NCBI GenBank assembly: GCA_045587125.1 | Contig: JAZNBN010000016.1 | Span: forward strand, 32,728-96,727 | Origin: Candidatus Enterousia sp. | GTDB taxonomy: Bacteria; Pseudomonadota; Alphaproteobacteria; Rs-D84 | Length of the DNA: 64,000 nt | Direction of reading: 5' to 3' | Shown here: positions 1 to 64,000 of the stretch, one piece after another | Numbering within the stretch: the stretch's first letter is position 1 | How the letters are laid out: each line of letters begins with the position of its first letter | Program-made: the position numbers and the translations under genes | Notes under the pieces: generated by a model | What the model saw: the letters and a program-made list of their open reading frames with translations, nothing else | What the model was told of the DNA's origin: nothing | Databases searched by the model: none

Positions 1-360
1 TTTACATGGAATCCGGGGACTTCGTTTTCATTATTTCGTGCATTGGGCGAAAGTGCGCCAATTATCATTATTATTGCGACATTGGCGATAACGGTTTGGA
101 TTTTATATTATTTATTCAAACGTGCGGCTCGTTATGAAATCTGGCCTTTATCTTTGGTTGCTGGTGGTGCGATTGGTAATTTAATAGATCGCATTCGTTT
201 TGGTGCGGTTATTGATTTCTTGGACTTTCACATTGGTGGATATCATTGGCCTGCATTTAATGTTGCAGATATCTGCATTGTTGTCGGTGTTGGGTTATAT
301 TTATTAAATTGGTATATCGCACGTCGTAAATGTCTTGAATTAACAAAAGGTGGTAAATAA
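1..360 (+). CDS. lspA: Lipoprotein signal peptidase II, C-terminal part (gene starts upstream of window)
   Basis: Frame is open from base 1. WNPGTSFSLF, GGAIGNLIDRIRFGAVIDFLDF and FNVADICIVVG motifs are typical of LspA. TAA at 358-360. Confidence 0.85.
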   Translation, partial: FTWNPGTSFSLFRALGESAPIIIIIATLAITVWILYYLFKRAARYEIWPLSLVAGGAIGNLIDRIRFGAVIDFLDFHIGGYHWPAFNVADICIVVGVGLYLLNWYIARRKCLELTKGGK

Positions 361-362
361 TC

Positions 363-1925
363 ATGGTTCAGTATATGAATAATAATTCTGGTTTTAATCA
401 GTGGAACGCTAATAAAAATGCAGCCGCTAAAAAGGGTGGTTTTTCTGGTTTTTTGTGGTGGATGTTAATGTTTTTCATCGCATGGTGGGCAATTGGTGCG
501 ATAATGTCCCCCAAACAAAATGTTGATAACGTTGCGACCCAAGTTTCAACGGTTGATTTATCTGGGGTTCCTGTAACGCATATATCATCTGATGTTTTGA
601 ATACATCTGTCCAGGGTTTACGCGTATCAAATGCGAAATTGGCAAATTATAAAGTAACCCCAGAATCCGAAGAATTGGTTACATTGTTTGGCGGTGATGA
701 TAATTATATCGAGGTTGGATTATTGTCCAGTGGCACCAACGCCCCAATTGCAACAACTGTATGGCGTAACCAAGATGGTGCATACACATGGCGTAATTCA
801 GACGGTATTGATTTTAAACGCACAATAAATATTGATGGCTACGTTATAAAAATCCAAGACACAATTACAAATAAATCTGGTCAAGACGTTGCATTTGCGC
901 CATACGCACATATTGTTCGTGAAAATGATATGAAATCTGCATCTGGTACAACTAATGGTGCGATATCATATGTCAATTCTGATGTTGAAGATATTCCATG
1001 GCATAAATTAGATAAAAAAGCATACGCATATTCAACAACACATGGTTTTTCTGGGTTTGCAGACCAATATTGGGAAACAGTCGCATCTATTGACAGTCCT
1101 GATCAAACAATCCGCATAAAAAAGTCTGGCGATAAATATATTTCTGATATATCTGCTGCGGCTGTATCTGTACCGGCGGGCCAGACAGGCACAGTTACAA
1201 CAAATATCTTTGTTGGCCCCCGTGATCAGAAAATATTAGACACCGCAGAAAGCCATATTGTTGGACTTGGTGAAACAATAGATTATGGTTGGTTTTGGTT
1301 TTTGGCGCGTCCAATGTTGTGGGTTTTAAATGGGATACATTCTGTTGTTATGAATTATGGTGTTGCGATTATCATAATGACAATATTGTTGCGTTTATTG
1401 ATGTGGCCATTGACCCGTAAATCATACACATCAATGGCTGCTATGCAAAAGATGCAACCTGAAATGCAACGCATTCAGAAATTGTACGGCAATGATAAAA
1501 TGCGCATGCAAATGGAAATGATGAAATTGTACCAAGAACATAAAACATCCCCGATGTCTGGCTGTCTGCCAATGTTGATTCAAATACCAATATTCTTTGC
1601 ATTGTACAAGGCATTATTGGTATCTGTTCAAATGCGCAGTGCACATTTCTTGTGGATATCTGATTTATCTGCGATGGATCCATATTTTATATTACCAATA
1701 TTAATGGGTGCAACAATGTGGTTACAACAACGTCTGCAATCCGGTGCGAAAAAGATAGCAAATGGTAATGACGCGGTTGCCCAAACGCAAAAGATGATGC
1801 AGTGGATGCCGATATTATTCACGATAATGTTTGCATGGATGCCAGCCGGCTTGGTTTTATATTGGACGGTATCAAATATCTTTGGCATTATTCAGATGGA
1901 AATAATAAAAAAGCAAAGCAAATAA
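363..1925 (+). CDS. yidC: Membrane protein insertase YidC
   Basis: 520-aa ORF with an N-terminal TM, a large periplasmic domain and a C-terminal multi-TM core (MQKMQPEMQRIQKLYGNDKMRMQMEMMKLYQEHKTSPMSGCLPMLIQIPIFFALY) characteristic of YidC/Oxa1. Start could be 363 or 375. Confidence 0.9.
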   Translation: MVQYMNNNSGFNQWNANKNAAAKKGGFSGFLWWMLMFFIAWWAIGAIMSPKQNVDNVATQVSTVDLSGVPVTHISSDVLNTSVQGLRVSNAKLANYKVTPESEELVTLFGGDDNYIEVGLLSSGTNAPIATTVWRNQDGAYTWRNSDGIDFKRTINIDGYVIKIQDTITNKSGQDVAFAPYAHIVRENDMKSASGTTNGAISYVNSDVEDIPWHKLDKKAYAYSTTHGFSGFADQYWETVASIDSPDQTIRIKKSGDKYISDISAAAVSVPAGQTGTVTTNIFVGPRDQKILDTAESHIVGLGETIDYGWFWFLARPMLWVLNGIHSVVMNYGVAIIIMTILLRLLMWPLTRKSYTSMAAMQKMQPEMQRIQKLYGNDKMRMQMEMMKLYQEHKTSPMSGCLPMLIQIPIFFALYKALLVSVQMRSAHFLWISDLSAMDPYFILPILMGATMWLQQRLQSGAKKIANGNDAVAQTQKMMQWMPILFTIMFAWMPAGLVLYWTVSNIFGIIQMEIIKKQSK

Positions 1926-1940
1926 ACACCATAAAACTTG

Positions 1941-1972
1941 AAATCCCCTTTGTTCATAAAAGGGGATTTTAA
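1941..1972 (+). terminator. Rho-independent terminator after yidC
   Basis: Hairpin AAATCCCCTT / AAGGGGATTT with a 9-nt loop, followed by T-rich sequence. Confidence 0.7.
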
Positions 1973-1997
1973 ATTGGCAAAAAAGATAAATATTTTG

Positions 1998-2025
1998 TTG
2001 ACAAATTGTGTATTTAGTATATACT
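1998..2025 (+). promoter_or_regulatory. Candidate sigma70 promoter
   Basis: TTGACA (1998-2003), 16-nt spacer, TATACT (2020-2025), about 35 nt upstream of the 2059 start. Confidence 0.5.
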
Positions 2026-2058
2026 ATATGTAGTATAACAGATAAAAAAGGAATTAAT

Positions 2059-2346
2059 ATGAAAAAAGATTTAAAGCATAGAATGGTAAATATGGCGCCA
2101 AAGGCATTGTTTGGTCTTGCTGTTGCATTGACGTTGATTAGTTGTGATGCAGAACCAAGCCCAAGTGATTTAGCGTATATGTCGCCAAGTGAACGATATG
2201 GATATGAAAATTACGGTTCTGTTCCTGATGATATTACAGAAAAAGCACAAGCAAAGCAAAGGGCAACTGCATTATTTATTTTGGGTCTTGGAAGTGCGGT
2301 TGGTGCAGGTTGGGTTATTGGCAGCAAGAATAAAAAATCACGCTAA
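2059..2346 (+). CDS. Small putative lipoprotein with C-terminal TM helix (hypothetical)
   Basis: ATG at 2059 preceded by AAAAAGGAA. Signal peptide ends in the lipobox-like LTLISC. C-terminal hydrophobic stretch plus KNKKSR. No family recognised. Confidence 0.5.
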   Translation: MKKDLKHRMVNMAPKALFGLAVALTLISCDAEPSPSDLAYMSPSERYGYENYGSVPDDITEKAQAKQRATALFILGLGSAVGAGWVIGSKNKKSR

Positions 2347-2366
2347 ATTTAATTTGTACTAAATGA

Positions 2367-2391
2367 AAATCCCCCGTGTGGGGGATTTTTT
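2367..2391. terminator. Bidirectional rho-independent terminator
   Basis: AAAATCCCCC-GTGT-GGGGGATTTTTT sits between convergent genes. The same core recurs at 4246-4275. Confidence 0.75.
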
Positions 2392-3181
2392 ATTCAACCA
2401 ATTTCCAACCAGTGAATGTATAACCAGGTCTAACAGGGTCTTCTGGCATTGTGATTTCTTGGTTATAATCACATACACTTTGAAAAGTGTCATATCCGTT
2501 ATCTGGATTCCAATTAATATTGATTGTGTTTTCCACACATATTCCATTATCAACACGATATCCAGACGCGCACTTGGTCGCAACACATGTGTCAATTCCT
2601 GTGCCGTAATAATCTTTGCCCGCAAATTCAATCGCATTATCAATATTTAAATTTGCGGGGATACAGGACATATAACATTGTGAATCAGATGATGCAGCCG
2701 TTTCAGAACCGATATAACCATCTGGGCATGGATTTAAACCTTGGTCATTATATTCATTAAATGTGTACGTACCCCCAGGACAATAATAACCAGCCAAACA
2801 TTGGGTGCAAGAATCAACATTAGCCGGCAAATAATATCCCGGTTCACAATCATGAATATTTGGTGTGTAAATTGCGTGTATTTCAGGCAGAAAATTCACT
2901 GCACAAACATTATTCATTGTTGTTGCGGTATTGTCTATCATATATAGTCCCTGGTATTCGTCTGGATTAAATTCAAAGGTTCCACCAGGGCAATTAAAAC
3001 CAGACGGACAGGCGACACACCCCAATGTATTTGCCGGTAAAAAGTATCCAGCCGCACAATCATATTTGTTTATTTGATACAATGCAATATACTCATTATA
3101 ATTTATATCGCATATACTAATATCAGCCAACGCAAACTGCGTAATAAAAATAAATAATAAAGATGCGAATAATTTATTCAT
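2390..3181 (-). CDS. Secreted Cys-rich repeat protein with C-terminal GYTFTGW (Listeria-Bacteroides/Flg_new-like) module
   Basis: Signal peptide MNKLFASLLFIFITQFALA. Two CxxGYxLPANxxxCxxCxxGxxCPGGT repeats. C-terminal NTININWNPDNGYDTFQSVCDYNQEITMPEDPVRPGYTFTGWKLVE is shared with 24417-25559 and 53942-55321. Confidence 0.75.
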   Translation of the reverse strand: MNKLFASLLFIFITQFALADISICDINYNEYIALYQINKYDCAAGYFLPANTLGCVACPSGFNCPGGTFEFNPDEYQGLYMIDNTATTMNNVCAVNFLPEIHAIYTPNIHDCEPGYYLPANVDSCTQCLAGYYCPGGTYTFNEYNDQGLNPCPDGYIGSETAASSDSQCYMSCIPANLNIDNAIEFAGKDYYGTGIDTCVATKCASGYRVDNGICVENTININWNPDNGYDTFQSVCDYNQEITMPEDPVRPGYTFTGWKLVE

Positions 3182-3184
3182 AAA

Positions 3185-3931
3185 TTATTCACCAATTATC
3201 GGTCCAGCAATAAAATCACCGGTGCCCGCATTATAATAGTACTTATTTTCCACCAAATCATACATACATGGCACACCATTTTTATCCAGCACAGGTATAA
3301 AGTTACGGACCAATGTGCCATTATCATAAATTTTAAAATAATATATCTTAACTTTACCCGCTTCTATACCTGTTGGTCTTTGGTCTGCGAACATTAGCAT
3401 ATTATACGGCGACACAAAATTACCATATTGATGAGCAATTTGAACATACGGGCCATCATTTTTTGAATAATTTATAATGTTTTTATTCCAATCAATAACA
3501 ATCGTATCACCAACCGCAATTGAACCTGTCATATAATTGTTATTAAAATAATTAAAACTCAACTTTTGGTCCCAAGTATAAAGTTCAAATACACGACTAT
3601 TAAAACTTTGACCACTACCAAACATCATTGTTTCATAATTTGTCACGGAATTAAACATCCCCTTGGTTTTTACACCGGTATCTTGATTTGGAATATACCC
3701 CGTATCAATGTATTGTGTGCCAGTACTTTCCAGATATTCTATCTGTATATTGGTTCTCCACCCCTTGAACGTATACCCATATTTTTCTGGGGCGGTGGGT
3801 GGTGTAATATCGTCACCACTTTCACATATGGTTGTATGATATATTGAACCATCAACATACCAATTTATCGTGTGTGCAATTGCAGCGCTACAAACAAAGC
3901 ATAACGATAAAAATAACAATAAACGTTTCAT
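3185..3931 (-). CDS. Secreted protein: N-terminal GYTFKGW module plus beta-rich domain (YLESTGTQYIDTG motif), hypothetical
   Basis: Signal peptide MKRLLLFLSLCFVCSAAIA, then HTINWYVDGS...EKYGYTFKGWRT. GGGGGG Shine-Dalgarno 3 nt before the ATG. The stop lies 3 nt before the start of 2390-3181, so the two genes probably form an operon. Confidence 0.7.
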   Translation of the reverse strand: MKRLLLFLSLCFVCSAAIAHTINWYVDGSIYHTTICESGDDITPPTAPEKYGYTFKGWRTNIQIEYLESTGTQYIDTGYIPNQDTGVKTKGMFNSVTNYETMMFGSGQSFNSRVFELYTWDQKLSFNYFNNNYMTGSIAVGDTIVIDWNKNIINYSKNDGPYVQIAHQYGNFVSPYNMLMFADQRPTGIEAGKVKIYYFKIYDNGTLVRNFIPVLDKNGVPCMYDLVENKYYYNAGTGDFIAGPIIGE

Positions 3932-4168
3932 ATTCCCCCCATAAAGTTTTAAAAACCGTCAAGATTGTGACGGTCGGGGAGTTAGAAAATCATATAAGTT
4001 AAATGACTCTGTGGTTTTTCGGTTGCCCGTATTTTATAACCATCAGCCCCCCGACACAGCGTCAGGGTATGATAACGGCGCAAAAAACACCGAAACATCT
4101 ATTTAACGATGCTTTCGCACCGAACTTATATGGGCTTTCTACAACCCCGAACCCAATCTTGTGGATTC
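3932..4168 (-). promoter_or_regulatory. Long structured 5' leader with terminator-like hairpin just upstream of the RBS
   Basis: About 240 nt lie between the predicted promoter and the 3931 start. On the minus strand there are GC-rich hairpins: CGGTGC-GAAA-GCATCG and CCCTGAC-GCTGT-GTCGGGG. A CCGTCA-CAATCT-TGACGG hairpin followed by TTTTT (plus 3951-3973) sits directly before the GGGGGG SD. Confidence 0.45.
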
Positions 4169-4175
4169 AACGTAT

Positions 4176-4204
4176 ATTATATATGAAAAAAGACATATTT
4201 GCAA
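4176..4204 (-). promoter_or_regulatory. Candidate sigma70 promoter for the 3931-2390 operon
   Basis: Minus strand reads TTGCAA (4199-4204), 17-nt spacer, TATAAT (4176-4181). Confidence 0.55.
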
Positions 4205-4245
4205 ACTTATGAAAAAAAAATTACATGAAAAAACATAGTGCACAT

Positions 4246-4275
4246 AAAAATAATCCCCCGTGTGGGGGATTTTTA
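4246..4275. terminator. Rho-independent terminator
   Basis: AATCCCCC-GTGT-GGGGGATT flanked by A and T runs. It overlaps the stop of 4273-4608. Confidence 0.75.
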
Positions 4276-4608
4276 TTTTATCTCGTTAAACAATGCGTTT
4301 GGGGTTTGAATAAATATGTTACGCATACCAATTGCATGTTTGCAAAATTGTACGCACGTCCATGCACGGCACATATCTAAATCGCGGGGCGTATCGCATG
4401 GCAAATACACAAACCTCCAACCATGTGCCATCAATATTTTTATATCACGCATATTTATTTTGATTTTTGATATATTGTTATGTGACATAAATTGATGTAA
4501 AACCATACCATTCTGATTAACTTCGATTGGTGCACAGTGTTTTAAATTACCACAGAATATCCGTGGCAATATTTTTGATGTTTTGTCTGAAAAAGCAATA
4601 ATAATCAT
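4273..4608 (-). CDS. Hypothetical protein (111 aa)
   Basis: Start moved to the ATG at 4608, which is preceded by AAGGAA. Conserved-looking His (KHCAPIE) and Cys (WTCVQFCKHAIG) positions are faintly reminiscent of permuted papain/NlpC-like folds. Not verifiable here. Confidence 0.5.
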   Translation of the reverse strand: MIIIAFSDKTSKILPRIFCGNLKHCAPIEVNQNGMVLHQFMSHNNISKIKINMRDIKILMAHGWRFVYLPCDTPRDLDMCRAWTCVQFCKHAIGMRNIFIQTPNALFNEIK

Positions 4609-4662
4609 TTTTATTCCTTGGTGTATTTTTTTTGCCACCGGCATGACCGGTGGCACATTTTT

Positions 4663-5004
4663 TTAATCAATCCAACCGCGTTTTTGTGCCGCATCATGCA
4701 GAACATTCATTGCACGATTCCATTGGTCTGCGGCGCGATTTTCATTCCAAATATGTTGATGTGGTGCACGTCTTTTATCGCCAAATTTTTTCATGACCAT
4801 CAATTGTTCGTCGGTCAATTTTCCACACAGATACAGTTTTGTAATCATTGTTTCCACGTCCAGAATTTCGCATGGTCTGCGTGTCTGCATACTGTGCATA
4901 CGTGAAAAATTATTACGCACAGATTTTGAATACAGAAACCAAAACCACATTTGTTCGGCTGATTGAAATTTTTCGACAGATACCATTGTCATAACAGAGT
5001 TCAT
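4663..5004 (-). CDS. Hypothetical protein (113 aa)
   Basis: ATG at 5004 preceded by AAGGAGA. No recognisable motif. Lies just downstream of the virB10 terminators on the same strand. Confidence 0.55.
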   Translation of the reverse strand: MNSVMTMVSVEKFQSAEQMWFWFLYSKSVRNNFSRMHSMQTRRPCEILDVETMITKLYLCGKLTDEQLMVMKKFGDKRRAPHQHIWNENRAADQWNRAMNVLHDAAQKRGWID

Positions 5005-5180
5005 TTTTCTTTCTCCTTTGGTTGTGTTTATTGTTATTGATATATATAGCCTAAGAAAAGATTCCTGTGAAATACTACAACCAATGGTTGAAGTGTGAAT
5101 CGGAAAACAGATTCGGTTTTGTGTTTTGTGTTTTTGATTACGAATCGTTTAATCTTGTCGGTTATATACATAAATGTGAT

Positions 5181-5212
5181 AAAAAAAAGTGCGTAAAATT
5201 ACGCACTAAAAA
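5181..5212 (-). terminator. Rho-independent terminator (second after virB10)
   Basis: Minus strand reads AGTGCGTAA..TTACGCACT hairpin followed by T8. Confidence 0.65.
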
Positions 5213-5256
5213 GTCATGTTTTGTATATGTTTTTTACTTGTGTTTAATCCTTTTGG

Positions 5257-5281
5257 TTATTATATTAAAAAAACCGCCTTG
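5257..5281 (-). terminator. Rho-independent terminator after virB10
   Basis: AAAAAAACCGCC-TTGT-GGCGGTTTT, 12 nt beyond the virB10 stop. Confidence 0.7.
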
Positions 5282-5292
5282 TGGCGGTTTTG

Positions 5293-7686
<2,394 letters not shown>

Positions 7687-7722
7687 TTTACAAACCCACC
7701 CAGATTATTGTGCTTATAAACT

Positions 7723-9264
7723 TTATTGCATTCTGACAACGCTGCATTGACTTTGACCACCGGTATATTTTATCAGTTTGTCGCATAATGTTTGTGCAGT
7801 ACTGATGTCTGACATTGGGCCAATACGCAGACGATATACTTTGGCAGTAGAAGAACCTGCGCCTAAATCACCCACACCTTCGGCATCAACCGCAAAGAAC
7901 ACCATGTCTTCGTATGGTTTTAATATACCATTACCTTCACTGCCACTGAATTTGACCAACAAATTCGCCCAATAATCTTCTAATTCTTTTACCGATGTAT
8001 CAGATTTTAATTCAACTGCGACACCATTTTGATTGCTGGTAATCAATGGAATGTTATTTTGTGGTAAATACGAACCTGCGGTATTTCTGACCGTTGGTAA
8101 CATACTTACAACACTGCCAGATGAAACAGGTGGTTGTGGTGCATTGTATGTGCCATAACCCGCAGGCATATAATAACCTGCACCTGTTGTTGGGTTAACA
8201 GTTGCTGTATTGCCCATATACATAGGCGTTCCTGTGTAATTCATTCCCATATTCATGGCCGCCATATCCTGGGTATATGCAATATTATTCAAAGATTGAC
8301 CAGACATCATGCTTTGTGCAACATTTGCCTCAGCCAATGCCATAACAGATGCAGTGTCTGCAATCAAGAATGGTTTTTCGCGTCTTTTTATACAAACAAT
8401 TCTTTGACCACTACGTAATACCATATCACCAACCGCCTCAACAATTAACAAACGCCCATCTTCACCGTCTGTACGGAATCCAACAGGTGATTCACCACCT
8501 TCGACCATTAATGACACGACCGGTCTTTGTGTCATAGATATAACCTTGTCACCAAAATCAATGTATGTGAATATTCTATCACGCCATACACGTTCAGGTG
8601 CAATAACATAATCATCTGGGTTTGGAACAAATATATCCAGGTCAAAACGGAATTCAGATGGGTCAATTTTCATTGATTTTATCCAACCGTAATCTTCGCC
8701 ATCAACCCCAACTGTATTGGTTGTTTTTGCCTGCTTTGTAAAGATAGATTTCGCACCACCTGATGTTGTTGACGCTGCACCCGTTGTTGGCAATGCACCA
8801 TTGCCGTCCAATAAAATATCAACATGAGAATATGTAACCTCGCTAGCATTTGATGGTTCTGCACGTAAATAGAAAACATATTTGTTACCAGATTGACCTG
8901 TTACAATTAAATTTGTATCAGAACCTTGGTTGCCAGCCACCGGTGATATAAACATTGTTCTGTCACCTTGGGTTGCATTGATTTCAAATTGACTTTGATC
9001 GCCAACAATCGCATCTGCGATTTGTTCCCCATTTGGCAGGTTTATCATCGTCACCATACCGCTACGCAACTTAATTGGTAAAACAGAACCGGCAGACCAT
9101 GTTAACTGGGCATACCCGGGTTTAATGCTGCCTGCGGTCATGTTTGCAGATGGGTTATCCCACGCCGCCTGAATGCCTGCAATCGCATTGCCCGTTGATA
9201 TGGTTAAAATCCCCATCACACAGCCAACAAATAAATTAAACTTACATATTCTTAAAAGTGTCAT
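7723..9264 (-). CDS. virB9: Type IV secretion system VirB9/CagX-family protein with C-terminal SPOR-like domain
   Basis: Start set to the ATG at 9264 (GGAAGGA SD). Signal peptide present. VirB9 N-domain (VLPIKLRSGMVTMINLP...TNLIVTGQSGNKYVFYLRAEP) and C-domain (RIFTYIDFGDKV...RLLIVEAVGDMVLRSGQRIVCIKR). Then an M/G/Y-rich linker and KVYRLRIGPMSDISTAQTLCDKLIKYTGGQSQCSVVR. Confidence 0.8.
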   Translation of the reverse strand: MTLLRICKFNLFVGCVMGILTISTGNAIAGIQAAWDNPSANMTAGSIKPGYAQLTWSAGSVLPIKLRSGMVTMINLPNGEQIADAIVGDQSQFEINATQGDRTMFISPVAGNQGSDTNLIVTGQSGNKYVFYLRAEPSNASEVTYSHVDILLDGNGALPTTGAASTTSGGAKSIFTKQAKTTNTVGVDGEDYGWIKSMKIDPSEFRFDLDIFVPNPDDYVIAPERVWRDRIFTYIDFGDKVISMTQRPVVSLMVEGGESPVGFRTDGEDGRLLIVEAVGDMVLRSGQRIVCIKRREKPFLIADTASVMALAEANVAQSMMSGQSLNNIAYTQDMAAMNMGMNYTGTPMYMGNTATVNPTTGAGYYMPAGYGTYNAPQPPVSSGSVVSMLPTVRNTAGSYLPQNNIPLITSNQNGVAVELKSDTSVKELEDYWANLLVKFSGSEGNGILKPYEDMVFFAVDAEGVGDLGAGSSTAKVYRLRIGPMSDISTAQTLCDKLIKYTGGQSQCSVVRMQ

Positions 9265-9294
9265 ACCAATCCTTCCCATGTTTTTTTTGTTTTT

Positions 9295-9972
9295 TTAGTT
9301 TGCCATATATCCTGTATCCAACGGATCCCCGTTATCCGATATAATTTCGTATTCTGAAACACGTAACCCCAGTGGATTATCAATCTTACTTGCCCACTTT
9401 ACATAATTATTGTCTTGTGTTTCTATTTTTATTCTTATTGTATAATCTTTTTGTGCCACAGGTCCAGCAGAATCTTCACAAAAATATCTAAATTTTACCT
9501 GATATGTATCTTGGTTGTATACAGATGATATTAATAAAGGTTCTGTATCAAAAAATACACTACATTTTATATTGTAATTTGGTGTGTCTGTCATTATTTC
9601 GTTGAACGCAAAAGTGTTTGCAAAATCAGAATATACACCGTCAACAGACATTGTTTTTATAACGCCATCAACACTGTTCCACTTTTTATTCATAACCTTG
9701 GCATTGTTTAATATTTCATTTCTGTGTCTGATATATTCACGTACCCAAGATTTCTTGTATATGTCTAAATATTCGCTTTTTGGGGGCATTTGTTCCAGTT
9801 TTATGTTCTGGTCTGCACGCAGCGTTGTTGTTAAAAAGAATATTTGCGGACTGTTTAATGGGAACATTTTGTACAAAGTAAATGCCAACGCCCCCAGTAC
9901 AACAATAGATGTTGCAAGTACAAACGTCATCAGTCTGGATACTAAAACTGGCGGTTTTACGCGTTTTTGCAC
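9295..9972 (-). CDS. virB8: Type IV secretion system VirB8-family protein
   Basis: GTG start preceded by AGGGGAGA. Short cytoplasmic N-terminus, one TM (FVLATSIVVLGALAFTLY), then a ~170-aa periplasmic domain (SWVREYIRHRNEI...). Gene order is B8-B9-B10. Confidence 0.7.
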   Translation of the reverse strand: MQKRVKPPVLVSRLMTFVLATSIVVLGALAFTLYKMFPLNSPQIFFLTTTLRADQNIKLEQMPPKSEYLDIYKKSWVREYIRHRNEILNNAKVMNKKWNSVDGVIKTMSVDGVYSDFANTFAFNEIMTDTPNYNIKCSVFFDTEPLLISSVYNQDTYQVKFRYFCEDSAGPVAQKDYTIRIKIETQDNNYVKWASKIDNPLGLRVSEYEIISDNGDPLDTGYMAN

Positions 9973-10202
9973 GATTTTCTCCCCTTTAATAATGGGATTG
10001 TAGAAAAAAATACGCTATCTATGCAAGGAAAAATTTTGCATAAAACAAATAAATAAAATAAACATGTGTGAAAAAATGTTCTTGCCCCAGACATGGAAAA
10101 ATATTATAATATTTCCACTTGATTTTTTGTATTGGTGTGCTATTCTATCGCAGACTATGGTATGGCATGCGGTACATCAGACAGGTGTTGTATTCAGTTT
10201 AC

Positions 10203-10276
10203 AGGGGCATAGTTCAACGGTAGAATATCGGTCTCCAAAACCGCGGATGAGGGTTCGATTCCTTCTGCCCCTGCCA
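10203..10276 (+). tRNA. trnW: tRNA-Trp (anticodon CCA)
   Basis: Cloverleaf folded by hand. Acceptor AGGGGCA/TGCCCCT, anticodon loop CTCCAAA, T-loop TTCGATT, encoded CCA. One T.C mismatch at the top of the anticodon stem. Canonical position upstream of secE-nusG. Confidence 0.85.
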
Positions 10277-10319
10277 GAAAATAGTCAGTAAAAACAATAT
10301 TGTAACTAGGCAGATTTTT

Positions 10320-10499
10320 ATGAAAAAGATATTGGGATTTTTCAAATCGGTACGCAGTGAATGGTTTAAAATTGTATGGCCATCACGCGACAGTGTAATT
10401 CATGCAACAATTATGATTTTGGTGTTTTCTGGTTTGGCAACATTATTCTTTTTCTTGGTTGACAGTTTGCTGAACGCACTGGTTGGTTGGATTTTCTAA
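10320..10499 (+). CDS. secE: Preprotein translocase subunit SecE (59 aa; below the ORF-track cutoff)
   Basis: Translated by hand: MKKILGFFKSVRSEWFKIVWPSRDSVIHATIMILVFSGLATLFFFLVDSLLNALVGWIF. Has the VxxExxKVxWPxR-like motif plus a single TM. Sits between tRNA-Trp and nusG. Confidence 0.85.
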   Translation: MKKILGFFKSVRSEWFKIVWPSRDSVIHATIMILVFSGLATLFFFLVDSLLNALVGWIF

Positions 10500-10521
10500 A
10501 AACAGGCAAAGGAAGTGTATT

Positions 10522-11055
10522 ATGGAAGAAAAAATGCAGTGGTTTGTTGTGAATGTTCATACGGCATGTGAAGACAAGGTTGCACGTGGTTTGCGTGAAC
10601 AGATTGATAAACGTCGTTTGAATGCGTTGTTTGGTGAAATCTTGGTCCCAACACGTGAAGTTACAGAAATCAAGGGTGGTAAACGCGTAAAAAGCGAAAA
10701 AAAGTTTTTCCCAGGTTACATTGTTGTTCAAATGGTAATGAATAATGAAACGTTTACATTGGTGCGCCAGATACCCCAGGTTGTTATGTTCTTGGGTGCA
10801 CGTAACAAGCCAATCGCGGTAAGTGAAGAAGAAGCTCGTCGTCTGTTAAAGCAGGTTGAAGAAGGTTCTATGTTGCCTGATGATGTAGAATACGAAGTTG
10901 GTCAAGAAGTACATGTATCCGATGGTCCGTTTGCCGGCTTTAACGGTGTTGTATCAGAAGTTGACAATGTAAAACAAAAAATGACTGTTAAAATCTTGGT
11001 CTTTGGTCGTGAAACGTCAATAGATTTGGAATTTGAGCAGGTTGAACGGGTATAA
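10522..11055 (+). CDS. nusG: Transcription termination/antitermination factor NusG
   Basis: Start at ATG 10522 (AAAGGAAG SD). WFVVNVHTACEDKV NGN domain and C-terminal KOW (VHVSDGPFAGFNGVVSEVD). Confidence 0.9.
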   Translation: MEEKMQWFVVNVHTACEDKVARGLREQIDKRRLNALFGEILVPTREVTEIKGGKRVKSEKKFFPGYIVVQMVMNNETFTLVRQIPQVVMFLGARNKPIAVSEEEARRLLKQVEEGSMLPDDVEYEVGQEVHVSDGPFAGFNGVVSEVDNVKQKMTVKILVFGRETSIDLEFEQVERV

Positions 11056-11056
11056 G

Positions 11057-11221
11057 ATGCAAAAATTTCTGTCGTTTGATGATAGTTCTGTAAAAGAAAA
11101 AGTGGAAATACCGACAGGATATAGCGCGTATTTGGAAAAGTGCTGGGATGAGGCAGAAAGAAACCAAAAGCGCGCATGGCAAGAATTAGGAAATAAATTA
11201 ATTGTGTTTTATACGAGGTAA
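11057..11221 (+). CDS. Possible small ORF (54 aa) in the nusG-rplK spacer
   Basis: ATG lies 1 nt after the nusG stop. MQKFLSFDDSSVKEKVEIPTGYSAYLEKCWDEAERNQKRAWQELGNKLIVFYTR. Weak SD and no homology recognised. Confidence 0.2.
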   Translation: MQKFLSFDDSSVKEKVEIPTGYSAYLEKCWDEAERNQKRAWQELGNKLIVFYTR

Positions 11222-11230
11222 AAAAATAAA

Positions 11231-11377
11231 ATGCAATTAACAAGAACAGAAGATGGTAAATTAAAGGTTGTGTGTTCTAAGGTGTTTGTGTCCAAATTGG
11301 TCAGACGATATGAAATTGTTCAAAAATATAAACCGATTGTGCACAAGGCTTTGTTGCAACAGGTAAGAGAAAGATAA
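11231..11377 (+). CDS. Possible small ORF (48 aa) in the nusG-rplK spacer
   Basis: MQLTRTEDGKLKVVCSKVFVSKLVRRYEIVQKYKPIVHKALLQQVRER. GAGG about 14 nt upstream. Speculative. Confidence 0.2.
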   Translation: MQLTRTEDGKLKVVCSKVFVSKLVRRYEIVQKYKPIVHKALLQQVRER

Positions 11378-11482
11378 AGTTTTTTGTGGTTTTCTGAAAA
11401 AAATGCAGTAAAATCACAGCAACCCGTGGTAGATACGCCATATCGTACCACGAACACAAACGAAAAAAAACGGAGTGAAAAA

Positions 11483-11914
11483 ATGGCAAAAAAAGAAGTT
11501 AAGGGATTGGTCAAATTGGTCGTCCCTGCAAAACAGGCAAATCCTGCGCCACCAATTGGTCCTGCGTTGGGTGCTGCTGGTGTAAATATCGCAGAATTCT
11601 GCAAACAGTTTAATGACAAAACAGCAGATAAAGAACCTGGAATGCCAATTCCATGTATTATCACTGTTTATACAGATCGCAGTTTTGAATTTATTATGAA
11701 ATTGCCACCTGTGTCATATTATATTAAAAAAGCATTAAAAGCAAAAATTGGTTCTCATAAACCAGGTCGTGATTTCATTGGTACTTTGTCCAAGGCACAA
11801 ATCAAAGAAATTGCAGAAGCAAAAATGCCAGACTTGAATTGCTCTACTGTTGAATCTGCAATGAATATTGTTGCGGGTCAATGCCGTTCAATGGGCGTAA
11901 AGGTGGGGGAATAA
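11483..11914 (+). CDS. rplK: 50S ribosomal protein L11
   Basis: Start at ATG 11483: [44 protein letters not shown]. Confidence 0.95.
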
Positions 11915-11918
11915 TATC

Positions 11919-12593
11919 ATGAAACTGACAAAAAAACAGCAAACTTGGAAAAATTTAGACATGGACAAGGTTTATACTTTGTCTGATGCGATTGACGCAT
12001 TGCGTGAATACACATCCAAGAAATTTGATGAAACATTAGAAATCGCTATCCGTTTGGGTATTGATGTAACCAAAGCAGATCAAAACATTCGTGGTATGTT
12101 GTCTTTGCCAAACGGTACAGGCAAATCAGTTCGCGTTGCCGTATTCACAGCAAATGCACAAGAAGAAGCAAAAAAAGCAGGTGCAGATGTTGTAGGTGGC
12201 GAAGAATTGATTGATGCAGTTGCTGCTGGTAATATCAACTTTGACCGTGTAATTGCAACACCGGACATGATGCCAAAAATGTCCAAAGTTGCACGTGTTT
12301 TGGGTCCAAAAGGCTTGATGCCAAATCCAAAACTGGGCACAGTTACAAACAATGTTGCTGAAGCGGTTGCAACAGCCAAAGCAGGTCAAATTGAATACCG
12401 TGCGGAAAAGAAGGGTATTATCCACGCAGGTATTGGTAAAATGTCATTTGAAACTGCTAAATTGGTTGAAAATGCGAATGCATTGATTGAACAGTTGAAA
12501 AAGGTAAAACCTGCATCAGCCAAGGGTCAATATATCTTGGGTATATCCGTTGCGACAACCCAGGGTCCAGGCTTGAAAGTAGATGCAAAATAA
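11919..12593 (+). CDS. rplA: 50S ribosomal protein L1
   Basis: 224 aa. FDETLEIAIRLGID...LPNGTGKSVRVAVF...GPKGLMPNPKLGTVT. Confidence 0.95.
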   Translation: MKLTKKQQTWKNLDMDKVYTLSDAIDALREYTSKKFDETLEIAIRLGIDVTKADQNIRGMLSLPNGTGKSVRVAVFTANAQEEAKKAGADVVGGEELIDAVAAGNINFDRVIATPDMMPKMSKVARVLGPKGLMPNPKLGTVTNNVAEAVATAKAGQIEYRAEKKGIIHAGIGKMSFETAKLVENANALIEQLKKVKPASAKGQYILGISVATTQGPGLKVDAK

Positions 12594-12786
12594 ATAAACG
12601 CACAATCGTGGATAACCGCGGTTGTGCACAAAGATTTCTGTCCAAGACTGATGGTGTCTTAAAAAAATAAAGACTTAATTGCCATCATAGACAAAGAAAA
12701 ATTCTTTGGGGCAGGAACCAAAGCCCCACCCAAGGGCAACCTTGGATGGAAAGTTAAACAAAACAGAAGCTTGAAGGAAAAAATAG
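12594..12786 (+). promoter_or_regulatory. rplJ leader (candidate L10/L12 autoregulatory leader)
   Basis: 193-nt spacer with hairpins GCACAA..TTGTGC, TGGGGC..GCCCCA and CCAAGG-GCAA-CCTTGG (GNRA loop), at the position of the known L10 leader. Confidence 0.45.
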
Positions 12787-13266
12787 ATGAGACGCGAAGA
12801 AAAATCAGATTTGATTTCAGCGTTGCAGTCGTCCCTGAAAGATGCAAACGGTGTTTTCGTTATTGAAAACCATGGTTTGACTGTAAAAGAATTTGAAACA
12901 TTGCGTAACGAATTACGTCCATTGGTTTCTTTGTTCAAAGTGGTCAAAAACCGTTTGATGAAGTTGGCGTTAAAAGACACTGACTTTGAACCTGTATCTG
13001 AAATGATGAAACGTCCAACCGCAGTTGCAATTGCAACAGATGGTTTGGCTGTTACCAAAGTTTTGGCCAAATTTGCAGAAGAACATCCAAATTTGACAAT
13101 CTTGGGCGGTAAAATGGATGCAGACGTTCTGGATGCGAACGGCGTATTGCAATTATCCAAGCTTCCTTCCCTGTTGGAAATCCGTGGCACAATCGCACGT
13201 ATCTTGGTCGAACCAGCGTCACGCTTGGCACGTGTTTCAGCAGAGTATGGAAAAAAAGAACAATAA
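12787..13266 (+). CDS. rplJ: 50S ribosomal protein L10
   Basis: 159 aa, GAAGGA SD. EEKSDLISALQSSLKDANGVFVIENHGLTVKEFETLRNELR. Confidence 0.92.
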   Translation: MRREEKSDLISALQSSLKDANGVFVIENHGLTVKEFETLRNELRPLVSLFKVVKNRLMKLALKDTDFEPVSEMMKRPTAVAIATDGLAVTKVLAKFAEEHPNLTILGGKMDADVLDANGVLQLSKLPSLLEIRGTIARILVEPASRLARVSAEYGKKEQ

Positions 13267-13314
13267 AATCAGAATAGCAATATTCTGACCTACCTAACAA
13301 ATAGGAGTAAAAAA

Positions 13315-13680
13315 ATGGCAGACATTCAAAAATTAGTTGAAGAATTGTCAAAATTGAGCGTTTTGGAAGCAGTTGAACTGTCCAAAGCATTAGAAGAAAC
13401 ATGGGGCGTTAGTGCTGCTGCTGCTGTTGCAGTTGCTGCTGGTCCTGTTGCTGCTGCTGCAGAAGAAAAAACAGAATTTGATGTTGTATTGGCAGAAGCT
13501 GGTGCAAACAAATTGGCTGTTATCAAAGCAGTTAAAGATATCACTGGTTTAGGTTTGGGCGAAGCAAAAGCTTTGGTTGAATCTGCACCAAAAGCAGTAA
13601 AAGAAGCTGTTGCAAAAGATGAAGCTGAAAAAATGAAAGCAACATTAGAAGCAGCAGGTGCTAAGGTTGAATTGAAATAA
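13315..13680 (+). CDS. rplL: 50S ribosomal protein L7/L12
   Basis: 121 aa. Ala-rich hinge and C-terminal [34 protein letters not shown]. Confidence 0.95.
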
Positions 13681-13740
13681 TTTAACCTGTGGAACCTGAA
13701 TGGTTCTATGAAAAATACGTCATATACAAATATGACAAAT

Positions 13741-13785
13741 ACGCCGCCCGTGTGAGATAAAAATCTCATACGGGCACAAAGGCGT
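13741..13785 (+). terminator. rplL-rpoB intergenic hairpin (attenuator-like)
   Basis: Nested stems ACGCC/GGCGT and CCCGTGTGAGAT/ATCTCATACGGG. No strong T-run, so this may be a partial terminator or a processing site. Confidence 0.4.
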
Positions 13786-13866
13786 AAAAGAAAGAACAAG
13801 AGAAAGTCGTGACGTTATGCGTCACAACCGTTTGCACGAAACGCATAAAAAAAAGGATTAAAACCG

Positions 13867-16800
13867 ATGGCAGTTATCCAGAAACTTAGAAAATCTTTTG
13901 GTAAAAGTTTTTTGCAAACTCCGCTTCCTGATTTAGTTGAAATTCAATATAATTCCTACAAAGATTTCTTGCAGGCAGATGTTGAACCACAATCCCGTAA
14001 AAATATGGGGTTGCAAAATGTATTCTCTTCTATGTTCCCAATCAAAGACTATGCCGGCATTGCCGACTTGGAATTTGTGGAATATACGTTGGACAAACCT
14101 GTTTACAACGTAAAAGAATGCATGTTGCGTAATTTGACATATTCCAGCAAGTTAAGACTGAAGCTGAGATTGATTTTATGGGACATCGCCGAAGATGGCA
14201 AAAAAACTTTGCGCGATATCAAGGAACAAGAAATATTTATGGGCGAAGTGCCGTTGATGACAGAACGCGGCAGCTTTATCGCATCAGGTGTTGAACGTGT
14301 TATCGTTTCCCAGATGCATCGTGCCCAGGGCGTTGTGTTTGCAACAACCAAAGAAGCAAAAATCGCTGGAAATCCAATAACATACACTGCACGTATTATC
14401 CCAGAACATGGTTCATGGATTGATTTTGAAGAATCCAAAGGGGTAATTTATGTACGTATTGACCGTCGTCGCAAAGTACCTGCAGCTGTATTGTTGCGTT
14501 GTCTGCCTGCGGCTGAAGACGAAGCAAAATGGTTGGCAGAACCACGTAAACCAACAATTCGTGGTATGTCTGATGCAGAAATTTTGGGTACGTTCTATAA
14601 ACGTATTCCATTGTCTTTTGATGGCAAATTCTGGACAGGTGATGTCGCCAGTTTTGAAGGTTTGGATAAATATCGTCTGAATTATGATTTGATAAATCCA
14701 AAAGATAAAAAAGTTATTGCTTCCAAGGGTGACAGATTGAATGCCAAACGTTTCAAAAAATTGAACGAAACGTCCAAGAAATTTGGCATTATGCCAGAAT
14801 CTTTGATTGGTGAATATCTGTTTGATCCAATTATGTCTGGTGACGAAGTTGTCATGCCGGCAGGTACAGAAATTACCGAAGAAGTATTGAACGACTTGGA
14901 CAAAATGAATGTCAAAGAAATCAGTTTGATTTCTATTGATAACGCGACAATCACTTCTCATATGCGTAATACATTGTTGGCAGATAAAACAACAAATCGC
15001 GAAGAAGCATTGATTGAAATTTATAACATTATCCGTCCAGGTGAACGCCCAACATTAGAAGCGGCCATTAATCTGTTTATGCGTCAAGGTTTCGAACCTG
15101 CATATTATGATTTGTCTGCGGTTGGTCGTTTCAAGATGAATAAACGTTTGAAAATTGATTCTGGTAAAAAACCAGAAGATGAACGTTTGTTGACTAAATC
15201 TGACTTCTTGGCGGTATTAAAAACATTAACAAATATCATTGACCGCAAAGATTCTGTTGATGATATAGACAACTTGTCAAATCGTCGTGTTCGCACAGTT
15301 GGCGAATTGTTGGAACAGAATTTCCGTACAGGTATGGTTCGCATTGAACGCTTGGTACGTGAAAGTTTGTCCAGTCCAAATATTGCAAACATGCAACCCC
15401 AAGATGTTATTAATGTAAAACCATTGATGTCATTGGTATCTGAATTTTTGGGTACATCTCAGTTGTCTCAGTTTATGGACGCATATAATCCATTGTCTGA
15501 ACTGGAACACAAACGTCGTATTTCTGCATTGGGACCTGGTGGTTTGAACCGTGAACGTGCAGGTATTGACGTACGTGACGTTCACCCAACACATTATGGT
15601 CGTCTGTGCCCAATTCACACACCCGAAGGTGCAAATATTGGGTTGATTAACCACCTGTCTGCATACGCACGTGTAAATCCATATGGGTTTATTGAAACAC
15701 CATATTACGTTGTTGAAAACAGCCGTGTTACAGACAAAATGGTATATTTGACCGCTGATGAAGAACTGGGGCACAAAATTGCCCAGGGTAATACACCGAC
15801 AACTGCAACCGGTGCATTGGCTGAAGATATGGTAACGGCACGCGTAGATGGTGAATTTACCATGGTTCCAAAAGAAGATGTTGACTTAATCGACGTAGAA
15901 CCACGTCAGGTTGTATCTATCGCAACAGGTTTGATACCATTCGTTGAAAATGATGACGCGAACCGTGCATTGATGGGTTCAAACATGCAACGTCAGGGTG
16001 TTCCATTATTACGTGTTCAGGCCCCATTGGTCGGAACTGGTATTGAACGTGAGGTTGCACGTGATTCCCGCACAGGTAAGGTTGCAAAACACAGTGGTAT
16101 TGTTGAATCTGTTGATGCAAACCGTATCGTGGTAAAATGTATGAACAGTCGCAACGTTGTAACAGGTGTTGATATCTATAACTTGGAAAAATTTGAACGT
16201 TCTAACAGTGAAACAATCATTCACCAAAAACCATTGGTAAAAGTAGGTGATCGTATTTCTGCGGGCGATATCATCGCAGACGGTTCTTCTATGAATTATG
16301 GTGAATTGGCGTTGGGTCGCAATGTATTGGTTGCATTTATGCCATGGCGTGGATACAACTATGAAGACTCTATCGTTATATCTGAAAAGATTTCACGTGA
16401 TGACGTATTCACATCTGTAAAAATCGTTGAAAAGGAATTCAAGGTTCGTGATACTCAATTGGGCCCAGAATCTTTGACACGCGACATACCAAACGTTGGT
16501 GAAGAAGCGTTAAAGAATTTGGACGAATCTGGAATTATCTATGTTGGTGCACGTGTAAAACAGGGTGATATCTTGGTTGGTCGTGTAACACCAAAATCTG
16601 AAACATTGCTGACCCCAGAAGAAGCATTGTTACGTAATATCTTTGGTGAAAAGGCCTTGAACGTAAAAGATACATCTTTGCGCGTCGGACCAAACGAAGA
16701 AGGTACAGTTATCGGTGTAAACGTTCTGACACGTCATGGTGTTAAGAAAGACGAACGTACCCAGATGATTGAATTGCAGAAAATCGAAAAAATCAACAAA

Positions 16801-18003
16801 GACCGCGAAGAAGAAATCGCAATTATTGAAAAGGGCTTTGCAGATCAGGTATTCCAAATCGCAGAAAACTTGGTCATTGAATCTGGCACCGGCAGTTTGA
16901 AACCATTTGTTGGTAAAAAATTGACAGGTGAAGTATTCGAAGGTATCAAGTCCAGCGATGTTAAAAAATTGGTCGTTAAAAATAAAGAAGCCCAGGCCAA
17001 AATTGACGAACTGCGTGAACAGCATGTTGTGAAATTAAAGATGCTGAACGAAAAAGCAGATGCCGAAATAGCCAAGGCAACAGAAAGCAATTCTTTGAAT
17101 GCAGGTGTATTAAAAGAAGTAAAAGTATACATTGCACACAAAATGAAATTGCAGCCTGGTGATAAAATGGCAGGTCGTCACGGAAACAAAGGTATCGTAT
17201 CCAAGGTTGTACCCGTAGAAGATATGCCACATTTGGCAGACGGTACACCGGTTGATATCGTATTGAATCCGTTGGGTGTGCCATCACGTATGAACATTGG
17301 TCAGATTTTGGAAACTCACCTTGGTATGGCTGCACGCACATTGGGTCAACAGATTGGTGCTGTCTTAGACGAAGTCAAGGCAAAACGTGCTGTTACAGAT
17401 GATTTGCGTAATATCATGGGCAAAATCTATGGCAAAGACGTTTCTGAAAAACTGGAAAAGATGACAGATACAGACGTTCGTGCCCAGGCTGCATTGTTAC
17501 GTGAAGGTGTTCCAATGGCAACTCCGACATTTGATGGTGCGACATCAGAAGACATTCGTGATATGTTGAAATTGGCAGGTTTACCAGAAACAGGTCAATT
17601 TACATTGTATGACGGTATGACTGGTGAAAAGTTTGCACGTCCTGTAACTGTTGGTGTAATGTACATGTTGAAACTGCATCACTTTGTTGATGAAAAGATT
17701 CACGCACGTTCCACAGGCAGTTATTCCTTGGTAACCCAGCAACCATTGTCTGGTAAAGCCCACATGGGTGGCCAGCGTTTGGGTGAAATGGAAGTGTGGG
17801 CACTGGAAGCGCACGGTGCAGCCCACCTGTTGCGTGAAATGCTGACTGTAAAGTCTGACGATATTACCGGCCGAAACAAGATGTATGATGCAATTGTTTC
17901 TGGCAGCAATGATATCCAGACAGGTACACCAGAAGCCTTTAACGTATTAGTTCGTGAACTGCGTGGTTTAGGCTTGGCGATGACACCAAAAAAAATTGAT
18001 TAG
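13867..18003 (+). CDS. rpoB: DNA-directed RNA polymerase subunit beta
   Basis: 1378 aa with conserved blocks throughout (e.g. GDKMAGRHGNKGIVSKVVPVEDMP, NPLGVPSRMNIGQILE). Confidence 0.98.
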   Translation: MAVIQKLRKSFGKSFLQTPLPDLVEIQYNSYKDFLQADVEPQSRKNMGLQNVFSSMFPIKDYAGIADLEFVEYTLDKPVYNVKECMLRNLTYSSKLRLKLRLILWDIAEDGKKTLRDIKEQEIFMGEVPLMTERGSFIASGVERVIVSQMHRAQGVVFATTKEAKIAGNPITYTARIIPEHGSWIDFEESKGVIYVRIDRRRKVPAAVLLRCLPAAEDEAKWLAEPRKPTIRGMSDAEILGTFYKRIPLSFDGKFWTGDVASFEGLDKYRLNYDLINPKDKKVIASKGDRLNAKRFKKLNETSKKFGIMPESLIGEYLFDPIMSGDEVVMPAGTEITEEVLNDLDKMNVKEISLISIDNATITSHMRNTLLADKTTNREEALIEIYNIIRPGERPTLEAAINLFMRQGFEPAYYDLSAVGRFKMNKRLKIDSGKKPEDERLLTKSDFLAVLKTLTNIIDRKDSVDDIDNLSNRRVRTVGELLEQNFRTGMVRIERLVRESLSSPNIANMQPQDVINVKPLMSLVSEFLGTSQLSQFMDAYNPLSELEHKRRISALGPGGLNRERAGIDVRDVHPTHYGRLCPIHTPEGANIGLINHLSAYARVNPYGFIETPYYVVENSRVTDKMVYLTADEELGHKIAQGNTPTTATGALAEDMVTARVDGEFTMVPKEDVDLIDVEPRQVVSIATGLIPFVENDDANRALMGSNMQRQGVPLLRVQAPLVGTGIEREVARDSRTGKVAKHSGIVESVDANRIVVKCMNSRNVVTGVDIYNLEKFERSNSETIIHQKPLVKVGDRISAGDIIADGSSMNYGELALGRNVLVAFMPWRGYNYEDSIVISEKISRDDVFTSVKIVEKEFKVRDTQLGPESLTRDIPNVGEEALKNLDESGIIYVGARVKQGDILVGRVTPKSETLLTPEEALLRNIFGEKALNVKDTSLRVGPNEEGTVIGVNVLTRHGVKKDERTQMIELQKIEKINKDREEEIAIIEKGFADQVFQIAENLVIESGTGSLKPFVGKKLTGEVFEGIKSSDVKKLVVKNKEAQAKIDELREQHVVKLKMLNEKADAEIAKATESNSLNAGVLKEVKVYIAHKMKLQPGDKMAGRHGNKGIVSKVVPVEDMPHLADGTPVDIVLNPLGVPSRMNIGQILETHLGMAARTLGQQIGAVLDEVKAKRAVTDDLRNIMGKIYGKDVSEKLEKMTDTDVRAQAALLREGVPMATPTFDGATSEDIRDMLKLAGLPETGQFTLYDGMTGEKFARPVTVGVMYMLKLHHFVDEKIHARSTGSYSLVTQQPLSGKAHMGGQRLGEMEVWALEAHGAAHLLREMLTVKSDDITGRNKMYDAIVSGSNDIQTGTPEAFNVLVRELRGLGLAMTPKKID

Positions 18004-18062
18004 TGGTTAGAAATCCGAACCCCATGTGGGTTCGGGTACCTAGCAACTAATACTAACCACTA
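18001..18062 (+). promoter_or_regulatory. Nested inverted repeats in the rpoB-rpoC spacer (possible processing stem)
   Basis: Outer 10-bp stem TAGTGGTTAG (18001-18010) / CTAACCACTA (18053-18062). Inner 8-bp stem CCGAACCC / GGGTTCGG. Confidence 0.35.
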
Positions 18063-18096
18063 ACAACTCTTAAGCGACTGAAAGGAGCGAAATATA

Positions 18097-21000
18097 ATGA
18101 GCAATATGTTGCAAAAGATATTTGGACAAATTGAAACCAAGGAACAATTTGATGCCTTGCGCATTACAATTGCGTCCCCAGAAGAAATTTTGTCCTGGTC
18201 CCATGGCGAGGTTAAAAAACCAGAAACCATAAACTATCATTCTATGAAACCAGAATCCGAAGGTTTGTTCTGTCAACAAATATTTGGTCCGGTCAAAGAT
18301 TATGAATGTGCATGTGGCAAATACAAAAGAATTAAATTCCGTGGCGTTGTTTGCGAACGCTGTGGTGTTGAAGTTGGGTCTGCATCTGTTCGTCGTGAAC
18401 GTATGGGACACATCAAATTGGCAATGCCTGTTGCACATACTTGGTTCTTGCGTGAAGGTAAAATTGCGACATTGTTGAATAATCTGCCACAAAAGAAATT
18501 GGAACAGGTTATTTCATACGATGCACATATCGTTATTGAACCAGGTTTAACAAATTTAAAACAATATGATGTTATCAGCGAAGATGAATATCAGGCCGCT
18601 GTTGAAGAATTTGGTGCAGATGCATTCCACGTAGGTATCGGTGCCGAAGGTATTCGTTCAATTATCGCAAACTTAGATATGGGCGATGAACGTACACGTT
18701 TGCGTGCGGAATTAAGCGAAACAAAATCCGAAGCAAAACGCAAAGGTATCATTAAACAATTAAAATTAGTAGAAGCATTCTTGGATTCTAAAACAGAACC
18801 AGCATGGATGTTACCGGATATTATTCCTGTTATTCCACCAGATATGCGTCCATTGGTAACATTGGATGCGGGTCATGTTGCTGCGTCTGATTTGAACGAT
18901 TTATATCGTCGTGTAATTATCCGTAACAATCGTTTGAAACGTTTTATGGAAATGCATGCACCTGATATCATTATCCGTAATGAAAAACGTATGTTACAAG
19001 AAGCGGTTGATTCATTGTTTGATAACGGCCACAAGGCACGTCCAATGGTATCCCAGAACCGCCGTCCTTTGAAATCATTATCTGATTCATTGCGTGGTAA
19101 ATCTGGTCGTTTCCGTATGAATATGTTGGGTAAACGTGTTGACTATTCAGGTCGTTCAGTTATCGTATCTGGTCCAACATTGAAATTGCACCAGGTTGGA
19201 TTGCCAAAAACAATGGCATTGGAATTGTTCCGTCCATTTGTTTATGCACGTTTGATGGCCGGCGATTATGCGAACACATTAAAGACAGCGCGCAGAATGG
19301 TTGAAAACGGCGAAGATGTCGTATGGGAAATCTTGGAAAAGGTTATCCACGAACATCCTGTATTGTTGAACCGTGCACCATCTTTGCACAGATTGTCATT
19401 GTTGGCATTTGAACCTGTTTTGATTGAAGGCAAGGCAATTCGTTTGCATCCATTGGTTTGTGCGGGCTTTAACGCTGACTTTGACGGTGACCAGATGTCT
19501 GTTCACGTTCCAATTTCATTAGAAGCACAATTAGAAGCACGTACATTAATGTTGTCTTCAAATAACGTATTGTCACCTGCAAACGGTGAACCAATGATTG
19601 TTCCAACACAAGACATGGTTTTGGGTGTTTACTATATCTCTTTGATAAACGGTGAACATACTGAAAAATCACCACGTTTTGCGAACATGGACGAAGTTAA
19701 ATTGGCATTGGAAAACAAATCAATTACTTTGCATACACCAATCGTTGCCCGTATCAAAGGCAAGACATATAAAACAACTGCTGGTCGTATGATTTTGGGT
19801 GAATTGTTACCAGATTGTGACAATATGCCATTTGATTTGGTAAACAAAGTTATGCCACGTGGTGAAATCAAAGCATTGTTGGCAACGACATACGATCGTT
19901 GTGGCGACAAAGAAATGATTTTGTTGGCCGACGCATTGAAAAATACTGGCTTTGAACAGGCTGCACGCAGTGGTATTTCAATTGGTTATGACGATATCGT
20001 TATTCCAGAAGAAAAGAAAACATTGATTGCAGAATCTGAAAAAATCGCAGAAGAAATAGAAGAACAATACCAAAACGGTTTGTTGTCTGGTGGCGAACGT
20101 CATAATAAACTGATTGACTTGTGGTATAAAACTACGGATAAATTGGGTGATATGGCATATGCTGCGCTGGGCAAATCCGAAGGTGACAACTGGAATTCTG
20201 TACACATGATGGCGTTATCTGGTGCCCGTGGTTCTAAACGTCAGATTCAACAGTTGGCCGGTATGCGTGGTATGATGCAGAAACCAGACGGTTCTATTAT
20301 CGAAGTTCCAATTATTTCGAACTTTAAAGAAGGTTTGACCATGTCTGAATACTTTACATCCACCCACGGTGCACGTAAAGGTATGTCGGATACTGCGTTG
20401 AAGACTGCTGACGCTGGTTACTTGACACGTCGTTTGGTTGAATTATCACAAAATACAGTTATTACAGAACATGACTGTGGTACAACTGAATTCATCACAG
20501 CGAAACCTGTATACCAGGGCTCAAAGTTAGAAGTTGCATTGGGTGATGTTGTTTTGGGACGCACAGCGGCACATGACATTGTTCATCCATTGACCAAGGA
20601 AATGATTGTTCCAGCAGGCGAATTGATTACTAAGGCAGCGGCCAAGAAAATCAATGAATCTGGTTTGCCATCTGTTGATGTTCGCAGTGTTCTGACATGT
20701 TGCAGTGACGGTCTGTGTGCAAAATGTTATGGTATGGACTTGTCACGTAACGCATTGGTACACGTTGGCGAAGCAGTTGGTGTTGTTGCAGGTCAATCTA
20801 TTGGTGAACCTGGTACTCAGTTGACATTGCGTACTTTCCACATTGGTGGTGTTGCATCTGGTGGTGCAGAAAGTCACTTTATCGAAGTACCTGTTGCTGG
20901 TAAAATCAAATTGTCAGGTGTAAATACAATTAAAAACAGTGCAGGTCGTGTTGTTGTTCTGTCACGTAATGGAAAAATCAACGTTGTTGATGACGAAGGC

Positions 21001-22206
21001 AAAGAATTGTTCAGCAGTGCATTGCCATACGCATCTATGTTGATTGTGAACGACGGCGATGTTGTTGAAAAGGGTGCCAAGGTTGCAGAATGGGATCCAT
21101 ATTCCAACACAATCATTGCTGAATCTGATGGTATTGTAAACTTCAACGACTTGATTGAAAACGTTTCATATCAAGAAGAAGTTGATTCAATGACAGGTAT
21201 CGTTTCACGCAAAGTTACAAATTGGAAAACAAATACGAAAAAGGCTTTGAAACCGGCAATTACATTGGTTGACAACAAAGGCGAAGTTATATCACTGGGG
21301 GGCAAAAAGATTGCAGAATATCTGTTGCCAATTTATTCAGTGTTGAATGTAGCCAATGGTGACAAGGTTGTTGCGGGTGACGTATTGGCACGTATCCCTG
21401 TTCAGGCAAAACGTACAGGTGACATTACAGGTGGTTTGCCACGTGTTAATGAATTACTGGAAGTACGCCGTCCAACAAACCCAGCATTGCTGGCGGAAAT
21501 TGACGGTACGGTTGAATTGGAAGATGCGAAATCAAAGATTATTATCCGTATTGAACCAACAGATGGTACTGCACCTGTTGAATACGCTGTGCCTAAGGGT
21601 ACAAACCTGTTGGTACGCAGTGGTGATATTGTTCGCAAAGCTGATAAATTGGTTGATGGTGACCCTGTTCCACAAGATATTTTGCGTATCTTGGGCCAGA
21701 AAGCCTTGGCAACATTTATGGTTGAACAAATTCAGCAAGTTTATCGTTTGCAGGGTGTAACAATCAATGACAAACATATTGAAATTTTGATACGTGAAAT
21801 GACACGTCGTGTTGAAATCACAAATCCAGGTGACACAGGATTCTTGATGGGTGCTGTTGTTGACCGTGTTGATTTTGAAGAAGAAAACGCACGTGTTGCA
21901 CGTGATGGTGGCAGATTGGCTGAGGCATCTCAGGTCTTGGTTGGTTTGACTCGTGCATCATTGACATCACGTTCATTTATCTCGAACGCATCGTTCCAAC
22001 AGACAACCAAGGTATTGGTTGATGCCGCAATCAGTGGTTCAACAGATAAATTGGTTGGTATTAACGAAAACTTGATTGTTGGTCGTTTGATTCCAATTGG
22101 AACTGGTGCCTATGTTCGTCGTGTACGTGAAATTGCACGTGAAGAAGAAAAGGCTGAAAAGTTGGCACGTGAAGGTAACGGTCAACAGCAATTGTTGGAT
22201 ATTTAA
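18097..22206 (+). CDS. rpoC: DNA-directed RNA polymerase subunit beta'
   Basis: 1369 aa. Zn-finger [23 protein letters not shown] and catalytic NADFDGDQM. Confidence 0.98.
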   Translation: [1369 protein letters not shown]

Positions 22207-22287
22207 TATCCTGCAATTAAACGGATTGCGCCCAGTATGGTATAATGCCACACTGGGCGTACGTATCTAATGGGGGTAATAAAAAAT

Positions 22288-22686
22288 ATGAAAAAAATAC
22301 CTGCAATTTATTGTGATATAGATGGTGTTGTATGCCACAAATTTGCAACACCAAATTATGATCGTTTTGGTGCACCCAATGAAAACATGATAAAAATATT
22401 GGAAACATTGGGACGTGATTTTACGATTGTATTTATCACAGGTCGTTGGGCAATGGGTCAACACAAGGTTGAAAATCATATTCAAAATTTATTGCCGAAC
22501 ATAAATAAATTGGTTTTTTGCAAACCACATGATTATCCGGGTACAACTGCGGAATTTAAATTGGCGAAAATCCAAGAACTGGAATCAGATGGTTATCAGT
22601 TCTATATGGGGCTTGATGACCACAGTGCGGTTGTAGGTTTAATGCATAATCATGGCATGTTTTTTGCCCAAGTAATATCTGATTAA
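22288..22686 (+). CDS. HAD-superfamily phosphatase-like protein (hypothetical)
   Basis: N-terminal DxDG motif (IYCDIDGVV), ITGR and a later GLDDH. Start could be 22270 or 22288. Confidence 0.45.
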   Translation: MKKIPAIYCDIDGVVCHKFATPNYDRFGAPNENMIKILETLGRDFTIVFITGRWAMGQHKVENHIQNLLPNINKLVFCKPHDYPGTTAEFKLAKIQELESDGYQFYMGLDDHSAVVGLMHNHGMFFAQVISD

Positions 22687-22694
22687 AGTTTTAC

Positions 22695-22722
22695 TTGCAA
22701 AATCGCAGAAATTGAATAAAAT
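22695..22722 (+). promoter_or_regulatory. Candidate promoter for rpmF-plsX
   Basis: TTGCAA, 16-nt spacer, TAAAAT. Confidence 0.45.
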
Positions 22723-22753
22723 AGAACAGTTATAAATAAAAAAGGATAAAAAA

Positions 22754-22903
22754 ATGGCAACGCCAAAAAGTAAAACAAGTAAAGCACGCAGTGCACAACG
22801 TCGTTCACATGACGCATTGTCTGTAATGCCATGTGGTGTATGCAAAACATGTGGTGAAAAGAAACGTCCACATCATGTATGTCCTGCATGTGGTGCAAAA
22901 TAA
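22754..22903 (+). CDS. rpmF: 50S ribosomal protein L32 (49 aa; below the ORF-track cutoff)
   Basis: Hand translation: MATPKSKTSKARSAQRRSHDALSVMPCGVCKTCGEKKRPHHVCPACGAK. Has the CxxC...CxxC knuckle and lies upstream of plsX as usual. Confidence 0.9.
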   Translation: MATPKSKTSKARSAQRRSHDALSVMPCGVCKTCGEKKRPHHVCPACGAK

Positions 22904-22927
22904 ATTAACAAAACAAAATGGATAAAC

Positions 22928-22977
22928 AGCAGGAAAAGAATCGTATAGCGTTTCGGTCTTTTTCTGCTTTTTTTATG
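22928..22977 (+). terminator. Hairpin plus T-run between rpmF and plsX (attenuator)
   Basis: AGCAGGAAAAGA ... TCTTTTTCTGCT (one mismatch) followed by TTTTTTT. Confidence 0.5.
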
Positions 22978-22981
22978 TAAC

Positions 22982-24040
22982 ATGTCAGAAGATAAGAAAG
23001 TCATAGCAATTGATACCATGGGTGGGGACAAAGGTCCAAACGCTGTATTGGGTGGTATGAATCAGTTTTTGTATCAACATGGCGAAGATGTATTTTTTCG
23101 CATCTTTGGTGATGAAAAGGTATTACGCAAATTATTGGCAAAATATCCACGTGTTGCCCGTAATTGCGAAGTAATCCATGCACCTGGGGTTATCAAGGGA
23201 ACTGATAAAGTAATGGACGTTCTGCGTCATGCCCAAGATACATCTATGTACATGGCAATCAAAGACGTTCGTGAAGGAAAATCTGCCGCGGTTATCAGTG
23301 CTGGTAACACAGGCATGTTGATGTCATTATCTAAATTGGCGTTGAAAACAATTGATGGTATTGCACGTCCTGCGATTACAACAATGTTACCATCTGGGGC
23401 GGGGGACAGCCGTGTTGTCGTTCTGGATTTGGGTGCAAACGTTCAATGTGATGAAAATGTATTGTTTGACTTTGCCGTATTGGGCAGTGTTTATGCCGAA
23501 GTTGTGGGCAAAATGCCAAAACCAAAATTGGGTGTATTAAACATTGGTTCCGAAGAAACCAAGGGCAATGAAACATTGGTCCATTTGAATAAAGTTCTGA
23601 CAGAAAATAAAGATGAATTGCCATACGAATACATCGGTTTTGTAGAGGCAAATGATATCAGTGCGGGTAAGGTTCAGGTTGTTGTGACCGACGGCTTTAC
23701 TGGCAATATCGTATTGAAAACGGTTGAAGGTACCGCAAAATTAATTAAACGTGTTATCGTTGAAAATTTCAAGAAATCTGTTTTGGCGATAATGGGTGCT
23801 TTTTTCTTGGTACACGTATTTAAACGTTTAAAGAATAAAATTGACCCACGTTCTTATGCCGGTGCGACATTTTTGGGATTGCGTGGTTTTGCGTTTAAAA
23901 CACATGGGAACAGTGATGCATTGGCATTTGCAAATGCGATAAAATATGCATTTGATTTGACCAAGGCAAACCTTAATGGATTAATAGAAGAACGTGCACG
24001 TGCACTGGCCACGGTCCGTGCAAAATTACAAGAAGAATAA
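22982..24040 (+). CDS. plsX: Phosphate acyltransferase PlsX
   Basis: 352 aa. IAIDTMGGDKGPN, SAGNTGMLM and VTDGFTGNIVLKTVEG. Confidence 0.93.
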   Translation: MSEDKKVIAIDTMGGDKGPNAVLGGMNQFLYQHGEDVFFRIFGDEKVLRKLLAKYPRVARNCEVIHAPGVIKGTDKVMDVLRHAQDTSMYMAIKDVREGKSAAVISAGNTGMLMSLSKLALKTIDGIARPAITTMLPSGAGDSRVVVLDLGANVQCDENVLFDFAVLGSVYAEVVGKMPKPKLGVLNIGSEETKGNETLVHLNKVLTENKDELPYEYIGFVEANDISAGKVQVVVTDGFTGNIVLKTVEGTAKLIKRVIVENFKKSVLAIMGAFFLVHVFKRLKNKIDPRSYAGATFLGLRGFAFKTHGNSDALAFANAIKYAFDLTKANLNGLIEERARALATVRAKLQEE

Positions 24041-24064
24041 AAATCCCCTTGTGGGATTTTTTTA
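24039..24064 (+). terminator. Rho-independent terminator after plsX (also the 5' edge of the duplicated cassette)
   Basis: AAATCCC-CTTGT-GGGATTT plus T-run. Homologous to 53727-53752. Confidence 0.7.
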
Positions 24065-24129
24065 TTTATGATAAAATTCACGTAACAGGGAAAAACGAAG
24101 GAAAAAATGATAGAATTTCGCAGAAATCT

Positions 24130-24153
24130 AGAGAGAGAGAGAGAGAGAGAGAG
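24130..24153 (+). repeat. (AG)12 dinucleotide tract
   Basis: Counted directly: AGAGAG... for 24 nt. The paralogous position 53820-53833 has (AG)7. Confidence 0.95.
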
Positions 24154-24193
24154 TTAAAAACATTTAACGCAAACCGTGTTTGCGTGTATGAAT

Positions 24194-24234
24194 AAACACC
24201 CAATGGTGCGTTGCGCCATTGGGTGTTTGTTTTG
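24194..24234 (+). terminator. Leader terminator-like hairpin, copy 1
   Basis: Perfect 13-bp stem AAACACCCAATGG / CCATTGGGTGTTT, 9-nt loop, then GTTTTG. Confidence 0.5.
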
Positions 24235-24273
24235 AAACGAAAGGAACAGATATAGAACAAAGCACTTAATAAA

Positions 24274-24381
24274 CCTTGTCATTGCGAGGGGTGTTAACCC
24301 CGTGGCAATCCAGTGAATCGTGCTTTGTTATACTAAGGCCAAATTAACTGGATTGCCGCGCTATCGCTCGCAATGACAAGG
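24274..24381. mobile_element. MITE-like palindromic element inserted in the leader
   Basis: Perfect 15-bp terminal inverted repeats CCTTGTCATTGCGAG / CTCGCAATGACAAGG. Inner 11-bp IR GGCAATCCAGT / ACTGGATTGCC. Small GGGGT-GTTA-ACCCC hairpin. Absent from the paralogous leader at 53753-53941. Confidence 0.5.
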
Positions 24382-24416
24382 AAGCAAACAAAAAAACAAA
24401 AGAAAGGACGGGAGAT

Positions 24417-25559
24417 ATGAAAAAATATTTTTTAACCACCGCATTAATGGGAACGTTTATTGCACCTGCATTCGGTGCCGATAAAATAATAACCAGTGCG
24501 AATACATGTACATTTGACGTATTGGGTGTGCATGAAAATGATTCAACTGCAAACACAATAGCGACATGGGATTTGATAGATTATACATTGAATCCAGGGC
24601 AATACTTAAACGTAACAGAAACATCTGTGGACAAAACAACATGTCCCGCGGGTTCATATTGCGTTGGTGGTGGTTATACAGTTGAAACGGCGGACAACAG
24701 TATCGCCCAATGTCCGGCGGAATACCCGAACAGTGCCGAAGGTGCGGGTGCGGATACACAATGTTACACGGCATGTACGCTTAATATGGTTCCAAAGGCA
24801 AAGGCAGTTACCGGTAATGATTATTATGGCAATGGCACAGATACATGCGAACCAACGGCATGCGTTGCCGGTTGGCATGTAAAACCTGGATTAACCCTGA
24901 CAGAAATAATAGGTGAAGAAGCAGGTACTAACAGGGCACATATAAGAAACGATGGTTCATTTGACGAGGTTGATTTTGGTGGAGGTATCAAAGGCCAAGA
25001 ATATTATGGTATCAGTGGCAAAAATAGTTTTGCAGTAGATTATGCAGGTAAAGGTATGTTGACCGGCCATGGCCGTTGCAGCACGCAACCAGGGGTAAGA
25101 GAATTTGACTGGCCAACAGAGACTGGTGGAGAAATAACCGTTGTAAACAACCTGACCGATGAAACGGGTCAGGAAGGTGCGAAGTATTGTTATTGTCAGG
25201 TTGATGGTTTTACGCCAACGGGTGGCGACAAAGTAATAGTTACATCGGCCCCTTGGGTGTACTCAGACAACTCCAACGGCTCGGCAGATTATTGTGTTGA
25301 CAATTGTGCAGGATCCTGTGGTATCGCATTGGTTAATGACGTTGTAATCAATCTTCATTTACGTGCAGTGATGTTTGAAGCGATCGGATCAATAACACCT
25401 GCAACATGCGCCGCCAACACAATAAATATCGACTGGAATCCGGATAATGGTGGTGAACATACAGTTAATCAGTGTACATACGAAGGTAGTATTGAATTGC
25501 CAACCCCAGACCCAGTTAAACCTGGATATACATTTACGGGTTGGAAGTTGGTGGATTAA
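24417..25559 (+). CDS. Secreted Cys-rich modular protein with C-terminal GYTFTGW module (family member)
   Basis: Signal peptide MKKYFLTTALMGTFIAPAFG. The N-terminal ~120 aa are colinear with 53942-55321. The ~170-aa centre is unique. C-terminal NTINIDWNPDNGGEHTVNQCTYEGSIELPTPDPVKPGYTFTGWKLVD. Confidence 0.8.
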   Translation: MKKYFLTTALMGTFIAPAFGADKIITSANTCTFDVLGVHENDSTANTIATWDLIDYTLNPGQYLNVTETSVDKTTCPAGSYCVGGGYTVETADNSIAQCPAEYPNSAEGAGADTQCYTACTLNMVPKAKAVTGNDYYGNGTDTCEPTACVAGWHVKPGLTLTEIIGEEAGTNRAHIRNDGSFDEVDFGGGIKGQEYYGISGKNSFAVDYAGKGMLTGHGRCSTQPGVREFDWPTETGGEITVVNNLTDETGQEGAKYCYCQVDGFTPTGGDKVIVTSAPWVYSDNSNGSADYCVDNCAGSCGIALVNDVVINLHLRAVMFEAIGSITPATCAANTINIDWNPDNGGEHTVNQCTYEGSIELPTPDPVKPGYTFTGWKLVD

Positions 25560-25694
25560 AATAAATTATAATAATTCATCTGCCCGCGGTACCGGCAACT
25601 CATGTAACATTTGTACACTACGTTGCCGGCACCACGTGCATCTAAATCATTCTAATTCATTTTGTGGATATGATATATTCAGTTTCCCGTCCCT

Positions 25695-25721
25695 AAAATC
25701 CTCCAAGTGGGGGATTTTTTT
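25695..25721 (+). terminator. Rho-independent terminator (3' edge of cassette 1)
   Basis: AAAATCCTCC-AAGT-GGGGGATTTTTTT. Homologous to 55347-55373. Confidence 0.7.
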
Positions 25722-25734
25722 ATATGATTTTTAC

Positions 25735-25762
25735 TTGCAAATCTATATTTTTACTGTAAAAT
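25735..25762 (+). promoter_or_regulatory. Candidate promoter for rpsA
   Basis: TTGCAA, 16-nt spacer, TAAAAT. Followed by a ~95-nt GC-richer leader with the hairpin GGTGG-CTTG-CCACC. Confidence 0.45.
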
Positions 25763-25861
25763 TAGTACGATTTTGCGGGTGGGCGCAATTTCAGTCCGAT
25801 TAACCCCACAAGACCCCCAGAGAGATTTTAGGTGGCTTGCCACCCGAAACCTTGGTGAAGG

Positions 25862-27577
25862 GTGGCAAACTTTGATGAATATTTTCTTATGAAAGATTTA
25901 TCCAAAGATTTATTTAATCCACTGTCTGGCGAAGATTTTGTCCAGATGTTTGATGCGAACTATGGTTCCCAAGAAACATTACAAGGCTATGCAACCAAGG
26001 GTACTGTCAAAGATATCCGTGGTGATTTTGCAATGGTTGATGTTGGCTTGAAATCCGAAGGTCGTGTTCCTTTAAAAGAATTTGGTGCATCTGTGCCATC
26101 TGTTGGTGATATTATTGACGTTTTTGTTGAACGTTATGAATCCCGCGAAGGTACAGCCGTTCTGTCTTATGCCAAGGCTCGTGCTGAAAAAGCATGGAAA
26201 GAATTGGAAAAGACAGTTGCCGAAGGTGTTGACCCCGAAGGTACAATTATTGATGTTGTACGTGGTGGCTTCACAGTTGATATCAATGGTGTATTTGCAT
26301 TTATGCCATCTTCACAGGTTGACCACAAACCAATCCGTGATGCAAAATCTTTAATCGGCTTAAAAGACAAATTCCGTGTATTGAAAATGGACGCTTTGCG
26401 TACAAACGCAATTGTATCACGTCGTGCAATTCAATCTGATACAATCGCAGCCGCACAACAAGAAGCAATGAAAAACATTGAATTGGGTGCTGTTGTAGAA
26501 GGTACAGTTAAAAACATCACAGATTATGGTGTATTTATTGACTTGGGCGGTATTGATGGTTTGTTGCACGTAACAGACTTGTCTTGGAAACGTGTAAATC
26601 ATCCACGTGAATTGGTACATGTTGGCGAAAAAATCAAAGTCAAAGTTATCCAATTCGACCCAGAATCACATCGTATTTCTTTGGGTGCAAAACAATTAGA
26701 AGAAGATCCATGGGAAACAGCATCACGTGCGTTCAATGTTGGTGATACTGTAACTGGTAAAGTATCTTCTTTGACAGATTATGGTGCCTTTATCGATTTG
26801 GGCAACAATATCGAAGGCTTGGTACACATGTCTGAATTGTCTTGGACAAACAAAAACATTCACCCAAGCAAAGTTTTGCAAAATGGCCAAGAAATCAATA
26901 TCGTTGTTTTGGGTATTGACCAAGATAAACGCCGCATTTCATTGGGTTATAAACAACTGCAACCAAATCCATGGAAACAGTTTGCAGAAACACACAATGT
27001 TGGCGATGTAATCACAGGTCCAATCAAAAATACAACTGAATTTGGTTTGTTTGTTGCTTTGACACCTGAATTAGATGGTATGGTTCATATCTCTGATTTG
27101 TCTTGGAACAAATTGGACGAAGAAGAATTGAAAAAATTCGTTCGTGGCCAAGAAGTAACAGCGAAAATTTTGGACATCAATCCAGAAAAAGAACGTGTTA
27201 CATTGGGTATCAAACAATTGACAGCCGGTGCAGAAAACAACGCAGTGTCTTTGAAAAAAGGCGCGGTTGTATGCGGTACAGTTTCCGAAATCACACCTGA
27301 TGAATTGATTTTGTCATTACAGGGCGACGTACGTGGTGTTATCCGCCGTACAGACCTGTCACGTGAAAAATCAGAACAGGATACAGGCAAATTTAACATC
27401 GGTGATTCAGTAGAAGCATCTGTTGTTTCTGTTGAAGATAACACTGTTAAATTGTCTATCCGTGCATTACAGGTGACATTGGAAAAGCAAGCAGTCAAAG
27501 AATTCTCTAACGAAGCAGACAGTGGTTCTGTTTTGGGCGATATCTTGGGTGCGGCTATCGAAAACAGCAAAAAATAA
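25862..27577 (+). CDS. rpsA: 30S ribosomal protein S1
   Basis: 571 aa with six S1 repeats (e.g. GTVKNITDYGVFIDLGGIDGLLHVTDLSW). Start is uncertain: GTG at 25862 or ATG at 25889. Confidence 0.93.
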   Translation: MANFDEYFLMKDLSKDLFNPLSGEDFVQMFDANYGSQETLQGYATKGTVKDIRGDFAMVDVGLKSEGRVPLKEFGASVPSVGDIIDVFVERYESREGTAVLSYAKARAEKAWKELEKTVAEGVDPEGTIIDVVRGGFTVDINGVFAFMPSSQVDHKPIRDAKSLIGLKDKFRVLKMDALRTNAIVSRRAIQSDTIAAAQQEAMKNIELGAVVEGTVKNITDYGVFIDLGGIDGLLHVTDLSWKRVNHPRELVHVGEKIKVKVIQFDPESHRISLGAKQLEEDPWETASRAFNVGDTVTGKVSSLTDYGAFIDLGNNIEGLVHMSELSWTNKNIHPSKVLQNGQEINIVVLGIDQDKRRISLGYKQLQPNPWKQFAETHNVGDVITGPIKNTTEFGLFVALTPELDGMVHISDLSWNKLDEEELKKFVRGQEVTAKILDINPEKERVTLGIKQLTAGAENNAVSLKKGAVVCGTVSEITPDELILSLQGDVRGVIRRTDLSREKSEQDTGKFNIGDSVEASVVSVEDNTVKLSIRALQVTLEKQAVKEFSNEADSGSVLGDILGAAIENSKK

Positions 27578-27599
27578 TATGCATATTTGTATATAATTT

Positions 27600-27628
27600 C
27601 TGCCCGTCTTATGATGGGCAGTTTTTTA
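27600..27628 (+). terminator. Rho-independent terminator after rpsA
   Basis: CTGCCC-GTCTTATGAT-GGGCAG followed by TTTTTT. Confidence 0.7.
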
Positions 27629-27686
27629 TTTATATATATTGACATTTGTTATTTTTGTACTATATTGTATACAACAGAGGAAAAAC

Positions 27687-28445
27687 ATGAGAAATAAATT
27701 TGTTGTTGAAAACGGTATTGTTGTATCTGGTACGGTTACATTGGTACGCAAAGGCAATGATTTTGAAAAGGTGTCTTTGGCGGATTTGGTGGACATAAAA
27801 AATCCGATTGTTTTTGGTGATATTGATTTATCTGGCCAAGGTCTGACTGAATTACCCCAGATGTCAAATGTGATTATGTACGGTTCTTTTCTGTGTCAAA
27901 ACAATAATCTTAAGTCATTAAAGGGTATGCCACGTCAGGTCAGCGGTCGTGTAGATTGTTCCAATAACAAAATCAAAAGCCTGCGTCATATGTCAAAGCA
28001 TATTGGTGATGGTTTTAATTTCTCTCATAACGAAGTAGACAGTCTGTATTATTTATCAGAAGATATCAAAGGTGACATAGATGCGTCTTATAATGAATTG
28101 GTAGATTTGTCTTATTGTGTGCCTGAATGTCATGGTCGTTTTAATTGTTCTTATAATAAATTAGTCAGTTTGAACGGCCGTTTAGATGTTGTATGGTCCG
28201 CAATGGATTGTTCGTATAATTATTTACCAAATCTAGAAGATATGCCCGGGACAATTTATGGTGATTTAATATGTTCAGGAAACGAATTTTCTGATAAATT
28301 CAAGGTGCCTGGTGATGTTCCTGGTAATGTCATGGGTAAGATAATATACGACAACAAGAAATCGGTAAAAGAAAACACCAATACTAACAAATTCAATACG
28401 TTTATTGATAAAATGAAAAATAATTTTATGCGAAGAAGTAAATAA
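27687..28445 (+). CDS. Leucine-rich-repeat-like protein (hypothetical, no signal peptide)
   Basis: Start at ATG 27687 (AGAGGAAAAAC). About seven ~22-aa repeats of the type CxNNxLxSLxGxPxxVxGxxxCSxN. Basic C-terminus KMKNNFMRRSK. Confidence 0.6.
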   Translation: MRNKFVVENGIVVSGTVTLVRKGNDFEKVSLADLVDIKNPIVFGDIDLSGQGLTELPQMSNVIMYGSFLCQNNNLKSLKGMPRQVSGRVDCSNNKIKSLRHMSKHIGDGFNFSHNEVDSLYYLSEDIKGDIDASYNELVDLSYCVPECHGRFNCSYNKLVSLNGRLDVVWSAMDCSYNYLPNLEDMPGTIYGDLICSGNEFSDKFKVPGDVPGNVMGKIIYDNKKSVKENTNTNKFNTFIDKMKNNFMRRSK

Positions 28446-28449
28446 GTAT

Positions 28450-28481
28450 ATTTTCCCCCCACTTGTTGGGGGATTTTTTTT
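28450..28481 (+). terminator. Rho-independent terminator
   Basis: TCCCCC-ACTTGTT-GGGGGA followed by T8. Confidence 0.7.
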
Positions 28482-28497
28482 ATGATATAATAAACGC

Positions 28498-29052
28498 ATG
28501 ATGAAAAAAAGACTTGTTGTATTGATGGGTGGCCAGGGCGTAGGCAAAGGTTCACTTGCGAAAAGATTGGTGAAAAAATACGGTTTTGTGCATGTTGAAG
28601 CCGGTGCAATTTTACGTTCAATGCCGCCGGAATCTGAAATTTGTAAAATAATTACATGTGGTAATTTGGTGCCGGATAATCTGTTATTTGATATTATGGC
28701 CACAAAAATAAATCCAGAACAAGATATCGTATTGGACGGATTTCCGCGTACATTATCCCAGGCACAATGGTTGGTTGAAAAATACTCAGATAAATTTGAT
28801 ATTCATGTATTGTATTTATACGCCGACAAAGATTTGATGATAAAGCGTATAAACAAACGTGCGACCGAAGAAAATCGCACAGATGACATGCATATGGACG
28901 TAATAAATAAACGTCTGGAAAACTTTTATAATGTAACTATGCCGGCGATTGATTGGTTACGCGGTGTATCTGGGGTATGTTTTTCCGAAATTGATGCGGC
29001 CGGCAACCAAGAAGAAAATCTACAAGAAGCCGTAAATGCACTGCAAATATAA
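28498..29052 (+). CDS. adk: Adenylate kinase (short, lid-less form)
   Basis: P-loop GGQGVGKGS, GNLVPDNL, LDGFPRTLSQAQ. 184 aa. Confidence 0.8.
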   Translation: MMKKRLVVLMGGQGVGKGSLAKRLVKKYGFVHVEAGAILRSMPPESEICKIITCGNLVPDNLLFDIMATKINPEQDIVLDGFPRTLSQAQWLVEKYSDKFDIHVLYLYADKDLMIKRINKRATEENRTDDMHMDVINKRLENFYNVTMPAIDWLRGVSGVCFSEIDAAGNQEENLQEAVNALQI

Positions 29053-29056
29053 CAAG

Positions 29057-29081
29057 AAAGCCCCAAATGGGGCTTTTTTTT
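29057..29081. terminator. Bidirectional terminator between adk and mraZ
   Basis: AAAGCCCC-AAAT-GGGGCTTTTTTTT. Confidence 0.75.
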
Positions 29082-29095
29082 AAGAAGGGAACTGT

Positions 29096-29545
29096 TTAAT
29101 CTGCGATTTTTAAATTAGGACGCACTTTACGCAGATTTTGTAAAGATTTTTCTTGTGCGGCATGAAATGCATCTGGGTTCCATATTTGAAAACTGTTACC
29201 GCGACCAACGAATACGGCTTTGTCGGTGATACCTGCGTGTTTTAACAATTCAGATGGAATAACGATGCGACCTGTGACATCGAATGTTAATGGGCGTGCA
29301 TCTGCGAACAGCATTGCGGACAAATCGTCCAGTTCACTGTCAAAAACGCCCATTTTATCGGCGGCAGTTGCCATTTGTTCCATACGTGACATAGATAAAC
29401 CTTCGATACAATTATTTGTAAAAGAACGGTATAACACCACGCCCGAAAAATTTTCGCCCGCCAAAGATGCACGAAACGAAGCAGGTACGGATATACGCCC
29501 CTTGGTATCCAAACGATTTTCATAAGATGAGAGAAACAATGACAT
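29096..29545 (-). CDS. mraZ: Transcriptional regulator MraZ
   Basis: Start at ATG 29545: MSLFLSSYENRLDTKGRISVPASFR. Second SpoVT/AbrB-like half has GRIVIPSELLKHAGI. 149 aa. No rsmH/fts genes follow it. Confidence 0.85.
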   Translation of the reverse strand: MSLFLSSYENRLDTKGRISVPASFRASLAGENFSGVVLYRSFTNNCIEGLSMSRMEQMATAADKMGVFDSELDDLSAMLFADARPLTFDVTGRIVIPSELLKHAGITDKAVFVGRGNSFQIWNPDAFHAAQEKSLQNLRKVRPNLKIAD

Positions 29546-29650
29546 TTTATGATAATTCTTTATTTTTTTCGGGTTATATCCTTGTTCTTTTTCCTGCTTC
29601 ATACAGAACGTAGCACGGGAATTTGTGGTTGTCAATGACAAATTATAATT

Positions 29651-29680
29651 ATTTTATGGGATTTTATGGTTTTTGGCGGA
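29651..29680. repeat. 10-bp-phased direct repeats upstream of mraZ (candidate MraZ boxes)
   Basis: ATTTTATGGG ATTTTATGGT TTTTGGCGGA: TGG-containing units at 10-bp spacing, about 110-135 nt upstream of the mraZ start. Confidence 0.3.
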
Positions 29681-29939
29681 TTTCTAAGTAAAATTGAAAA
29701 AAATGCAAATAAAATGAAAATAATTGCATTTTATGCTTGACCTGCGATTCGTTTTTGTTCTAAGATGTTTGTATAGACAAGGGAAAAAGAAATAAAAATC
29801 CCAGAAAACCGCAGAAAAGCCGATTTTTTGGGAAAAATAAAAAATAACAAAAAACTTTTTCTGTTGTTTTTGTAAATACGTTGGTATGTACAAAAATATT
29901 CAGAAAAAATACAACACACCCGAAAGGAGGGGAACGCGC

Positions 29940-30275
29940 ATGCAAAAAAATATAAAAGAAATAATGATTGCTTTGAATCAGGTTCTGACAACAACTGTTT
30001 GGGTTAACGCAGATAGACAAATTGTATCATTGGCTGATGAATTGAAAATTGGTCATAATAATGCACCACGTTCAATTGAAGATTTATCACGTCCATCATT
30101 GGTTGGTGCATACGTATCATTACAAATTCGTACAGATAATTTTGAAATCGCTGCTGAAAGCATGGATACCAAAACATTGGCATTGCGTGTCAAAGAAATG
30201 GTATTTGCTGAGGCTAAAAAGGCATTGGATTCAAAAACAGATTCCGCATCCGAAGATATTGCAATGGCTGCATAA
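29940..30275 (+). CDS. Hypothetical protein (111 aa)
   Basis: ATG at 29940 preceded by GAAAGGAGGGG. No motif recognised. Confidence 0.55.
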   Translation: MQKNIKEIMIALNQVLTTTVWVNADRQIVSLADELKIGHNNAPRSIEDLSRPSLVGAYVSLQIRTDNFEIAAESMDTKTLALRVKEMVFAEAKKALDSKTDSASEDIAMAA

Positions 30276-30346
30276 TATAACCTTTATTGTCATGCGCAAT
30301 ATTTTGTTGGGACAAAAGTTTCCGGATAACCGGAAGGAAGGGAGCA

Positions 30347-30383
30347 ACCACCGTCAAGCAATTGCCGGTGGTCATTTTTTTTT
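30347..30383 (+). terminator. Rho-independent terminator
   Basis: ACCACCG ... CGGTGGT stem followed by T9. A TTCCGG-ATAA-CCGGAA hairpin lies just upstream. Confidence 0.6.
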
Positions 30384-30406
30384 GTTGATAAATAACAGAC
30401 CAAAAT

Positions 30407-30433
30407 AAAAAATCCCCAAAAGGGGATTTTTTT
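30407..30433. terminator. Bidirectional terminator (serves the giant gene on the minus strand)
   Basis: AAAAAATCCCC-AAAA-GGGGATTTTTTT. Confidence 0.75.
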
Positions 30434-30435
30434 GT

Positions 30436-33400
30436 TTAATTGGCATCGCACCATATCTCTGCTTCTTGTATTCCTGTGACATAACAATAACCATCGTTAT
30501 GCCATATTGGTTGGATGCCAAGTGTTTCATAGAGTTCATAGCATGTATCATAGGTGTCTGCCAAAGAGAAATACATTGTTTTTCCAGAATTGTATAAATC
30601 TTGGACATCTGTCGCTGTCATCCAATTTGTTGAAATATTTTGGTTCGTATAAAAACACTTTGAGGTGCCGGTTGAATTGGATTTGTAACACCAATATGCC
30701 TTGTTAGAGCAATCGTTATCTATATTGTATGTAGTGTTAGGAGTTACTATCGTAAGGTTTTGACTGTCTGGTAATTTAAATGTCTGACCAATTGTTGCTG
30801 TAGTGTTTGGTGTAGAAACATAGTTTACTGTATAGTAAGTGGGTAATACAAAATTTACAGTAAATGAAGATGGTGTCCATACTACATTCCATGTAGTGCT
30901 TGTGGTTGGTTGACAATCTGTATCCTGTACGTATGCGTATGGGTTGGTTATACAGGTTGTTCCACTGACGGCATCTTCTACATATTTGTATGTATAATCG
31001 CTGCCAGGGTTAATAGAGGATAACATACCGGTAAATCTCGAAGTGTCCAGTTTGGTTGAACAAGTTTCTTCTGTATATAGTTGAGAGTTTTTATAGTGTA
31101 TAGTTCCGGACTTTCCGCCGGATAATTCGGTGCCATCGGAATTTGTGTGTTTCAGTGTAATTGGAACACATGGTTCTGTTGGGGTGTCTGGTGTATATTT
31201 TCCATACCATTTTGTAGCAGATGTTGGATTACATTCTGTTATATTTGCTGTAACTAATTTACCTTGATGATCTATACATTGTGTTTTAAAATCATTCGCA
31301 GAATAATATCCGTCAAATGTAAAACCTGTTTCTGGTGTCGGACCGGTTATGTACAAAGATGAATCAGTACAAGCGGCATCGGTATATAAAACAGTTGAAT
31401 CAACTGAGCTTTTGTATACTGTTTGTGTGCCACCTGAACCTGTTCCGACAACTAAATTGATCATTATACATTGTTCAGGTTCACTTGGTGTTTCAGGTTC
31501 CTGTTTTGTATACTGTGCATACCATGTTGTTGTGCCTGTTATACTGCAAGAAGAAGTTCTGATTTGATTATCTGTACACTGTGTTCCGCCAGATTTGCTT
31601 GTATAATATCCATTAAATGTATAACTTGTTTTTTGTGAATTGTAATGATAGAAATTACCACTGTTAGTGGCTGTTGAACAAGATGAGTCTGTGTAGAGTC
31701 CTGTTGCTCCAACTTTTGCATATAATGTGTTGTATCTTGAAAGTGTACCATCATTAGGGTCTAATGTAATTGCTACACATTTTGGTTGGGAAATGGTGCA
31801 ACCACCTGCGCCATCCGATTCGTAACCTGTACCGCATGTACATGTGCCGTTGGTGTATGTGCCACCGGTACTGGTGCAATTATATTCGGCTTGGGTTACG
31901 CATTTACCATTGGTGTTGGCTATTTTGCCTGTGCCACTACAATCGCAAGTGTTGCTTGACCATTCGCCGCCTGTACTTTCACAATTTTGTGCAGTTTCAT
32001 TGTATGCCATATCTATCCAAGCCTTGATGGCGGCAGGATTTGGTTCTTTGGTTGCATCACCATTTACAGACATACATGTTATAATCTGGGAACGACATGC
32101 ATTGATTGCAGCATTTGAGTATGTTCCATTGTTTGTGCCGTAATTGTTTTTACCCAAACATGTTTCTATATCAACCATACAATTGCCCGCATAATCAGCC
32201 AAGATTTCGTCTTGGGCGGCCTTAATCTGGGTCATTGTACGTGCCAAGTATTCTTTTACAACCATGTTGTCATGTTGATATGCACCGTTATCATCAAATG
32301 TGTACATTTGGCATTTGTTTAATACTGCTGAACACATACCATAATTGCGATTGCCGTCTATGTAACCAATCTTGGCCATTAGATATTCAGACATAATCGA
32401 TGATGTGTCAGATGGTTTGGTGTTTTTCTTGACGGTTGCATTTATATATTCAGCCAAAGATCCGTCATTGTTCCATGCGTTTACTTCTGTGTCACCGTCA
32501 TCATAATTCCATGTTTTATAAAGACCACTTTGTGTCAAATCTGATGTTGGGGCATCAATTGATGTACTTTCCACCGCCAATCCAGGCATAGAACCCGCAA
32601 CAATTTCACCGTTTACAATATATTTGCCGGTTGGGTCCAGACAGTTTTCATAATCACTGCCACATACGAATTCATCCTGCATACATGAATCCAATGCGTT
32701 CACACAACCACGCAGGTCATATGAGTTTTTCTGTTGCGAAACCATCAAACGTGCTTTTTGCAATACAGTTTTTGCATTGCGTACTGTATTATTCATGTTG
32801 TCGTTGGCTTCGTTCAAACTGCGTTCGTATGCAATACATTGTTTATCAATTTCCATATCATACGCATTTGTGATAACAGATATATCAACACCTTGATTTT
32901 GACATGTGTTTAATACAGATGCCTTGCATCGTGTAGATGCCGTTTTATATAACTGTTCACCACGTTGGTTGCTGATACTGTTTGTGTTTGTATTGTTTGA
33001 ACCAAATATCGCACTTAAATCAAAACCTGTATCGCCAATATTAAAATCAAGTAACCCAGACAAATCAAATGACATGCCAGTATCAGTAGATGTCGCTGTT
33101 CCTGATTTGACCTCTACTATTAAATCACGGATTGAATCCAAACTGTTTTTTAATTGGCTGTTATCAGTTGTTGCCTGCATTTGGATTTCAGCCTCGGTCT
33201 GACTGAACAATGTTTCAATTTCGTCCGCGGTCAACCCAATATATTGAATTTGTTGCGCGACATCCTGCAAGGCTTCGTTTGCTTCCTTTAAAGCCTTTTC
33301 TGTTTTTTCGTAATTTTTAATATTTTTTGAACATGTGCAACGACCTTGATTATCGTCCAAAACGTTACAATAATTATCCATACATGATGTATATTGTGCT

Positions 33401-33957
33401 TTGCAGTAATCAGTCATTTGTGTCAAACTATCCATTTGACTGATAGTTGTTGCCTGGTCTGCTGTATTTGTTGTTGCTGTTGTTGCGACAGATCCAGCCC
33501 GCGCCATAACCCCACTGCGTACCCCGGCACGCGCATTTGTTATCGCAGCACGTCCAGTATTTGTTGTTGAATTATTCGTCGTGTTGCGGCGTACTGTTGT
33601 TGCAACAGGTGCGCCTTTGGTTGCCGTTCTGGCAGTTGTGGCTGTGCGTTGCGCCACACGTGCATTGTTTGTAGTTGCGGTACGTGGTGATGTTGTGGTC
33701 GCTTCACGGTTTTTTACACCTGTACGTGCCTGTGTTGCATTACGGGACGTTGCGACTGTGCGTGCATTAACATTTCGTGCAGATGGGTCAGATGAACCAC
33801 GAGCGCTGGGGGATACACGTGCGGCCCCACGACCCGTTGCCCCAGAACGTGATGCAACACTGGATGGTTGTGCAATCGGTTGTACTGTATCCCGAACTGT
33901 ATCTGCAAATGCAGGTAACACCAACAGGCCACTTAATACCGCAACAAATCGTTTCAT
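30436..33957 (-). CDS. Giant secreted protein, paralogue 1 (1173 aa): signal peptide, Arg/Thr/Ala-rich region, conserved Cys-containing core, EGF-like Cys knots, GYTF(D/N)GYY repeats
   Basis: Start set to ATG 33957 (AGGGAGA SD; MKRFVAVLSGLLVLPAFA). The core from MTDYCKAQYTSCMDNYCNVLDDNQGRCTCSKN to AQNCESTGGEWS is nearly identical to 45285-47756. At least three C-terminal modules of the type CxxITLxxxDGT...LYTDxxC...GYTFxGYY...TQC...TxWY. Confidence 0.8.
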   Translation of the reverse strand: MKRFVAVLSGLLVLPAFADTVRDTVQPIAQPSSVASRSGATGRGAARVSPSARGSSDPSARNVNARTVATSRNATQARTGVKNREATTTSPRTATTNNARVAQRTATTARTATKGAPVATTVRRNTTNNSTTNTGRAAITNARAGVRSGVMARAGSVATTATTNTADQATTISQMDSLTQMTDYCKAQYTSCMDNYCNVLDDNQGRCTCSKNIKNYEKTEKALKEANEALQDVAQQIQYIGLTADEIETLFSQTEAEIQMQATTDNSQLKNSLDSIRDLIVEVKSGTATSTDTGMSFDLSGLLDFNIGDTGFDLSAIFGSNNTNTNSISNQRGEQLYKTASTRCKASVLNTCQNQGVDISVITNAYDMEIDKQCIAYERSLNEANDNMNNTVRNAKTVLQKARLMVSQQKNSYDLRGCVNALDSCMQDEFVCGSDYENCLDPTGKYIVNGEIVAGSMPGLAVESTSIDAPTSDLTQSGLYKTWNYDDGDTEVNAWNNDGSLAEYINATVKKNTKPSDTSSIMSEYLMAKIGYIDGNRNYGMCSAVLNKCQMYTFDDNGAYQHDNMVVKEYLARTMTQIKAAQDEILADYAGNCMVDIETCLGKNNYGTNNGTYSNAAINACRSQIITCMSVNGDATKEPNPAAIKAWIDMAYNETAQNCESTGGEWSSNTCDCSGTGKIANTNGKCVTQAEYNCTSTGGTYTNGTCTCGTGYESDGAGGCTISQPKCVAITLDPNDGTLSRYNTLYAKVGATGLYTDSSCSTATNSGNFYHYNSQKTSYTFNGYYTSKSGGTQCTDNQIRTSSCSITGTTTWYAQYTKQEPETPSEPEQCIMINLVVGTGSGGTQTVYKSSVDSTVLYTDAACTDSSLYITGPTPETGFTFDGYYSANDFKTQCIDHQGKLVTANITECNPTSATKWYGKYTPDTPTEPCVPITLKHTNSDGTELSGGKSGTIHYKNSQLYTEETCSTKLDTSRFTGMLSSINPGSDYTYKYVEDAVSGTTCITNPYAYVQDTDCQPTTSTTWNVVWTPSSFTVNFVLPTYYTVNYVSTPNTTATIGQTFKLPDSQNLTIVTPNTTYNIDNDCSNKAYWCYKSNSTGTSKCFYTNQNISTNWMTATDVQDLYNSGKTMYFSLADTYDTCYELYETLGIQPIWHNDGYCYVTGIQEAEIWCDAN
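31970..33417 (-). repeat. Inverted-repeat arm A (conserved core of the giant paralogues)
   Basis: Reverse complement matches 45934-47384. In the ~170 nt I aligned by hand (32741-32910 vs about 46440-46609) there are only 3 mismatches. Confidence 0.8.
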
Positions 33958-33983
33958 CGAATATCTCCCTTTCATTAAAATGA

Positions 33984-34012
33984 ATTTTATCAAAAACAGG
34001 GATTTTAAACAA
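33984..34012 (-). promoter_or_regulatory. Candidate promoter of giant paralogue 1
   Basis: Minus strand reads TTGTTT-N17-TAAAAT with a TG extension (TGATAAAAT). The same -10 context occurs at 45249-45257. Confidence 0.45.
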
Positions 34013-34021
34013 GGTGTTTTT

Positions 34022-35095
34022 TTAATTTTCTTTAAATAAATTCGCCGGATTAATCGCATTATTTCCGCGTCGTACTTCCAGATACATTTCTGGTTTGTCT
34101 GGATTCATGCGACCAACGGGTTCACCGGCCAATACTTCTTGGTCCAACATAACGTCAATATTTCCAAGATTGGTCATAACTGTATTGTATCCATTTTTGT
34201 GTGACATAATTATAACACGACCAAAACCACGGAAACTGTCTGCGAATTTTACAACGCCATCTGCCGGTGCCATAACCAACGCATCTCCACGTGTGCGAAT
34301 ACGCCAACCGTCTGATTTTAGCCCCAATGCAGTTTTTTCTCCAAATTTTACGACAATTCTTCCGCGTACCGGCAGGTTTAATTTACGTCTGGAAAAACGT
34401 GCGTCTGCGGACATCTCAGAACTGCCCACGCCGGCGGACAATTCAGAAATACTTTTTGCACGTTCAGACAAATCACGTAATTTCTTTTGTGTTTCAGAAT
34501 GCTTTGTTTTTAATTTTTTATTTTGTGCACTGCGTGTTTTTAATAATTCATCTAATTTACGTTTTTCACGGTTGTATTTTTTAGCAGTTCTGTCTAATTT
34601 TTCTTTTTCAATTGCCCGTTCTTCGCGTATTTTGTTCAGTTTTTTTATTTGTTCTTTGGCTTTGTCAATTTCTGTATTCAAATTTTCAGATGTTCCCATT
34701 AACATCGCAGAAGTTAAAACGTAATCACGCATATTTTTACTGTCAAAATTTGGATGTGATGCAATGAATAATACACTGGCACTGGCATCTGCGATACGTG
34801 ATTTGTTGGAATTCATATCTTGGGTGATTTTATCACGTTGGGCATCTAATTCGGCAATTTTTTTTGCCATTTCTGCACGTTTTTCTTCTAAATCACTGAC
34901 TTTATCTGCGGCTTTGACCAATTGTTTTTTTGTTTGGTTTACTTCGCGTTCAGACGTTTCAACCTGTTGTTCTAATTTTTTTGTCTGTTGTTCAGTCTGT
35001 TTGATTTGTGCATTTATTTTAGATAATTCATTGCCGCCCAGTCCAGGACTGGTAAAGATGCATAACAAAGAAAAAATTGTAAATATCTTCTTCAT
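34022..35095 (-). CDS. EnvC-like coiled-coil protein with degenerate LytM (M23) domain
   Basis: Signal peptide, about 200 aa of K/E-rich coiled coil, and a C-terminal M23 fold (GWRIRTRGDALVMAPADGVVKFA...GRVIIMSHKNGYNTVM). The HxH motif is replaced (EMYLEVRRG). The start overlaps the tyrS stop (TAATG). Confidence 0.7.
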   Translation of the reverse strand: MKKIFTIFSLLCIFTSPGLGGNELSKINAQIKQTEQQTKKLEQQVETSEREVNQTKKQLVKAADKVSDLEEKRAEMAKKIAELDAQRDKITQDMNSNKSRIADASASVLFIASHPNFDSKNMRDYVLTSAMLMGTSENLNTEIDKAKEQIKKLNKIREERAIEKEKLDRTAKKYNREKRKLDELLKTRSAQNKKLKTKHSETQKKLRDLSERAKSISELSAGVGSSEMSADARFSRRKLNLPVRGRIVVKFGEKTALGLKSDGWRIRTRGDALVMAPADGVVKFADSFRGFGRVIIMSHKNGYNTVMTNLGNIDVMLDQEVLAGEPVGRMNPDKPEMYLEVRRGNNAINPANLFKEN

Positions 35096-36309
35096 TATTT
35101 TGCAATTACTTTCAAGAATACCTTTTTGCCTTTTTGAACCATAAATTCATCAGATTTTTCTATGACGTATTTTGGGTCTGTTATTTTGTTGCCATCAATT
35201 TGAATTCCGCCTTGTTCAACATTTCTGCGGGCCTCTGATTTAGAGGTAAATAAACCTGTTTCAACCAGAAAATCCAATATGCCCATATTGTCTGACATTT
35301 TTATTTCAACATTTGGTGCATTGTCCAGATTTTTTCCACCACCAAACAGTGCGTCTGATGTTTGTTGTGCCTGTGTTGCAGCATCTGTACCATGTGCAAT
35401 TTCTGTGGCGGCAAATGCCAACACGCGTTTTGCTTGATTTAATTCTGCCCCTTGTAACGCAGACAGGCGTGCAATTTCATCCAGTGGTATTTCAGTAAAT
35501 ATTTTCAAGAATTTTTCAACCAAATCATCAGGTGTATTGCGGAAATACTGATAGTATTCATATGGCGATGTTTTATCTTCATTTACCCATACTGCATTTC
35601 CAGCAGACTTTCCAATTTTATTTCCGTTTGAATCAGTAATCAAAGATGTTGATAAAACAAATACTTCTTTGCCCATTTTTTTGCGAACCAATTCAATACC
35701 CATAATTGCATTGCCCCATTGGTCTGCCCCGCACAGTTGTAATATGCAGTTGTGCTGTTTATAAAGGGTTAAAAAATCCACCGCTTGGAACGTCATATAA
35801 TTAAATTCCAAGAATGTCATACCGTTATCCAGACGGCGTTTAACAGAATCCATGGATAACATGCGTGGAACTGTAAAATCTGTACCAAAATCGCGCAAGA
35901 AATCCAAGTGACTGTATCCAGACATCCAATCGTAATTATCAACCATAATTGCACCAGATTCTGAATTGTCGAATTTCAAAAACTTTGAAAAAGATTTTTT
36001 TAATCCATTAACATTTTTTTCCAAGATTTCATCGGTCATCATTGGTCGACCTGTATCACGACCGGATGGGTCACCAATACGTCCAGTTGCCCCACCAACC
36101 AATGCGATTGGTCTATGTCCGTATTTTTGTAACCAACGCATCATCATCACAGGCACCAAATGTCCAACATGTAATGAATCAGCCGTCGGGTCAGAACCCA
36201 AATATGCCGTAATTTTACCGGCGTTTAATGCGTCGATTATACCGTCCATATTTGAAGTCTGATTTATAAAACCACGTGCGTTTAATTCTTGTAACAATTC
36301 ATTCTGCAT
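35095..36309 (-). CDS. tyrS: Tyrosine--tRNA ligase
   Basis: HIGH-type motif (SLHVGHL), KMSKS-type motif (KIGKS) and a C-terminal S4 domain. 404 aa. Confidence 0.92.
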   Translation of the reverse strand: MQNELLQELNARGFINQTSNMDGIIDALNAGKITAYLGSDPTADSLHVGHLVPVMMMRWLQKYGHRPIALVGGATGRIGDPSGRDTGRPMMTDEILEKNVNGLKKSFSKFLKFDNSESGAIMVDNYDWMSGYSHLDFLRDFGTDFTVPRMLSMDSVKRRLDNGMTFLEFNYMTFQAVDFLTLYKQHNCILQLCGADQWGNAIMGIELVRKKMGKEVFVLSTSLITDSNGNKIGKSAGNAVWVNEDKTSPYEYYQYFRNTPDDLVEKFLKIFTEIPLDEIARLSALQGAELNQAKRVLAFAATEIAHGTDAATQAQQTSDALFGGGKNLDNAPNVEIKMSDNMGILDFLVETGLFTSKSEARRNVEQGGIQIDGNKITDPKYVIEKSDEFMVQKGKKVFLKVIAK

Positions 36310-36381
36310 ACTTTATCCCTTAATATTACTAAGTTGATATTATCATGTATTTTAATTGTATGCAACCAAACGGACAAATAA

Positions 36382-38121
36382 TTATTTTGATATGATTTTT
36401 TTGAAAATTTCGGCCGGAATTGTACCACCTGTGATTTTAGAATCCATCGGTGTAAAGTCGTCATTGCCCATCCAAACACCAACAATCAGATGATTGTTTG
36501 CACCAACAAACCATGCATCACGGTTGCCGTTACTGGTTCCTGTTTTACCACCCAGTACACCTTTTGTTCTGGCCCGCCCTCCTGTGCCACCAGGGGCGAC
36601 AACGTCCGCCAATAATTCTGTCATTTTTTCAACAGTGTATGGCTGTAATACCTGTATCGGTTCAGATGGATTTCGTTCATAAATTATATTGCCTGACATA
36701 TCTGTGACCCGCGTAATAGAATACGGACGTACAGAAAATCCGTTGTTCCAAATTACGGCGTATATATTCGTTAAATCCAATAAACTCATTTCAGACGCAC
36801 CCAAAACAGTCGAGTATTCGCGACGTAATTTTGTGCCAACACCCAAACGGCCTGCCATATTTAATACAGAATCAATCCCGTATTCGTGGGTTAATTTCAG
36901 TGGTACAGAATTGACACTTTTTGCAAATGCAGTGGCTAATGTTATGTCACCATAATATTTTTCATTATAGTTTTTCGGGTTATAATCTCCGATTGCGAAT
37001 TGAGAATCGTTTACGTATGTATTTGGATCCATACCGTTTTCCAATGCGACTAAATATACGACGGGTTTAAAACTACTGCCGGGTTGACGTGGTGCGGTTG
37101 CACGATTGAATTGACTGGCTTGATAATTAACACCACCGGACATTGCACGTAATGCACCATCTGGATTCATTGCAATAACTGCACCTTGGTATGGACCAAC
37201 TTTTTCAGACATTGTTTGTGCTACATAATCTTGTAATGGTTTATCCAGGGTTGTATACACGTACATATCAGATTCAAATTCACCAATTCGTGATTTTAAT
37301 TCATCCATAACAAAGTCTGTCCAATAACGATATATATTTGTGTCTCCACCATTTGTTGCGGGTGTCATGGTTTGTGCGGCAATACGTGCAGTATTTATGT
37401 CGATATATTTTTGTCGAACCATTTCTTGTAATACGACACGTGCACGTTTCATGTTTTTTTCTGGGTTACGCAGCGGACTGTATGTTGTGGGTGCTTTCAA
37501 CATTGCTGCAATTTGGGCCGCCTGTGCAACAGATAATTTGTTCGCAGGCACCTGAAACATAGCCTGGGCGGCCGCATCAATTCCACGCAGTCCCCCAACC
37601 AATGACACGCGATTCATATACAGGTCTAATATTTGATTTTTATTAAATCTGTTTTCCAACCAATATGATAAAATTAATTCTTGTACTTTGCGTGAAATCT
37701 TTTTTTCACGGGACAGAAAAATATTTTTTGCGGTCTGTTGTGTTATTGTTGATCCACCTGCGGCAATTCGTCCCGATGCCAGATTAGAAAACACCGCACG
37801 TGTAATACCGCGAACGTCAATGGGCCCATGTTTAAAAAATCTTTTATCTTCAATTGCGATTATTGCCTGCCATACATGTGGGGGTAATGTTTCAACCGAC
37901 ACAGGAGTTCCCATTATTCGATTAGCACTGCGTATTTCATTCCCATCTTTATCCAGAAATATTACAGATGCATCACGTGTTTCGTGTAATATCGCATCCA
38001 GTGACGGCATGCGTAGATAAATAACAGAAACATATCCACATATAATAACACCAACCAGTAAAATAAGATTTATACCATAAACCAACAAGTTACTTTTCCA
38101 AGAGCGAACTTGTTTTTGCAT
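36382..38121 (-). CDS. mrcA: Class A penicillin-binding protein (glycosyltransferase + transpeptidase)
   Basis: Start set to ATG 38121 (MQKQVRSWKS plus TM). GT51 motifs EDKRFFKHGPIDVRG and GGSTITQQ. Transpeptidase motifs SSFKP, SVN and KTGTS. Confidence 0.85.
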   Translation of the reverse strand: MQKQVRSWKSNLLVYGINLILLVGVIICGYVSVIYLRMPSLDAILHETRDASVIFLDKDGNEIRSANRIMGTPVSVETLPPHVWQAIIAIEDKRFFKHGPIDVRGITRAVFSNLASGRIAAGGSTITQQTAKNIFLSREKKISRKVQELILSYWLENRFNKNQILDLYMNRVSLVGGLRGIDAAAQAMFQVPANKLSVAQAAQIAAMLKAPTTYSPLRNPEKNMKRARVVLQEMVRQKYIDINTARIAAQTMTPATNGGDTNIYRYWTDFVMDELKSRIGEFESDMYVYTTLDKPLQDYVAQTMSEKVGPYQGAVIAMNPDGALRAMSGGVNYQASQFNRATAPRQPGSSFKPVVYLVALENGMDPNTYVNDSQFAIGDYNPKNYNEKYYGDITLATAFAKSVNSVPLKLTHEYGIDSVLNMAGRLGVGTKLRREYSTVLGASEMSLLDLTNIYAVIWNNGFSVRPYSITRVTDMSGNIIYERNPSEPIQVLQPYTVEKMTELLADVVAPGGTGGRARTKGVLGGKTGTSNGNRDAWFVGANNHLIVGVWMGNDDFTPMDSKITGGTIPAEIFKKIISK

Positions 38122-38254
38122 GTTTTTTTTCTTGTTATCTTTGTTTTTTTGCACGGTTTTACCCCTGGTTATATTAGGTATTTTATCATAAAAATCTTGC
38201 AAAGTATTGTTTTTTATAGGTATAATCCTATCACAGAAAGAAAGGAAAATACAT

Positions 38255-38854
38255 ATGAAAAAAATTGTTTTTATATTATGTGGTGTATTAAGTCTGCCTG
38301 CATTTGCGTCTGAATATGATACGTATGCCGGATTTCGCATTCATAAAAATGAAAACTTGGCATTTAATTATGACATTTATGGTGGTGATGATATTAATAT
38401 TCGCAAAGATAATTTTGGCATTGGTGCGGTTGTCGGTAATAGATTAAGTGACAATGTAAAAATAGAATTTGAAACATCTTATACAGGTGCCCAGCAAAAC
38501 AGACATAACACAGACTTTGATTTTGATATATGGTCAAATATGTTCAATATGTATTTGTTCCAAGAATTTTCTGGTGCAATTGCCCCATATGCGGGTTTGG
38601 GTGTTGGTTTTGCGACCATTTGGTCTGATATAGATGCACCAAATTATCATATTTCAGACAGTTGTTTTGATTTATCGTATCAAATTATGTTTGGTGTAAA
38701 TTTTGCATTAAATGACCGTATTGATTTTAATCTGGGGTGTAAATATCAGTATTATGGTGATATAGAACATGAATCATATGGAAATGAAATTGCAACAACA
38801 AATGCATCTGGGACCGAGGTGTACTTTGGTGCCGTATATAAATTCGGAATGTAA
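38255..38854 (+). CDS. Small outer-membrane beta-barrel protein (OmpA/OmpW-like fold)
   Basis: Start ATG 38255 (AAAGGAAAA). Signal peptide MKKIVFILCGVLSLPAFA. Alternating beta-strand pattern. Ends ...EVYFGAVYKFGM. Confidence 0.65.
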   Translation: MKKIVFILCGVLSLPAFASEYDTYAGFRIHKNENLAFNYDIYGGDDINIRKDNFGIGAVVGNRLSDNVKIEFETSYTGAQQNRHNTDFDFDIWSNMFNMYLFQEFSGAIAPYAGLGVGFATIWSDIDAPNYHISDSCFDLSYQIMFGVNFALNDRIDFNLGCKYQYYGDIEHESYGNEIATTNASGTEVYFGAVYKFGM

Positions 38855-38856
38855 AT

Positions 38857-38884
38857 AAAAAACCCGCCAATTGGCGGTTTTTTT
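38857..38884. terminator. Bidirectional terminator
   Basis: AAAAAACCCGCC-AATT-GGCGGTTTTTTT. Nearly identical to 39557-39586. Confidence 0.75.
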
Positions 38885-39512
38885 ATTTTTTTAAATTTGA
38901 AATTTCTTTTGTTATATTATCACGTGCAATATATTCGTATTTATCACGGAAATATTTTATATTGAAAATATATTTGCGATTTAAAAATGTGTTCAATATT
39001 TTGATTCTTTCTTGGTAAAATATGGCATCTGAAAATTGTTTGTATTCTAATCTGATTTGATTGGTATATTTATTGTATTCCGTATTTGTTGAACCTAACG
39101 TATTTAAATCTAAATCTTGTATTAATTGTTGGTCAAAATCAGTTTTTACGCATTTTTCATAATCGGTTGCCTTAATTAATTTTTCTATATAATCAGAATT
39201 ATATTGCATAGATATTTTGTGTAAAAAATCCTTTGCTTTTTTTATACTGGCATCAATGTCATTTTTTGTTCCGTGAACATAATCATGCATTATTATTGCA
39301 AACTCAAATTCATTAAGTTTTTTTATTTTTGTTGCTTTGTTTGAATTTTGTATAAAATCATCTAAATTAGATAACATATTAGCAATATGTTTTATGTCAT
39401 GATAGTAGCGATTTGGTGAAGTATATGTTTTATAAATATCTTGTGCTATATATTTGCTGTCTTCCACGCAAAAACCTAAATTTATTAAAACGGATTTTAT
39501 TTTATGTATCAT
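38883..39512 (-). CDS. HD-domain metal-dependent phosphohydrolase-like protein
   Basis: YTSPNRYYHDIKHI ... AIIMHDYVH pattern (H...HD), typical of small HD-family proteins. 209 aa. Confidence 0.55.
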   Translation of the reverse strand: MIHKIKSVLINLGFCVEDSKYIAQDIYKTYTSPNRYYHDIKHIANMLSNLDDFIQNSNKATKIKKLNEFEFAIIMHDYVHGTKNDIDASIKKAKDFLHKISMQYNSDYIEKLIKATDYEKCVKTDFDQQLIQDLDLNTLGSTNTEYNKYTNQIRLEYKQFSDAIFYQERIKILNTFLNRKYIFNIKYFRDKYEYIARDNITKEISNLKK

Positions 39513-39556
39513 GTAATGATATTTTCATAAAAGCACAAATAAATCAATCTGATTAT

Positions 39557-39586
39557 AAAAAAAACCGCCAATTGGCGGTTTTTTTA
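39557..39586 (-). terminator. Rho-independent terminator after the IHF-like gene
   Basis: AAAAAAAACCGCC-AATT-GGCGGTTTTTTT. Confidence 0.75.
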
Positions 39587-39874
39587 TTTTTTGTTTGCCA
39601 CGCGTTCGCGGAATTCATTGCTAGGGCGGAAAGACGCAACGCGTCGTGCAGAAATGACTGCGGATGCACCCGTCTTTGGGTTGCGTCCCATACGTGCATT
39701 TTTTTCCAGAATTTTGAAAGTTCCAAAACCTGCGAATTTAACTTCTTCACCATGAATCAAAGATTCTGTTATTTCTTCAAAAATAATATCAACCAATTTA
39801 TAAGAATCTGCAGATGTTAAACCAAATCGTTCACGTAATCTGTCTGCAAAATCACTGCGTGTTATTGTTGCCAT
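39584..39874 (-). CDS. ihfA: Integration host factor alpha-like / HU-family DNA-binding protein
   Basis: 96 aa. GFGTFKILEKNARMGRNPKTGASAVISARRVASFRPS matches the IHF/HU arm motif. The ARRV..F.PS context favours IHF-alpha. Confidence 0.7.
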   Translation of the reverse strand: MATITRSDFADRLRERFGLTSADSYKLVDIIFEEITESLIHGEEVKFAGFGTFKILEKNARMGRNPKTGASAVISARRVASFRPSNEFRERVANKK

Positions 39875-39910
39875 GTTTTTTCTTCCTATGCTTTCTTATT
39901 AACCCTGCAT

Positions 39911-39939
39911 ATTATACAGACAGTAAACAAAACTTGCAA
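39911..39939 (-). promoter_or_regulatory. Candidate promoter of the IHF-like gene
   Basis: Minus strand reads TTGCAA-N17-TATAAT. Confidence 0.5.
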
Positions 39940-39953
39940 TACTTAAATAAAAT

Positions 39954-39983
39954 AAAAAAAACGGGGATTTTATCCCGTTTTTT
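39954..39983 (-). terminator. Rho-independent terminator after the 655-aa gene
   Basis: ACGGGG-ATTTTA-TCCCGT flanked by A8 and T6. Confidence 0.65.
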
Positions 39984-41949
39984 ACATTTGGTTTAAAAAA
40001 TCTTGACGCAATACTTCAATTTCTAATTTAAATTGATTTAATTTCTTTAAAGCACGTTCAAATTTTTGCTTTTGTTCCAATACGTTACGCAGTTCCGCTG
40101 TGTGTTCCAAAGATTTTTCTGTTTCTGTTTCTGCGGTCAGTAATTTAACAATGTCGCAATATGAACGATTTAATTCATTTAATTTTACGGTCAATGTTGC
40201 ATGTAAAGAATCTACGTCTTTCCATTCAAACGGGGTGCTTTCTGGTTCTGATACATTGTCTGGTTCTGTCATAGATTCAATTATACAGTCCGATATACTT
40301 GTAACTATGTCTGATGCAATGGCATCAGCAATTTTTCTGTATTCATATTTTTCTGAACGCAGTAATTCTTTGGCTGTGTCCAGTAATTCTATTTGAATGT
40401 TATATTTTTCAACCCTGATGTTAGATAAATCCAATGGTTTTTGTTCAATAGTAAATCTGTGGCGTACGCGTTTATTTACCGGTGTTTCAACAGTTTTTGT
40501 TTCTTGAACTTTTGCGGGTTCTGCGATTTTTTGTGTTGTTGGAACTTCTGTGTTCGGTAAAGATTTTTTCACATTTGGCACAACGGGTATTGTTGTTTCT
40601 TTTGGTTGAACTTTTGCCACGGTTTCTTTTTGTTTTTTCAAAGCCTTTTCCACAGACGTAATCAGTTTACTGACCAATATTGTATCCTGTGTGTTTATAC
40701 CAGATAAATTATCAATACAAATTGCGTGGAAATATTCTTGGCTAAGTTCATGATCTGCAAAATATTCAGACGCAATGAATGTATCGCCTTTCATATACCA
40801 TATTGTACGTGGTCTTTCGTCTGTTTTATCATAACGTTGTGTTAAACATTTTGAATTTTTCAGAAACACATTGATAGATTTTCTGGTTGTTCCGTCTTGA
40901 ATATAGCAAACAGAATCCCCCTGGGTGGAAATGGGTTGAATATTAATTTGTTCTATATCACGCAGAAAACATAATTGTTTTGCATAATTTGTTTTACCAC
41001 AGTGCTTTTTTATTAAATCCCAAATGTTTTTCTTGATATATTTTTTAATAACAACATGCTGAACTTCTTTTGTACCGACATACAGTTTTGGTTGTTCAAC
41101 AGTTTGCTTCGGTTGTTTTTTTGACTCTTTTTTTACTTTTTCTGTTTGTTGTTTGTTTGCTCTGTCATTGGCTTTTTCAATGATAAAGTTTATTATTTTT
41201 TGAACGTCGTTACTGTGAATACAATCAATTGCAATTCCATCATATGGGCGTAACATTTTTTGTACAGTTACGTCAATATAAGATGCCTTGGATTTAGCGG
41301 CTCTTATTTCACGTTTGATTTTATCTTCGGGTATTAAATTTGTGATTGCGGGGTTTTTAACGCATATTTCAAAAATTTCATCCATAGACAACCAATCGTC
41401 TGTTTTTGAAGACAATTGCGTTTTTTCTTTTGGTTCGGTTTTTTGTGCTTTTACCTTTTCTGTGACAATCGGTTTTTCTTTTTGTTGTATAATTTCAGAT
41501 AGATATAATTTTTTATCGTCTGTTACCTGTATGTCTGGATATAGTGCAATAAATTGTTTGGCGATTTCTACTTCGTTGTTTTGGTTTTTTATAACGGCGT
41601 TCAAAACAGATGGTCTGACTACAACTTTTGTAACAGTTTTTGGCAGTTTGTTTATTAATACAGACAAATTTCCGATGGAATACAGGCAAATTAATTCTGT
41701 AATACCATTTGGTAAAACAGTGTTTTCTGAAATAGTAAAATCAGAACAATCAAATACGCCTTTTATTATAACGTTGCTAAAATCAGGCAATGGGGCCTTT
41801 TTACCTTTGCCCATATTTACATCTGCATCAATATATAATGGATTTTCAGCACTAAAAATATCCCGTGGTAAATCCAACAGGTCCACATTCATCATATGGT
41901 GGATGTCATCTTGTTTTGTATATCCAATATATTGTGTTGTATTTTTCAT
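39982..41949 (-). CDS. Large orphan protein (655 aa), K/E-rich, no signal peptide
   Basis: ATG 41949 preceded by AAGGAAA. The N-terminal ~150 aa have an LRR-like flavour (VIIKGVFDCSDFTISENTVLPNGITELICLYSIGNLSVLINKLP). Central Lys-rich linkers and a C-terminal predicted coiled coil. No family recognised. Confidence 0.65.
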   Translation of the reverse strand: MKNTTQYIGYTKQDDIHHMMNVDLLDLPRDIFSAENPLYIDADVNMGKGKKAPLPDFSNVIIKGVFDCSDFTISENTVLPNGITELICLYSIGNLSVLINKLPKTVTKVVVRPSVLNAVIKNQNNEVEIAKQFIALYPDIQVTDDKKLYLSEIIQQKEKPIVTEKVKAQKTEPKEKTQLSSKTDDWLSMDEIFEICVKNPAITNLIPEDKIKREIRAAKSKASYIDVTVQKMLRPYDGIAIDCIHSNDVQKIINFIIEKANDRANKQQTEKVKKESKKQPKQTVEQPKLYVGTKEVQHVVIKKYIKKNIWDLIKKHCGKTNYAKQLCFLRDIEQINIQPISTQGDSVCYIQDGTTRKSINVFLKNSKCLTQRYDKTDERPRTIWYMKGDTFIASEYFADHELSQEYFHAICIDNLSGINTQDTILVSKLITSVEKALKKQKETVAKVQPKETTIPVVPNVKKSLPNTEVPTTQKIAEPAKVQETKTVETPVNKRVRHRFTIEQKPLDLSNIRVEKYNIQIELLDTAKELLRSEKYEYRKIADAIASDIVTSISDCIIESMTEPDNVSEPESTPFEWKDVDSLHATLTVKLNELNRSYCDIVKLLTAETETEKSLEHTAELRNVLEQKQKFERALKKLNQFKLEIEVLRQDFLNQM

Positions 41950-42063
41950 CGGTTTTTCCTTATATTTATTATATTATAGTATAAAAATAATATTTGTCAA
42001 CGAAGTATTGCGTATAAAAATATTGAATAAGTATCAGATTTGTTTTATCATCCTATGCGCTGT

Positions 42064-42139
42064 GTCCCCATAGTTCAACAGGATAGAACAAATTCCTCCT
42101 AAGAATTAGATGCAGGTTCAAGTCCTGCTGGGGATGCCA
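42064..42139 (+). tRNA. trnR: tRNA-Arg (anticodon CCT)
   Basis: Hand-folded cloverleaf. Acceptor GTCCCCA/TGGGGAT, D-stem GTTC/GAAC, anticodon stem AATTC/GAATT with loop CTCCTAA, T-arm GCAGG-TTCAAGT-CCTGC, encoded CCA. Confidence 0.88.
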
Positions 42140-42142
42140 GAT

Positions 42143-43078
42143 TTACTTTGATTTTTGTTTGGTCATCACAAATACAATATCTGTCTTTTGTGCGGTTTTG
42201 TCTTGTATGGCACTGGTAATAGGAATATGGGAAAAGTGGTGCACGTACCCATTGTCGGTGCTGATATTTGTTTTTCTTGGTCTTTTATTGTCTATGTCCC
42301 AAACATAATTCCAACATATTATACCGTCATCGTTCAGATTTTTTTGCCCCAGTGGTTTTAAAATATCGTTGTAAAACATGTTTGCTGATTGTTGTGTATC
42401 TGCAATATGTTGATATTGAAATCCGAATATATTGGACAACAATATCAAAGAATATTTTTTGCGTGTTTTCTTTCTAAGGTCTTTGATATCACATCTTATA
42501 AAATTAAAATTATCAGGTACCAGTTTCTGTAATTCTTCATATTTTTTTGGGTCTGAAACATAAGACGGTGTTAACAAAGGTTTTTTATTGTTTTTTAACC
42601 CTGAGATTCGAAACATTTGGTTGTATATATCGTGTTGGTAATACGTATCTAAATACACCTGTAACCCTTCGGAAAAATCGTCAAATATTGGTCGTATAAT
42701 GTCTTTGTTCAGGAAATTTTTTTTATCAAAGAAAAAAGTATAAAAATCTTGATATTCCAATTTTTGTATCATCTTGGTTTTTAATTCCAAGATATATTTT
42801 TGTAAATAATTTATATCAAAAACATCAACATGTTTTGCACCACGCAACAGACATTCAAAAGCATGGTCTCCGGACGAACATACACTTAAAATATTTTGAC
42901 CTTGTATATTCGGAATTTGATTTAAGTATCCGTTGATGTTTTCAGTGGTAAACAAATATGTCGGACCGTTCCAAGAAAAATGGTACGGTTGGTCTTTAAA
43001 GGTCATCAATGCAATATACGTTTTAAATTTATCTATCATGGTAACGTATGAACATATCATAATATACAGGTTTGTCAA
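42143..43078 (-). CDS. DUF3419/BtaA-like SAM-dependent transferase-fold protein
   Basis: NILSVCSSGDHAFECLLRGAKHVDVFDINYLQKYILELK resembles the ItSaGcNaLdyLl...V.aVDlNp.Q..LLELK signature I recall for DUF3419. The start is ambiguous: TTG 43078, ATG 43060 or ATG 43039. Confidence 0.45.
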   Translation of the reverse strand: MTNLYIMICSYVTMIDKFKTYIALMTFKDQPYHFSWNGPTYLFTTENINGYLNQIPNIQGQNILSVCSSGDHAFECLLRGAKHVDVFDINYLQKYILELKTKMIQKLEYQDFYTFFFDKKNFLNKDIIRPIFDDFSEGLQVYLDTYYQHDIYNQMFRISGLKNNKKPLLTPSYVSDPKKYEELQKLVPDNFNFIRCDIKDLRKKTRKKYSLILLSNIFGFQYQHIADTQQSANMFYNDILKPLGQKNLNDDGIICWNYVWDIDNKRPRKTNISTDNGYVHHFSHIPITSAIQDKTAQKTDIVFVMTKQKSK

Positions 43079-43159
43079 TAGGTGTTCTGACCTAAGATTT
43101 TATATTTTACAAACAGAAAAAAATATTTATAATCCCATTTTGTTTAAAAAGGTGTTTGT

Positions 43160-43489
43160 ATGAAGAATAAAGCAGTAAAATTGGGGCTGGTTGCGACTAT
43201 TGTTCCGCATATCTTTTGTTGTGGCATACCAATGTTGTTGGCGGTTGTTGGGTTGATTGCACCGGATATGGCGCACTTTCATTTATTGCCACATTGGCTG
43301 GAACCTTGGTTGTTTGTATTTTCTGGGGTTATGTTAGTTATATCTTGGTATTTAGTTTATCGTGAATGCAGATGTTCATGTTCGCATTGTGGTGGCCTGT
43401 CTTCGCATCGTGTACAAAAGATAGTCTTGGCGGTTATAACGATTGTTTTTATTATCAGTATATTTTTACATATTATTTCACATCATTAA
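43160..43489 (+). CDS. Small 3-TM membrane protein with MerT-like Cys arrangement
   Basis: TM1 carries a CC pair (PHIFCCGIPMLL). The loop between TM2 and TM3 has a Cys cluster (RECRCSCSHCGG). Topology mirrors MerT. No merP/merA/merR nearby. Confidence 0.35.
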   Translation: MKNKAVKLGLVATIVPHIFCCGIPMLLAVVGLIAPDMAHFHLLPHWLEPWLFVFSGVMLVISWYLVYRECRCSCSHCGGLSSHRVQKIVLAVITIVFIISIFLHIISHH

Positions 43490-43514
43490 AAAAATCCCAA
43501 AACGGGATTTTTTT
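43488..43514. terminator. Bidirectional terminator
   Basis: AAAAAATCCC-AAAAC-GGGATTTTTTT. Confidence 0.75.
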
Positions 43515-45102
43515 AAACAAATTTTTCTGGAATCAGATTGCAAATACATTTCCATAATCTGCGCAGTGCGCTGGTATCTGGTGCGTGTGTGTGAATTTGT
43601 GGTTGGATGTCGCCTGGTCTTTTTCCGGTCCAAACGGGATTTCCGTTTCCGTCCAATGTTACATGCCATGATGTTTGTGTGTCTTTTATAATCATATTAC
43701 GCAGTTTTTCTGCAAAATCCCGACTTTCAAAGATTGCGACATTTTCTGTGTTGTAATATGCACTGCGTGGGTCAAGGTTAAAACTGCCAATCCAAGATAT
43801 ATCATCATCAAACACCATTGTTTTGCTGTGCAACACGGAAAAACTGGATTGTTTACGTTCACGATCGTGTTCTTTGCCGCGCAGATTTTCCGCAGATACC
43901 ATAAATTCATAGACGTCGGCGCCTGATTCTATCAATTTTTTTCTGTATTTTTCCCACTTTGCATAAACGGTTGGTGCGTTTGTGGATGCCAATGAATTTG
44001 TTACAATAGTTATGTGTACGCCGGACTTTTCTTCTTGCAAGATATGTTCTAATCCGCCTTGGCCGGGTACAAAATACGCAGCAGACATATAAACAGAATC
44101 AGATGTTTTGTTCCAAAGGTGTTGCAATGCCTTGATAATATCGCCACGATATTGTTCTTTTTCATTCATTGTCATTTCAACTTTTTCAGGTGGGTCGGCC
44201 AAGAATTTTCCGCGTCCCCATGAAAAGTCTAATTTTTTATTTTTGTATTCTTGTTGTGCCATGTTTATGATGTTGTTATACATCAGAACATTTTCTGTTT
44301 TATTTTTGCCAATGTCTTTGAATGATTTTTCCAGTTTTTTAAGTGCTTTTTTAGATTTTGCCTTTGGGAAAACCTCGGCTGGTATTGATAAATGGTGGTT
44401 CCAATATTCGTTAAAGCTGTTTGTGGCAAATTTAGTCATGTCCCCGATAAACAACACGTCTGTGTCTGAAAAATTAGACGCTGTTTCTGGATAGAAATAA
44501 TTACTGCCTACATTTCGACCGCCTGTTATGTATGCGAAATTATCTACGATAAATAATTTGTTATGCATTCTGGAATTCAGTCTATTAAAATCCGTTAAAA
44601 ATTGTGGATAGTACAATATTTTTGTTCTGTTTGGTACCGTGTTAAATATTTTAACTTCTATATTTGGGTGTTGGTTTAATAATGTTACATCAACAATATC
44701 GGATTTGGTCCCGTAATCATCCAACAATATTCGTACCTTGACCCCACGATCTGCAGCATTTTTTAATTCTGCGATTAAAACCTTGGATGAAAAATCGTTA
44801 CTGTATATGTATGTTTGCAGGTCTATGGTTTTTGTTGCCATTCGTGCAAATGCAGATCTTATAACAAAAGCAGACAATCCGTCTTCAATAAGTGTTGCAC
44901 CAGACATATCTGGGTCTGAATTTAATTCTGTTTCGTAAATTTGTGCAATTGGTGTTTTGTATGGGTCGTATACAAAGTCGGTAGATGTAATTTTTGGTGT
45001 GTATTCACTAAGTCTGGGGTCGGATATAGTTGTTGGGACGGTTGTGCATCCCATCAATGGCAAAGAAAAAATCCAAAACGCAACTTTTTTTAATACAGCC
45101 AA
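43513..45102 (-). CDS. Phospholipase D / cardiolipin-synthase-family lipoprotein
   Basis: TTG start with AAGGTGA SD. Lipobox LPLMGC. Two HKD motifs (HNKLFIVDNFAYITGGRN and HSKTMVFDDDISWIGSFN). Confidence 0.8.
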   Translation of the reverse strand: MAVLKKVAFWIFSLPLMGCTTVPTTISDPRLSEYTPKITSTDFVYDPYKTPIAQIYETELNSDPDMSGATLIEDGLSAFVIRSAFARMATKTIDLQTYIYSNDFSSKVLIAELKNAADRGVKVRILLDDYGTKSDIVDVTLLNQHPNIEVKIFNTVPNRTKILYYPQFLTDFNRLNSRMHNKLFIVDNFAYITGGRNVGSNYFYPETASNFSDTDVLFIGDMTKFATNSFNEYWNHHLSIPAEVFPKAKSKKALKKLEKSFKDIGKNKTENVLMYNNIINMAQQEYKNKKLDFSWGRGKFLADPPEKVEMTMNEKEQYRGDIIKALQHLWNKTSDSVYMSAAYFVPGQGGLEHILQEEKSGVHITIVTNSLASTNAPTVYAKWEKYRKKLIESGADVYEFMVSAENLRGKEHDRERKQSSFSVLHSKTMVFDDDISWIGSFNLDPRSAYYNTENVAIFESRDFAEKLRNMIIKDTQTSWHVTLDGNGNPVWTGKRPGDIQPQIHTHAPDTSALRRLWKCICNLIPEKFV

Positions 45103-45228
45103 CTTTATTCACCTTTGTTTATTGTTGCCGATTATAATAAAAAGATATCATAGTATCAAGTAAAATTCATTATATTTTTTAATGATTTAGGAATAAATGT
45201 AAAATAATACATGGGGTGTACTTTTTCG

Positions 45229-45257
45229 TTTGCAACAAATTCAGATATATGATAAAA
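45229..45257 (+). promoter_or_regulatory. Candidate promoter of giant paralogue 2
   Basis: TTGCAA-N17-TAAAAT with a TG extension (TGATAAAAT). Confidence 0.5.
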
Positions 45258-45284
45258 TAATCATAATTGAAAGGGAGATTTCTA

Positions 45285-47756
45285 ATGAAAAGATTTGTTG
45301 CGGTATTAAGTGGTTTATTGACTTTGCCTGCATTTGCGGAGGTTGTGCCGGTTTATTACGATGAAGTAATAGAGTATACAGAAGAAGAAATGCCAACCGA
45401 AGAAGTGGCAGAAACGCCGGCCAAGGTTGTACAACCGGTTTCTCAGCCGTCTAATGTTTCTTCTCGTTCTGGTGTAAACGGTCGTGCCGCATCACGTGTA
45501 TCTCCCAGTGTTCGTGGAACGACAAATACATCTGCACGTAGTGTAAATGCCCGTACGTCCAGTGTGTCTCGTAATGCAACTCAGGCTCGTACAGGGGTTC
45601 AGACACGTGCTGTAAATGCACGTACAACATCTTCACGTGCTGCGACTGTGAATAATTCACGTGTGGCACAACGTAATGCCCGTGCTGCTACAAATACGCC
45701 AACTGCGACTGCTACACGTCGTGGTGTTGCGACAGGTGGTGCAAATACTGCGCGTGCGGGGATTGTTCAAACAGATACTGTAAATGCACCATTGTACACA
45801 GGTCGTGTAAGCACACGTTCTTCTGCGGTTATGGCACGTGCGCCGGTTGTTTCTGCTATAAATAGTACAACCAGTACAACTGCAACAACAGATGCTGTAT
45901 CAACAATTAATCAAATTGATGAATTGGCACAGATGACTGATTACTGCAAAGCGCAATATACATCATGTATGGATAATTATTGTAATGTTCTGGATGATAA
46001 TCAGGGTCGTTGTACATGTTCCAAAAATATTAAAAATTATGAAAAAACAGAAAAAGCTTTAAAAGAAGCAACGGAATCATTGCAAGACGTTGCGCAACAG
46101 ATTCAATATATTGGTTTGACAGGTGACGATATTGAAACATTATTCACCCAGACCGAGGCCGAAATCCAAATGCAGGCGACAACTGATAATACCCAGTTAA
46201 AAAACAGTTTGGATTCAATCCGTGATTTAATAGTAGAGGTTAAAACAGGAACTGCGACATCCAGCGAAACAGGTTTGTCATTTGATTTGTCTGGATTGCT
46301 TGATTTTAATATCAGTGGCACTGGTTTTGATTTGGGTGCAATGTTTGGCACAAATACTGCAAACACTTCCAGTATCAGCAACCAACGTGGCGAACAATTG
46401 TACAAAACTGCATCTGCACGATGCAAGGCATCTGTATTAAACACATGTCAAAATCAAGGTGTTGATATATCTGTTATCACAAATGCGTATGATATGGAAA
46501 TTGATAAGCAGTGTATCGCATACGAACGCAGTTTGAACGAAGCCAACGACAACATGAATAATACAGTACGCAATGCAAAAACTGTATTGCAAAAAGCACG
46601 TTTGATGGTTTCGCAACAAAAGAATGCATATGACCTGCGTGGTTGTGTAAATGCATTGGATTCATGTATGCAAGATGAATTTGTGTGCGGCACAGATTAT
46701 GAAAACTGTCTGGATCCAACCGGTAAATATATTGTAAACGGTGAAATCGTAATGGGTTCTATGCCTGGATTGGCGGTGGACAGTACACCAATTGGTGCAC
46801 CATTATCAGATTTAACACAAAGTGGTCTTTATAAAACATGGAATTACGATGAAGGTAAAATCAACGCATGGTATGGTGATGGTTCTTTGGGTAATTACAT
46901 TAATGCGACTGTAAAGAATGCTCAGTCCGCATCTACATCGTCAACTATGTCTGAATATTTGTTGGCCAAGATTGGTTACATATCAGATGGGCGCAGTTAT
47001 GGTATGTGTTCATCCGTATTAAATAAATGTCAGATGTACACATTTGATAAAAATGGTAACTATCAACATGACAACATGGTTGTAAAAGAATATTTGGCAC
47101 GCACGATGACCCAGATTAAGGCGGCCCAAGATGAAATCTTGGCTGATTATGCGGGTGGTTGTATGATTGATGTTGAAACATGTTTGGGTAAAAACAATTA
47201 CGGCACAAACAATGGTTCTTATTCAAATGCTGCAATCAATGCATGTCGTTCCCAGATTGTAACATGTATGTCTGTAAATGGTGATGCAACCCAGGATCCA
47301 AATCCTGCCACTATCAAGGCTTGGATAGACAAGGCATACAATGAAACTGCACAAAATTGTGAAAGTACAGGCGGCGAATGGTCGAATGGCGCATGTAAAT
47401 GTGGCTCAGGTACGACATTGGGTACAGATGGTAAATGTACATCGGGCTCTGATACATCAGGTGAAACAGAAAATTGTAAGATGGTTGAATTGATCGGCCG
47501 AGATGGAAGTACGGTTGTCAAAACAATGTACAGAAGTGTTGATTCTGCTGCTTCGTTCTATTCAAATGATTCATGTGTTGGCACGACATCTTCGGTTCTG
47601 GTTGGAACAGAAGTTACTGGATTTGTGTTTGACGGATATTACACCACAAAAGATTTTGAAACACAATGTGTAGGAGGTACAGGTACATATAATGATAACG
47701 TTCAATGTGCCCCAACAACTGATACAAAATGGTATGGAAGATGGATTGTAGAATAA
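45285..47756 (+). CDS. Giant secreted protein, paralogue 2 (823 aa)
   Basis: Start ATG 45285 (AAGGGAGA SD; MKRFVAVLSGLLTLPAFA). Arg/Thr/Ser-rich region, the same conserved core as 30436-33957, and a single C-terminal GFVFDGYY...TKWYGRW module. Confidence 0.8.
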   Translation: MKRFVAVLSGLLTLPAFAEVVPVYYDEVIEYTEEEMPTEEVAETPAKVVQPVSQPSNVSSRSGVNGRAASRVSPSVRGTTNTSARSVNARTSSVSRNATQARTGVQTRAVNARTTSSRAATVNNSRVAQRNARAATNTPTATATRRGVATGGANTARAGIVQTDTVNAPLYTGRVSTRSSAVMARAPVVSAINSTTSTTATTDAVSTINQIDELAQMTDYCKAQYTSCMDNYCNVLDDNQGRCTCSKNIKNYEKTEKALKEATESLQDVAQQIQYIGLTGDDIETLFTQTEAEIQMQATTDNTQLKNSLDSIRDLIVEVKTGTATSSETGLSFDLSGLLDFNISGTGFDLGAMFGTNTANTSSISNQRGEQLYKTASARCKASVLNTCQNQGVDISVITNAYDMEIDKQCIAYERSLNEANDNMNNTVRNAKTVLQKARLMVSQQKNAYDLRGCVNALDSCMQDEFVCGTDYENCLDPTGKYIVNGEIVMGSMPGLAVDSTPIGAPLSDLTQSGLYKTWNYDEGKINAWYGDGSLGNYINATVKNAQSASTSSTMSEYLLAKIGYISDGRSYGMCSSVLNKCQMYTFDKNGNYQHDNMVVKEYLARTMTQIKAAQDEILADYAGGCMIDVETCLGKNNYGTNNGSYSNAAINACRSQIVTCMSVNGDATQDPNPATIKAWIDKAYNETAQNCESTGGEWSNGACKCGSGTTLGTDGKCTSGSDTSGETENCKMVELIGRDGSTVVKTMYRSVDSAASFYSNDSCVGTTSSVLVGTEVTGFVFDGYYTTKDFETQCVGGTGTYNDNVQCAPTTDTKWYGRWIVE
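45934..47384 (+). repeat. Inverted-repeat arm B (conserved core of the giant paralogues)
   Basis: See 31970-33417. Spurious mirror ORFs in the track (32906-33202 + and 46103-46444 -) translate almost identically, confirming high nucleotide identity. Confidence 0.8.
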
Positions 47757-48049
47757 ACAGAATGTCTTAGAGGCAAAGAATTGCGGTCAATAGTGGTGTA
47801 CAACCAGGTAAATTGGGAAAACTTCAATTTATTACAATGTCGGTTTGTTTCTTGATTCAGTTTGTTCATCATCGTTGACACAAGTCAGTCAGATTACCGG
47901 CTCTGTTGATAACTATTCGGGAATATATTCTATGAATATTACCACGGGACTTGTTTGTGTAGACGAAGATTTTATCTATCAAAATAATGCGGATTATTAA
48001 CCTGCATCAACCACTACAAGGTATGTATATTTTGATAAAGATAACATGT

Positions 48050-48079
48050 AAAAAAATTCCCAATTCGGGAATTTTTTTT
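48050..48079. terminator. Bidirectional terminator
   Basis: AATTCCC-AATTC-GGGAATT flanked by A7 and T8. Confidence 0.75.
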
Positions 48080-48518
48080 ATTTAACCTTTTGCAGGACGG
48101 CTGTAAATGTAGATTCTGCAACCTTTTTGCCCCCGACGGTCGCAATGCCGTGGAATTTATATAACTGCATCTTGGTTGTAATTAATTCAACATGTAATTC
48201 CAATTTATCACCTGGGCGGACCATGTGTGAAAATTTAATTTTTTCCATTGTTGTGAAATATCCCAACATGTCCTTGCGTTCTTCAGGGGACAGGCGTTTA
48301 AATGCAACAAAACATGCGGTTTGTGCCAATGCTTCTACCTGTAATACACCGGGCATAATTGGGTTGCCTGGAAAATGTCCGGCACACCAAAATTCGTCAT
48401 CACGGACATATTTTACACCAACAGCACTGGTATCACTGTATTCACGTACTTCGTCAATCATACGCATATTGCCACGATGTGGAATGATTTCTTCTATTTC
48501 TTTGATTCCAATAGTCAT
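48078..48518 (-). CDS. fabZ: 3-hydroxyacyl-ACP dehydratase FabZ
   Basis: 146 aa. HFPGNPIMPGVLQVEALAQ hot-dog active-site motif. Confidence 0.92.
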   Translation of the reverse strand: MTIGIKEIEEIIPHRGNMRMIDEVREYSDTSAVGVKYVRDDEFWCAGHFPGNPIMPGVLQVEALAQTACFVAFKRLSPEERKDMLGYFTTMEKIKFSHMVRPGDKLELHVELITTKMQLYKFHGIATVGGKKVAESTFTAVLQKVK

Positions 48519-48529
48519 TGTTTATACCG

Positions 48530-49573
48530 TTATTTCTTTGTGTTTTTACGTAACCATGCGTAATGGCGCATAAATTCAGTCCCTGGTCCCGCAGGGTATC
48601 CCATATATGTTTCACCATTTGGAATATTGCGAAATACGCCACTGTTTGCACCCACAGATGCATCATCACCAATATGCACACCGTTTGCAACACCAACGTG
48701 CCCACCCAACAATGCACGGTCGCCAATGACAACGCCACCCGCCAAACCAACACCACTGGCCAAAAAGCATTCTTGGCCAATAATAACACCATGTGCAATC
48801 TGGCACAGGTTGTCTATTTTTGTTCCGTTACCGATGGTTGTATCTGTCATTGCGCCGCGGTCAATGCACGTATTTGCGCCCACAGATACGCGTTCGCCGA
48901 TTACAACACGGCCAACATGTGGGATAAATATGTTTTTGCCATTTTGACGTGTGTATCCAAAACCATCTTTACCGATAACAGCATTCGCATTGATAACAGA
49001 TTCTGCGCCAATTGTTGCGTTTTCAATATGTGCGCCACTGTGTACGACTGTGTCACGACCCAATACAACGTTACGTCCAATAAATGCGTTTGGATAAATT
49101 TTTACCCCAGGTTCCAAAACAGCACCACGTTCAATTGTCGCAAATGGTGCAACATAGTTTGTTCTTTTTTTACGAAAGAAAACCCCACGTTCTATGTTTG
49201 CCTGTTTGCTGATGCCGAAACGTGGTCTTTCACGATAAATTTCACCCAATATTTTCACAATATTGCCACGTGGACTGTTTGTGATTAACAGTGTTGTGCC
49301 CGTTGGCGCATGTGATGCCATTTCTGGTTGAACTAAAATAACAGTTGCACGTGTGTTTTCCAACACAGACACAGGCAATATTTTAAATGCATTACTGTTT
49401 TGTTCTGTTGAATAAAATGCCAGTTGTCCTGGTTTTGCATCTGCGATGGGTGCGACCCCACGTACAATTGCGTTTGCATCGCCACGTAATTCCAGACCAA
49501 ACTTGGCCGCCAAAGCACCGGCTGTTGTTTTATTTGCCACCGGCATGAACAAAGATTTAATAAAATTTCTCAT
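48530..49573 (-). CDS. lpxD: UDP-3-O-acylglucosamine N-acyltransferase LpxD
   Basis: Left-handed beta-helix hexapeptide repeats throughout, with the N-terminal ...[34 protein letters not shown]. The start is uncertain: ATG 49573, ATG 49546 or TTG 49594. Confidence 0.85.
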
Positions 49574-49636
49574 AGTGCACAGATTATAAATCAAAAAAAA
49601 ATCTTATGCCACATTTTTATGAATATGTTTTTTTAC

Positions 49637-49664
49637 TTGTAATTTTACGATTCGTATATATAAT
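49637..49664 (+). promoter_or_regulatory. Candidate promoter for nusA-infB
   Basis: TTGTAA-N16-TATAAT. The leader contains the hairpin GCGGGGTT-AAAAGAA-ACCCCGC (49693-49716). Confidence 0.45.
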
Positions 49665-49753
49665 ATGTACTGTTCTTAAATAAATTTTTAAGGGCGGGGT
49701 TAAAAGAAACCCCGCTCTTTCACTAAGACATCTAAACGCAAAGGAGTACATAA

Positions 49754-51301
49754 ATGTCTTTTGTTTCTATGCCACGTCAAGACTTATTGTTGGCCATTGA
49801 TTCTTTGGCCCAAGAAAAACAAATTGAACGTGATATTGTGATTGAATCACTAGAGGCGGCAATTGCTAAGATTGCAAAACACAAATATGGCGAAGAATTT
49901 AATATCGTTGCAAATATAGACCGTAAAAATGGTGCAATACATGTAAAAAGATTATTTGACGTTATTGAATCTCCAGAAAGTGCGGGTGAAGATTACAATC
50001 CAAACACTATGTTGACGGTGGCCCAGGCATCTAAGTATTCTGATAATCCATCTGTTGGTGATGTCGTAGAAGACGCTTTGCCAGAACCAGAATTTGGTCG
50101 TATGGCATTTCAAACTGCGAAACAAATCATGACAACACGTGTTCGTGATGCTGAAAAAGGCCGCCAATTTGAAGAATTCAAAGATAATATCGGTGATATC
50201 GTCAGTGGTGTTGTTAAACGTATTGAATTTGGCAGTATTTTTGTTGATATCAACGGCAAAGCAGAAGGTTATATTAAAAACACAGAATTAATCCCAGGGG
50301 AAAAATTGACTGTTGGTGATCGTGTTCGTGCATTGATTATGGACGTAGAACGTTCAAACACAGGTCCACAAATATTCTTGACACGTACACATCCATTGTT
50401 TATGGAAAAATTGTTTGTACAAGAAGTGCCAGAAATATACGAAGGTATTATTAAAATCAAATCTGTTGCACGTGCACCTGGGTCACACGCAAAAATTGCA
50501 GTTGAAACAAACGACCCATCTATTGATGCGGTTGGTATGACTGTTGGTATCAAGGGGACTCGTATTCAGCCTGTTATCAACGAATGTCATGGTGAAAAAA
50601 TTGACGTTATCTTGTATTCCGAAGACCCTGCTGTATTTATTGTAAATGCGATACAGCCGGCCAAGGTTGCAAAAATCATCGTTGATGAAGATACACGCAG
50701 TGCGGCGGTCGTTGTAAACGAAGATCAACAATCTTTGGCAATCGGTCGTCGTGGTCAAAATGTCCGTTTGGCATCTCAATTGACTGGGTGGAATATTGAC
50801 GTTATGAACGAAGCCGAAGAACAAGAAAAACGTGCAAAAGAATTCAAAGAAAAAACAGAACTGTTTATCGGTGGTTTGGATGTTGATGAAATGATTGCAC
50901 AATTGCTGATAACAGAAGGTTTCCGTACAATTGAAGAAATTGCATTTGTTGATATTTCTGAACTGGAATCAATAGAAGGCTTTAACCCAGAATTGGCATC
51001 TGAATTGCAGAAACGTGCCAAAGATTACTTGGAAAAAGTCGAACAAAATTATATGGACGAAGGCCACAAATTGGGCATGTCCGATGATCTGTTATTGTTC
51101 ACATTTGTAAAACGTCCTTTGATTATGAAACTGGGTCAGGCCGGCATTAAATCTTTGGCAGATTTGGCAGATTTGGCAACCGATGAATTGGTTGAAATCT
51201 TGGGCGAAGATACTGTATCCAATCGTTTGGCGGGTCGGATTATTATGAAGGCTCGTGAAGTTGCGTACAATATCACAGCGGACAAAAAAGAAGAAAAATA
51301 A
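49754..51301 (+). CDS. nusA: Transcription termination/antitermination factor NusA
   Basis: 515 aa. S1 domain (GDIVSGVVKRIEFGSIFVDING), two KH domains and C-terminal acidic repeats. Confidence 0.93.
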   Translation: MSFVSMPRQDLLLAIDSLAQEKQIERDIVIESLEAAIAKIAKHKYGEEFNIVANIDRKNGAIHVKRLFDVIESPESAGEDYNPNTMLTVAQASKYSDNPSVGDVVEDALPEPEFGRMAFQTAKQIMTTRVRDAEKGRQFEEFKDNIGDIVSGVVKRIEFGSIFVDINGKAEGYIKNTELIPGEKLTVGDRVRALIMDVERSNTGPQIFLTRTHPLFMEKLFVQEVPEIYEGIIKIKSVARAPGSHAKIAVETNDPSIDAVGMTVGIKGTRIQPVINECHGEKIDVILYSEDPAVFIVNAIQPAKVAKIIVDEDTRSAAVVVNEDQQSLAIGRRGQNVRLASQLTGWNIDVMNEAEEQEKRAKEFKEKTELFIGGLDVDEMIAQLLITEGFRTIEEIAFVDISELESIEGFNPELASELQKRAKDYLEKVEQNYMDEGHKLGMSDDLLLFTFVKRPLIMKLGQAGIKSLADLADLATDELVEILGEDTVSNRLAGRIIMKAREVAYNITADKKEEK

Positions 51302-51322
51302 TAAAACACAGGGGTGGCTTTT

Positions 51323-53728
51323 ATGGCAACATTGACACTTGGAAAATCTGTAACAACTGATGCAGTTCGCAGCAAAAAAGGCGACGCGGTCTTTGTAGAA
51401 CGTCGTCGTCGTGTTGTTGCCCCAGGCAGCAAAGAATTGCGTGATGAACCAACTGCGCCAAGCGCGCCAAAAAACGCAGCAGATGAAAAATTGCGTGCGG
51501 TTTTGGCGGCTGCCAAGGCACGTGAAGAAGAACGTAAAAAACGTGAAGCCGAAGAAGAGGCCGCACGTGCTGCACGTGCTGCGGAAATTGAACGCGAAAC
51601 ACGTGAATACGAACATGTCAAAGAACAATTGGCTGCACGTGAAAACGCACCTGTTGCGGATAATGCAGAAGAAAATGTTGCCACGCCACGTCCGCAAAAA
51701 CATGCATCACAACCAAAAGTTTTTACAAATAATGCCACGCCAAATACAGGGCGCAAAAATCGTGATAATGACGAAGATGACAATCGTTCTTCACGCTTTG
51801 GAAATTCCAAGAAAGATTTTAAAAAGACTGGAAAAATTCACCTGCGTGATATTGTTATGGGCGATGGCGAAGACGATGATGAAATCGGTATTCGTGGTGC
51901 AAACCGTCGCCGGTCCGAGGCTTCATTAAAACGTTTCCGTGAAAAGGCACGTGCGGTGTTTACAGTCCCACAAAAGGTTGAACATGTTGTGTCTTTGGGT
52001 GATACGATAACAGTAAAAGATTTGGCGGCTGCAATGGCTGAAAAGGTCGGCAATGTTATCAAAAAACTGATGGAAATGGGAATGATGGTTTCTGTGAATC
52101 AGTCTATTGATGCGGACACTGCGGAATTGATTGCAGGTGAATTTGGTGCGACTGTTAAACGCGTTGATGTTAAACCTTATGCAGATATTTTGGAACGCGA
52201 ACCCAACCCAGAATTGATGACACCACGTGCACCGGTTGTAACGGTTGTAGGTCACGTTGATCATGGTAAAACATCTTTGTTGGACGCATTCCGTAATGCA
52301 AATGTAGCCGCGGGCGAAGCAGGTGGTATTACCCAGCATGTATCTTCGTACGAAGTTAAAACAAAATCTGGTGCGATGATAACATTTTTGGATACGCCGG
52401 GGCATGAAACATTTACAGCAATGCGTGCACGTGGTGCGCAAATGGCAGACATTGTTGTATTGGTTGTTGCGGCAAATGATTCAATCATGCCACAAACGAT
52501 AGAGGCGATTAATCACATTCGTGCGGCCAACGTTCCATTTATTGTTGCGATAAATAAAATTGACTTGCCCGAAGCAAATGCTATGCGTGTAAAAACAGAC
52601 CTGTTGCAACAAGAGGTCCAGGTTGAAGAAATGGGCGGTGATGTTCAATGTGTTGAAATTTCTGCAACCAAGAAAATCGGTCTGGATAAACTGGAAGAAG
52701 CAATTTTATTACAGGCCGAAATGATGGAATTAAAAGCCGACGCAGAAATGCCGGCGGTCGCATACGTGGTAGAGGCGAAACAAGAAAAAGGTCTTGGGGC
52801 GGTTGCAACTGTATTGATGCGTCAAGGTACATTGAAAATTGGTGATGTATTTGTTGTTGGTGAAACATTTGGTCGTGTACGCGGTCTGATAAATTCTGCG
52901 GGTGAACGTGTAAAATCTGTCCGTCCGGGTCAACCTGCGGTTGTTTTGGGATTAAATTCTGTCCCAGGTGCAGGTGATGAATTGCGTGTTATGGAGTCTG
53001 AGGCCCAAACACGCGAAGTTGCGGCATATCGTGCACAAAAAACCAAGGACAAAGCAAATGCAGTTAAACGTTCTTCTTTGGAAGAATTGTTTGCAAAACG
53101 TGATGATAATAAAAAGTTAATTTTGCCAATCATTTTACGTGCAGACGTTCAAGGTTCTGTTGAGGCGATTACAGACATGGTCAAAGACATTGCCACAGAC
53201 AAAGTTGGTGTTGAAATATTGTCTTCTGGGGTTGGTCAAATTACCGAAGGTGATATACGTTTGGCAACGGCATCTGGTGCGGTGATAATTGCATTTAACG
53301 TTCGTGCAGATTCTGTTGTTCGTGATATGGCACGCAGCAATGGTGTTGATATCAGATATCACAGTGTTGTATATCGCATCACAGATGAAATCAAAGAAAT
53401 ACTGTCTGGTAAATTGGCACCTGAAAAGCGTGAAACATTTATCGGATACGCAGACGTTATTGCATTGTTCACAGTGGGCAAAGGCGTACGTGTTGCCGGT
53501 TGTCGCATGACCGAAGGCACGGTTAAAAAAGATGCGTTTGTACGTCTGTTGCGTAACAACGTTGTAATATATGACGGAAAAATCGGACAATTACGTCGTG
53601 AAAAGAACGAAGTAAAAGAAGTATCTGGTGGCGTTGAATTTGGTATGTCTTTTGATAAGTATAATGACTTAAAAGAAGGCGACCGTGTTGAATGTTACGA
53701 GGTTGAAGAAATCCGTGCACAAATATAA
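51323..53728 (+). CDS. infB: Translation initiation factor IF-2
   Basis: Start probably ATG 51323 (the ORF opens with GTG at 51314). G-domain [25 protein letters not shown] and NKIDL. Confidence 0.95.
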
Positions 53729-53752
53729 AAAATCCCCCTTGTGGGGATTTTT
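53727..53752 (+). terminator. Rho-independent terminator after infB (5' edge of cassette 2)
   Basis: AAAAATCCCC-CTTGT-GGGGATTTTT. Confidence 0.7.
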
Positions 53753-53819
53753 AATTTATGATATAATTCACGTAACAGGGAAAAACGAAGGAAAAAATGA
53801 TAAAATTCCGCAGAAATCT

Positions 53820-53833
53820 AGAGAGAGAGAGAG
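53820..53833 (+). repeat. (AG)7 dinucleotide tract
   Basis: Counted directly. Paralogous to the (AG)12 tract at 24130-24153. Confidence 0.95.
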
Positions 53834-53876
53834 TTAAAAACAAATTTTAACGCAAACTACGTTTGCGGTAATGAAT

Positions 53877-53922
53877 AATCACCTTAATGGCATGTCGTGC
53901 CATTAAGGTGATTATTTTTTTA
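53877..53922 (+). terminator. Leader terminator hairpin, copy 2
   Basis: Perfect 16-bp stem AATCACCTTAATGGCA / TGCCATTAAGGTGATT, 5-nt loop, then ATTTTTTT. Ends 20 nt before the start codon. Confidence 0.6.
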
Positions 53923-53941
53923 TAACGAAAAGGAAAGGGAA

Positions 53942-55321
53942 ATGAAAAAATATTTTTTTACAACAGCAATTATTATGGCGACATTCGGCGCATTTGGTGC
54001 GAACGGCACAATTACGGGCGGTGCGGGAACATGTACTTTTGACGTATTGGGTGTATCGGACAATAACGCAACCGCAAATACAATCGCAACATGGACATTG
54101 AACGAATATGAATGCGGTGCTGGTCAATATTTATTAAATTCAGATGGAACATTGAAATGCACAGAATGTCCGGTTGGTTCATATTGCCCGGGTGGTAAAT
54201 TCACGGTTGAATCTGAAAACAATGGTACAAACGCATGTCCAACAGATTATACATCGGACGCGGGTGCAGTGGGTGAAAACGAATGTTATATAGGTTGCGA
54301 ATTGTCTTGCAGTACGAACGTAGAATGTCCACCGCATTCCAATAATTGTACACACAGTGAATTTAAAACCACCGGCAAACAATTTGCGGGCGGCACCTGT
54401 AATGCATACCCCAGTGTGTGCCCAATCAATGATTTTCAGTGCGACACGGGGTATAGTAAAACGGAAATGACATTGGATGAGTTTGAAGAGCTGGCGAAGG
54501 CAGATAATGGTTCAGGTCTAATACTTGAGTGTCCCTTGTCTGGAAACGGTTTGTCAGAGAATGATAATATAGACGATTGTAAATTTTTACGTCCCGGTGA
54601 AATTATGATACTTTCCGGCAAATTTTATGCTATTTTTATTGAGGTGGCTTTGAATGATTATTCGATTGATACACCAGGTATTGTGACAAAAAAAATACAA
54701 CAAGTTTCACCGTACGATGATGAGTATGTTACGTTCGCATATTTACCAAATGCGAATTTTAATCTTGGGGGTAATGGACAACAAATGTGGGCAAGGTATT
54801 CAAAAGTCGCTATTCCGGGGCCCGACACAATGGTTTATTTAGGAATGGCGGAACAAGGGTTTGAAACAGAAGACGAAATGATGGTTTATCTGCAACAAAA
54901 TTTATCCCCAGCCGCATGGGAAAGTTTTAATTCTTTAATGACTCGGGGAGATCAAGAATCTATGTTTGAATGGATGTTATCTACAATGAATATTATTTCA
55001 GTAGACATGCCTTGGGTGACTTCGGATAAACAAGAGTATTTGCAATCTCTTGAAACCAAGTTGTATTCTGTGGTGATACTTGATGCGTTCGGAGATGAAC
55101 ACGTAAGCGAAGACTTTATGAAAGATTTAGAAGAATCAAGAAATTCAGTATCGTACTGTGCAGCCAACACAATCAATATTGATTGGAACCCAGATAATAA
55201 TGGCGAACATATCAAAAATATGTGTACGTATGATGGCAGTATTACTGTTCCATCCGATCCAGTTAAACCAGGGTATACATTTACCGGTTGGAAGTTACTG
55301 GAAGAAACCACAACCGAATAA
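53942..55321 (+). CDS. Secreted Cys-rich modular protein with C-terminal GYTFTGW module (family member)
   Basis: Signal peptide MKKYFFTTAIIMATFGAFG. N-terminal module GAGTCTFDVLGVSDNNATANTIATW...CPVGSYCPGGKFTVE. Unique ~260-aa centre. C-terminal NTINIDWNPDNNGEHIKNMCTYDGSITVPSDPVKPGYTFTGWKLLE. Confidence 0.8.
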   Translation: MKKYFFTTAIIMATFGAFGANGTITGGAGTCTFDVLGVSDNNATANTIATWTLNEYECGAGQYLLNSDGTLKCTECPVGSYCPGGKFTVESENNGTNACPTDYTSDAGAVGENECYIGCELSCSTNVECPPHSNNCTHSEFKTTGKQFAGGTCNAYPSVCPINDFQCDTGYSKTEMTLDEFEELAKADNGSGLILECPLSGNGLSENDNIDDCKFLRPGEIMILSGKFYAIFIEVALNDYSIDTPGIVTKKIQQVSPYDDEYVTFAYLPNANFNLGGNGQQMWARYSKVAIPGPDTMVYLGMAEQGFETEDEMMVYLQQNLSPAAWESFNSLMTRGDQESMFEWMLSTMNIISVDMPWVTSDKQEYLQSLETKLYSVVILDAFGDEHVSEDFMKDLEESRNSVSYCAANTINIDWNPDNNGEHIKNMCTYDGSITVPSDPVKPGYTFTGWKLLEETTTE

Positions 55322-55346
55322 TATTCAGTTTCATCTTCCTGAACCT

Positions 55347-55373
55347 GAAATCCCCCAAGTGGGGGATTTTTTT
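55347..55373 (+). terminator. Rho-independent terminator (3' edge of cassette 2)
   Basis: GAAATCCCCC-AAGT-GGGGGATTTTTTT. Confidence 0.7.
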
Positions 55374-55444
55374 GCGTTTGTAATTTTTTTGTTAAATATC
55401 TATAATGCGTGTGTCCAATATATAAATACCAAGGAAAAAAAGAA

Positions 55445-55966
55445 ATGAAAAAAAGTTTAATATCTATGTTCGTTATGGCAATGTTGCCGTTCGCGGGTAA
55501 TGCTGCAATGCCTTTTGTTGGTACATATCAAACAATTGACGATGAAACAAATTTACCAAAATCAATTGTGCAAATATACGAATACCAAGACGGTGATGAT
55601 ACAGAAATTGCCGGTCGTATTATCGCACTGTATAACGAACATGGCGAATTATCTGAAACATTAAATAATCCAACACGTGTTGCAGATAAAGTATCCGGTA
55701 AACCAAAATATGTAGGTCTGGATATTATTTGGGATATGGAATTGGATTCAGATGATAATGAATACGGTGGCGGAAAAATTATGGACCCAAAATCTGGCAA
55801 AGTGTACAGCAGTGTTATATGGCAAGAAACACCGACTGTATTAAAGGTTCGTGGCAAAATTGGACCTTTTGGTCGTACACAAAATTGGAATGTAATAGAT
55901 GTGCAAACTTTGCCGTCTGAATTGCATAATTTGGATACCAGCAAATGGACCCCAATTAAACATTAA
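55445..55966 (+). CDS. DUF2147-like periplasmic protein
   Basis: Start ATG 55445, signal peptide present. GGGKIMDPKSGKVYSSVIW...LKVRGKIGPFGRTQNW matches the DUF2147 pattern as I recall it. Confidence 0.55.
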   Translation: MKKSLISMFVMAMLPFAGNAAMPFVGTYQTIDDETNLPKSIVQIYEYQDGDDTEIAGRIIALYNEHGELSETLNNPTRVADKVSGKPKYVGLDIIWDMELDSDDNEYGGGKIMDPKSGKVYSSVIWQETPTVLKVRGKIGPFGRTQNWNVIDVQTLPSELHNLDTSKWTPIKH

Positions 55967-55992
55967 AAAAATGCCCCAACGGGGCATTTTTT
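55965..55992. terminator. Bidirectional terminator
   Basis: AAAAAAATGCCCC-AAC-GGGGCATTTTTT. Confidence 0.75.
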
Positions 55993-55993
55993 A

Positions 55994-57985
55994 TTACCAC
56001 AGTTTTACACGTTTTTCTGGTTCTATGTACAGATAATCGCCTGGTTTAATATTAAATGCGTCATACCATGCGTTTATATGTGGCAATATTCCATTTACTC
56101 GGTTTTTTGCCAAAGAATGTTCGTCAACCTTGGTTAAACGCAGTTCTTCGGCACTGCGAATGTTTTGTGCCCATACGCCTGCGTATGCGATAAAGAAACG
56201 CATATCAGATGTTAAACCGTAAATTTCATCTGTTGGTGTGCCAAACTTTTTATACGCATCAAACGCAATTGTTACACCGCCATAATCGGCCAGATTTTCG
56301 CCCAATGTAAATTCACCATTTGCATTTACTTCATCATTGATTTTTATTTTGTTGAAAAATTCTTTCATTACATTGGCACGTTCGTTAAAACCGTTTGCGT
56401 CTTCGGGTGTCCACCAATCTTTCATGTTTCCGTCTTTGTCAAAGTTACGGCCGGCATCATCAAATCCATGTGTCATTTCATGACCGATAATTGCACCAAT
56501 TGCCGCATAGTTAAACGCATCGTCTGCATTCATATCAAAAAATGGATATTGTAATATTCCGGCTGGGAAACATATTTCGTTGGTTGATGGATCATAATAC
56601 GCATTTATTTCATGTGCGTTCATATACCAAATTGTTGGATCTTTTTTCTGGCCGATTTTAGCCAACCAAAATTCATCTTCGAATTGTGCAACACGCATCA
56701 TGTTTTCATACAAAGAATCATTTTTGATTTCTAATTTTGAATAATCACGCCATTTATCTGGATAACCAATCTTGGCGGTAAATGTAGATAATTTTTCCAA
56801 TGCCTTGGATTTTGTTTCATCACTCATCCAATCCAGATTTTCAATACGCTGTGCATATGCACGTTGTAAATTTTTAACTAAATTTTGCATACGTTCTTTG
56901 GCAGCGGCTGGGAAATATTCTGCAACATACAGACGACCAATTTCTTCACCCAGTGCACCATCTAACATGGATACAGCACGTTTCCAACGTGGCTTTTGTT
57001 CTTTTTGACCCGCCATTGTACGATTGTAAAAATCAAACGCAATGTCGTATGTTTCGTCGTCCAATACAGAAACTGCACCGGTCGCAATACGATATTTCAA
57101 ATATGTTTTTATCAATTCAAAATCAGTATCGTTCATAATTGCAATTGATTCGGTGATTGCTTCGGGTTGATTGATGTTTATATGTGTTGCATGAGATGCA
57201 CCACGTGCAGCCAAATATTTATCCCAATCAAATCCCGGGAATTTTTCTTTGATTTCATTTATTGACATTTTGTGATAGTTCGCATGTGGGTCACGTAATT
57301 TTTCTTTTGGATAAAAAGATTTTGCCATACGTTCTTCCAATGCGTACAATTTTTCAGTATCAACATTAATGCCAAAATTTTTCATTTGTTTTGTTATAAA
57401 TTCTTTGTATTTTTTGCGAATTTCAACAGACTTTTCATCTGTGTCAAAAAAGTAATCACGTGAAATACCAATGCCACCCTGACCAATGTTGTACAGATAA
57501 TATTCACTGTCTTTTTCGTCCAGTGCAACCCCGTCACCCCAAAAGGCAGATGAAAAACGATGTGATTTTCCCAGATATGTTTCTAAATCTTGGCGTGTCA
57601 GTTTATCTATGGTTGCGATTTTTTCAGCCACAGGTTTTGTTTTGTCGGCATTTAATTTTTCTGCGTCCATTGCAATTTTATACAATGTACCAATTTTGCC
57701 TGTATCTGTTTCTGCAATTTTTTTTGTGCGTTCTTGGTTGACGGTATCCAACACTTCAAAAGAACCATATCTGGCGTAATCATCGGGAATAGGATTTTTT
57801 ACCTGCCAACCGTGTGTTGCGTATTCATAAAAATCATTTCCTGGATTAAAGGCAGGGTCCATGTTCGCAATGTTTATTCCCGGTGTCAATGTTTTCTCCT
57901 TTGTTATGGTTGTTGTTGCTTTTACCAAAATAAGTGTGGTTATTACTGATAAAATTCCAACGATATTCCAAAATGTGCGTTTCAT
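55994..57985 (-). CDS. M13-family zinc metallopeptidase (PepO/endothelin-converting-enzyme-like)
   Basis: 663 aa. HEMTHGFD (HExxH), GENLADYGG (ExxADxGG) and NAYYDP. Confidence 0.88.
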   Translation of the reverse strand: MKRTFWNIVGILSVITTLILVKATTTITKEKTLTPGINIANMDPAFNPGNDFYEYATHGWQVKNPIPDDYARYGSFEVLDTVNQERTKKIAETDTGKIGTLYKIAMDAEKLNADKTKPVAEKIATIDKLTRQDLETYLGKSHRFSSAFWGDGVALDEKDSEYYLYNIGQGGIGISRDYFFDTDEKSVEIRKKYKEFITKQMKNFGINVDTEKLYALEERMAKSFYPKEKLRDPHANYHKMSINEIKEKFPGFDWDKYLAARGASHATHININQPEAITESIAIMNDTDFELIKTYLKYRIATGAVSVLDDETYDIAFDFYNRTMAGQKEQKPRWKRAVSMLDGALGEEIGRLYVAEYFPAAAKERMQNLVKNLQRAYAQRIENLDWMSDETKSKALEKLSTFTAKIGYPDKWRDYSKLEIKNDSLYENMMRVAQFEDEFWLAKIGQKKDPTIWYMNAHEINAYYDPSTNEICFPAGILQYPFFDMNADDAFNYAAIGAIIGHEMTHGFDDAGRNFDKDGNMKDWWTPEDANGFNERANVMKEFFNKIKINDEVNANGEFTLGENLADYGGVTIAFDAYKKFGTPTDEIYGLTSDMRFFIAYAGVWAQNIRSAEELRLTKVDEHSLAKNRVNGILPHINAWYDAFNIKPGDYLYIEPEKRVKLW

Positions 57986-57989
57986 ATGT

Positions 57990-59048
57990 TTACCTTACTA
58001 AGTTTATCATTATTTCGTCTAAAATCAAAATACCAGATTGTGTTGCAGAAATTCTGTTGTCTTGAATTTGAACCAGTTCTGGATTTTCATTTATCCAATT
58101 CATATCAATAACGTTTTTTACGTCGTCTGTCAATTGACAACCACGTATGGTTCGCATTCCTGTTATTATTTTTTCTGTGGCACGTACATTATCAGATAAT
58201 TTTTCAAATTTTTGATTATTACCCATTTGTTCATACCAAACCCCGTCCAAGAATATTCGTCCTGCGGCACCTGTGCCAATACCAATATAAGGTGCCCCGT
58301 CCCAGACGTTTTGATTGTGTATGCATTCTTGACCCGGTGCGGCATAATTAGAAACCTCGTATCTGGGTAAATTCAGATATTCAGGAATCGCATTATATAT
58401 TTGTGCCATTGTGTCATTGTTTGGCATGTTTAAATTCATTTTACCAAATGGTGTATTTGGTTCGATTGTCAATTCATACATAGAACAATGTTCCAATCCT
58501 ATTTCGTTTATTTTTTTGCATGTTTTAATAACGTCTGTAACATTTTCATCAGGCAAACCATAAATAAAATCAGCCGATACACGTACGCCGATATTTTGTG
58601 CATCGTGTATTAATGTTAATGCGTCTTGGGCGTTGTGACGGCGACCCAAGAATTTTAATTTATCATCATTGAAACTTTGTACACCAACAGACAATCTGGT
58701 CATGCCTGCATTACAAAAATCAATCAGTTGTTGTTTGTTTAATGTTTTTGGGTTAGATTCAATTGTTATTTCCAAGCATGCGTTTATATTGAAATTTTTC
58801 GCAATGGTTGAAATTATTTTTTCAAATGCAATTGTTGGCATCAAAGAAGGTGTTCCCCCACCAAAAAAAATTGTTGGCACGTCTATTTTACCAAGTTTTT
58901 GCCCCCAATAATCTATCTCGGCACATATGTCATGTGTGTATTTGTTCCAATCAGGTGCACTGCATGGGCGTGAAAAAAAAGCACAATAATTGCACTTAGA
59001 CATGCAAAAAGGTACGTGGATGTAAATATTATGTGCAATGTTTTTCAT
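57990..59048 (-). CDS. hemW: Radical SAM heme chaperone HemW / HemN-like protein
   Basis: Start ATG 59048. YIHVPFCMSKCNYCAF (CxxxCxxC) and GGGTPS. Confidence 0.85.
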   Translation of the reverse strand: MKNIAHNIYIHVPFCMSKCNYCAFFSRPCSAPDWNKYTHDICAEIDYWGQKLGKIDVPTIFFGGGTPSLMPTIAFEKIISTIAKNFNINACLEITIESNPKTLNKQQLIDFCNAGMTRLSVGVQSFNDDKLKFLGRRHNAQDALTLIHDAQNIGVRVSADFIYGLPDENVTDVIKTCKKINEIGLEHCSMYELTIEPNTPFGKMNLNMPNNDTMAQIYNAIPEYLNLPRYEVSNYAAPGQECIHNQNVWDGAPYIGIGTGAAGRIFLDGVWYEQMGNNQKFEKLSDNVRATEKIITGMRTIRGCQLTDDVKNVIDMNWINENPELVQIQDNRISATQSGILILDEIMINLVR

Positions 59049-59143
59049 TGAATATAATTGTATATTATGAATTTTTTGTCGCAAGTTATAAATTAAAATA
59101 CTTTTATATGGTTTTAAAATATGTTATAATATATCAAGTATAT

Positions 59144-60667
59144 ATGAACATGAAGGCAGGGACATTATCATTTTTATCGCTGATTTTGGCACCTTTGGCG
59201 GCTTTTGCGGTCAATGAAGGTGTGCCGTCATATTATCAAACGTCTGCTGCACCAAATGCCAATCAGATTGGTTATGATCAGTATGCAAATCAGGGTTATA
59301 CAAAATATATCGGCAAATCGGGCAGTAAACAGGTCGTAGGTTCACGTTCTTATTCTTATCAGGTTCCACATCCTATGCCATTACCCACATATTCTGGTAC
59401 AATGACACCAAATGGCGTGTCAATGCCACCGGAATCTGAGCCGTCAACAACAATGTATGCGTCTTATGCACGCCGTTTTGCAGATTTTGAATTTGAAACA
59501 GGTGTAAATTCTATTCTGGAATGGGACGATATGATATTTAATGAAATTCGTGTCGGTGCCCGTCATAATTTCAGTTTGCGTAATTTTGATATGTATGTAT
59601 ATGGTGATTATGCATACGGTGATATGATCGCTGGTGGTTTGTCAATGGACTATGACTTGAAACCATTTGAAGAAGAATACCCAGAATACGGCATATTTAC
59701 AATATCAACCGGTGATCAATCGGGTCGCAGTAATTATTTCAGATTCGGAATCGCTGCACATCACATTTGGGACATAGCAGGTTGGAAATTATCGCCAACA
59801 TTTGGTTATGAAATATTTAAACATAATTTGGAAATGTCTAATCATTACTATCCAAATCCTGGAATATATTTGCCTTTGATGACGAACAAGGGTGATTATG
59901 TATTCGGTGATGAATATGGTAATTATTATTCTGTGCCAATTGGTACAACGCCACCCGAAGAATGGTATCAGGTTTGTATGTCACCCGAAGATATCAAGGT
60001 TGTAACAAATACTGCAACCGGATATGATGGCATTTTTGGTGCGCTGGGGGACAGTTTGATAACCAACGATTATACATCTGATTTAGGTACAATCCCATGG
60101 GGTGTTGGCGAAGGTGAATGTGTTATCATCGGTGGTGATGGTCCGATTGTCGTAGAAGGAACAACACATATTTACAATACGACTTGGAGTGGTTTTTACG
60201 TTGGTTTGGAAATTGAAAAACAGATGACATTAAAGGATAAATTGCGTTTGTATTTCCAATTCGGATTGCCAAAGTATTCGTCTGAGGGCATATGGCCAAA
60301 TCGTACCGATTGGCAACAAAACCCCAGTTTCTTGGACGAGGGTGATAATGGTGCATATTCATATTCCGCAGAAATGGAATATAATTATAAATTGTCTGAC
60401 AGATTGCAGTTGTCTTTAAAGGTTGATACAAATTTGTTCCATGTTGGTAATATCCCAGGCGAATTATATGTCGCAGAGTACAGCCAATACGTTCTGGACG
60501 AAAACGGTCAATATGTAATGGAAGAAGTCAAAGACGAATTAGGAAATATCTTCTATGTTCCATTATTAGAAACTGTTCCTGCACACACAGAACAGGTGTC
60601 TGATTCACTGAAACGTGCAACATGGCAATCGTTTGGTTTGCATGTTGGTGTGAAATTCGCATTTTAA
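59144..60667 (+). CDS. Large outer-membrane beta-barrel protein (hypothetical)
   Basis: Start ATG 59144 or 59150. Signal peptide MKAGTLSFLSLILAPLAAFA. Aromatic-rich alternating strands. C-terminal ...GLHVGVKFAF (terminal Phe). Confidence 0.6.
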   Translation: MNMKAGTLSFLSLILAPLAAFAVNEGVPSYYQTSAAPNANQIGYDQYANQGYTKYIGKSGSKQVVGSRSYSYQVPHPMPLPTYSGTMTPNGVSMPPESEPSTTMYASYARRFADFEFETGVNSILEWDDMIFNEIRVGARHNFSLRNFDMYVYGDYAYGDMIAGGLSMDYDLKPFEEEYPEYGIFTISTGDQSGRSNYFRFGIAAHHIWDIAGWKLSPTFGYEIFKHNLEMSNHYYPNPGIYLPLMTNKGDYVFGDEYGNYYSVPIGTTPPEEWYQVCMSPEDIKVVTNTATGYDGIFGALGDSLITNDYTSDLGTIPWGVGEGECVIIGGDGPIVVEGTTHIYNTTWSGFYVGLEIEKQMTLKDKLRLYFQFGLPKYSSEGIWPNRTDWQQNPSFLDEGDNGAYSYSAEMEYNYKLSDRLQLSLKVDTNLFHVGNIPGELYVAEYSQYVLDENGQYVMEEVKDELGNIFYVPLLETVPAHTEQVSDSLKRATWQSFGLHVGVKFAF

Positions 60668-60689
60668 TATTTAATAAACAGGATTTGAT

Positions 60690-61730
60690 ATGAAACGACT
60701 GGTTGCATTATTGTTTGCGGTTACATTTTATATGCCATTGTGTGCGAATGCGGGGTCTGGTTCATTTGATATAGACAGATGGTATGAAATGATGGATTCT
60801 GTACGTGAACGTGCCAATCAACAAAATATTTCAGAATCTGTTGTTCGTGATGTATTACACAGTCCTGCGTTTATTCCATCTATTGTGAAAAGTGATAAAA
60901 ACCAATCTGAATTTAAGTTAACATTGGAACAATATCTGGACAGAACAGTTAACCAAAAAAGAATTACCCAAGGTAAAAAAATGCGTGCTAAATATCCAAC
61001 AATGTTATCACGTGTTGAAAAAAAATATGGTTTACAACCACACGTTATACTGGCGTTTTGGGGTATGGAATCTAATTATGGGGCGGTAAAATCGCGTCAT
61101 AAATTGACTGATGCATTTTTAACATTGATGTATGACGGGCGGCGTGAAAAGTTTTTCTCAGACCAATTATTATCTTTGATGAAAACCGCAGATAAAAATA
61201 AACTGGATATAAATAATATTTATGGTTCGTGGGCTGGTGCAATGGGTCATTTTCAATTTATACCGACAACATTGGCACAATATGGTGTTGATGGGAACGG
61301 TGACGGTCGTGTTGACATTATAAACAGTGTTGGCGATGCGATGTTCAGTGCCGGAAATTATCTGAATAAACTGGGGTGGAATCCAAACGAACGCATTGCG
61401 CGTCGTGTTATATTACCGGCTGATTTTGATATTGAATTATTAGACGGCAAAACGAAAAAGACATTACCTGAATGGGCGGCAATGGGTGTTACAAATCCAG
61501 ATGGAACCCAAATTCCACAAAATGATATGACTGCGGGCTTGGTTGCAGACGTTCGTGCACTGGGAAACAATACGCCAACTGAAACAACCGCTGAATCAGA
61601 TACAGATATTGCACCACGACCTGTTATAACTGCATATTTAACATATCCAAATTTTTATCGGATAAAGAAATGGAATAATTCAAATTGGTATGCGATTGCA
61701 ATTGCAACTTTGGCAGATAATTTGAAATAA
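60690..61730 (+). CDS. mltB: Lytic murein transglycosylase (MltB/SLT_2 family)
   Basis: ILAFWGMESNYG catalytic Glu motif and GAMGHFQFIPTT. Confidence 0.85.
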   Translation: MKRLVALLFAVTFYMPLCANAGSGSFDIDRWYEMMDSVRERANQQNISESVVRDVLHSPAFIPSIVKSDKNQSEFKLTLEQYLDRTVNQKRITQGKKMRAKYPTMLSRVEKKYGLQPHVILAFWGMESNYGAVKSRHKLTDAFLTLMYDGRREKFFSDQLLSLMKTADKNKLDINNIYGSWAGAMGHFQFIPTTLAQYGVDGNGDGRVDIINSVGDAMFSAGNYLNKLGWNPNERIARRVILPADFDIELLDGKTKKTLPEWAAMGVTNPDGTQIPQNDMTAGLVADVRALGNNTPTETTAESDTDIAPRPVITAYLTYPNFYRIKKWNNSNWYAIAIATLADNLK

Positions 61731-61794
61731 AAACATTGAAAATCGGACATTTCTTTGATATTCTTCCCAGTATATATGATACAAAGGATATATT

Positions 61795-62754
61795 ATGGCA
61801 ATTAAAGTTCGTGATTACGAAGTCCGTTTAACCCGTAACAAAGAAGAACGTAAACAGGTTCGTCAACTAAGATATAAAGTTTTTGTTGAAGAAGAGGGCG
61901 CATCTACAACCGAAGAACAACGTGCATTGGGCGAAGAATATGATTCATATGACCGTTACGCAGAATACATGGCTGTATTCCACAACGGACGTGTTGTTGG
62001 AACGTATCGTGTTATAGACAGAAATGCGGCTGAAAAAATGGGCGGCTTTTATACCGAAAGTGAATTTAATATATCCAAAATAAAAAAATACCACGGCAAT
62101 ATTGCAGAAATGTCGCGTGCATGTGTTGACAAGGCATATCGTGAAAATGCATTGGTAATGCGATTACTGTGGGCGGGGCTTGGTGAAATGATTTTGCGTC
62201 GTAAAATAGAAATTTTATTTGGGGTTGCATCTTTTGTTGGAACAAAACCTGCACGTTCTGCCCAGGCTATTTCTTATTTGTATTATAATCATTTAAGTCC
62301 ATCACGTTTACGTGCAACAGTATTGTCTGACAATTTTGCCGAAGGTGTAAATCCAAAAATGTCACGCATGAATATTTTGCCACGTGATTTTGTTGACGAA
62401 GCAGATGCAAAATCTGAAATGACCCCGTTGGTTAAGGGATATTTACGTTTAGGTGCAACATTTGGTCGTGGTGTATTTATTGACGCACCATTTAATTCAT
62501 ACGATGTTTTTGTAATGATGGAAACGCGTAAAATGAATGCCACGTACCAGAAACATTTCTTGGGACGTGAAAACGCATTGGGTAACCCCGAAGATGAAAA
62601 AGAACACATTATGAAAACTGTGGGTAAAATTATAACTTTCCCTGTGGTTGGGCCGTTCAAGGTTGTACGTTCCGTGGTTGAATTCCTGTTGCGTGAAGAT
62701 GCAGATGACGCAGAATGTATCGAAGATAATCCAAAATCAGAAGGCGAGGAATAA
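61795..62754 (+). CDS. olsB: Ornithine-lipid N-acyltransferase OlsB-like (GNAT/hemolysin-like)
   Basis: QLRYKVFVEEEGA...VVGTYRVID...EMSRACV pattern of OlsB-type acyltransferases. Immediately followed by a PlsC-type acyltransferase, as in olsBA. Confidence 0.7.
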   Translation: MAIKVRDYEVRLTRNKEERKQVRQLRYKVFVEEEGASTTEEQRALGEEYDSYDRYAEYMAVFHNGRVVGTYRVIDRNAAEKMGGFYTESEFNISKIKKYHGNIAEMSRACVDKAYRENALVMRLLWAGLGEMILRRKIEILFGVASFVGTKPARSAQAISYLYYNHLSPSRLRATVLSDNFAEGVNPKMSRMNILPRDFVDEADAKSEMTPLVKGYLRLGATFGRGVFIDAPFNSYDVFVMMETRKMNATYQKHFLGRENALGNPEDEKEHIMKTVGKIITFPVVGPFKVVRSVVEFLLREDADDAECIEDNPKSEGEE

Positions 62755-62759
62755 TAACA

Positions 62760-63578
62760 ATGGCAAAATTAAGACGGCAGAATATTTTTAATACGACAAC
62801 CGCTGCGATAAAGTTCATTGCATTTTGGATAATGGTTGTTATTCAGGTGCCAATTATCGCATTTTTGCCACGTCGTTGGGCGGTACGTTACATGCCTGTG
62901 TTTATGTGGTTCTTGCTTAAATTGGGCGGGATTAAAATTGTTGTGCATGGAAAATTATCAGATGAACGACCATTGATGATTGTGTCTAATCATATATCAG
63001 TATTTGAATTGGCAACATTTCCATGTGTTTTTCATGGCAGTTTTATTGCCAAAAAAGAAATGGAAAATTGGCCATTGGTCGGTTGGGTTGCAAAAAAATT
63101 CGGTGTAATATTTGTTGATCGTCGTCCATCACATGCACGTGATGCATTGGCGGTTGTGCAAAAAACAGTTCAGAATGTAAAATATCCTATGATATTATTT
63201 CCCGAAGGTACAACAACAAATGGTGCATATGTAAAACCGTTTAAAAGTACACTGTTTAATTTTGTTGAAAATTCTAATGTAACTGTTCAACCTATGGCGA
63301 TGCATTATCGTTATAAAGACGGTTCTGTGATTGATGAACAAACCATGGCGGATCACTTTGCATATTTTTCAAATGCCAAGATGGATATGGGGCCATTGTG
63401 CAAACGCGAACGCAGTGCCTTTGGTCAGGTGTTCCACATAATGATGCTGGGTGGATTTACAGTTGAAATTACATTATTGCCACCACCGTCTTTGGACGGT
63501 ATGAACAGAAAAGAAATCGCAGAGGTTCTGCAAAAAATAGTGTCAGATAAATATATGGAATTAAAAGATAAAAAATAA
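62760..63578 (+). CDS. olsA: Lyso-ornithine lipid / 1-acyl-glycerol-3-phosphate O-acyltransferase (PlsC family)
   Basis: NHISVFE (NHxxxxD/E) and FPEGTTTNG motifs. Confidence 0.7.
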   Translation: MAKLRRQNIFNTTTAAIKFIAFWIMVVIQVPIIAFLPRRWAVRYMPVFMWFLLKLGGIKIVVHGKLSDERPLMIVSNHISVFELATFPCVFHGSFIAKKEMENWPLVGWVAKKFGVIFVDRRPSHARDALAVVQKTVQNVKYPMILFPEGTTTNGAYVKPFKSTLFNFVENSNVTVQPMAMHYRYKDGSVIDEQTMADHFAYFSNAKMDMGPLCKRERSAFGQVFHIMMLGGFTVEITLLPPPSLDGMNRKEIAEVLQKIVSDKYMELKDKK

Positions 63579-63591
63579 AGAGTTATAAAAA

Positions 63592-64000
63592 ATGAAAACA
63601 GCAATAACACCAACTCGCAGTGAGAATTTTAGTGAATGGTACCAAAATTTAATAGTAGCCGCAGATTTGGCTGAAAACGCACCTGTGCGTGGTTGTATGA
63701 CAATAAAACCTTATGGGTGGGCAATATGGGAATTGATGCGTGATGAAATGGACAGACGTATCAAGGCACATGGTGTGCAAAATGCAAATTTCCCATTGTT
63801 AATACCGATTGAATTCTTTAACAAAGAAGCACAACATGTTGATGGATTTGCAAAAGAATCTGCGGTTGTTACACATCATCGTTTGAAAATGATTGATGGT
63901 AAATTGCAACCTGACCCAGAATCTAAATTAACGGAACCATATATTATTCGTCCGACTTCTGAAACTATTATTGGTGAAGCAATGTCCAGATGGGTACAGT
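63592..64000 (+). CDS. proS: Proline--tRNA ligase, N-terminal part (continues beyond window)
   Basis: ATG 63592: [49 protein letters not shown]...[10 protein letters not shown]. Typical of the archaeal/eukaryote-like ProRS type. Open to the window end. Confidence 0.85.

Follow-up and report, generated by a model that had tools for sequence, protein, structure and literature searches.

What is the function of a pure AG dinucleotide tract that precedes two paralogous secreted-protein genes and has a different number of units in front of each? The window, i.e. the complete 64-kb stretch of DNA analysed here, derives from a Candidatus Enterousia species of the order Rs-D84, whose members live in the gut and have genomes of roughly 0.75-1 Mb (PMC12306168). 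It contains the tracts (AG)12 and (AG)7 within a duplicated leader of about 190 nt, which is located 5' of both genes. The initial annotation had described two paralogous secreted-protein genes, and the comparison of the encoded proteins (BLASTP E = 4e-49) as well as their matching signal-peptide-like N-termini and C-terminal Listeria-Bacteroides repeats confirm this description. The positions of the unequal AG runs reported there (24130-24153 and 53820-53833) were likewise verified, and the sequence agrees with the statement that a pure dinucleotide repeat, unequal in length between the copies, lies 5' of genes for secreted or surface proteins. The genes and tracts are as follows.

24417 to 25559, forward strand: gene A, encoding a secreted Cys-rich protein of 380 aa whose C-terminus carries a Listeria-Bacteroides repeat
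53942 to 55321, forward strand: gene B, a 459-aa paralog of A
24130 to 24153, forward strand: (AG)12 tract inside the predicted leader ORF of locus A, Glu-Arg in any frame, setting the downstream frame
53820 to 53833, forward strand: (AG)7 tract inside the predicted leader ORF of locus B

By direct reading, positions 24120-24162 of locus A are GCAGAAATCT-(AG)12-TTAAAAACA and positions 53810-53842 of locus B are GCAGAAATCT-(AG)7-TTAAAAACA, and Tandem Repeats Finder describes 24130-24153 as a repeat of period 2 with 12.0 copies and 100% matches. Within the whole 64 kb, the sequence AGAGAGAGAG is restricted to the two tracts, and it was not matched in any of 100 dinucleotide-preserving shuffles; the tracts are non-random. 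The duplication is also evident in their surroundings: a 34-mer is identical at 24079-24112 and 53769-53802 (chance expectation 0), 81 of the 86 nt between the -35 element and the tract are the same in A and B, and about 85 nt 3' of the tract can be aligned, with compensatory changes in the hairpin. The two tracts differ by 10 bp, in which one helical turn had been seen; the helical turn is irrelevant, and what matters is that 10 bp correspond to 3x3+1 nt and therefore to a shift by one frame. The elements predicted in the two leaders and discussed below are listed here from 5' to 3', first for locus A and then for locus B.

24039 to 24061, forward strand: hairpin after plsX, AAAAATCCCCTTGTGGGATTTTT, from a terminator scan, terminator-like on both strands and holding the putative -35 element TTGTGG (24049-24054)
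24069 to 24077, forward strand: putative extended -10 element TGATAAAAT, 17 nt from the -35 element and conserved in 8 leaders
24097 to 24157, forward strand: SD GAAGGA (24097-24102) and predicted leader ORF, ATG at 24107 to TAA at 24155-24157, MIEFRRNLERERERES at n = 12
24167 to 24185, forward strand: hairpin 1, ACGCAAAC-CGT-GTTTGCGT, 7 pairs, 2 of them compensatory across 10 leaders
24191 to 24236, forward strand: putative intrinsic terminator A (RNAfold), 19-bp stem at 24191-24231 and U-rich tail, long-frame TAA at 24193-24195 in the 5' arm
24274 to 24381, no strand assigned: palindromic MITE-like insertion of about 110 nt with inverted repeats, lying 3' of the terminator and 5' of the main ribosome-binding site
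53728 to 53767, forward strand: hairpin after infB and putative promoter, -35 element TTGTGG at 53739-53744, 17-nt spacer, extended -10 element TGATATAAT at 53759-53767
53787 to 53850, forward strand: SD GAAGGA (53787-53792) and predicted leader ORF, ATG at 53797 to TAA at 53848-53850, MIKFRRNLERERVKNKF at n = 7
53851 to 53867, forward strand: hairpin 1 of locus B, CGCAAAC-TAC-GTTTGCG, showing covariation
53873 to 53924, forward strand: putative intrinsic terminator B (terminator scan), 20-21-bp stem at 53873-53917 and T7 run, long-frame TAA at 53876-53878 in the 5' arm

Related leaders were collected in several ways. A protein-guided scan with one genome per species found relatives in two Candidatus Enterousia metagenome-assembled genomes (MAGs) only, one of which holds 18 paralog loci; locus L008, which belongs to a second Enterousia species and was ascertained via its protein, has GCAGAAATCT(AG)10 followed by a similar hairpin, terminator and ribosome-binding site. 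Metagenomes were scanned with the exact pattern GCAGAAATCTAGAGAGAG (n >= 4), by which tract-less versions are undetectable. The 14 matches comprised four leaders, L021 (n = 5), L023 (n = 7), L022 (n = 14) and L027 (n = 13), the locus L020 treated below, and nine unrelated chance matches (L024-L026 and L028-L033); viral contigs scanned for the motif gave no match. Homologs of protein B (P0122, P0125, P0127, P0129, P0143) led to the AG-type leaders L051, L052 and L054 and to several leaders of a second type; L053 begins just 3' of the tract. The sample thus consists of ten leader sequences from eight distinct loci, since L051/L052 (n = 9) and L054/L055 (n = 9) are near-identical copies of single loci, and four of the ten (L021, L022, L023, L027) were ascertained by the pattern. 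In all cases the tract is pure, and n across loci is 12, 7, 9, 9, 10, 5, 7, 14 and 13 (range 5-14). A secreted-protein gene on the same strand follows the leader in 10 of 10 cases, and the products of these genes are Cys-rich, secreted and drawn from at least two unrelated families.

Two comparisons bear on the stability of tract length. Over a collinear stretch of 2 kb, L022 and L027 share about 82% identity and hence apparently represent the orthologous locus in two species; the flanks of the tract in the leader agree at 95-96%, but n is 14 in L022 and 13 in L027. The strain pairs of the same locus have an equal n of 9, but L051/L052 are 99.8% and L054/L055 100% identical and thus the same strains, so that this equality is either uninformative or argues mildly against extreme instability.

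All eight leaders with enough upstream sequence contain a candidate promoter of the form TTGNNN-17/18-TANNNT, mostly with an extended TG, that ends 50-65 nt 5' of the tract; in the form conserved in relatives, TTGYGG-N17-TGATAWAAT, the end lies 52 nt 5' of the tract, and the hairpin with TTGTGG is common to locus A, locus B, L051 and L054. This promoter was not called by a simple sigma-70 scan of both regions because its -35 element matches at 3 of 6 positions, and its assignment consequently rests on conservation. As the conserved promoter is located 5' of the tract, the latter is presumably transcribed, with a probable start site near 24084 at locus A.

Downstream of the promoter, each of the ten leaders has an ATG that is preceded by a purine-rich SD of the AGGA type and is in frame with CGC AGA AAT CTA (GAG AGA)n, which would specify a peptide of the pattern M-x-x-x-R-R-N-L-(E-R)n. 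Codons 2-4 vary freely (IEF, IKF, AKI, FKK, TEI, LKK, LKF), the predicted peptides starting with MIEFRRNL, MIKFRRNL, MAKIRRNL, MFKKCRNL, MTEIRRNL, MLKKRRNL, MLKFRRNL or MHFYHKNRRNL, and the only change in length between ATG and tract is a 9-nt indel in L023, which keeps the frame. The C-terminus of the peptide is unconserved. The leader ORF is predicted to be translated. Within it, AG repeats are read as Glu-Arg in every frame and never as a stop, so that slippage would only change the frame in which the tract is left.

The region 3' of the ORF is dominated by two hairpins. Hairpin 1 is conserved and covaries; it may be a pause hairpin. The second structure is the putative terminator, for which the consensus fold of the ten leaders comprises 20 pairs, 12 of them compensatory, with uninterrupted stems of 15-21 bp followed by a U-run; its architecture suggests that it acts as an intrinsic terminator. 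The distance from the U-run to the main ribosome-binding site is about 15-30 nt, as in locus B, L008, L022 and L027, except where palindromic elements have been inserted (locus A, L051, L054). Two further pairings were considered and rejected: pairing of hairpin 1 with the terminator in the manner of a trp antiterminator was only weak (-3 to -9 kcal/mol) and unconserved, and the perfect pairing that GCAGAAATCT makes with downstream sequence in L021 is unconserved in the other leaders. As no conserved antiterminator was found, any effect of translation would be exerted by direct occlusion of a terminator arm by the ribosome.

Such an effect depends on where the ribosome stops, and the stop positions were therefore computed for the three exit frames of each of the ten leaders, with the first base of the terminator stem as the reference point.

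Locus A: long frame +4, the other two -24 and -34
Locus B: long frame +5, the other two -23 and -36
L051, L052 and L054: long frame +5, the other two -23 and -33
L008: long frame +11, the other two -32 and -45
L021: long frame +16, the other two -45 and -37
L023: long frame +17, the other two -44 and -36
L022 and L027: long frame +1, the other two -45 and -31

In 10 of 10 leaders, one frame leads to a stop within the stem, at +1 to +17 nt, and the stops of the other two lie 23-45 nt short of it. Carry 0 gives the long frame in the leaders of the window type and in L022/L027, and carry 2 gives it in L008 and L021/L023; since the long frame differs between lineages, the layout has been kept through indels that change the register. 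When the sequence between tract and terminator was shuffled, the layout recurred in 15-28% of the trials per lineage, and multiplication across four lineages yields about 0.003 (about 1e-4 if the layout is defined more strictly), values which represent an upper bound on significance as the lineages are homologous. With about four homologous lineages, the frame-layout statistic is suggestive and not conclusive.

These features can be combined in the model of a phase-variable transcription attenuator that has the tract as its mutable element. The upstream promoter (-35 TTGTGG, extended -10 TGATAWAAT) would transcribe a leader composed of a short ORF with (AG)n, a small hairpin, a strong terminator and the ribosome-binding site of the gene, and slippage by one unit (2 nt) would shift the frame in which the ribosome exits the tract. 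In the two short frames, the ribosome would stop 23-45 nt before the stem, the terminator would form and the gene would be OFF or expressed at a low level. In the third frame, it would translate through hairpin 1 and stop in the 5' arm of the terminator, and occlusion of this arm at the moment when RNA polymerase has reached the U-run would permit transcription into the gene (ON). That both tracts are the mutable element of such a leader-peptide/terminator switch, of the type known from the pil1 locus of Streptococcus gallolyticus, is on balance the answer we favour, and we do so with restrained confidence; switching and the direction of its effect are predictions from the sequence. Slipped-strand phase variation, as proposed in the initial annotation, thus remains the best reading of a pure tract with unequal n, whereas the promoter-based action proposed with it is not supported.

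The model makes predictions for the individual loci. In the window leaders, the ribosome would enter the long frame only at n = 2 mod 3. With its 12 units, locus A is therefore predicted to be in a short frame and OFF or low, with ON states at n = 11 or 14, and locus B (n = 7) is also predicted to be in a short frame and OFF or low, the nearest ON state being n = 8; each locus would be a single AG unit away from ON. Only L022 (n = 14), i.e. one of the ten leader sequences (8 distinct loci), is in the predicted ON frame, a proportion that fits a mostly silent multigene family but is also allowed by chance.

The closest known counterparts are the pil1 and pil3 loci of S. gallolyticus, for which a leader ORF with GCAGA repeats followed by a stem-loop terminator has been demonstrated experimentally (Danne et al. 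2014, PMC3894217). There, a leader peptide whose stop lies at least 28 nt before the terminator results in low expression, and an out-of-frame change in repeat number moves the stop into or just before the stem, which blocks the terminator and leads to high levels of pili; switching occurs there at a rate of about 5e-3 per cell and generation (PMC3894217). Both systems have in common the order of promoter, leader ORF with ribosome-binding site, ATG and repeat, terminator and gene for a surface structure, a repeat unit that is not a multiple of 3, short frames that stop early (at least 28 nt before the terminator there, 23-45 nt here) and a long frame that stops at or within the stem, the prevalence of the low state among genomes (here predicted), and more than one such device per genome. 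The Enterousia leaders contain (AG)n, with a unit indivisible by 3, inside the ORF in all cases, an ORF with its own SD and ATG between promoter and gene (translation being predicted) and a putative intrinsic terminator between this ORF and the gene, and the three exit frames are arranged as in pil1/pil3; as far as can be read from DNA, the window leaders carry every sequence-level feature of that system. Differences exist in the repeat, which is the pentanucleotide (GCAGA)13-23 there and the dinucleotide (AG)5-14 here, in the organism (a Gram-positive coccus versus an uncultured, reduced-genome gut alphaproteobacterium), in the additional conserved hairpin between ORF and terminator and the much longer terminators (15-21 bp) found here, and in the cargo, which is pili there and here consists of Cys-rich proteins that are secreted and belong to at least two unrelated families. 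S. gallolyticus was the only system of this kind found in full-text literature searches. A switch in which the frame of a leader is coupled to a terminator is thus of a rare but already described kind, and what would be new here is the phylum and the dinucleotide unit. The use of the position of a translating ribosome to decide on the formation of a terminator hairpin is shared with the pyrBI and trp operons of E. coli, with direct occlusion as in pyrBI; the signal is metabolic in those operons and would be a heritable frame change here, where no conserved antiterminator was found.

Dinucleotide repeats also serve as frame switches for outer-surface proteins in Helicobacter pylori, where CT repeats are found in oipA, hopZ and sabA (PMC10564699). 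These repeats lie in the 5' coding region for the signal peptide, whereas the window tracts are located in a separate upstream ORF: the tract is not part of the CDS of the presumably regulated gene at either window locus, the main ORFs at 24417 and 53942 having their own ribosome-binding sites behind the terminator. L020 matches the in-gene switch of the oipA type exactly (PMC10564699), as it contains GCAGAAATCT(AG)11 inside a coding region and 5' of the signal peptide. The upstream ATG is in frame with a protein of 292-294 aa, including a typical signal peptide, at 10 or 13 units only, and the product at n = 11 has 21 aa, which indicates that a frame switch based on the tract exists within a gene in this clade as well.

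Among the alternatives to the attenuator switch, the one that survives best assumes an effectively neutral microsatellite in a real leader or attenuator, in which read-through is set otherwise, for example by a protein or small RNA on hairpin 1. It would accommodate the equal n of 9 in near-identical strains and the covariation of hairpin 1, a conserved element without a role in the switch model. Moreover, dinucleotide tracts of similar length were found to be invariant in Neisseria (PMC5953494), so that such tracts are not always phase-variable and tract length alone is no proof of switching. On the other side, a pure tract (n >= 5) is retained in every leader of this type, in lineages where the sequence behind it has diverged beyond easy alignment; it lies within a conserved ORF, and the layout of one long and two short frames persists despite a change of the long frame from lineage to lineage. 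In 57 loci, leaders of the hairpin-1 type that lack a tract were not encountered. We regard a neutral tract as unlikely.

A function of the tract at the RNA level, either as a purine-rich platform (e.g. an Hfq-type (AG)n site) or as an arm of a 5'-UTR structure with a length that tunes stability or processing, appears rather improbable. Hfq has affinity for AG repeats, and the tract is presumably transcribed, as judged from the promoter position. In addition, the 10-mer GCAGAAATCT is kept at the nucleotide level even in L020, where it is read in another frame (PQKS instead of RRNL), a conservation due in part to the way in which the loci were ascertained. A precedent is provided by hmw1A of Haemophilus influenzae, where ATCTTTC repeats are transcribed in the 5' leader of an adhesin gene (PMC12721329). 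There, a G-rich arm is the pairing partner of the repeat, and the resulting long hairpin is subject to RNase III processing (PMC12721329), whereas the AG tract lies in an ORF, is unpaired in minimum-free-energy folds and has no complementary CU-rich arm in any leader, and therefore does not form one arm of a long hairpin. The conserved ATG with its SD and the frame layout would also be left unexplained by such a function.

It is similarly doubtful, and to a slightly higher degree, that promoter, short ORF and terminator constitute an independent small gene for a small protein or RNA and that the downstream gene has its own promoter. The unit is complete from promoter to terminator, and the palindromic elements of 100-250 nt inserted at locus A, L051 and L054 could carry promoters. 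Arguments against independence are the same-strand secreted-protein gene that follows in every case, the unconserved C-terminus of the peptide, and the short distance to the ribosome-binding site in the four leaders named above; at locus B, there is no room for another promoter because the U-run of the terminator is about 15 nt from the ribosome-binding site.

The mechanism originally proposed, in which tract length sets promoter spacing or phasing or the 5' end of the RNA, is very improbable. It was based on a candidate extended -10 element, TGATAGAAT at 24108-24116, with a counterpart at locus B given as 53808-53816 (its actual position, as TGATAAAAT, is 53798-53806), and on a second promoter, TTAACG-N17-TATGAA, 3' of the tract; considered in the window alone, TGATAGAAT and TGATAAAAT indeed resemble extended -10 elements. 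The first element is not conserved as a promoter, the corresponding sequences being ATGCTCAAA in L022, ATGACCGAA in L021, ATGTTCAAA in L008 and ATGGCAAAA in L054. It consists of the leader ATG and the next two codons, and its conserved part is the ATG, which is preceded by an SD and in frame with the tract. The second coincides with the covarying hairpin 1, and its -10-like part is missing in L008, L021 and L022. No hexamer pair flanks the tract, and the conserved promoter ends 50-65 nt 5' of it, so that the tract neither lies between a -35 and a -10 element nor overlaps a promoter element and a change in its length would alter neither promoter geometry nor the RNA 5' end. For the same reason, the analogy drawn to the TA repeats of the H. 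influenzae hifA/hifB genes fails: although these are also dinucleotide repeats 5' of a gene for a surface structure, they are located between -35 and -10 and act on promoter spacing, whereas the AG tract is situated 50-65 nt past the -10 element, is presumably transcribed and apparently translated, and finds closer parallels in the pil1 attenuator and the CT-repeat frame switches of H. pylori. Purine/pyrimidine mirror repeats are compatible with H-DNA, but the idea that a triplex modulates transcription or replication here is hardly credible, given that the tracts are short (10-28 bp), that the conserved anatomy makes no call for a triplex and that ORF and frame layout would be unexplained.

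As to the genomic setting of the two window loci, locus A lies behind plsX and locus B behind infB. The closest PlsX matches to that of the window are 91-93% identical (93% being the best anywhere), and in the checked contigs encoding these proteins no AG leader follows plsX, the next gene being rpsA or an unrelated one; the locus A cassette of hairpin, promoter, leader and gene is therefore an insertion. The leader of locus A is about 180 nt longer than that of B because of the palindromic element at 24274-24381, which is outside the switch proper, is absent from locus B and has copies in Enterousia loci. Other palindromic elements are inserted between leader and gene in L051 and L054. Exact-sequence look-ups with the PlsX protein of the window, both secreted proteins and P0158 (the best B-like homolog) returned no record, and a search for conspecific alleles of protein B found none, the next-best homolog being 53% identical.

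A wider reading, which we put forward tentatively, is that the leader represents a modular attenuator cassette with three states (short, medium and long frame) set by a dinucleotide repeat. Such a cassette would consist of an insulating hairpin, a promoter, a leader ORF with (AG)n, a pause-like hairpin and a terminator; it would have spread before unrelated families of secreted proteins in Enterousia and its relatives, and into a coding region in L020, and would act together with a second structured leader RNA in a combinatorial, stochastic expression of a large repertoire of surface proteins. If so, it would be the first phase-variable attenuator with a leader peptide outside of Gram-positive cocci and the first that is based on a dinucleotide repeat. 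If the attenuator model itself holds, a switch so far demonstrated only in S. gallolyticus would extend to uncultured gut Alphaproteobacteria with reduced genomes and to dinucleotide repeats, and host-associated bacteria with genomes under 1 Mb would spend regulatory machinery on the stochastic variation of a large family of secreted proteins, which is a hallmark of immune or phage evasion. For genome annotation, it would imply that a repeat in an "intergenic" leader can act as the frame switch of an upstream ORF that is missing from the annotation; such repeats would be misclassified by phasome tools limited to promoters and annotated genes.

The second leader type is tract-less, about 250 nt long, strongly covarying and located 5' of other paralogs. 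Neither leader type matched an Rfam family at gathering score, the only matches in the window being tRNAs; the best sub-threshold match on the leader was sroE with 22.8 bits (gathering score 51). The tract-less leaders of other paralogs are also preceded by a promoter-like sequence, ccTTGCGG...TGATAAAAT, and one leader of the second type is present in the window.

3932 to 4190, minus strand: second-type leader RNA, 5' of another paralog

The complete cassette at locus A, comprising hairpin, promoter, AG leader and secreted-protein gene, is inserted after plsX in the window. Window 24039-25559 was compared with L034-L049, loci fetched from related genomes or metagenomes. In the contigs checked of relatives with 91-93% identical PlsX, plsX is followed by rpsA or an unrelated gene, and in L038 it is followed by a type-2 leader, the tract-less class located before other paralogs of genes A and B, in place of the AG cassette. 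In this respect the leader cassettes act like mobile units or units that rearrange rapidly. Two hairpins and a palindromic element belong to the cassette loci of the window:

24039-24061, both strands: terminator-like hairpin ending plsX
53728-53752, both strands: terminator-like hairpin ending infB
24274-24381: MITE-like palindromic element with termini CCTTGTCATTGCGAG / CTCGCAATGACAAGG and internal inverted repeats

The -35 element of the leader promoter, TTGTGG, is located within the loop and the 3' arm of the plsX- and infB-ending hairpins, and the TTGTGG hairpin also accompanies the cassette in the related loci L051 and L054, as if the cassette carried a putative built-in insulator. In locus A the inserted MITE-like element separates the terminator from the ribosome-binding site, and its terminal motif GTCATTGCGAG was found again in 13 fetched Enterousia loci, often as inverted pairs. 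Since L051 and L054 contain palindromic elements at the equivalent position which are unrelated to that of locus A, this gap tolerates or attracts insertions.

L051 and L052, two assemblies of one gene, have equal AG counts and differ by five SNPs in 2299 nt, all five of which fall within the leader: the Shine-Dalgarno site and the hairpin 1 loop carry one each, and the terminator loop carries three. This clustering suggests either gene conversion among paralogous leaders or a mixing of repeated leaders during assembly. Four metagenome contigs (L053, L052, L055 and L021) begin within or just 3' of the shared leader, L053 starting 2 nt past the AG tract. This probably reflects the presence of the leader as a multi-copy repeat; alternatively, the same effect would be expected from read-level heterogeneity in tract length.

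The second leader class is also represented in the window:

3932-4190, minus strand: type-2 leader, about 250 nt, structured and distinct from the AG leader

It is located 5' of the third secreted-protein operon of the window, which comprises the minus-strand ORFs 3931-3185 and 3181-2390, the second being a paralog of genes A and B. Most paralogs in Enterousia MAGs likewise have a type-2 leader upstream (further loci: L003-L019, L038, L050 and L056). The consensus fold comprises 39 pairs, 20 of which show compensatory changes. One of its elements is a long-range helix with a 6-nt core that is different in each paralog. The arms of the type-2 hairpin are CTCCTGACC..GGTCAGGAGG (CCCTGAC..GTCGGGGGG in the window), and the 5' arm occurs again directly upstream of a terminator, an arrangement that looks like an antiterminator/terminator platform. 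The type-2 leader matched no Rfam family and is a candidate for a new cis-regulatory RNA.

Repeats were also detected in a fetched locus and elsewhere in the window:

L020:1012-1328, minus strand of this fetched locus: GCAGAAATCT(AG)11 in a coding region, 5' of the signal peptide
7102-7172: hexanucleotide repeat TGGTTC x11.8, inside the 797-aa ORF 5293-7686 (minus strand)
13413-13460: TGC x16 run

The L020 gene encodes a secreted Cys-rich protein of 292-294 aa whose reading frame is intact only with 10 or 13 AG units; as assembled (n = 11), it is out of frame. The TGGTTC repeat would yield Glu-Pro repeats once translated. Because their unit lengths are multiples of three, the TGGTTC and TGC repeats are candidates for in-frame length polymorphism, not for frame switches.

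What the first reader, a model, noticed from the sequence alone, without database searches (positions are those of the whole stretch)
31970..47384. Near-identical ~1.45-kb inverted repeats inside two divergent giant genes bracket a ~12.5-kb segment, giving a potential invertible region that would swap gene halves
The core of gene 30436-33957 (minus strand) and the core of gene 45285-47756 (plus strand) are reverse complements of each other: 31970-33417 versus 45934-47384. In the ~170 nt I aligned base by base (32741-32910 versus about 46440-46609) there are 3 mismatches, including a 60-nt perfect run. In contrast, the N-terminal low-complexity regions and the C-terminal repeat arrays differ strongly. 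Both promoters and 5' ends lie inside the bracketed segment. Homologous recombination between the arms would therefore invert 33.4-45.9 kb (envC-like, tyrS, PBP, OMP, HD, ihf, the 655-aa orphan, tRNA-Arg, PLD...) and create reciprocal chimeras, with the N-terminus of one gene joined to the C-terminal array of the other. The patchy identity itself indicates ongoing gene conversion.
Basis: partly seen in the sequence, partly recalled or inferred. Interest (0 to 1): 0.7.

Follow-up and report, generated by a model that had tools for sequence, protein, structure and literature searches.

The report
Inverted paralogous genes exchanging core sequence
Two oppositely oriented copies of a gene for a secreted cysteine-rich protein, in a small-genome gut alphaproteobacterium, share a 1.45-kb core that occasional gene conversion keeps about 88% identical, but related assemblies give no sign that the DNA between them flips, so this looks like an ordinary recombining gene pair rather than a switch.

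Summary
The inverted repeat is real: 31959-33411 (-) versus 45939-47382 (+). It is 87.7% identical overall, not near-identical. Only a 202-nt tract is near-perfect (3 mismatches).

The arms are the central domain of two paralogous genes, A (1173 aa) and B (823 aa). They belong to an unnamed family of secreted Cys-rich proteins from Candidatus Enterousia relatives.

Gene conversion is well supported:
- Core trees group paralogs by species (bootstrap 100%), whereas the N-terminal heads group A orthologs together (100%).
- Core dS is 0.5-0.74 between paralogs and 1.5-1.8 between orthologs.
- The window's A is a strain-specific mosaic.

Inversion by crossing-over in the cores is not supported. Contigs from nine samples of the same species, one spanning both genes, all show the window's orientation, and no reciprocal chimera was seen.

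A sister species does carry the segment flipped. There the inverted block is about 30437-45195 and includes the whole of gene A. The breakpoints lie at A's 3' end and in the PLD-B spacer, so A' and B' sit in tandem.

The repeat configuration is therefore associated with an evolutionary block inversion. It is not shown to be a switch. Low-frequency flipping cannot be excluded without reads.

The parts
30436..33957 (-). Gene A (1173 aa). It has a signal peptide, an R/T/A/N-rich low-complexity head, a Cys-rich core, a C-terminal array of Listeria-Bacteroides-like repeats and a terminal Cys-rich domain.
   Evidence: ORF and translation. Database copy P0121. Orthologs P0122-P0125. No Pfam or NCBIfam family.
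31959..33411 (-). Left arm of the inverted repeat, which is the conserved core domain of gene A.
   Evidence: 87.7% identical to the B core (1266/1443, 9 gap columns).
45285..47756 (+). Gene B (823 aa). It has the same architecture as A, with a 24-aa acidic insert in the head and a single C-terminal repeat.
   Evidence: ORF and translation. Orthologs P0001-P0006 are 90-98% identical in the core. It keeps the clade-wide divergent adjacency to the PLD gene.
45939..47382 (+). Right arm of the inverted repeat, which is the conserved core domain of gene B.
32732..32933 (-). Near-perfect tract in A. It pairs with 46417-46618 in B: 202 nt, 3 mismatches, exact runs of 91 and 101 nt. This is the best candidate for a recent conversion tract and the only good site for initiating homologous recombination.
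   Evidence: Here A_win is 97-99% identical to B_win but only 90-94% identical to allele A_L084.
46417..46618 (+). Partner in B of the near-perfect tract.
31960..32307 (-). 3' part of the A core plus linker, where the window's A is closer to B alleles (89-95%) than to the other A alleles (62-86%). It is a strain-specific B-like patch.
   Evidence: Sliding identities. Longest concordant runs of polymorphic sites: 38 sites vs B_win and 35 vs B_L082, each reached in 0 of 5000 permutations.
33424..33957 (-). Head of A (signal peptide plus low-complexity region). It is orthologous to the head of A' in the sister species, not to B.
   Evidence: Head tree: A orthologs group together in 100% of bootstraps. 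Identity table.
45285..45926 (+). Head of B with the acidic insert. It is 75% nt identical to B' of the sister species and 61% to A.
33902..34005 (.). Short inverted repeat (pairs with 45237-45340, 104 nt, 75%). It is the shared promoter-proximal/RBS motif and signal-peptide start of the two genes.
   Evidence: I3. Upstream sequences compared.
33958..45284 (.). Bracketed segment. It carries the M23 peptidase, TyrS, a class A PBP, an OMP beta-barrel, a 209-aa ORF, HU/IHF-like, a 655-aa orphan, tRNA-Arg(CCT), DUF3419, a 109-aa ORF and PLD. No recombinase is present.
   Evidence: Pfam, tRNA, and precomputed Pfam on related contigs.
30437..45195 (.). Block that is inverted between this species and its sister species S2. 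It comprises gene A plus the whole segment (about 14.8 kb).
   Evidence: blastn of the S2 composite against the window. S2 1-4226 matches win 26205-30436 (+). S2 4308-15776 matches win 45195-33720 (-). S2 19719-21862 matches win 45222-47332 (+). S2 22897 onward matches win 48049 onward (+).
30407..30432 (.). Bidirectional terminator hairpin that abuts the stop codon of A. The left breakpoint of the inter-species inversion lies here.
45196..45221 (.). Right breakpoint interval of the inter-species inversion, inside the PLD-B spacer.
47691..48036 (+). Decayed extra repeat module downstream of the B stop codon (it contains stops and a frameshift). It is homologous to the intact terminal repeat of allele A_L083.
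   Evidence: tblastn: 49% identity over 79 aa, E = 4e-16. The same remnant is present in L098.

Best explanation
The two arms are the central domain of two paralogous genes, A and B. They belong to an uncharacterised family of secreted Cys-rich proteins in Candidatus Enterousia relatives (order Rs-D84, reduced-genome gut Alphaproteobacteria).

The duplication is older than the split between this species and its sister species. Since then the core, and only the core, has been repeatedly re-homogenised by non-reciprocal homologous recombination (gene conversion). This leaves a mosaic with tracts of roughly 0.2-0.4 kb. The heads and tails have diverged too far to pair and so evolve independently.

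The inverted arrangement is linked to a single evolutionary inversion of a ~14.8-kb block that carries gene A and the housekeeping segment. Its breakpoints are at A's terminator and in the PLD-B spacer. The sister species has the other state, with A' and B' in tandem.

Within the window's species the orientation is fixed at the consensus level. Crossing-over between the arms is physically possible, because exact runs of 91 and 101 nt exist. It is inferred to be rare, given 12% divergence, and it has left no fixed product.

Shown here: the repeat, the mosaic, the tree discordance, the dS contrast, and the synteny in both species. Inferred: the mechanism (RecA-type recombination) and the rarity of crossovers.
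For: (1) Repeat and anatomy.

(2) Concerted evolution:
- Core nt identity is 83-87.5% for A-B within this species and 82.3% for A'-B' within the sister species, but only 74-79% between species.
- NJ bootstrap on the core groups paralogs by species at 100%/100% and A orthologs at 0%. On the heads, A orthologs group at 100% and paralogs by species at 0%.
- Synonymous divergence is 0.50-0.74 between paralogs within a genome and 1.5-1.8 between positional orthologs. Protein-level constraint therefore cannot explain the similarity.

(3) Strain-level mosaic:
- The window's A has 82 A-type and 78 B-type informative core sites. They are clustered (runs test: 0 of 10000 permutations reached the observed value).
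- GENECONV-like runs are significant only for the window's A.
- Allele P0005 (B) carries an A_L084-type patch. P0006 (B) carries an A-type patch. Both linker types occur in both loci.

(4) Fixed orientation: every same-species contig spanning a junction agrees with the window, and L098 spans both genes.

(5) The sister-species inversion has breakpoints outside the repeat. It is seen in contigs from several samples (L087-L090, L094-L097).

(6) No recombinase gene lies within about 10 kb on either side (precomputed Pfam lists).

(7) Precedent: the Salmonella tufA/tufB genes evolve in concert by homologous recombination, and part of those events give inversions (PMC6735719; PMC5485169).
Against: - Consensus assemblies cannot show a minority orientation, and no reads were available. 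Low-frequency flipping is therefore not excluded.
- Only about nine samples of the species were seen.
- The direction of individual tracts (B to A versus divergence or replacement in the other A alleles) cannot be polarised. P0125 (the sister-species A') also has the 'B-type' CESTGG linker, so part of the 3' patch could be ancestral to A.
- Some strain-level mosaicism may come from allelic recombination between strains rather than from intragenomic conversion.
- The patches in the window's A are about 5-11% diverged from every B allele seen, so they are not very recent.
- A ~77-nt inverted stub of the A' 5' region next to PLD in the sister species is not explained by a simple one-step inversion.
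- The polarity of the inversion is unresolved.
Confidence: 0.7

Rival explanations
1. This is an active, homologous-recombination-driven invertible region. Crossovers in the cores flip 33.4-45.9 kb within populations and generate reciprocal chimeras. These shuffle the C-terminal repeat arrays between two expressed surface-protein genes, as a diversity generator.
For: - The topology is right and both 5' ends are internal.
- Exact runs of 91 and 101 nt exceed the usual minimal pairing length for RecA (the threshold is from general knowledge).
- The arms demonstrably interact, since gene conversion occurs.
- In Salmonella tuf, up to half of recombination events are accompanied by inversion (PMC6735719).
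- The opposite orientation of the segment is viable, because the sister species has it.
- Tails are modular and differ between close strains, and a tail module of an A allele survives as a remnant behind B.
Against: - None of about ten junction observations in nine samples is inverted or chimeric.
- A alleles and B alleles each form clean clades over the whole core (bootstrap 100%), so exchange is infrequent.
- At 12% divergence, homologous recombination should be strongly depressed (general knowledge; the role of mismatch repair is described in PMC5485169).
- The patches are non-reciprocal: B_win is 158 B-type to 9 A-type sites.
- The one inversion documented between species used different breakpoints.
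Confidence: 0.12
2. There is no intragenomic exchange. The strain-specific mosaic arises from allelic homologous recombination between co-occurring strains or species, with imported DNA replacing parts of A or B. Core similarity between A and B is coincidental to that.
For: - Tails and linkers differ sharply among strains whose flanks are 97-100% identical (B_win, B_L080, B_L098). This is typical of imported alleles.
- Some patches in the window's A are about 5-11% diverged from all B alleles seen.
Against: - Allelic import cannot explain why A and B are each other's closest relatives in the core in two different species, while their heads follow orthology.
- P0005 carries a patch matching the A allele type of its own strain group.
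Confidence: 0.1
3. The core similarity reflects only strong purifying selection on an old duplicate, or a recent independent duplication in each species, with no gene conversion.
For: dN/dS in the core is low (0.13), and many residues are invariant across the family.
Against: - Synonymous divergence between paralogs (0.50-0.74) is 2-3.5 times lower than between orthologs (1.5-1.8).
- Independent duplications are contradicted by several shared features of A and A'. These are the position just downstream of the M23 gene, the A-type head (100% bootstrap) and the orthologous tail modules.
Confidence: 0.04
4. The repeat or its mosaic is an assembly artefact of a metagenome-assembled contig, such as a collapsed or chimeric path between strains.
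For: - The window comes from an uncultured organism. The database copy of gene A is recorded on a 162,875-bp contig.
- Exact shared runs of 91-101 nt could mislead small-k assemblers.
Against: The same two-gene inverted arrangement is assembled independently in other samples with different assemblers. One 55-kb contig spans both genes.
Confidence: 0.02

Closest known systems
tufA/tufB of Salmonella enterica (concerted evolution of inverted paralogs by homologous recombination, with associated inversions)
   Same: Both cases have two paralogous genes in inverted orientation that exchange sequence non-reciprocally and therefore evolve in concert. A crossover between them would invert the interval (PMC6735719; PMC5485169).
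   Different: - The tuf genes differ at 12 of 1185 nt, whereas the arms here are 12% diverged.
- The tuf genes are homologous over their full length, while here only the central third to half of each gene pairs.
- The tuf interval is 761 kb across the origin, whereas here it is 12.5 kb.
- tuf inversions were observed experimentally, but none was observed here.
Campylobacter fetus sap locus
   Same: Both have oppositely oriented homologous genes for surface proteins bracketing an invertible segment. Recombination occurs in a conserved part of the coding sequence and exchanges variable 3' parts.
   Different: - In sap, one promoter sits on the invertible element and serves several silent cassettes, and the conserved region is the 5' end.
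- Here both genes keep their own 5' regions, the conserved part is central, and only two copies lie in the window.
- No inversion was detected here.
Site-specific invertible switches and shufflons (Hin/Gin, Bacteroides invertases, Mycoplasma vsa/vpma)
   Same: Both involve inverted repeats flanking a segment next to surface-protein genes (vsa is described in PMC4534519).
   Different: - There is no recombinase gene within about 10 kb.
- The repeats are 1.45 kb of diverged coding sequence rather than short conserved crossover sites.
- A single orientation is seen in all assemblies.
Outer-membrane protein paralogs of Helicobacter pylori (babA/babB, sabA/sabB) and pilE/pilS of Neisseria (gene conversion among surface-protein paralogs; bab/sab from own knowledge, pil in PMC4534519)
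   Same: Both show mosaic alleles generated by non-reciprocal exchange between paralogs that share conserved segments and differ in variable segments.
   Different: No silent promoterless cassettes were seen here. Only two loci are involved, and the function and surface exposure of the proteins are unproven.
Listeria-Bacteroides repeat (Flg_new, PF09479) proteins
   Same: The C-terminal arrays of A-type genes are built of this kind of repeat. The sister-species ortholog P0125 passes the Pfam threshold (34.2 bits against a cut-off of 27). Two other window genes carry the domain.
   Different: The window's own A and B tails do not reach the threshold. The conserved core has no Pfam, NCBIfam, PDB-sequence or fold match.

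Membership tests
Concerted evolution by gene conversion between paralogs | In the exchanged region, paralogs group by genome rather than by orthology, while flanking regions follow orthology. | tested here: met
   Core: paralogs group by species at 100%/100% bootstrap and A orthologs at 0%. Head: A orthologs group at 100%.
Concerted evolution by gene conversion between paralogs | Synonymous divergence between paralogs is lower than between orthologs. | tested here: met
   dS is 0.50, 0.74 and 0.67 within genomes, against 1.48-1.77 between species.
Concerted evolution by gene conversion between paralogs | Discrete tracts: clustered concordant polymorphic sites beyond the permutation expectation. 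| tested here: met
   Runs of 38 and 35 concordant polymorphic sites were each reached in 0 of 5000 permutations. A runs test on informative sites gave 0 of 10000. The signal is significant only for the window's A allele, and tract direction is not polarised.
Homologous-recombination inversion between inverted paralogs (tuf type) | Inverted homologous repeats long enough for RecA pairing. | tested here: met
   The arms are 1.45 kb. Twenty exact runs are at least 20 nt long, and the longest are 101 and 91 nt.
Homologous-recombination inversion between inverted paralogs (tuf type) | Both orientations of the interval, or reciprocal chimeric genes with swapped flanks, are observed. | tested here: not met
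   All same-species junction-spanning contigs have the window's orientation. The sister-species inversion has breakpoints outside the arms. Minority orientations are not testable without reads.
Homologous-recombination inversion between inverted paralogs (tuf type) | The organism has the recombination machinery (RecA, RecFOR/RecBCD or AddAB) and a known mismatch-repair status. | not tested
   Only the window was available. The window was not screened for these genes, and the rest of the genome was not searched.
Site-specific invertible switch / shufflon | A dedicated serine or tyrosine recombinase is encoded at or near the element. | tested here: not met
   No recombinase family appears among the called genes within about 10 kb on either side in related contigs, or in the segment itself.
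Site-specific invertible switch / shufflon | Short, highly conserved inverted crossover sites at the exact boundaries. | tested here: not met
   The repeats are 1.45 kb of coding sequence at 87.7% identity. The only other inverted repeat at the boundaries is the 104-nt, 75% 5' region.
Campylobacter fetus sap-type antigenic variation | A single promoter on the invertible segment serves alternative promoterless cassettes. | tested here: not met
   Both genes have their own start, RBS and a conserved upstream motif. Only two copies lie in the window.
Listeria-Bacteroides repeat proteins (Pfam PF09479) | The Pfam gathering threshold is reached. | tested here: inconclusive
   The window's A and B tails give no hit. 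The ortholog P0125 scores 34.2 bits against a cut-off of 27.

The most novel reading that the evidence does not exclude
In living populations of this Enterousia species the arms do cross over at low frequency. This flips the 12.5-kb housekeeping segment and creates reciprocal chimeras that re-assort heads and C-terminal repeat arrays between two expressed secreted proteins. It would be a recombinase-free variation system resembling Campylobacter fetus sap, in a bacterium with a genome under 1 Mb. The gene-conversion tracts seen here would be its non-crossover by-products.
Probability: 0.12. Interest if true: 0.6.

Novelty: new member of a known kind. Interest (0 to 1): 0.35.

Why it matters
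Candidatus Enterousia and its order Rs-D84 are uncultured gut bacteria with genomes under 1 Mb and an unknown lifestyle (PMC12306168). A family of large secreted Cys-rich proteins has a recombining conserved core and hypervariable heads and tails. It also sits at a recurrent synteny breakpoint. That makes it a plausible interface with a host or partner cell and a reasonable target for first experiments.

For genome evolution, the locus is a clean natural example of domain-restricted concerted evolution. The same process operates on an inverted pair in one species and on a tandem pair in its sister.

For the scan, the lesson is that long inverted repeats in divergently oriented paralogs need not be switches. 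Orientation in relatives and the position of the breakpoints decide the question.

Tried and rejected
- Exact look-ups of the window's own A, B and TyrS proteins found nothing on record. Relatives were reached through homolog ids instead.
- The 10-kb flank limit meant that loci centred on B stop just short of A, and the reverse. This was solved with PLD-centred loci.
- Pfam, NCBIfam and PDB-sequence searches gave no family for A, B, the 655-aa ORF or the 209-aa ORF. The weak FTA4 hit is below threshold and was rejected as coiled-coil noise.
- The AlphaFold2 model of B residues 201-823 was mediocre (pLDDT 64, pTM 0.40). Foldseek against the PDB gave only generic helical bundles with E > 0.7, so no functional inference was drawn.
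- GC skew was considered as a clock for the inversion and rejected. Skew follows the coding strand everywhere in the window.
- I first read the SPAdes contig L091 (exactly PLD..M23, with 98-nt inverted termini) as evidence for a third gene copy next to PLD in the sister species. Longer contigs show only a ~77-nt stub there.
- I looked for inverted repeats flanking the p109-HU block, which occurs in both orientations in rumen relatives, and found none.
- An early note of '193 nt with 1 mismatch' was wrong. It is corrected to 202 nt with 3 mismatches.
- The CESTGG-type linker in the window's A was first scored as B-derived. It is also present in the sister-species A', so its polarity is left open.

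Full report
**1. The observation**

The repeat finder recovers the inverted repeat as three collinear pieces. These are 32494-33483/45867-46856 (990 nt, 88%), 32359-32406/46935-46982 (48 nt, 88%) and 31958-32349/46992-47383 (392 nt, 91%). A weaker 104-nt repeat (75%) covers the two gene starts.

The arms lie inside ORFs 30436-33957(-) and 45285-47756(+). These ORFs are transcribed away from each other, with their 5' ends facing inward.

A codon alignment gives 1266/1443 identical positions (87.7%) and 9 gap columns over A 33411-31959 versus B 45939-47382. Twenty exact runs are at least 20 nt long, and the longest are 101 and 91 nt.

The whole near-perfect tract is 202 nt (A 32933-32732, B 46417-46618). 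Outside it, 60-nt windows range from 65% to 98%.

The repeat is therefore real and homologous. It is 'near-identical' only over about 0.2 kb.

**2. What the genes are**

Both proteins have the same layout: a signal peptide (MKRFVAVLSGLL.LPAFA), an R/T/S/A/N-rich low-complexity head, a ~480-aa core with many conserved cysteines, and a variable C-terminal part. B has a 24-aa acidic insert in the head and one C-terminal repeat. A has several repeats and a terminal Cys-rich domain.

Neither Pfam nor NCBIfam nor PDB sequences match the core. An AlphaFold2 model is mostly long helices followed by a beta-rich tail, but confidence is low (pLDDT 64), and Foldseek finds nothing below E = 0.7.

The tails are Listeria-Bacteroides-type repeats. 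The sister-species ortholog P0125 passes the Pfam threshold, while the window's own tails do not.

Relatives come from MAGs labelled Candidatus Enterousia or unclassified Alphaproteobacteria from animal and human guts. Enterousia belongs to order Rs-D84, whose members have genomes under 1 Mb (PMC12306168). An exhaustive HMMER search finds 593 cluster representatives. They are 620-2338 aa long, and in most full-length members the core lies about 130-320 residues from the N-terminus. Only two copies lie in the window.

**3. Orientation in the same species**

Contigs carrying near-identical orthologs were fetched from nine samples.

- On the B side, L080, L081, L082, L098, L099 and L100 read PLD(-) | B(+) | fabZ(-) lpxD(-) nusA(+) wherever the sequence reaches.
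- On the A side, L083, L084, L085 and L098 read M23 | A | 129-aa ORF, mraZ, kinase-like gene, 252-aa ORF, rpsA.
- L098 is a 55-kb contig that spans fabZ, B, the whole segment and the start of A.

The contigs fall into two strain groups: flank proteins are 97-100% identical to the window in one group and 91-97% in the other.

None is inverted. No gene combines an A head with a fabZ flank or a B head with an mraZ flank. No recombinase gene is present in these about 40 kb. Consensus assemblies cannot exclude a minority orientation.

**4. Orientation in relatives**

A sister species, here called S2, has flank proteins 92-97% identical to the window and flank DNA 87-91% identical. Its gene order is:

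rpsA, 248-aa ORF, kinase-like, mraZ(-), 113-aa ORF(+) | PLD(+) ... tyrS(+) M23(+) A'(+, 1344 aa) | B'(+, 980 aa) fabZ(-) lpxD(-) nusA(+)

This order is seen in contigs from several samples.

blastn against the window shows collinear outer flanks and one inverted block, window 30437-45195. The breakpoints lie at A's terminator/stop codon and within 45196-45221 of the PLD-B spacer. In S2, A' and B' are therefore adjacent direct repeats. Relative to S2, the window has gene A flipped together with the segment.

This is an inversion of the region, and it shows that the opposite orientation of the housekeeping genes is viable. It is not the product of a crossover inside the cores. That product would leave one chimeric gene on each side.

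S2 also keeps a ~77-nt inverted copy of the A' upstream region and first five codons next to PLD. A one-step model does not explain this stub.

The next species out (L001, core 80% identical) has M23 ... PLD(-) X(+) fabZ(-) like the window. However, a different Cys-rich gene sits where A would be. The polarity of the inversion therefore stays open.

Across 79 species-level loci, PLD(-)|X(+) is conserved in 57. The 3' neighbour of X varies (p109, HU, 129-aa ORF, mraZ, fabZ). Seven loci have tandem pairs, and a downstream p109-HU block occurs in both orientations. The 3' side of this gene is a recurrent synteny breakpoint.

**5. Gene conversion**

Core nucleotide identity is 83-87.5% between A and B within the window's species and 82.3% between A' and B' in S2. 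It is only 74-79% between the species, for orthologous and non-orthologous pairs alike.

NJ trees with bootstrap put paralogs together by species in the core (100% and 100%; A orthologs together 0%). The heads put A, its alleles and A' together (100%).

A and A' also share their position directly downstream of the M23 gene and recognisable tail modules. The duplication therefore predates the species split.

Synonymous divergence is 0.50-0.74 between paralogs of one genome and 1.5-1.8 between species. This rules out protein-level constraint as the cause. The core has therefore been homogenised after speciation in both lineages, one with inverted copies and one with tandem copies.

At strain level the window's A is a mosaic.

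- It matches B better than other A alleles in codon columns 390-449 (A 32937-32760) and 600-719 (A 32307-31960).
- Informative sites are clustered, and permutation tests are significant only for this allele.
- Patches in the other direction exist in B alleles P0005 and P0006. Both linker types occur at both loci.
- Over the whole core, A alleles and B alleles still form separate clades (100%). Exchange is therefore occasional, not rampant.
- Some mosaicism may be allelic import between strains, and the polarity of individual tracts is uncertain.

**6. Mechanism and comparison**

The best-supported picture is domain-restricted concerted evolution of two old paralogs by homologous recombination, on a locus that has undergone at least one block inversion between sister species.

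The closest well-studied analogue is Salmonella tufA/tufB, which are inverted paralogs evolving in concert. There, up to half of recombination events are accompanied by inversion, and the inversion is costly (PMC6735719). Mismatch repair shapes the conversion tracts (PMC5485169).

The present pair differs in three ways. It is 12% diverged rather than about 1%. It pairs only in the middle of the genes. It encodes variable secreted proteins.

It fails the tests for a site-specific switch, having no recombinase and no short crossover sites. It also fails the tests for a C. fetus sap-type system, having no single mobile promoter and no silent cassettes.

**7. Verdict**

The finding is a new member of a known kind and of moderate-to-low interest.

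The residual novel reading is low-frequency inversion through the cores that re-assorts tails. It needs read-level data to test.

Noticed in passing
window 47691-48036: Downstream of the B stop codon lies a decayed extra repeat module with stops and a frameshift. It is homologous (49% over 79 aa, E = 4e-16) to the intact last repeat of an A allele from another strain (A_L083). B therefore once had a longer tail, and tail modules are shared between the two loci.
   Followed up: partly
L087 9954-10035 and the S2 composite ~4227-4307 (L094 ~4227-4307); L091 both ends: In the sister species a ~77-nt inverted copy of the 'M23 stop to A' start' spacer plus the first five codons of A' sits between the 113-aa ORF's terminator and the PLD promoter. 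The PLD..M23 segment is therefore flanked there by short inverted repeats. One SPAdes contig (L091) is exactly this segment with 98-nt inverted termini. Its origin, and whether it recombines, are unknown.
   Followed up: partly
window 39982-41949 (-): The 655-aa orphan ORF evolves far faster than its neighbours. It is 93% identical in the closest strain, 66% in the second strain group and 41% in the sister species, whereas the adjacent HU-like gene stays at 97-98%. It has no Pfam or NCBIfam match. The neighbouring DUF3419 gene is also unusually variable (79-95% in the same species, 50% in the sister species).
   Followed up: partly
L098 7680-7760 (gene B of another strain): In one strain, B has an in-frame stop codon in the linker just after the core (a 696-aa product). 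An intact B_win-type repeat still follows in frame. The C-terminal repeat of B is therefore dispensable, or the gene is decaying, in that strain.
   Followed up: partly
L001 1-1190 (-): The next-closest species has a different secreted Cys-rich gene (MKKNLFLTTVLLAGFVAPAFADDATTPDKK...) at the position downstream of the M23 gene that A occupies in the window. No similarity to A was detected there.
   Followed up: no
window 38241-38308 and 45271-45338: The start of the OMP beta-barrel gene and the start of B share a 68-nt direct repeat (75%). It covers the RBS and the signal peptide, which ends in ...LPAFA. This suggests a common export-signal cassette among envelope genes of this organism.
   Followed up: no
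window 24417-25559 (+) and 53942-55321 (+): Two further genes on either side of the locus end in a Listeria-Bacteroides repeat domain (Pfam PF09479, 27.2 and 30.2 bits against a cut-off of 27). This repeat type is therefore used by several secreted proteins in the window.
   Followed up: partly
L022/L024/L028 versus L026/L027/L034 and others (rumen relatives), about 2-8 kb downstream of the family gene: A block containing the 109-aa ORF and the HU-like gene occurs in both orientations among related rumen species (20 loci one way, 11 the other). No flanking inverted repeat was found in the two loci examined.
   Followed up: partly
window 30407-30432: A perfect bidirectional terminator hairpin (AAAAAATCCCC-AAAA-GGGGATTTTTT) lies 3 nt from the stop codon of A. 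It serves the convergent 129-aa ORF as well, and it coincides with the left breakpoint of the inter-species inversion.
   Followed up: yes
window 36382-38340 (-) versus 38207-38854 (+): The longest PBP ORF (652 aa) overlaps the start of the OMP gene by about 130 nt. Relatives have the PBP called at 590 aa, so the real start is probably an internal ATG.
   Followed up: no
L024 15707-15843: A hairpin-forming array of TTAGTG-like hexamer repeats lies just downstream of the HU-like gene in a rumen relative.
   Followed up: no

Follow-up and report, generated by a model that had tools for sequence, protein, structure and literature searches.

The 64-kb stretch of Candidatus Enterousia DNA analyzed here, which we call the window, holds two genes at separate sites, one after plsX (copy 1) and one after infB (copy 2), that are preceded by nearly the same elaborate upstream region. 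Why should these genes share such a leader, and what might it do? The original prediction, which had correctly identified plsX and nusA-infB, described the leaders as colinear and largely identical, and a MAFFT alignment together with a repeat finder bears this out: 24039-24240 aligns colinearly with 53727-53925 at about 90% identity (the MAFFT span of copy 2 is 53729-53925), and the repeat finder returned the leader pair as families D4 (105 nt at 92%) and D10 (45 nt at 78%). Both copies contain an identical 36-nt core, TTCACGTAACAGGGAAAAACGAAGGAAAAAATGATA, which is found at no other place in the window and was matched 0 times in 100 shuffles. The predicted palindrome with a 3-nt centre, TTAACGCAAAC-NNN-GTTTGCG, was found in a window search at the two leader sites only, and the predicted AG tracts, with n = 12 in copy 1 and n = 7 in copy 2, are the sole dinucleotide repeats of at least 5 units in the 64 kb. 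The terminator-like hairpins claimed within the leaders and the 3' hairpin claimed behind both genes are likewise present, the former at 24190-24232 and 53874-53916 with 20-21-bp stems that differ by compensatory changes, the latter with 84% identity over 44 nt (repeat finder family D3). The leader folds of the two copies have z-scores of -5.3 and -5.7. In both copies the parts follow in the same order, from a candidate extended -10 promoter through the SD and ATG of a mini-ORF containing (AG)n, a small hairpin and a strong intrinsic terminator to the RBS of the gene, and together they look like a single regulatory unit. This architecture and its conservation are observed directly in the aligned copies.

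Copy 2, after infB:
53728-53752, + strand, infB terminator hairpin, AAAAATCCCCC-TTGT-GGGGATTTTT (terminator scan)
53739-53744, + strand, putative -35 box TTGTGG, within the infB terminator hairpin (sequence, and promoters of homologous leaders compared)
53759-53767, + strand, putative extended -10 element TGATATAAT (sequence)
near 53774, + strand, predicted transcription start (from the promoter)
53788-53792, + strand, SD AAGGA of the mini-ORF
53797-53850, + strand, mini-ORF MIKFRRNLERERVKNKF, ending in a stop (frame analysis)
53820-53833, + strand, (AG)7 tract within the mini-ORF (repeat scan)
53851-53867, + strand, hairpin 1, CGCAAAC-TAC-GTTTGCG (palindrome search, fold, compensatory changes over ten leaders)
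53874-53924, + strand, intrinsic terminator/attenuator, stem 20-21 bp, loop 3 nt, T7 run (fold and scan)
53876-53878, + strand, long-frame stop TAA, in the first bases of the terminator 5' arm (frame analysis)
53942-55321, + strand, gene of the secreted protein (459 aa, Cys-rich, C-terminal Flg_new, PF09479), with the RBS GGAAAGGG directly upstream
55347-55373, + strand, 3' terminator hairpin, common to the family and kept in homologous loci (repeat finder D3, D7)

Copy 1, after plsX:
24039-24061, + strand, plsX terminator hairpin, enclosing the putative -35 box TTGTGG at 24049-24054
24069-24077, + strand, putative extended -10 element TGATAAAAT
24098-24102, + strand, SD AAGGA of the mini-ORF
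24107-24157, + strand, mini-ORF MIEFRRNLERERERES, ending in a stop (frame analysis)
24130-24153, + strand, (AG)12 tract in the mini-ORF (repeat scan)
24167-24185, + strand, hairpin 1, ACGCAAAC-CGT-GTTTGCGT
24190-24233, + strand, intrinsic terminator, stem 20 bp, tail TTTGTTTTG
24193-24195, + strand, long-frame stop TAA, in the terminator
24274-24382, no strand assigned, palindromic MITE-like repeat of about 110 nt, found in copy 1 only, between the leader terminator and the gene RBS
24417-25559, + strand, gene of the paralogous secreted protein (380 aa, Cys-rich, C-terminal Flg_new module)
25695-25721, + strand, 3' terminator hairpin, common to the family (repeat finder D3)

The leaders open with a hairpin that the original prediction had assigned to the upstream gene as its terminator. 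The hairpin stands, but it is not purely the upstream gene's, since part of it appears to belong to the cassette's own promoter: the putative -35 box TTGTGG falls in the loop and 3' arm, 17 nt 5' of TG-n-TATAAT. The element TGATAtAAT is kept upstream of the leaders at loci L056, L060 and L063 and of type-A leaders, and the promoter CCCTTGYGG-N17-TAtAAT also precedes family genes that lack such a hairpin. A strict sigma-70 scan of both leaders called no promoter because the -35 box matches at only 3 of 6 positions. From these comparisons we infer an extended -10 promoter and a start site for the leaders.

Dinucleotide repeats in promoter regions are a known type of switch, and the AG tract might accordingly be a promoter-spacer or upstream-element repeat that alters initiation, as in Neisseria porA/opc or Haemophilus hif. 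We consider this very improbable and rejected it as the explanation for the tract. In both copies the tract, whose first base is 53 nt past TATAAT, lies 53-58 nt downstream of the sole good -10 element, which sets it apart from promoter-spacer switches; there are no hexamers at a workable distance, as any spacer that includes the tract would be 22-32 nt long, and a promoter at the tract would transcribe hairpin 1 and the terminator only.

The tract lies inside a reading frame. Ten complete leaders were gathered: besides the two window copies, related gut metagenome contigs supplied eight. The mini-ORFs of the window copies follow the pattern M-x-x-F-R-R-N-L-(E-R)n, and frame analysis placed AAGGA-N5-ATG in frame with CGC-AGA-AAT-CTA-(GAG-AGA)n in seven of the seven leaders analysed. 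The N-terminal codons vary across these seven (MIEF, MIKF, MFKK, MTEI, MLKK, MLKF and MHFYHKN); the leaders at L063 and L064, read by eye, start with MAKF and MIKF in the same ATG register. Insertions and deletions in the leaders are multiples of 3: L057 has one of 9 nt, and the spacers of the window copies differ by 3 nt. The original prediction had missed both the position of the tract within an SD-preceded mini-ORF and the setting of the frame by the repeat.

All ten complete leaders obey one frame rule. Two of the three frames meet a stop 3-21 nt past the tract and do not reach hairpin 1, and the third runs through hairpin 1 to stop at the foot of, or inside, the 5' arm of the terminator. 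As assembled, both window copies are in a short frame: the mini-ORF of copy 2 (n = 7) ends at a TAA immediately 5' of hairpin 1, and that of copy 1 (n = 12) stops 4 nt past the tract. Frame analysis gives the long frame at n = 8, 11 or 14 for copy 2 and at n = 11 or 14 for copy 1. The repeat class that opens the long frame is not the same from lineage to lineage. Mononucleotide shuffles reproduce the geometry of two short frames and one long frame in 6-10% of trials per lineage, and these probabilities cannot simply be multiplied, since the lineages are homologous and three of the four pass through hairpin 1 in an unchanged long-frame register. Because only the third frame reaches the terminator arm, the repeat number would set whether a ribosome can block the terminator.

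The hairpins point in the same direction. Across the ten leaders both are kept by compensatory change, with 9 of 23 pairs altered on both sides, and three unrelated stem sequences fill the position of the terminator. This covariation is seen directly in hairpin 1, where CAAAC/GTTTG becomes CGAAC/GTTCG and GCGCG becomes GCACG with its partner also changed. Terminators of -29 to -42 kcal/mol retained only 0 to -7 kcal/mol when a ribosome footprint was masked at the long-frame stop, and the structure that is left no longer adjoins the U-run; the terminator was lost in the long frame only. Unconstrained folds form hairpin 1 and the terminator independently, and by eye we found no RNA-only antiterminator, that is, no pairing of hairpin 1, the AG tract or the 5' leader with the terminator arms. 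An attenuator that senses Arg or Glu codons was rejected, as the leaders have no 2:3 alternative helix. The Rfam check proposed with the original prediction matched no family: the leaders gave nothing at the gathering score and, at E up to 10, only sub-threshold hairpin matches.

Hairpin 1 is a perfect DNA palindrome in all leaders, and conditional antitermination is a theme of the gene family, given the structured leaders of most of its other members. These two observations would suit a trans-acting factor that governs read-through, either an RNA-binding antiterminator or a DNA-binding dimer on the hairpin-1 palindrome. In that case the AG tract would do no more than adjust spacing or serve as a site for a purine-tract protein, and it would not matter whether the mini-ORF is translated. 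Such a factor seems improbable to us. The palindrome covaries rather than keeping fixed bases, which better fits an RNA helix than a protein operator, and an alternative antiterminator pairing that a bound factor could stabilise was not found by eye. A trans-acting factor also leaves the SD and ATG, the frame rule and the stop at the terminator foot unexplained.

We propose instead that each leader is a phase-variable leader-peptide attenuator, a random on/off switch, and regard this as the probable reading. Transcription would begin at the extended -10 promoter just past the upstream gene, and a ribosome would load at AAGGA-N5-ATG and read the tract of the mini-ORF as (Glu-Arg)n. Slipped-strand mispairing at replication would alter n within a population in whole 2-nt units and so shift the ribosome among the three frames. 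In two of them it would stop before hairpin 1, the 20-bp terminator would form and the secreted-protein gene would stay untranscribed (OFF). In the third it would stop at the foot of or in the terminator 5' arm, where its footprint would prevent the terminator from forming and RNA polymerase would enter the gene (ON). Hairpin 1 may serve as an RNA polymerase pause or synchronising hairpin. From their tract lengths both window copies are predicted to be OFF, each one AG unit away from ON, with ON at n 2 mod 3 (8, 11, 14).

Tract lengths differ between loci and between samples. In the ten leaders n is 5, 7, 7, 9, 9, 10, 12, 12, 13 and 14, and the long frame is found in only one of them. This leader, at L056, has n = 14, versus n = 13 in the short frame at L060, a locus that is orthologous by its shared flanks. 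Metagenome contigs provided further variants with +2, +3 and at least +8 units. L063 and L064 come from two samples, have an identical downstream protein and carry the same n at both loci (9 and 12); hence, the tracts do not change at every sampling. The data sets with window sequence are Logan contigs, which break at the AG tract. As for transcripts, metatranscriptome X43 had nothing over the window leader, metatranscriptome X67 covered at the L056 locus the 5' end of the gene only, with nothing informative over the leader beyond 31-mers of the tract, and the raw-read runs X70 and X71 gave only 1-2 reads. An exact 20-mer of the 5' leader had 0 matches in the contigs of species-representative genomes, and the AG-tract pattern had 0 matches in viral contigs.

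The two genes 3' of the leaders are paralogues, a relationship missed in the original prediction. Both encode secreted, Cys-rich proteins with a C-terminal Listeria-Bacteroides repeat; PF09479 scored 27.2 bits for P0001 and 30.2 bits for P0002 at a cut-off of 27, the match covering the C-terminal 36-41 residues only and so being a partial domain. Since common flanks are expected of paralogous genes, the leader region could be merely their duplicated 5' flank and the AG tract a neutral microsatellite with no role in switching, as the equal n of L063 and L064 across two samples would also allow. The terminator would then attenuate constitutively, or it would close off a separate small transcription unit with a promoter, a micro-ORF or sRNA, and a terminator. 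Expression of the gene would depend on leaky read-through or on a weak promoter of its own, for which TATAAC- or TATAAA-like hexamers 3' of the U-run in some leaders could be candidates. We judge this explanation unlikely. Conservation is higher in the leader than in the middle of the coding sequences, and leaders whose spacers and terminators are otherwise unrelated keep the in-frame ATG, the arrangement of frames and stops, and indels in steps of 3. The hexamer behind the terminator is unconserved and absent from copy 1, and by eye no conserved promoter was found between the leader terminator and the gene. The module also occurs away from this flank: at L056 and L060 it precedes a different surface-protein gene, and at L054 the same GCAGAAATCT(AG)n module lies inside the signal-peptide coding region of a gene, a position in which it is predicted to act as a classical translational switch.

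The original prediction had also described the two loci as inserted cassettes for variable surface proteins. Self-contained expression units for variable secreted proteins, each with promoter, leader, gene and terminator and with an elaborate common cis-region, are supported by our analysis, but insertion at infB is doubtful. In another Enterousia species (L014) the infB slot, flanked by an infB that is 90% and an M13 peptidase that is 86% identical, also holds a gene of the family, but behind a different leader. Because of this gene, the infB site appears to be a conserved slot with an exchanged leader type, and a recent insertion was rejected, as the slot is common to two species. Our search found no relative with the cassette after plsX. 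The palindromic MITE-like repeat of copy 1, absent from the original prediction, forms a hairpin with a dG of about -62 kcal/mol (166-nt stretch folded), and so stable an insert between terminator and RBS may uncouple or block the gene. Copies of this palindrome adjoin most family genes of a relative MAG.

The leader of most other family members has no repeat but is structured, with terminator and antiterminator helices that compete. We tentatively suggest that Enterousia/Rs-D84 relatives could run a genome-wide two-tier control of a large repertoire of secreted proteins, with a stochastic tier of AG leaders and a signal-responsive tier of structured leaders, the types being swapped between species at slots such as the one after infB. 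In the first tier, the portable AG-repeat leader attenuator may gate a subset of the paralogues, the module being reused in a coding sequence. The second tier may be an as yet undescribed RNA leader, structured and about 250 nt long, in which three helices compete and covariation is strong. If this reading is true, it would amount to compact antigenic or adhesive variation built on transcription attenuation. The uncultured organism, with less than 1 Mbp, probably depends on a host or partner. If the leaders switch as proposed, they offer a handle on surface variation in an uncultured gut bacterium with <1,000 genes, the state of each paralogue could be read from n mod 3 in metagenomes, and, for annotation, intact-looking genes behind such leaders may be silent.

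How do these leaders compare with known systems? Like the trp, his and pheM-pheST attenuators, they would combine a short translated leader, a possible pause hairpin and an intrinsic terminator, with the position of the ribosome deciding the outcome. They differ in having neither a 2:3 antiterminator nor a run of regulatory codons that senses charged tRNA, and the variable is a heritable length of DNA instead of a physiological signal. Contingency loci such as Neisseria opa (CTCTT) would share with them a slippery repeat that switches surface-protein genes by frame, and L054 would work exactly so. In the window, however, the tract is not within the gene, as it is at L054 only, but in a separate mini-ORF, 108 nt (copy 2) or 263 nt (copy 1) upstream of the gene ATG with the terminator in between, and the distance from the end of the mini-ORF to that ATG is 91 nt in copy 2 and 259 nt in copy 1.

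The original prediction knew of no described element of such composition, but the composition fits the attenuator of the pil1 locus (and pil3) of S. gallolyticus, where a leader peptide with a GCAGA repeat and a premature stem-loop terminator has been shown experimentally (Danne et al. 2014, PLoS Pathog, PMC3894217). In pil1, a leader stop far upstream of the terminator gives low expression and a stop within or next to it gives high expression by ribosome-mediated antitermination (PMC3894217). Our literature search found gating of a terminator by a repeat in a leader peptide only for the S. gallolyticus pili. The Enterousia leaders have the same components in the same order ahead of surface-protein genes: promoter and structural gene are separated by a short ORF that has its own RBS and includes a simple repeat with a unit length not divisible by 3 ((AG)12 and (AG)7 in the window), a premature intrinsic terminator follows before the gene, and in ten of ten leaders the frame determines whether the ORF stops far ahead of the terminator or inside or beside it. 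The differences are several. The Enterousia leader has no sequence homology to pil1, and its repeat is (AG)5-14 in place of the pentanucleotide (GCAGA)~22. One frame in three is long, whereas in pil1 frame-shifting gain or loss of repeats leads to longer peptides, and there is an extra conserved hairpin between repeat and terminator. The module is present in multiple copies per genome, before members of a large, hypervariable family of secreted proteins and once in a coding sequence, and where pil1 belongs to a Gram-positive coccus, the host here is an alphaproteobacterium with a reduced genome. Switching has been demonstrated by experiment in pil1 and is predicted from sequence in the Enterousia leaders. 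Overall, this comparison suggests that the Enterousia leader is an independent variant of the pil1 mechanism and not a new principle; if so, a pil1-like design has evolved independently in a distant lineage, which would make it a recurrent solution rather than a curiosity.

We compared the regions downstream of plsX (copy 1) and of infB (copy 2). The original prediction that they are colinear held: MAFFT paired 24039-24240 with 53729-53925, and a repeat finder returned shared blocks of 105 nt at 92% identity, then 45 nt at 78%, as well as the 3' hairpins said to be common to both genes. A 36-nt core is identical between the copies and unique to them (0 matches in 100 shuffles), and the palindrome TTAACGCAAAC-NNN-GTTTGCG is, as claimed, restricted to them within the window. 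The only dinucleotide repeats of at least 5 units in the window are (AG)12 at 24130 and (AG)7 at 53820. The shared leader region is a real feature. Two points had been missed: the downstream genes are paralogues, whose products each combine a signal peptide and a Cys-rich body with a partial PF09479 domain (Listeria-Bacteroides repeat) at the C-terminus, and in copy 1 a palindromic MITE-like insert separates the leader terminator from the gene RBS.

Features of the two copies
24417-25559, copy 1 gene, 380 aa
53942-55321, copy 2 gene, 459 aa
24274-24382, palindromic MITE-like repeat of ~110 nt, ends TGTCATTGCGAGG...CTCGCAATGACA

A 166-nt stretch containing the MITE-like repeat has a predicted fold of ~-62 kcal/mol. 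The repeat is scattered beside family genes (24274-24382 in the window; downstream of family genes in L002-L029), and related copies gave sub-threshold Rfam matches to Wolbachia WsnRNA46 (32.6-47.3 bits vs 65.3).

In both copies the leader begins with the hairpin AAAATCCCC(C)TTGTGGGGATTTT, which contains TTGTGG exactly 17 nt 5' of an extended -10 (TG-A-TAAAAT in copy 1, TG-A-TATAAT in copy 2). This hairpin had been read as the terminator of the upstream gene. It does appear to terminate the neighbour and probably also holds the -35 region of the cassette, because other genomes have CCCTTGYGG-N17-TAtAAT 5' of their family genes, whether the hairpin is present or not. A strict consensus promoter scan of the leaders called no promoter; we therefore infer the cassette promoter, TTGTGG plus extended -10, from reading the sequence. 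The 5' leader is ~25 nt long and purine-rich, ending in AAGGA-N5-ATG, and opens a mini-ORF encoding MI(E/K)FRRNL followed by (GAG-AGA)n across the AG tract. Hairpin 1 (stem of 7-8 bp, loop of 3 nt) lies between the tract and the leader terminator, a hairpin of 20-21 bp with a U-run, after which comes the gene RBS. Both window leaders fold much more stably than shuffled sequences (z-scores -5.3 and -5.7).

We next analyzed ten complete leaders, including the two window copies. A metagenome scan for GCAGAAATCT(AG)5 yielded five bacterial leaders (L054, L055, L056, L057, and L060), L020 came from the genome scan, and the two leaders of L063 and that of L064 from contig look-ups. An SD-ATG in frame with the tract is present in all seven leaders analysed by frame, with varying first codons, and is also kept in L063 and L064 by eye; the L057 mini-ORF has 3 additional codons, and one window spacer is exactly 3 nt longer than the other. 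In 10/10 leaders, two frames end 3-21 nt past the tract, 5' of hairpin 1, and the third crosses hairpin 1 and ends at the base of the terminator 5' arm or within it. Per lineage, 6-10% of shuffled sequences reproduced this stop geometry, figures that cannot simply be multiplied since the lineages are related. Spacer and terminator sequences are almost wholly different among lineages, as is the repeat class that yields the long frame. RNAalifold recovered both hairpins, with compensatory changes on both sides at 9/23 pairs. Folding with a ribosome footprint masked at the short-frame stops retained the terminator (-29 to -42 kcal/mol); masking at the long-frame stop reduced it to 0 to -7 kcal/mol.

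The best reading is that slipped-strand mispairing would change the number of AG units (n), n would determine the frame in which the mini-ORF is read, and the frame would decide whether the ribosome occludes the terminator, the long frame being predicted ON and the short frame OFF. The predicted switch is well supported by leader architecture and comparison. By eye, we found neither an RNA-only antiterminator pairing in the leaders nor a conserved promoter 3' of the leader terminator. Purely by analogy with classical attenuators, hairpin 1 may be a pause site coupling ribosome and polymerase.

Repeat numbers and predicted frames
Window copy 1, n=12, short
Window copy 2, n=7, short
L063 first leader, n=9, short
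L063 second leader, n=12, short
L064, n=9, short
L020, n=10, short
L055, n=5, short
L057, n=7, short
L060, n=13, short
L056, n=14, long

In copies 1 and 2 alike, a change of a single AG unit would give the long frame. The flanks of L056 and L060 are shared, among them an S8-like protease upstream, and the two look like a single locus sampled twice; with n differing by one, their predicted states differ too. L063 and L064, from two samples, encode an identical downstream protein at equal n, which cautions against presuming very rapid change. In four gut metagenomes (sheep and other), contigs end at the AG tract, with variants of +2, +3, and at least +8 units, and the summed contig depth of the leader is ~2-25 times that of infB, which fits many copies or strains, summed depth not being copy number. 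The gene behind the leader in L056:995-1840 and L060:1202-2045 is a different one, whose 205-aa secreted product is Ala/Ser/Thr-rich, coiled-coil-like, and without a Pfam match. A paralogue follows; its C-terminus has the C-x-C-(K/Q)-x-x-G-F-T motif also seen in the window family.

In L054:1139-1403 (minus strand), GCAGAAATCT(AG)11 lies within an ORF encoding a secreted, Cys-rich protein, in the signal-peptide region just 5' of the hydrophobic segment and in a frame different from that of the leaders. The gene is out of frame as assembled and n = 10 or 13 would restore it, which points to a classical translational phase switch.

Enterousia (order Rs-D84, Alphaproteobacteria) inhabits farm-animal guts and has genomes of <1 Mbp (PMC12306168). 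A protein search returned 253 family relatives, nearly all gut-metagenome sequences, and a genome scan gave 28 paralogues for one Candidatus Enterousia MAG and one match each for two others; L030, one of these single matches, is 93% identical to window 55157-56776. Copy 1 is flanked by plsX and rpsA, and copy 2 by nusA-infB, a DUF2147 gene, and an M13 peptidase. Both cassettes had been considered insertions. In L014, from another Enterousia species, the slot after infB (infB 90%, M13 peptidase 86% identical) also holds a family gene, with a different, structured leader; the infB slot thus appears to be conserved with an exchanged leader, rather than recently filled. Among the loci fetched from relatives, none had a cassette after plsX. 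The slot at window 789-5537 is shared with the relative MAG locus L016 (flanks 83-85% identical), where the cassette has the opposite orientation and another leader type; near-identical hairpins AAAATCCCCCGTGTGGGGGATTTT at 2355-2390 and 4239-4274 frame it. The arrangement suggests that cassettes are replaced or inverted between slots bounded by hairpins. Across paralogues and species, family genes are 84-88% identical in the 3' UTR and terminator (window 55322-55374 and 25560-25722; L001:4390-4437), a higher level than in the coding middles, consistent with recombination at constant gene ends. On an Enterousia-like contig of 198 kb, a phage-like block (terminase, capsid, nozzle, hydrolase; L067:737-7672) adjoins a family gene and may be a prophage within a reduced genome.

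Most family members carry another leader, type A, a structured RNA in the ~250 nt upstream of each gene (alignment A5: L006, L010, L011, L014-L018, L021-L026, L066, L067). GGGGUGU plus 4-5 variable nt pairs with variable nt plus AACCUCC ~150 nt away, with perfect covariation. The 3' strand of this helix shares nucleotides with CCUCCUGACC, a segment in competition with GGUCAGGAGG and the terminator GACCACUG..CAGUGGUUUUGUUUUU, a riboswitch-like design of three competing helices; an Rfam search with E values up to 1 returned no family. A type C leader (window 3940-4185, minus strand) precedes a third family gene (~2393-3930, minus strand), with CCCUGAC..GUCGGGGGG in competition with CUCCCCGACCGUCA..UGACGGUUUUU. 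It matches leaders of L004, L007, L019, L028, L065, and L068, that of L004 giving a sub-threshold Rfam match to sRNA-Xcc1 (37.5 bits vs a gathering score of 53).

Overall, our analysis argues that the AG-repeat leader is an independently evolved phase-variable leader-peptide attenuator, of a kind known but rare, which here would serve a large secreted-protein family of a reduced-genome alphaproteobacterium. Full-text literature searches returned no described case besides Streptococcus gallolyticus pil1, in which equivalent logic was demonstrated by mutagenesis: with GCAGA repeats in the leader peptide, a short peptide stops 39 bp 5' of the terminator and expression is low, and long peptides stop within or past the terminator and expression is high (PMC3894217). 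The AG-repeat leader would share this logic of repeat-set leader frame and terminator.

Follow-up and report, generated by a model that had tools for sequence, protein, structure and literature searches.

We propose that the strong hairpin in the leader of a surface-protein gene within the window (the whole 64-kb stretch of DNA that was analysed) is the intrinsic terminator, and thus the attenuator, of a phase-variable leader-peptide switch, a reading to which we assign a probability of roughly 65% on the basis of the sequence and of its likeness to a known system. The window carries two copies of this leader, each in front of a gene for a paralogous secreted Cys-rich protein, and each gene would be switched on or off by the number of AG units in a short leader open reading frame (ORF). 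The hairpin as a real, structurally conserved and intrinsic-terminator-like element is strongly supported as a structure, and from there we infer the transcription start site (TSS), that the leader ORF is translated, that transcripts end at the hairpin and that the ribosome mediates read-through.

A duplicated leader cassette precedes two paralogous surface-protein genes

The two copies can be aligned from the terminators of the preceding genes, plsX (22982-24040) and infB (51314-53728), which form the start of the cassette, through a leader of ~200 nt into the paralogous genes (24417-25559 and 53942-55321) and on to similar downstream terminators. Identity between them reaches 92% in the 5' part of the leader, which includes a 34-nt block without any difference, and amounts to only ~70% in the hairpin region and the coding regions. 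The main parts of the cassette outside the hairpin and leader ORF are as follows:

53728-53752, + strand: copy 2, terminator hairpin directly 3' of the infB stop codon, left edge of the duplicated cassette
53739-53767, + strand: copy 2, predicted sigma-70 promoter (TTGTGG, 17-nt spacer, TG-extended -10 TATAAT at 53762-53767)
53927-55321, + strand: copy 2, ribosome-binding site (RBS) AAAAGGAAAGGG, then the gene encoding a secreted Cys-rich protein of 459 aa that has an InlB B-repeat (Flg_new) at its C terminus
24039-24077, + strand: copy 1, plsX terminator hairpin (24039-24061) overlapping the predicted promoter, from sequence reading and copy alignment
24403-25559, + strand: copy 1, RBS and gene for a 380-aa paralogue, 40% identical overall
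24274-24381, no strand assigned: copy 1 only, palindromic MITE-like insertion of ~108 nt between the hairpin and the RBS, ~85% identical to an element in contig L030

Both proteins are built from a signal peptide, a Cys-rich N-terminal part, a divergent middle and a near-identical InlB B-repeat (Flg_new, PF09479), with conservation in the N-terminal ~120 aa and the C-terminal ~50 aa. Among genomes, MAGs of Candidatus Enterousia match most closely; this genus belongs to the order Rs-D84, uncultured Alphaproteobacteria that inhabit animal guts and have genomes smaller than 1 Mb (PMC12306168). The window probably stems from a related species, and its own proteins had no record in the assembly index. 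Scanning genomes for paralogues gave 18 loci in one Candidatus Enterousia MAG and 1 locus in a second, and metagenomes yielded 253 homologues of the downstream proteins at E <= 1e-5. Multi-copy variable surface proteins of this kind are the usual substrate of phase variation.

The predicted -35 element of copy 2 (TTGTGG, 53739-53744) is contained in the loop and 3' arm of the infB terminator, and the TSS would be expected at about 53772-53775. In copy 1, the predicted promoter comprises a -35 element TTGTGG (24049-24054), likewise a 17-nt spacer, and a TG-extended -10 element TAAAAT (24072-24077). The same layout, TTGnnn-N17/18-TGnTAnAAT, recurs in leaders L022/L026, L023 and L016 as well as in those of the Enterousia paralogues. 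In the window copies, the leader ATG overlaps with another -10-like motif, also TG-extended (TGATAGAAT / TGATAAAAT), that is not conserved in the other lineages; this motif could give rise to transcripts that lack the leader start codon.

Both leaders contain an intrinsic-terminator-like hairpin

Between the promoter and the RBS of each of the paralogous genes lies a long hairpin:

53873-53921, + strand: copy 2, putative attenuator, 21-bp hairpin (53873-53917) and T7 run (53915-53921)
24191-24233, + strand: copy 1, putative attenuator, 19-bp hairpin (24191-24231) with two G-U pairs and a U-rich 3' side UUUGUUUU

In copy 2, 19 of the 21 pairs are consecutive Watson-Crick pairs (53874-53916) that close a GUC loop, and the folding energy of -29.3 kcal/mol corresponds to z = -8.7 against dinucleotide shuffles, none of which (0/200) folded as well. 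This stem is the longest perfect short-loop inverted repeat of the 64-kb window, and block-shuffled windows used as a control for inverted repeats contained none with arms of 12 nt or more. The start codon of the gene (53942) follows 3' of the T7 run. The copy 1 hairpin is similarly stable (-30.9 kcal/mol; z = -7.1), and its tail, UUUGUUUUG, is weaker than that of copy 2. A terminator scan called copy 2 with 20 pairs and the T-run, and for copy 1 it called the apical 5-pair sub-stem alone, with the tail UUUGUUUU. By sequence, the layout of intrinsic terminators, a stable stem-loop with a U-rich tract directly behind it in the transcribed strand, is thus present, and the U-tract 3' of the stem is retained in all 7 lineage representatives.

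The initial annotation of this DNA had described both hairpins, and folding confirmed them at 53873-53917 and 24191-24231. Its perfect cores of 16 and 13 bp are correct, but the stems extend beyond them to 21 and 19 pairs. It had also placed the copy 2 hairpin 20 nt before the start codon and that of copy 1 at the homologous position; the copy 1 hairpin is not next to its RBS, from which the ~108-nt palindromic insertion separates it. The insertion itself is outside the switch; given the interrupted U-tract and the MITE in front of the RBS, copy 1 may nevertheless behave differently from copy 2.

The hairpin lies 3' of plsX and infB on the same strand and has palindromic MITEs nearby, as might be expected of a second terminator for these genes or of a palindrome that acts at the level of DNA, be it a site bound by protein or what is left of a repeat element. 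We regard such an origin as extremely improbable, because plsX and infB each already have their own terminator, the hairpin comes after the promoter of the cassette and accompanies the gene that follows it, and homologous leaders are linked to surface-protein genes on several unrelated contigs. The pattern of substitutions in the stem bears on the same point.

The stem covaries across homologous leaders

A metagenome scan with GCAGAAATCT(AG)5 retrieved leaders L021, L022, L023 and L026, to which protein-based look-ups added L043, L044, L046 and L047; these metagenome leaders precede a different family of surface proteins of ~204 aa. The GCAGAAATCT(AG)5 block is conserved in them by construction, whereas conservation of the sequence 5' and 3' of the search pattern is not. 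L016, from the second Enterousia MAG and in front of a gene of the same protein family as the window genes, was located via its protein and alone is independent of the pattern. Its leader follows the plan of the window copies, with GTGCAGAAATCT(AG)10, a small hairpin and then a long hairpin with U8 ~25 nt before the start codon. A scan of viral contigs for the leader pattern gave 0 matches.

Pairs were counted on a hairpin-only alignment (A5) of 7 leaders from 4 lineages, namely the window copies and five leaders from other contigs; whole-leader MAFFT alignments (A3 and A4) placed the hairpin arms out of register and were not used for pair counts. All 130 cells of the 19 aligned pairs are paired (100%), and 12 of the 19 pairs show double-sided compensatory changes. 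None of 500 column shuffles did as well, and pairing fell to 37-52% when the partner was shifted by 1-3 columns. Between the two window copies, every stem difference is neutral for pairing: they comprise A-U to U-A, one inserted U:A pair, C-G to U-A and G-C to A-U, together with two one-sided changes that result in G-U. The earlier suggestion that compensated changes in the arms reflect selection on RNA structure, which had been drawn from these two copies, is therefore borne out by the 12 doubly changed pairs in 7 leaders, with compensation also present in the additional homologues.

The stem cells of alignment A5 include five G-U and no A-C, and we therefore attribute the conserved pairing to RNA of the + strand rather than to a DNA palindrome; a protein-binding site, for its part, would conserve sequence and not pairing. 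These comparisons support the view that the stem is under selection as an RNA structure.

An AG repeat lies inside a short leader ORF

Upstream of the long hairpin, each window leader contains a Shine-Dalgarno sequence (SD), a short ORF with an AG repeat and a small hairpin:

53788-53850, + strand: copy 2, SD AAGGA (53788-53792) and leader ORF from ATG 53797 to TAA 53848-53850, reading MIKFRRNLERERVKNKF and stop
53820-53833, + strand: copy 2, (AG)7 repeat inside the leader ORF, from a repeat scan
53851-53867, + strand: copy 2, small hairpin CGCAAAC-UAC-GUUUGCG inside the long frame, from folding and covariation
24098-24157, + strand: copy 1, SD (24098-24102) and leader ORF from ATG 24107 to TAA 24155-24157, reading MIEFRRNLERERERES and stop
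24130-24153, + strand: copy 1, (AG)12 repeat inside the leader ORF, from a repeat scan
24167-24185, + strand: copy 1, small hairpin ACGCAAAC-CGU-GUUUGCGU, from folding and covariation

Apart from these two tracts, no dinucleotide repeat in the 64-kb window reaches 5 units. The initial annotation had taken (AG)n as part of an sRNA or leader; the tract does belong to the leader but is actually located inside an ORF with conserved SD and ATG. The GAAGGAAAAA-ATG block 5' of the tract represents this SD and start codon, which are arranged as AAGGA-N4-ATG in both copies, and the leader peptide of copy 1 (24107-24157) reads MIEFRRNL(ER)n..ES and stop. SD-like purines and an ATG in fixed frame relative to the tract are found in all 10 leaders examined, 23 nt 5' of it in nine of them and 32 nt, in frame, in L023. 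The SD spacing (AAGGA-N4-ATG) is short, and L016 has merely a G-rich stretch in its place.

Downstream of the tract, exactly one of the three frames is long (39-61 nt) in 10/10 leaders, and its stop always falls between -1 and +15 nt relative to the first hairpin base, whereas both short frames stop 25-47 nt 5' of the hairpin (again 10/10). Such a one-long, two-short layout arises in 5-12% of shuffles of the intervening sequence per lineage, and these probabilities are not to be multiplied because the four lineages share descent. In the window, the long frame ends at a TAA in the base of the terminator 5' arm in copy 2 (53876-53878) and at 24193-24195 in copy 1, and a 3-nt indel between tract and hairpin that distinguishes the copies keeps all three frames. 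Since all three post-tract frames stop before the RBS and ATG of the gene itself, control would be exerted via the leader terminator and not via protein truncation. Both tracts as sequenced, (AG)7 in copy 2 and (AG)12 in copy 1, are in short frames; the long frame would be reached by (AG)8 or (AG)5 in copy 2 and by (AG)11 or (AG)14 in copy 1.

The small hairpin is conserved as well: over 7 leaders, its 8 pairs are 98% paired, with double changes in 3 pairs. It may possibly serve as a spacer or as a pause site for RNA polymerase.

Leaders that are otherwise identical differ in the length of their tract. L046 with (AG)16 and L047 with (AG)13 come from different samples and are identical in protein and flanks, and L022 has 14 units compared to 13 in the near-identical leaders L026 and L043; contig L044 ends within its (AG)n tract. 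The paralogues in the window have 12 and 7 units. Judging by the lengths of 13, 14 and 16 units in otherwise identical leaders from different samples, the (AG)n tract is unstable. The long frame occurs in 1 of 8 independent contigs (L022, n = 14), a frequency that is compatible with 1/3 (P ~0.2) and offers no positive support. In L020, the GCAGAAATCT(AG)n module is fused directly to the signal-peptide ORF of a Cys-rich protein, which by its sequence is an arrangement of classical translational phase variation and shows the tract being read as codons.

Repeats in 5' untranslated regions (UTRs) are known to modulate expression, with hmw of Haemophilus influenzae and uspA2 of Moraxella as comparators, and a perfect duplex of ~20 bp would be a plausible substrate of RNase III. 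The AG repeat could thus act in an untranslated leader through transcript level, folding or processing, with the 20-bp duplex as an RNase III or stability element. We find this account quite unlikely, because the (AG)n tract has no pyrimidine-rich partner and lies outside the hairpin, a U-tract follows the stem in all lineages, frame layout and start codon are conserved and the tract is clearly coding in L020.

Leaders without a repeat may represent an older attenuator

Contig look-ups for the two protein families mostly returned other types of leader: L029-L031 have a long attenuator without a repeat, L032-L041 plain short leaders and L045 a different structured leader. Most Enterousia MAG paralogues share with L029-L031 a longer, repeat-free leader of ~260 nt, and each locus in the Enterousia MAG for which upstream DNA was read has its own attenuator. 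By direct reading of the sequences, segment 2 of these long leaders (GGTCAGGAG) has two possible partners, segment 1 (CTCCTGACC) and segment 3 (CCTCCTGACC), the latter overlapping the terminator 5' arm (ACCACTG...CAGTGGTTTTGTTTTT). Two other subgroups, read in the same way, covary in all three segments (CTCCAACC/GGTTGGAG/CTCCAACC and CCCTGACTG/CAGTCGGGG/CTCCCCGAC). Most upstream ORFs (uORFs) of the long leaders end at a TGA in or beside segment 1 or at a conserved GAATAA.

This longer attenuator (~260 nt, with 1:2, 2:3 and 3:4 pairings and its own uORFs) precedes nearly all paralogues read. The motifs of the longer Enterousia-type leader were searched for in the window, and none were found there. 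L016 bridges the two types, having GGGGCTGnCACAA...GTGCAGAAAT in common with the long leaders. From these sequences, the (AG)n cassette looks like a derivative of the older attenuator, a resemblance that supports the window hairpin as a regulated terminator.

A predicted switch controlled by the reading frame of the leader peptide

With the one conserved promoter before it and the RBS after it, the hairpin makes conditional read-through a requirement for expression of the gene. This had been one of the two options named in the initial annotation, where attenuation was listed, and agrees with the position of the hairpin found here. The proposal of a riboswitch or RNA antiterminator that accompanied it found no support. 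When the leaders were folded up to the loop, with the 3' arm absent, the 5' arm formed 0-9 pairs at most, none of them conserved, and no alternative pairing of the 5' arm was conserved. A search of the window against Rfam 15 at gathering score returned 2 tRNAs only, and for both leaders at E <= 10 the matches were far below gathering score and belonged to unrelated hairpin families. A riboswitch-type mechanism was rejected on the grounds that the pairings of the 5' arm are weak and non-conserved. With no conserved antiterminator and no Rfam match, the ribosome is left as the agent that would hold a hairpin of -30 kcal/mol open.

A terminator between promoter and RBS demands some control of read-through in any case, and this might be provided by a trans-acting factor or ligand, such as a NusG paralogue, an RNA-binding antiterminator protein or a riboswitch-like sensor, with (AG)n and the leader ORF being incidental. 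The sister leaders in the Enterousia MAG, which have no AG tract, fit this idea in that they show mutually exclusive pairings and indicate a family that uses RNA-structure switches. Control of this kind appears unlikely for the (AG)n-type leaders, in which the 5' arm has no conserved alternative pairing: no Rfam family matches, the stretch from TSS to hairpin is short, purine-rich and poorly structured, and the conserved SD and ATG together with the one-long, two-short layout would be left unexplained.

The promoter and the strong terminator would also make up a short transcription unit, and the main product could be an RNA of about 130-150 nt, containing (AG)n and with its 3' end at the hairpin, that acts in trans as an sRNA, with the gene having its own promoter; the predicted OFF state would lead to its accumulation. 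The distance from the U-tract to the start codon is only ~20-25 nt in copy 2, L016 and L022/L026, within which no conserved promoter can be placed. The module is moreover always directly 5' of a surface-protein gene and co-oriented with it, moves with this gene beside different upstream neighbours and has a conserved SD and ATG that would be unexpected in an sRNA, all of which makes a trans-acting role very improbable. An sRNA of ~100 nt may still arise as a by-product of the OFF state, although nothing supports it specifically.

For the leader-peptide switch that we prefer, we picture the following sequence of events. Transcription would begin at the promoter ~25 nt 5' of the short leader ORF, in which slipped-strand gain or loss of one AG unit would shift the frame. 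Two of the three frames would bring the ribosome to a halt at the tract or shortly behind it, no closer than 25 nt to the hairpin, so that the hairpin and its U-tract could form behind RNA polymerase and transcription would terminate ahead of the surface-protein gene (OFF). A ribosome in the third frame would translate through the small hairpin and stop at the base of or inside the terminator 5' arm; its footprint would keep this arm single-stranded as the polymerase crosses the U-tract and would thereby permit read-through (ON). This scheme assumes tight coupling of transcription and translation in the uncultured host. Each paralogue would switch stochastically and independently of the others.

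For the window copies, the frames predict ON states at n = 2 modulo 3. Both copies are accordingly predicted to be OFF and one unit away from ON, which copy 1 would reach by a change from (AG)12 to (AG)11 and copy 2 by a change from (AG)7 to (AG)8.

Implications

If the switch operates as proposed, the rule on n modulo 3 predicts the ON or OFF state of each paralogue from metagenomic reads, and surface-antigen states of an uncultivable symbiont would become readable from sequence data. It would also be a warning for annotation that dinucleotide repeats in apparently "intergenic" leaders may be coding. The 18 paralogue loci in one MAG at genome sizes under 1 Mb (PMC12306168) would then point to heavy investment in surface variation, which would be relevant to persistence in the gut.

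More tentatively, and with less than even confidence, we suggest that the unit of promoter, leader ORF with (AG)n, small hairpin and terminator is a portable phase-variation cassette that arose in gut Alphaproteobacteria with reduced genomes (Enterousia/Rs-D84), where the older translation-dependent attenuator was turned into a stochastic switch, and then spread to unrelated families of surface proteins. If so, the result would be a combinatorial repertoire of surface proteins similar to that of opa, with control exerted through transcription termination.

Comparison with known systems

In the literature searched, phase variation by a repeat-containing leader peptide and a terminator is documented for the pil1 and pil3 loci of Streptococcus gallolyticus only, where phase-variable leader-peptide attenuation was demonstrated genetically (Danne et al. 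2014; PMC3894217). There, expression is low if the peptide stops 39 nt upstream of the terminator (at least 28 nt in isolates) and high if the stop adjoins or lies within it (PMC3894217). The window leaders have the same order of parts, from a promoter over a leader ORF with RBS, ATG and a simple sequence repeat (SSR) to a stem-loop terminator and the gene for a surface structure. In both systems, the repeat unit is not a multiple of 3 and repeat number differs between isolates. The predicted consequence is also the same, in that a stop far upstream would allow the terminator to form and a stop at the hairpin would let the ribosome prevent termination. The terminators are of comparable stability, with -18.7 and -28.2 kcal/mol for pil1/pil3 and -29 and -31 kcal/mol in the window. 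Five of the features that characterise pil1/pil3-type control are thus found here by sequence: a promoter with leader ORF, an SSR unit not divisible by 3, length variation, a putative premature terminator and a stop position that depends on the frame.

The two systems differ in other respects. Compared with the published description of pil1/pil3, there is no sequence homology, including that of the hairpin. The repeat is AG with 5-16 units here and the pentanucleotide GCAGA with 13-22 units in pil1/pil3; the host is a Gram-negative alphaproteobacterium with a reduced genome and not a Firmicute; and the switch would act on individual genes, encoding secreted Cys-rich or other surface proteins, instead of sortase-pilus operons. 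Further differences are that only one of three frames reaches the terminator in the window cassette, that its long frame contains an extra conserved small hairpin and that it is multi-copy, stands before at least two unrelated protein families and appears to be derived from a longer attenuator without SSR. As far as sequence can tell, the window switch is therefore an analogue and not a homologue of pil1/pil3, with a likeness in logic only. If our reading is true, a non-homologous version in an uncultured, genome-reduced alphaproteobacterium of the gut would mean that this logic evolved more than once and extends beyond Gram-positive pili.

As proposed for the window, ribosome position on a short leader ORF decides termination in the trp/his and pyrBI attenuators of E. 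coli. In pyrBI, the ribosome physically prevents formation of the terminator hairpin. The window leaders differ from trp/his in that they have neither runs of regulatory amino-acid codons nor a 2:3 antiterminator hairpin, and from classical attenuators in general in that the input would be a heritable DNA frameshift and not a metabolic signal. An amino-acid-sensing attenuator of the trp/his type was ruled out, as 2:3 pairing is absent and the only codon run of the leader ORF, (Glu-Arg)n, results from the repeat itself.

Phase variation by repeats within genes is represented by the CTCTT repeats of Neisseria opa and by the CT/AG tracts in signal-peptide regions of outer-membrane-protein genes of Helicobacter pylori. 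Slippage of a dinucleotide repeat that shifts the frame and multi-copy targets encoding surface proteins are common ground, and L020 is arranged in exactly this way. The tract of the window copies, however, is located in a separate upstream ORF, and the classical in-gene mode was ruled out for them because their frames stop before the RBS and ATG; it occurs only in L020.

A surface protein is also switched ON or OFF by formation or absence of an intrinsic terminator in the leader in the case of cwpV of Clostridioides difficile. This switch works by recombinase-mediated DNA inversion, with neither an SSR in a leader ORF nor involvement of the ribosome. What the window copies would share with it is surface-protein phase variation through a leader terminator.

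In hmw1A of Haemophilus influenzae, finally, an SSR-containing hairpin in the 5' UTR is processed by RNase III (PMC12721329). Both there and in the window, a transcribed SSR in the 5' leader adjoins a long hairpin upstream of the gene, which is an adhesin gene in hmw1A. The hmw1A repeats form one arm of the hairpin and act via processing, with expression graded by repeat length (PMC12721329), whereas the repeat of the window copies is outside the hairpin, the hairpin is followed by a U-tract and the frame logic is modulo 3. Taking these comparisons together, we consider the window switch to be most likely a variant of a mechanism known from one Gram-positive species, and as such neither categorically new nor ordinary.

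Long repeat-less leaders of the paralogues

Among homologues of the two Cys-rich surface-protein genes in the window (here called paralogues), those in the Candidatus Enterousia MAG loci and on three metagenome contigs are preceded by a leader that shares its promoter with the (AG)n-type leaders.

L002-L019 (except L016) and L029-L031, ~210-270 nt 5' of the paralogue start: long structured leader without (AG)n

Besides a hairpin at the 5' end, these long leaders have a GGGU/ACCC stem-loop and an internal stem-loop that resembles a terminator and carries a T-run. Next come segments that covary three ways (1:2 versus 2:3) and overlap a final terminator, which is itself followed by ACAAAACC. They also contain uORFs, most of which stop at a conserved GAATAA/GAATAG or at a TGA in or adjoining segment 1; immediately 5' of this segment are short A5-A7 runs. 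The long leaders are probably a family of translation-dependent attenuators that is absent from Rfam.

Leaders and surroundings of the two window copies

Both copies in the window carry a second promoter-like motif at the start of the leader ORF, and copy 1 additionally contains an insertion.

24107-24115 (copy 1, TGATAGAAT) and 53797-53805 (copy 2, TGATAAAAT): second TG-extended -10-like motif, overlapping the leader ORF start codon
24274-24381: MITE-like palindromic element of ~108 nt between the copy-1 attenuator hairpin and its RBS
2349-2392 and 43471-43514: further terminators, grouped with those 3' of copies 1 and 2

If active, the second -10-like motif would give rise to transcripts without the leader start codon; it is not conserved in the (AG)n-type leaders of L016 (a second MAG) and of the metagenome contigs L021-L023, L026 and L046. 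The MITE-like element has the terminal inverted repeats TTGTCATTGCGAGG / GCTCGCAATGACAA, and the unrelated contig L030 has a copy with ~85% identity (~9460-9600), located 5' of a paralogue. Immediately 5' of the element, GAAAGGAACAGATATAG (24237-24253) looks like a degraded duplicate of the RBS and start of the copy-1 gene. The terminators 3' of copy 1 (25678-25721) and copy 2 (55330-55373) are 84% identical, so the duplicated unit runs from the terminator/promoter at its 5' side through the terminator at its 3' side. The AAAATCCCC-loop-GGGGATTTTT design is common to many of the window's terminators.

Fusion of the (AG)n module to a coding gene

On one metagenome contig, the module is joined directly to an ORF encoding a Cys-rich protein with C.PGYY motifs.

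L020, tract 1297-1318, minus strand: GCAGAAATCT(AG)11 module fused to a signal-peptide ORF

This fusion is frame-dependent: the assembled sequence has the ORF out of frame, and n = 10 or 13 would bring it back into frame.

Other repeats and genes

Window 7102-7172: imperfect hexanucleotide repeat, TGGTTC x 11.8
Window 13413-13460: TGC/GCA trinucleotide-rich stretch

Both stretches are probably coding low-complexity regions, as their repeat units have lengths divisible by 3 and do not shift the frame. The RBS and signal-peptide start (MKK...LPAFA; 38241-38308 and 45271-45338) of two more genes show 75% identity; the pair belongs to another paralogous secreted-protein family within the window, and neither gene has an (AG)n leader. 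The 198-kb Enterousia-like contig L031 carries a phage-like gene block (737-7672; terminase, capsid, nozzle, hydrolase), possibly a prophage, a few kb 5' of a paralogue.

Candidate sRNA and similarity to known RNA families

L004 ~2110-2260 and L031 ~9530-9690: conserved ~170-nt element ending in a terminator, just 5' of paralogue promoters
L003 2370-2460, L006 2371-2461, L015 2373-2462 and L018 2160-2250: sub-threshold sRNA-Xcc1 (RF02221) matches
L031 15698-15789, minus strand: further sub-threshold sRNA-Xcc1 match
L003 3940-4137, L006 3891-4083 and L011 4022-4199: palindromic repeats with sub-threshold WsnRNA46 match

The ~170-nt element, which does not occur in the window, contains several CU-rich stretches (CUCCCUCC, UUCUCUCUCCUCU, UUUCUCCUUUCCUUCCUUUC). 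Because these could pair with purine-rich RBS/leader sequences of the paralogues, the element may be an sRNA. Matches to sRNA-Xcc1 were consistent at 35-39 bits, below the gathering score of 53, in one long-leader subgroup and one further place. Long palindromic repeats immediately 3' of paralogues scored 42-58 bits against WsnRNA46 (Wolbachia sRNA 46; gathering score 65), and these WsnRNA46-like repeats are likely a second MITE family that is also present in other Alphaproteobacteria.
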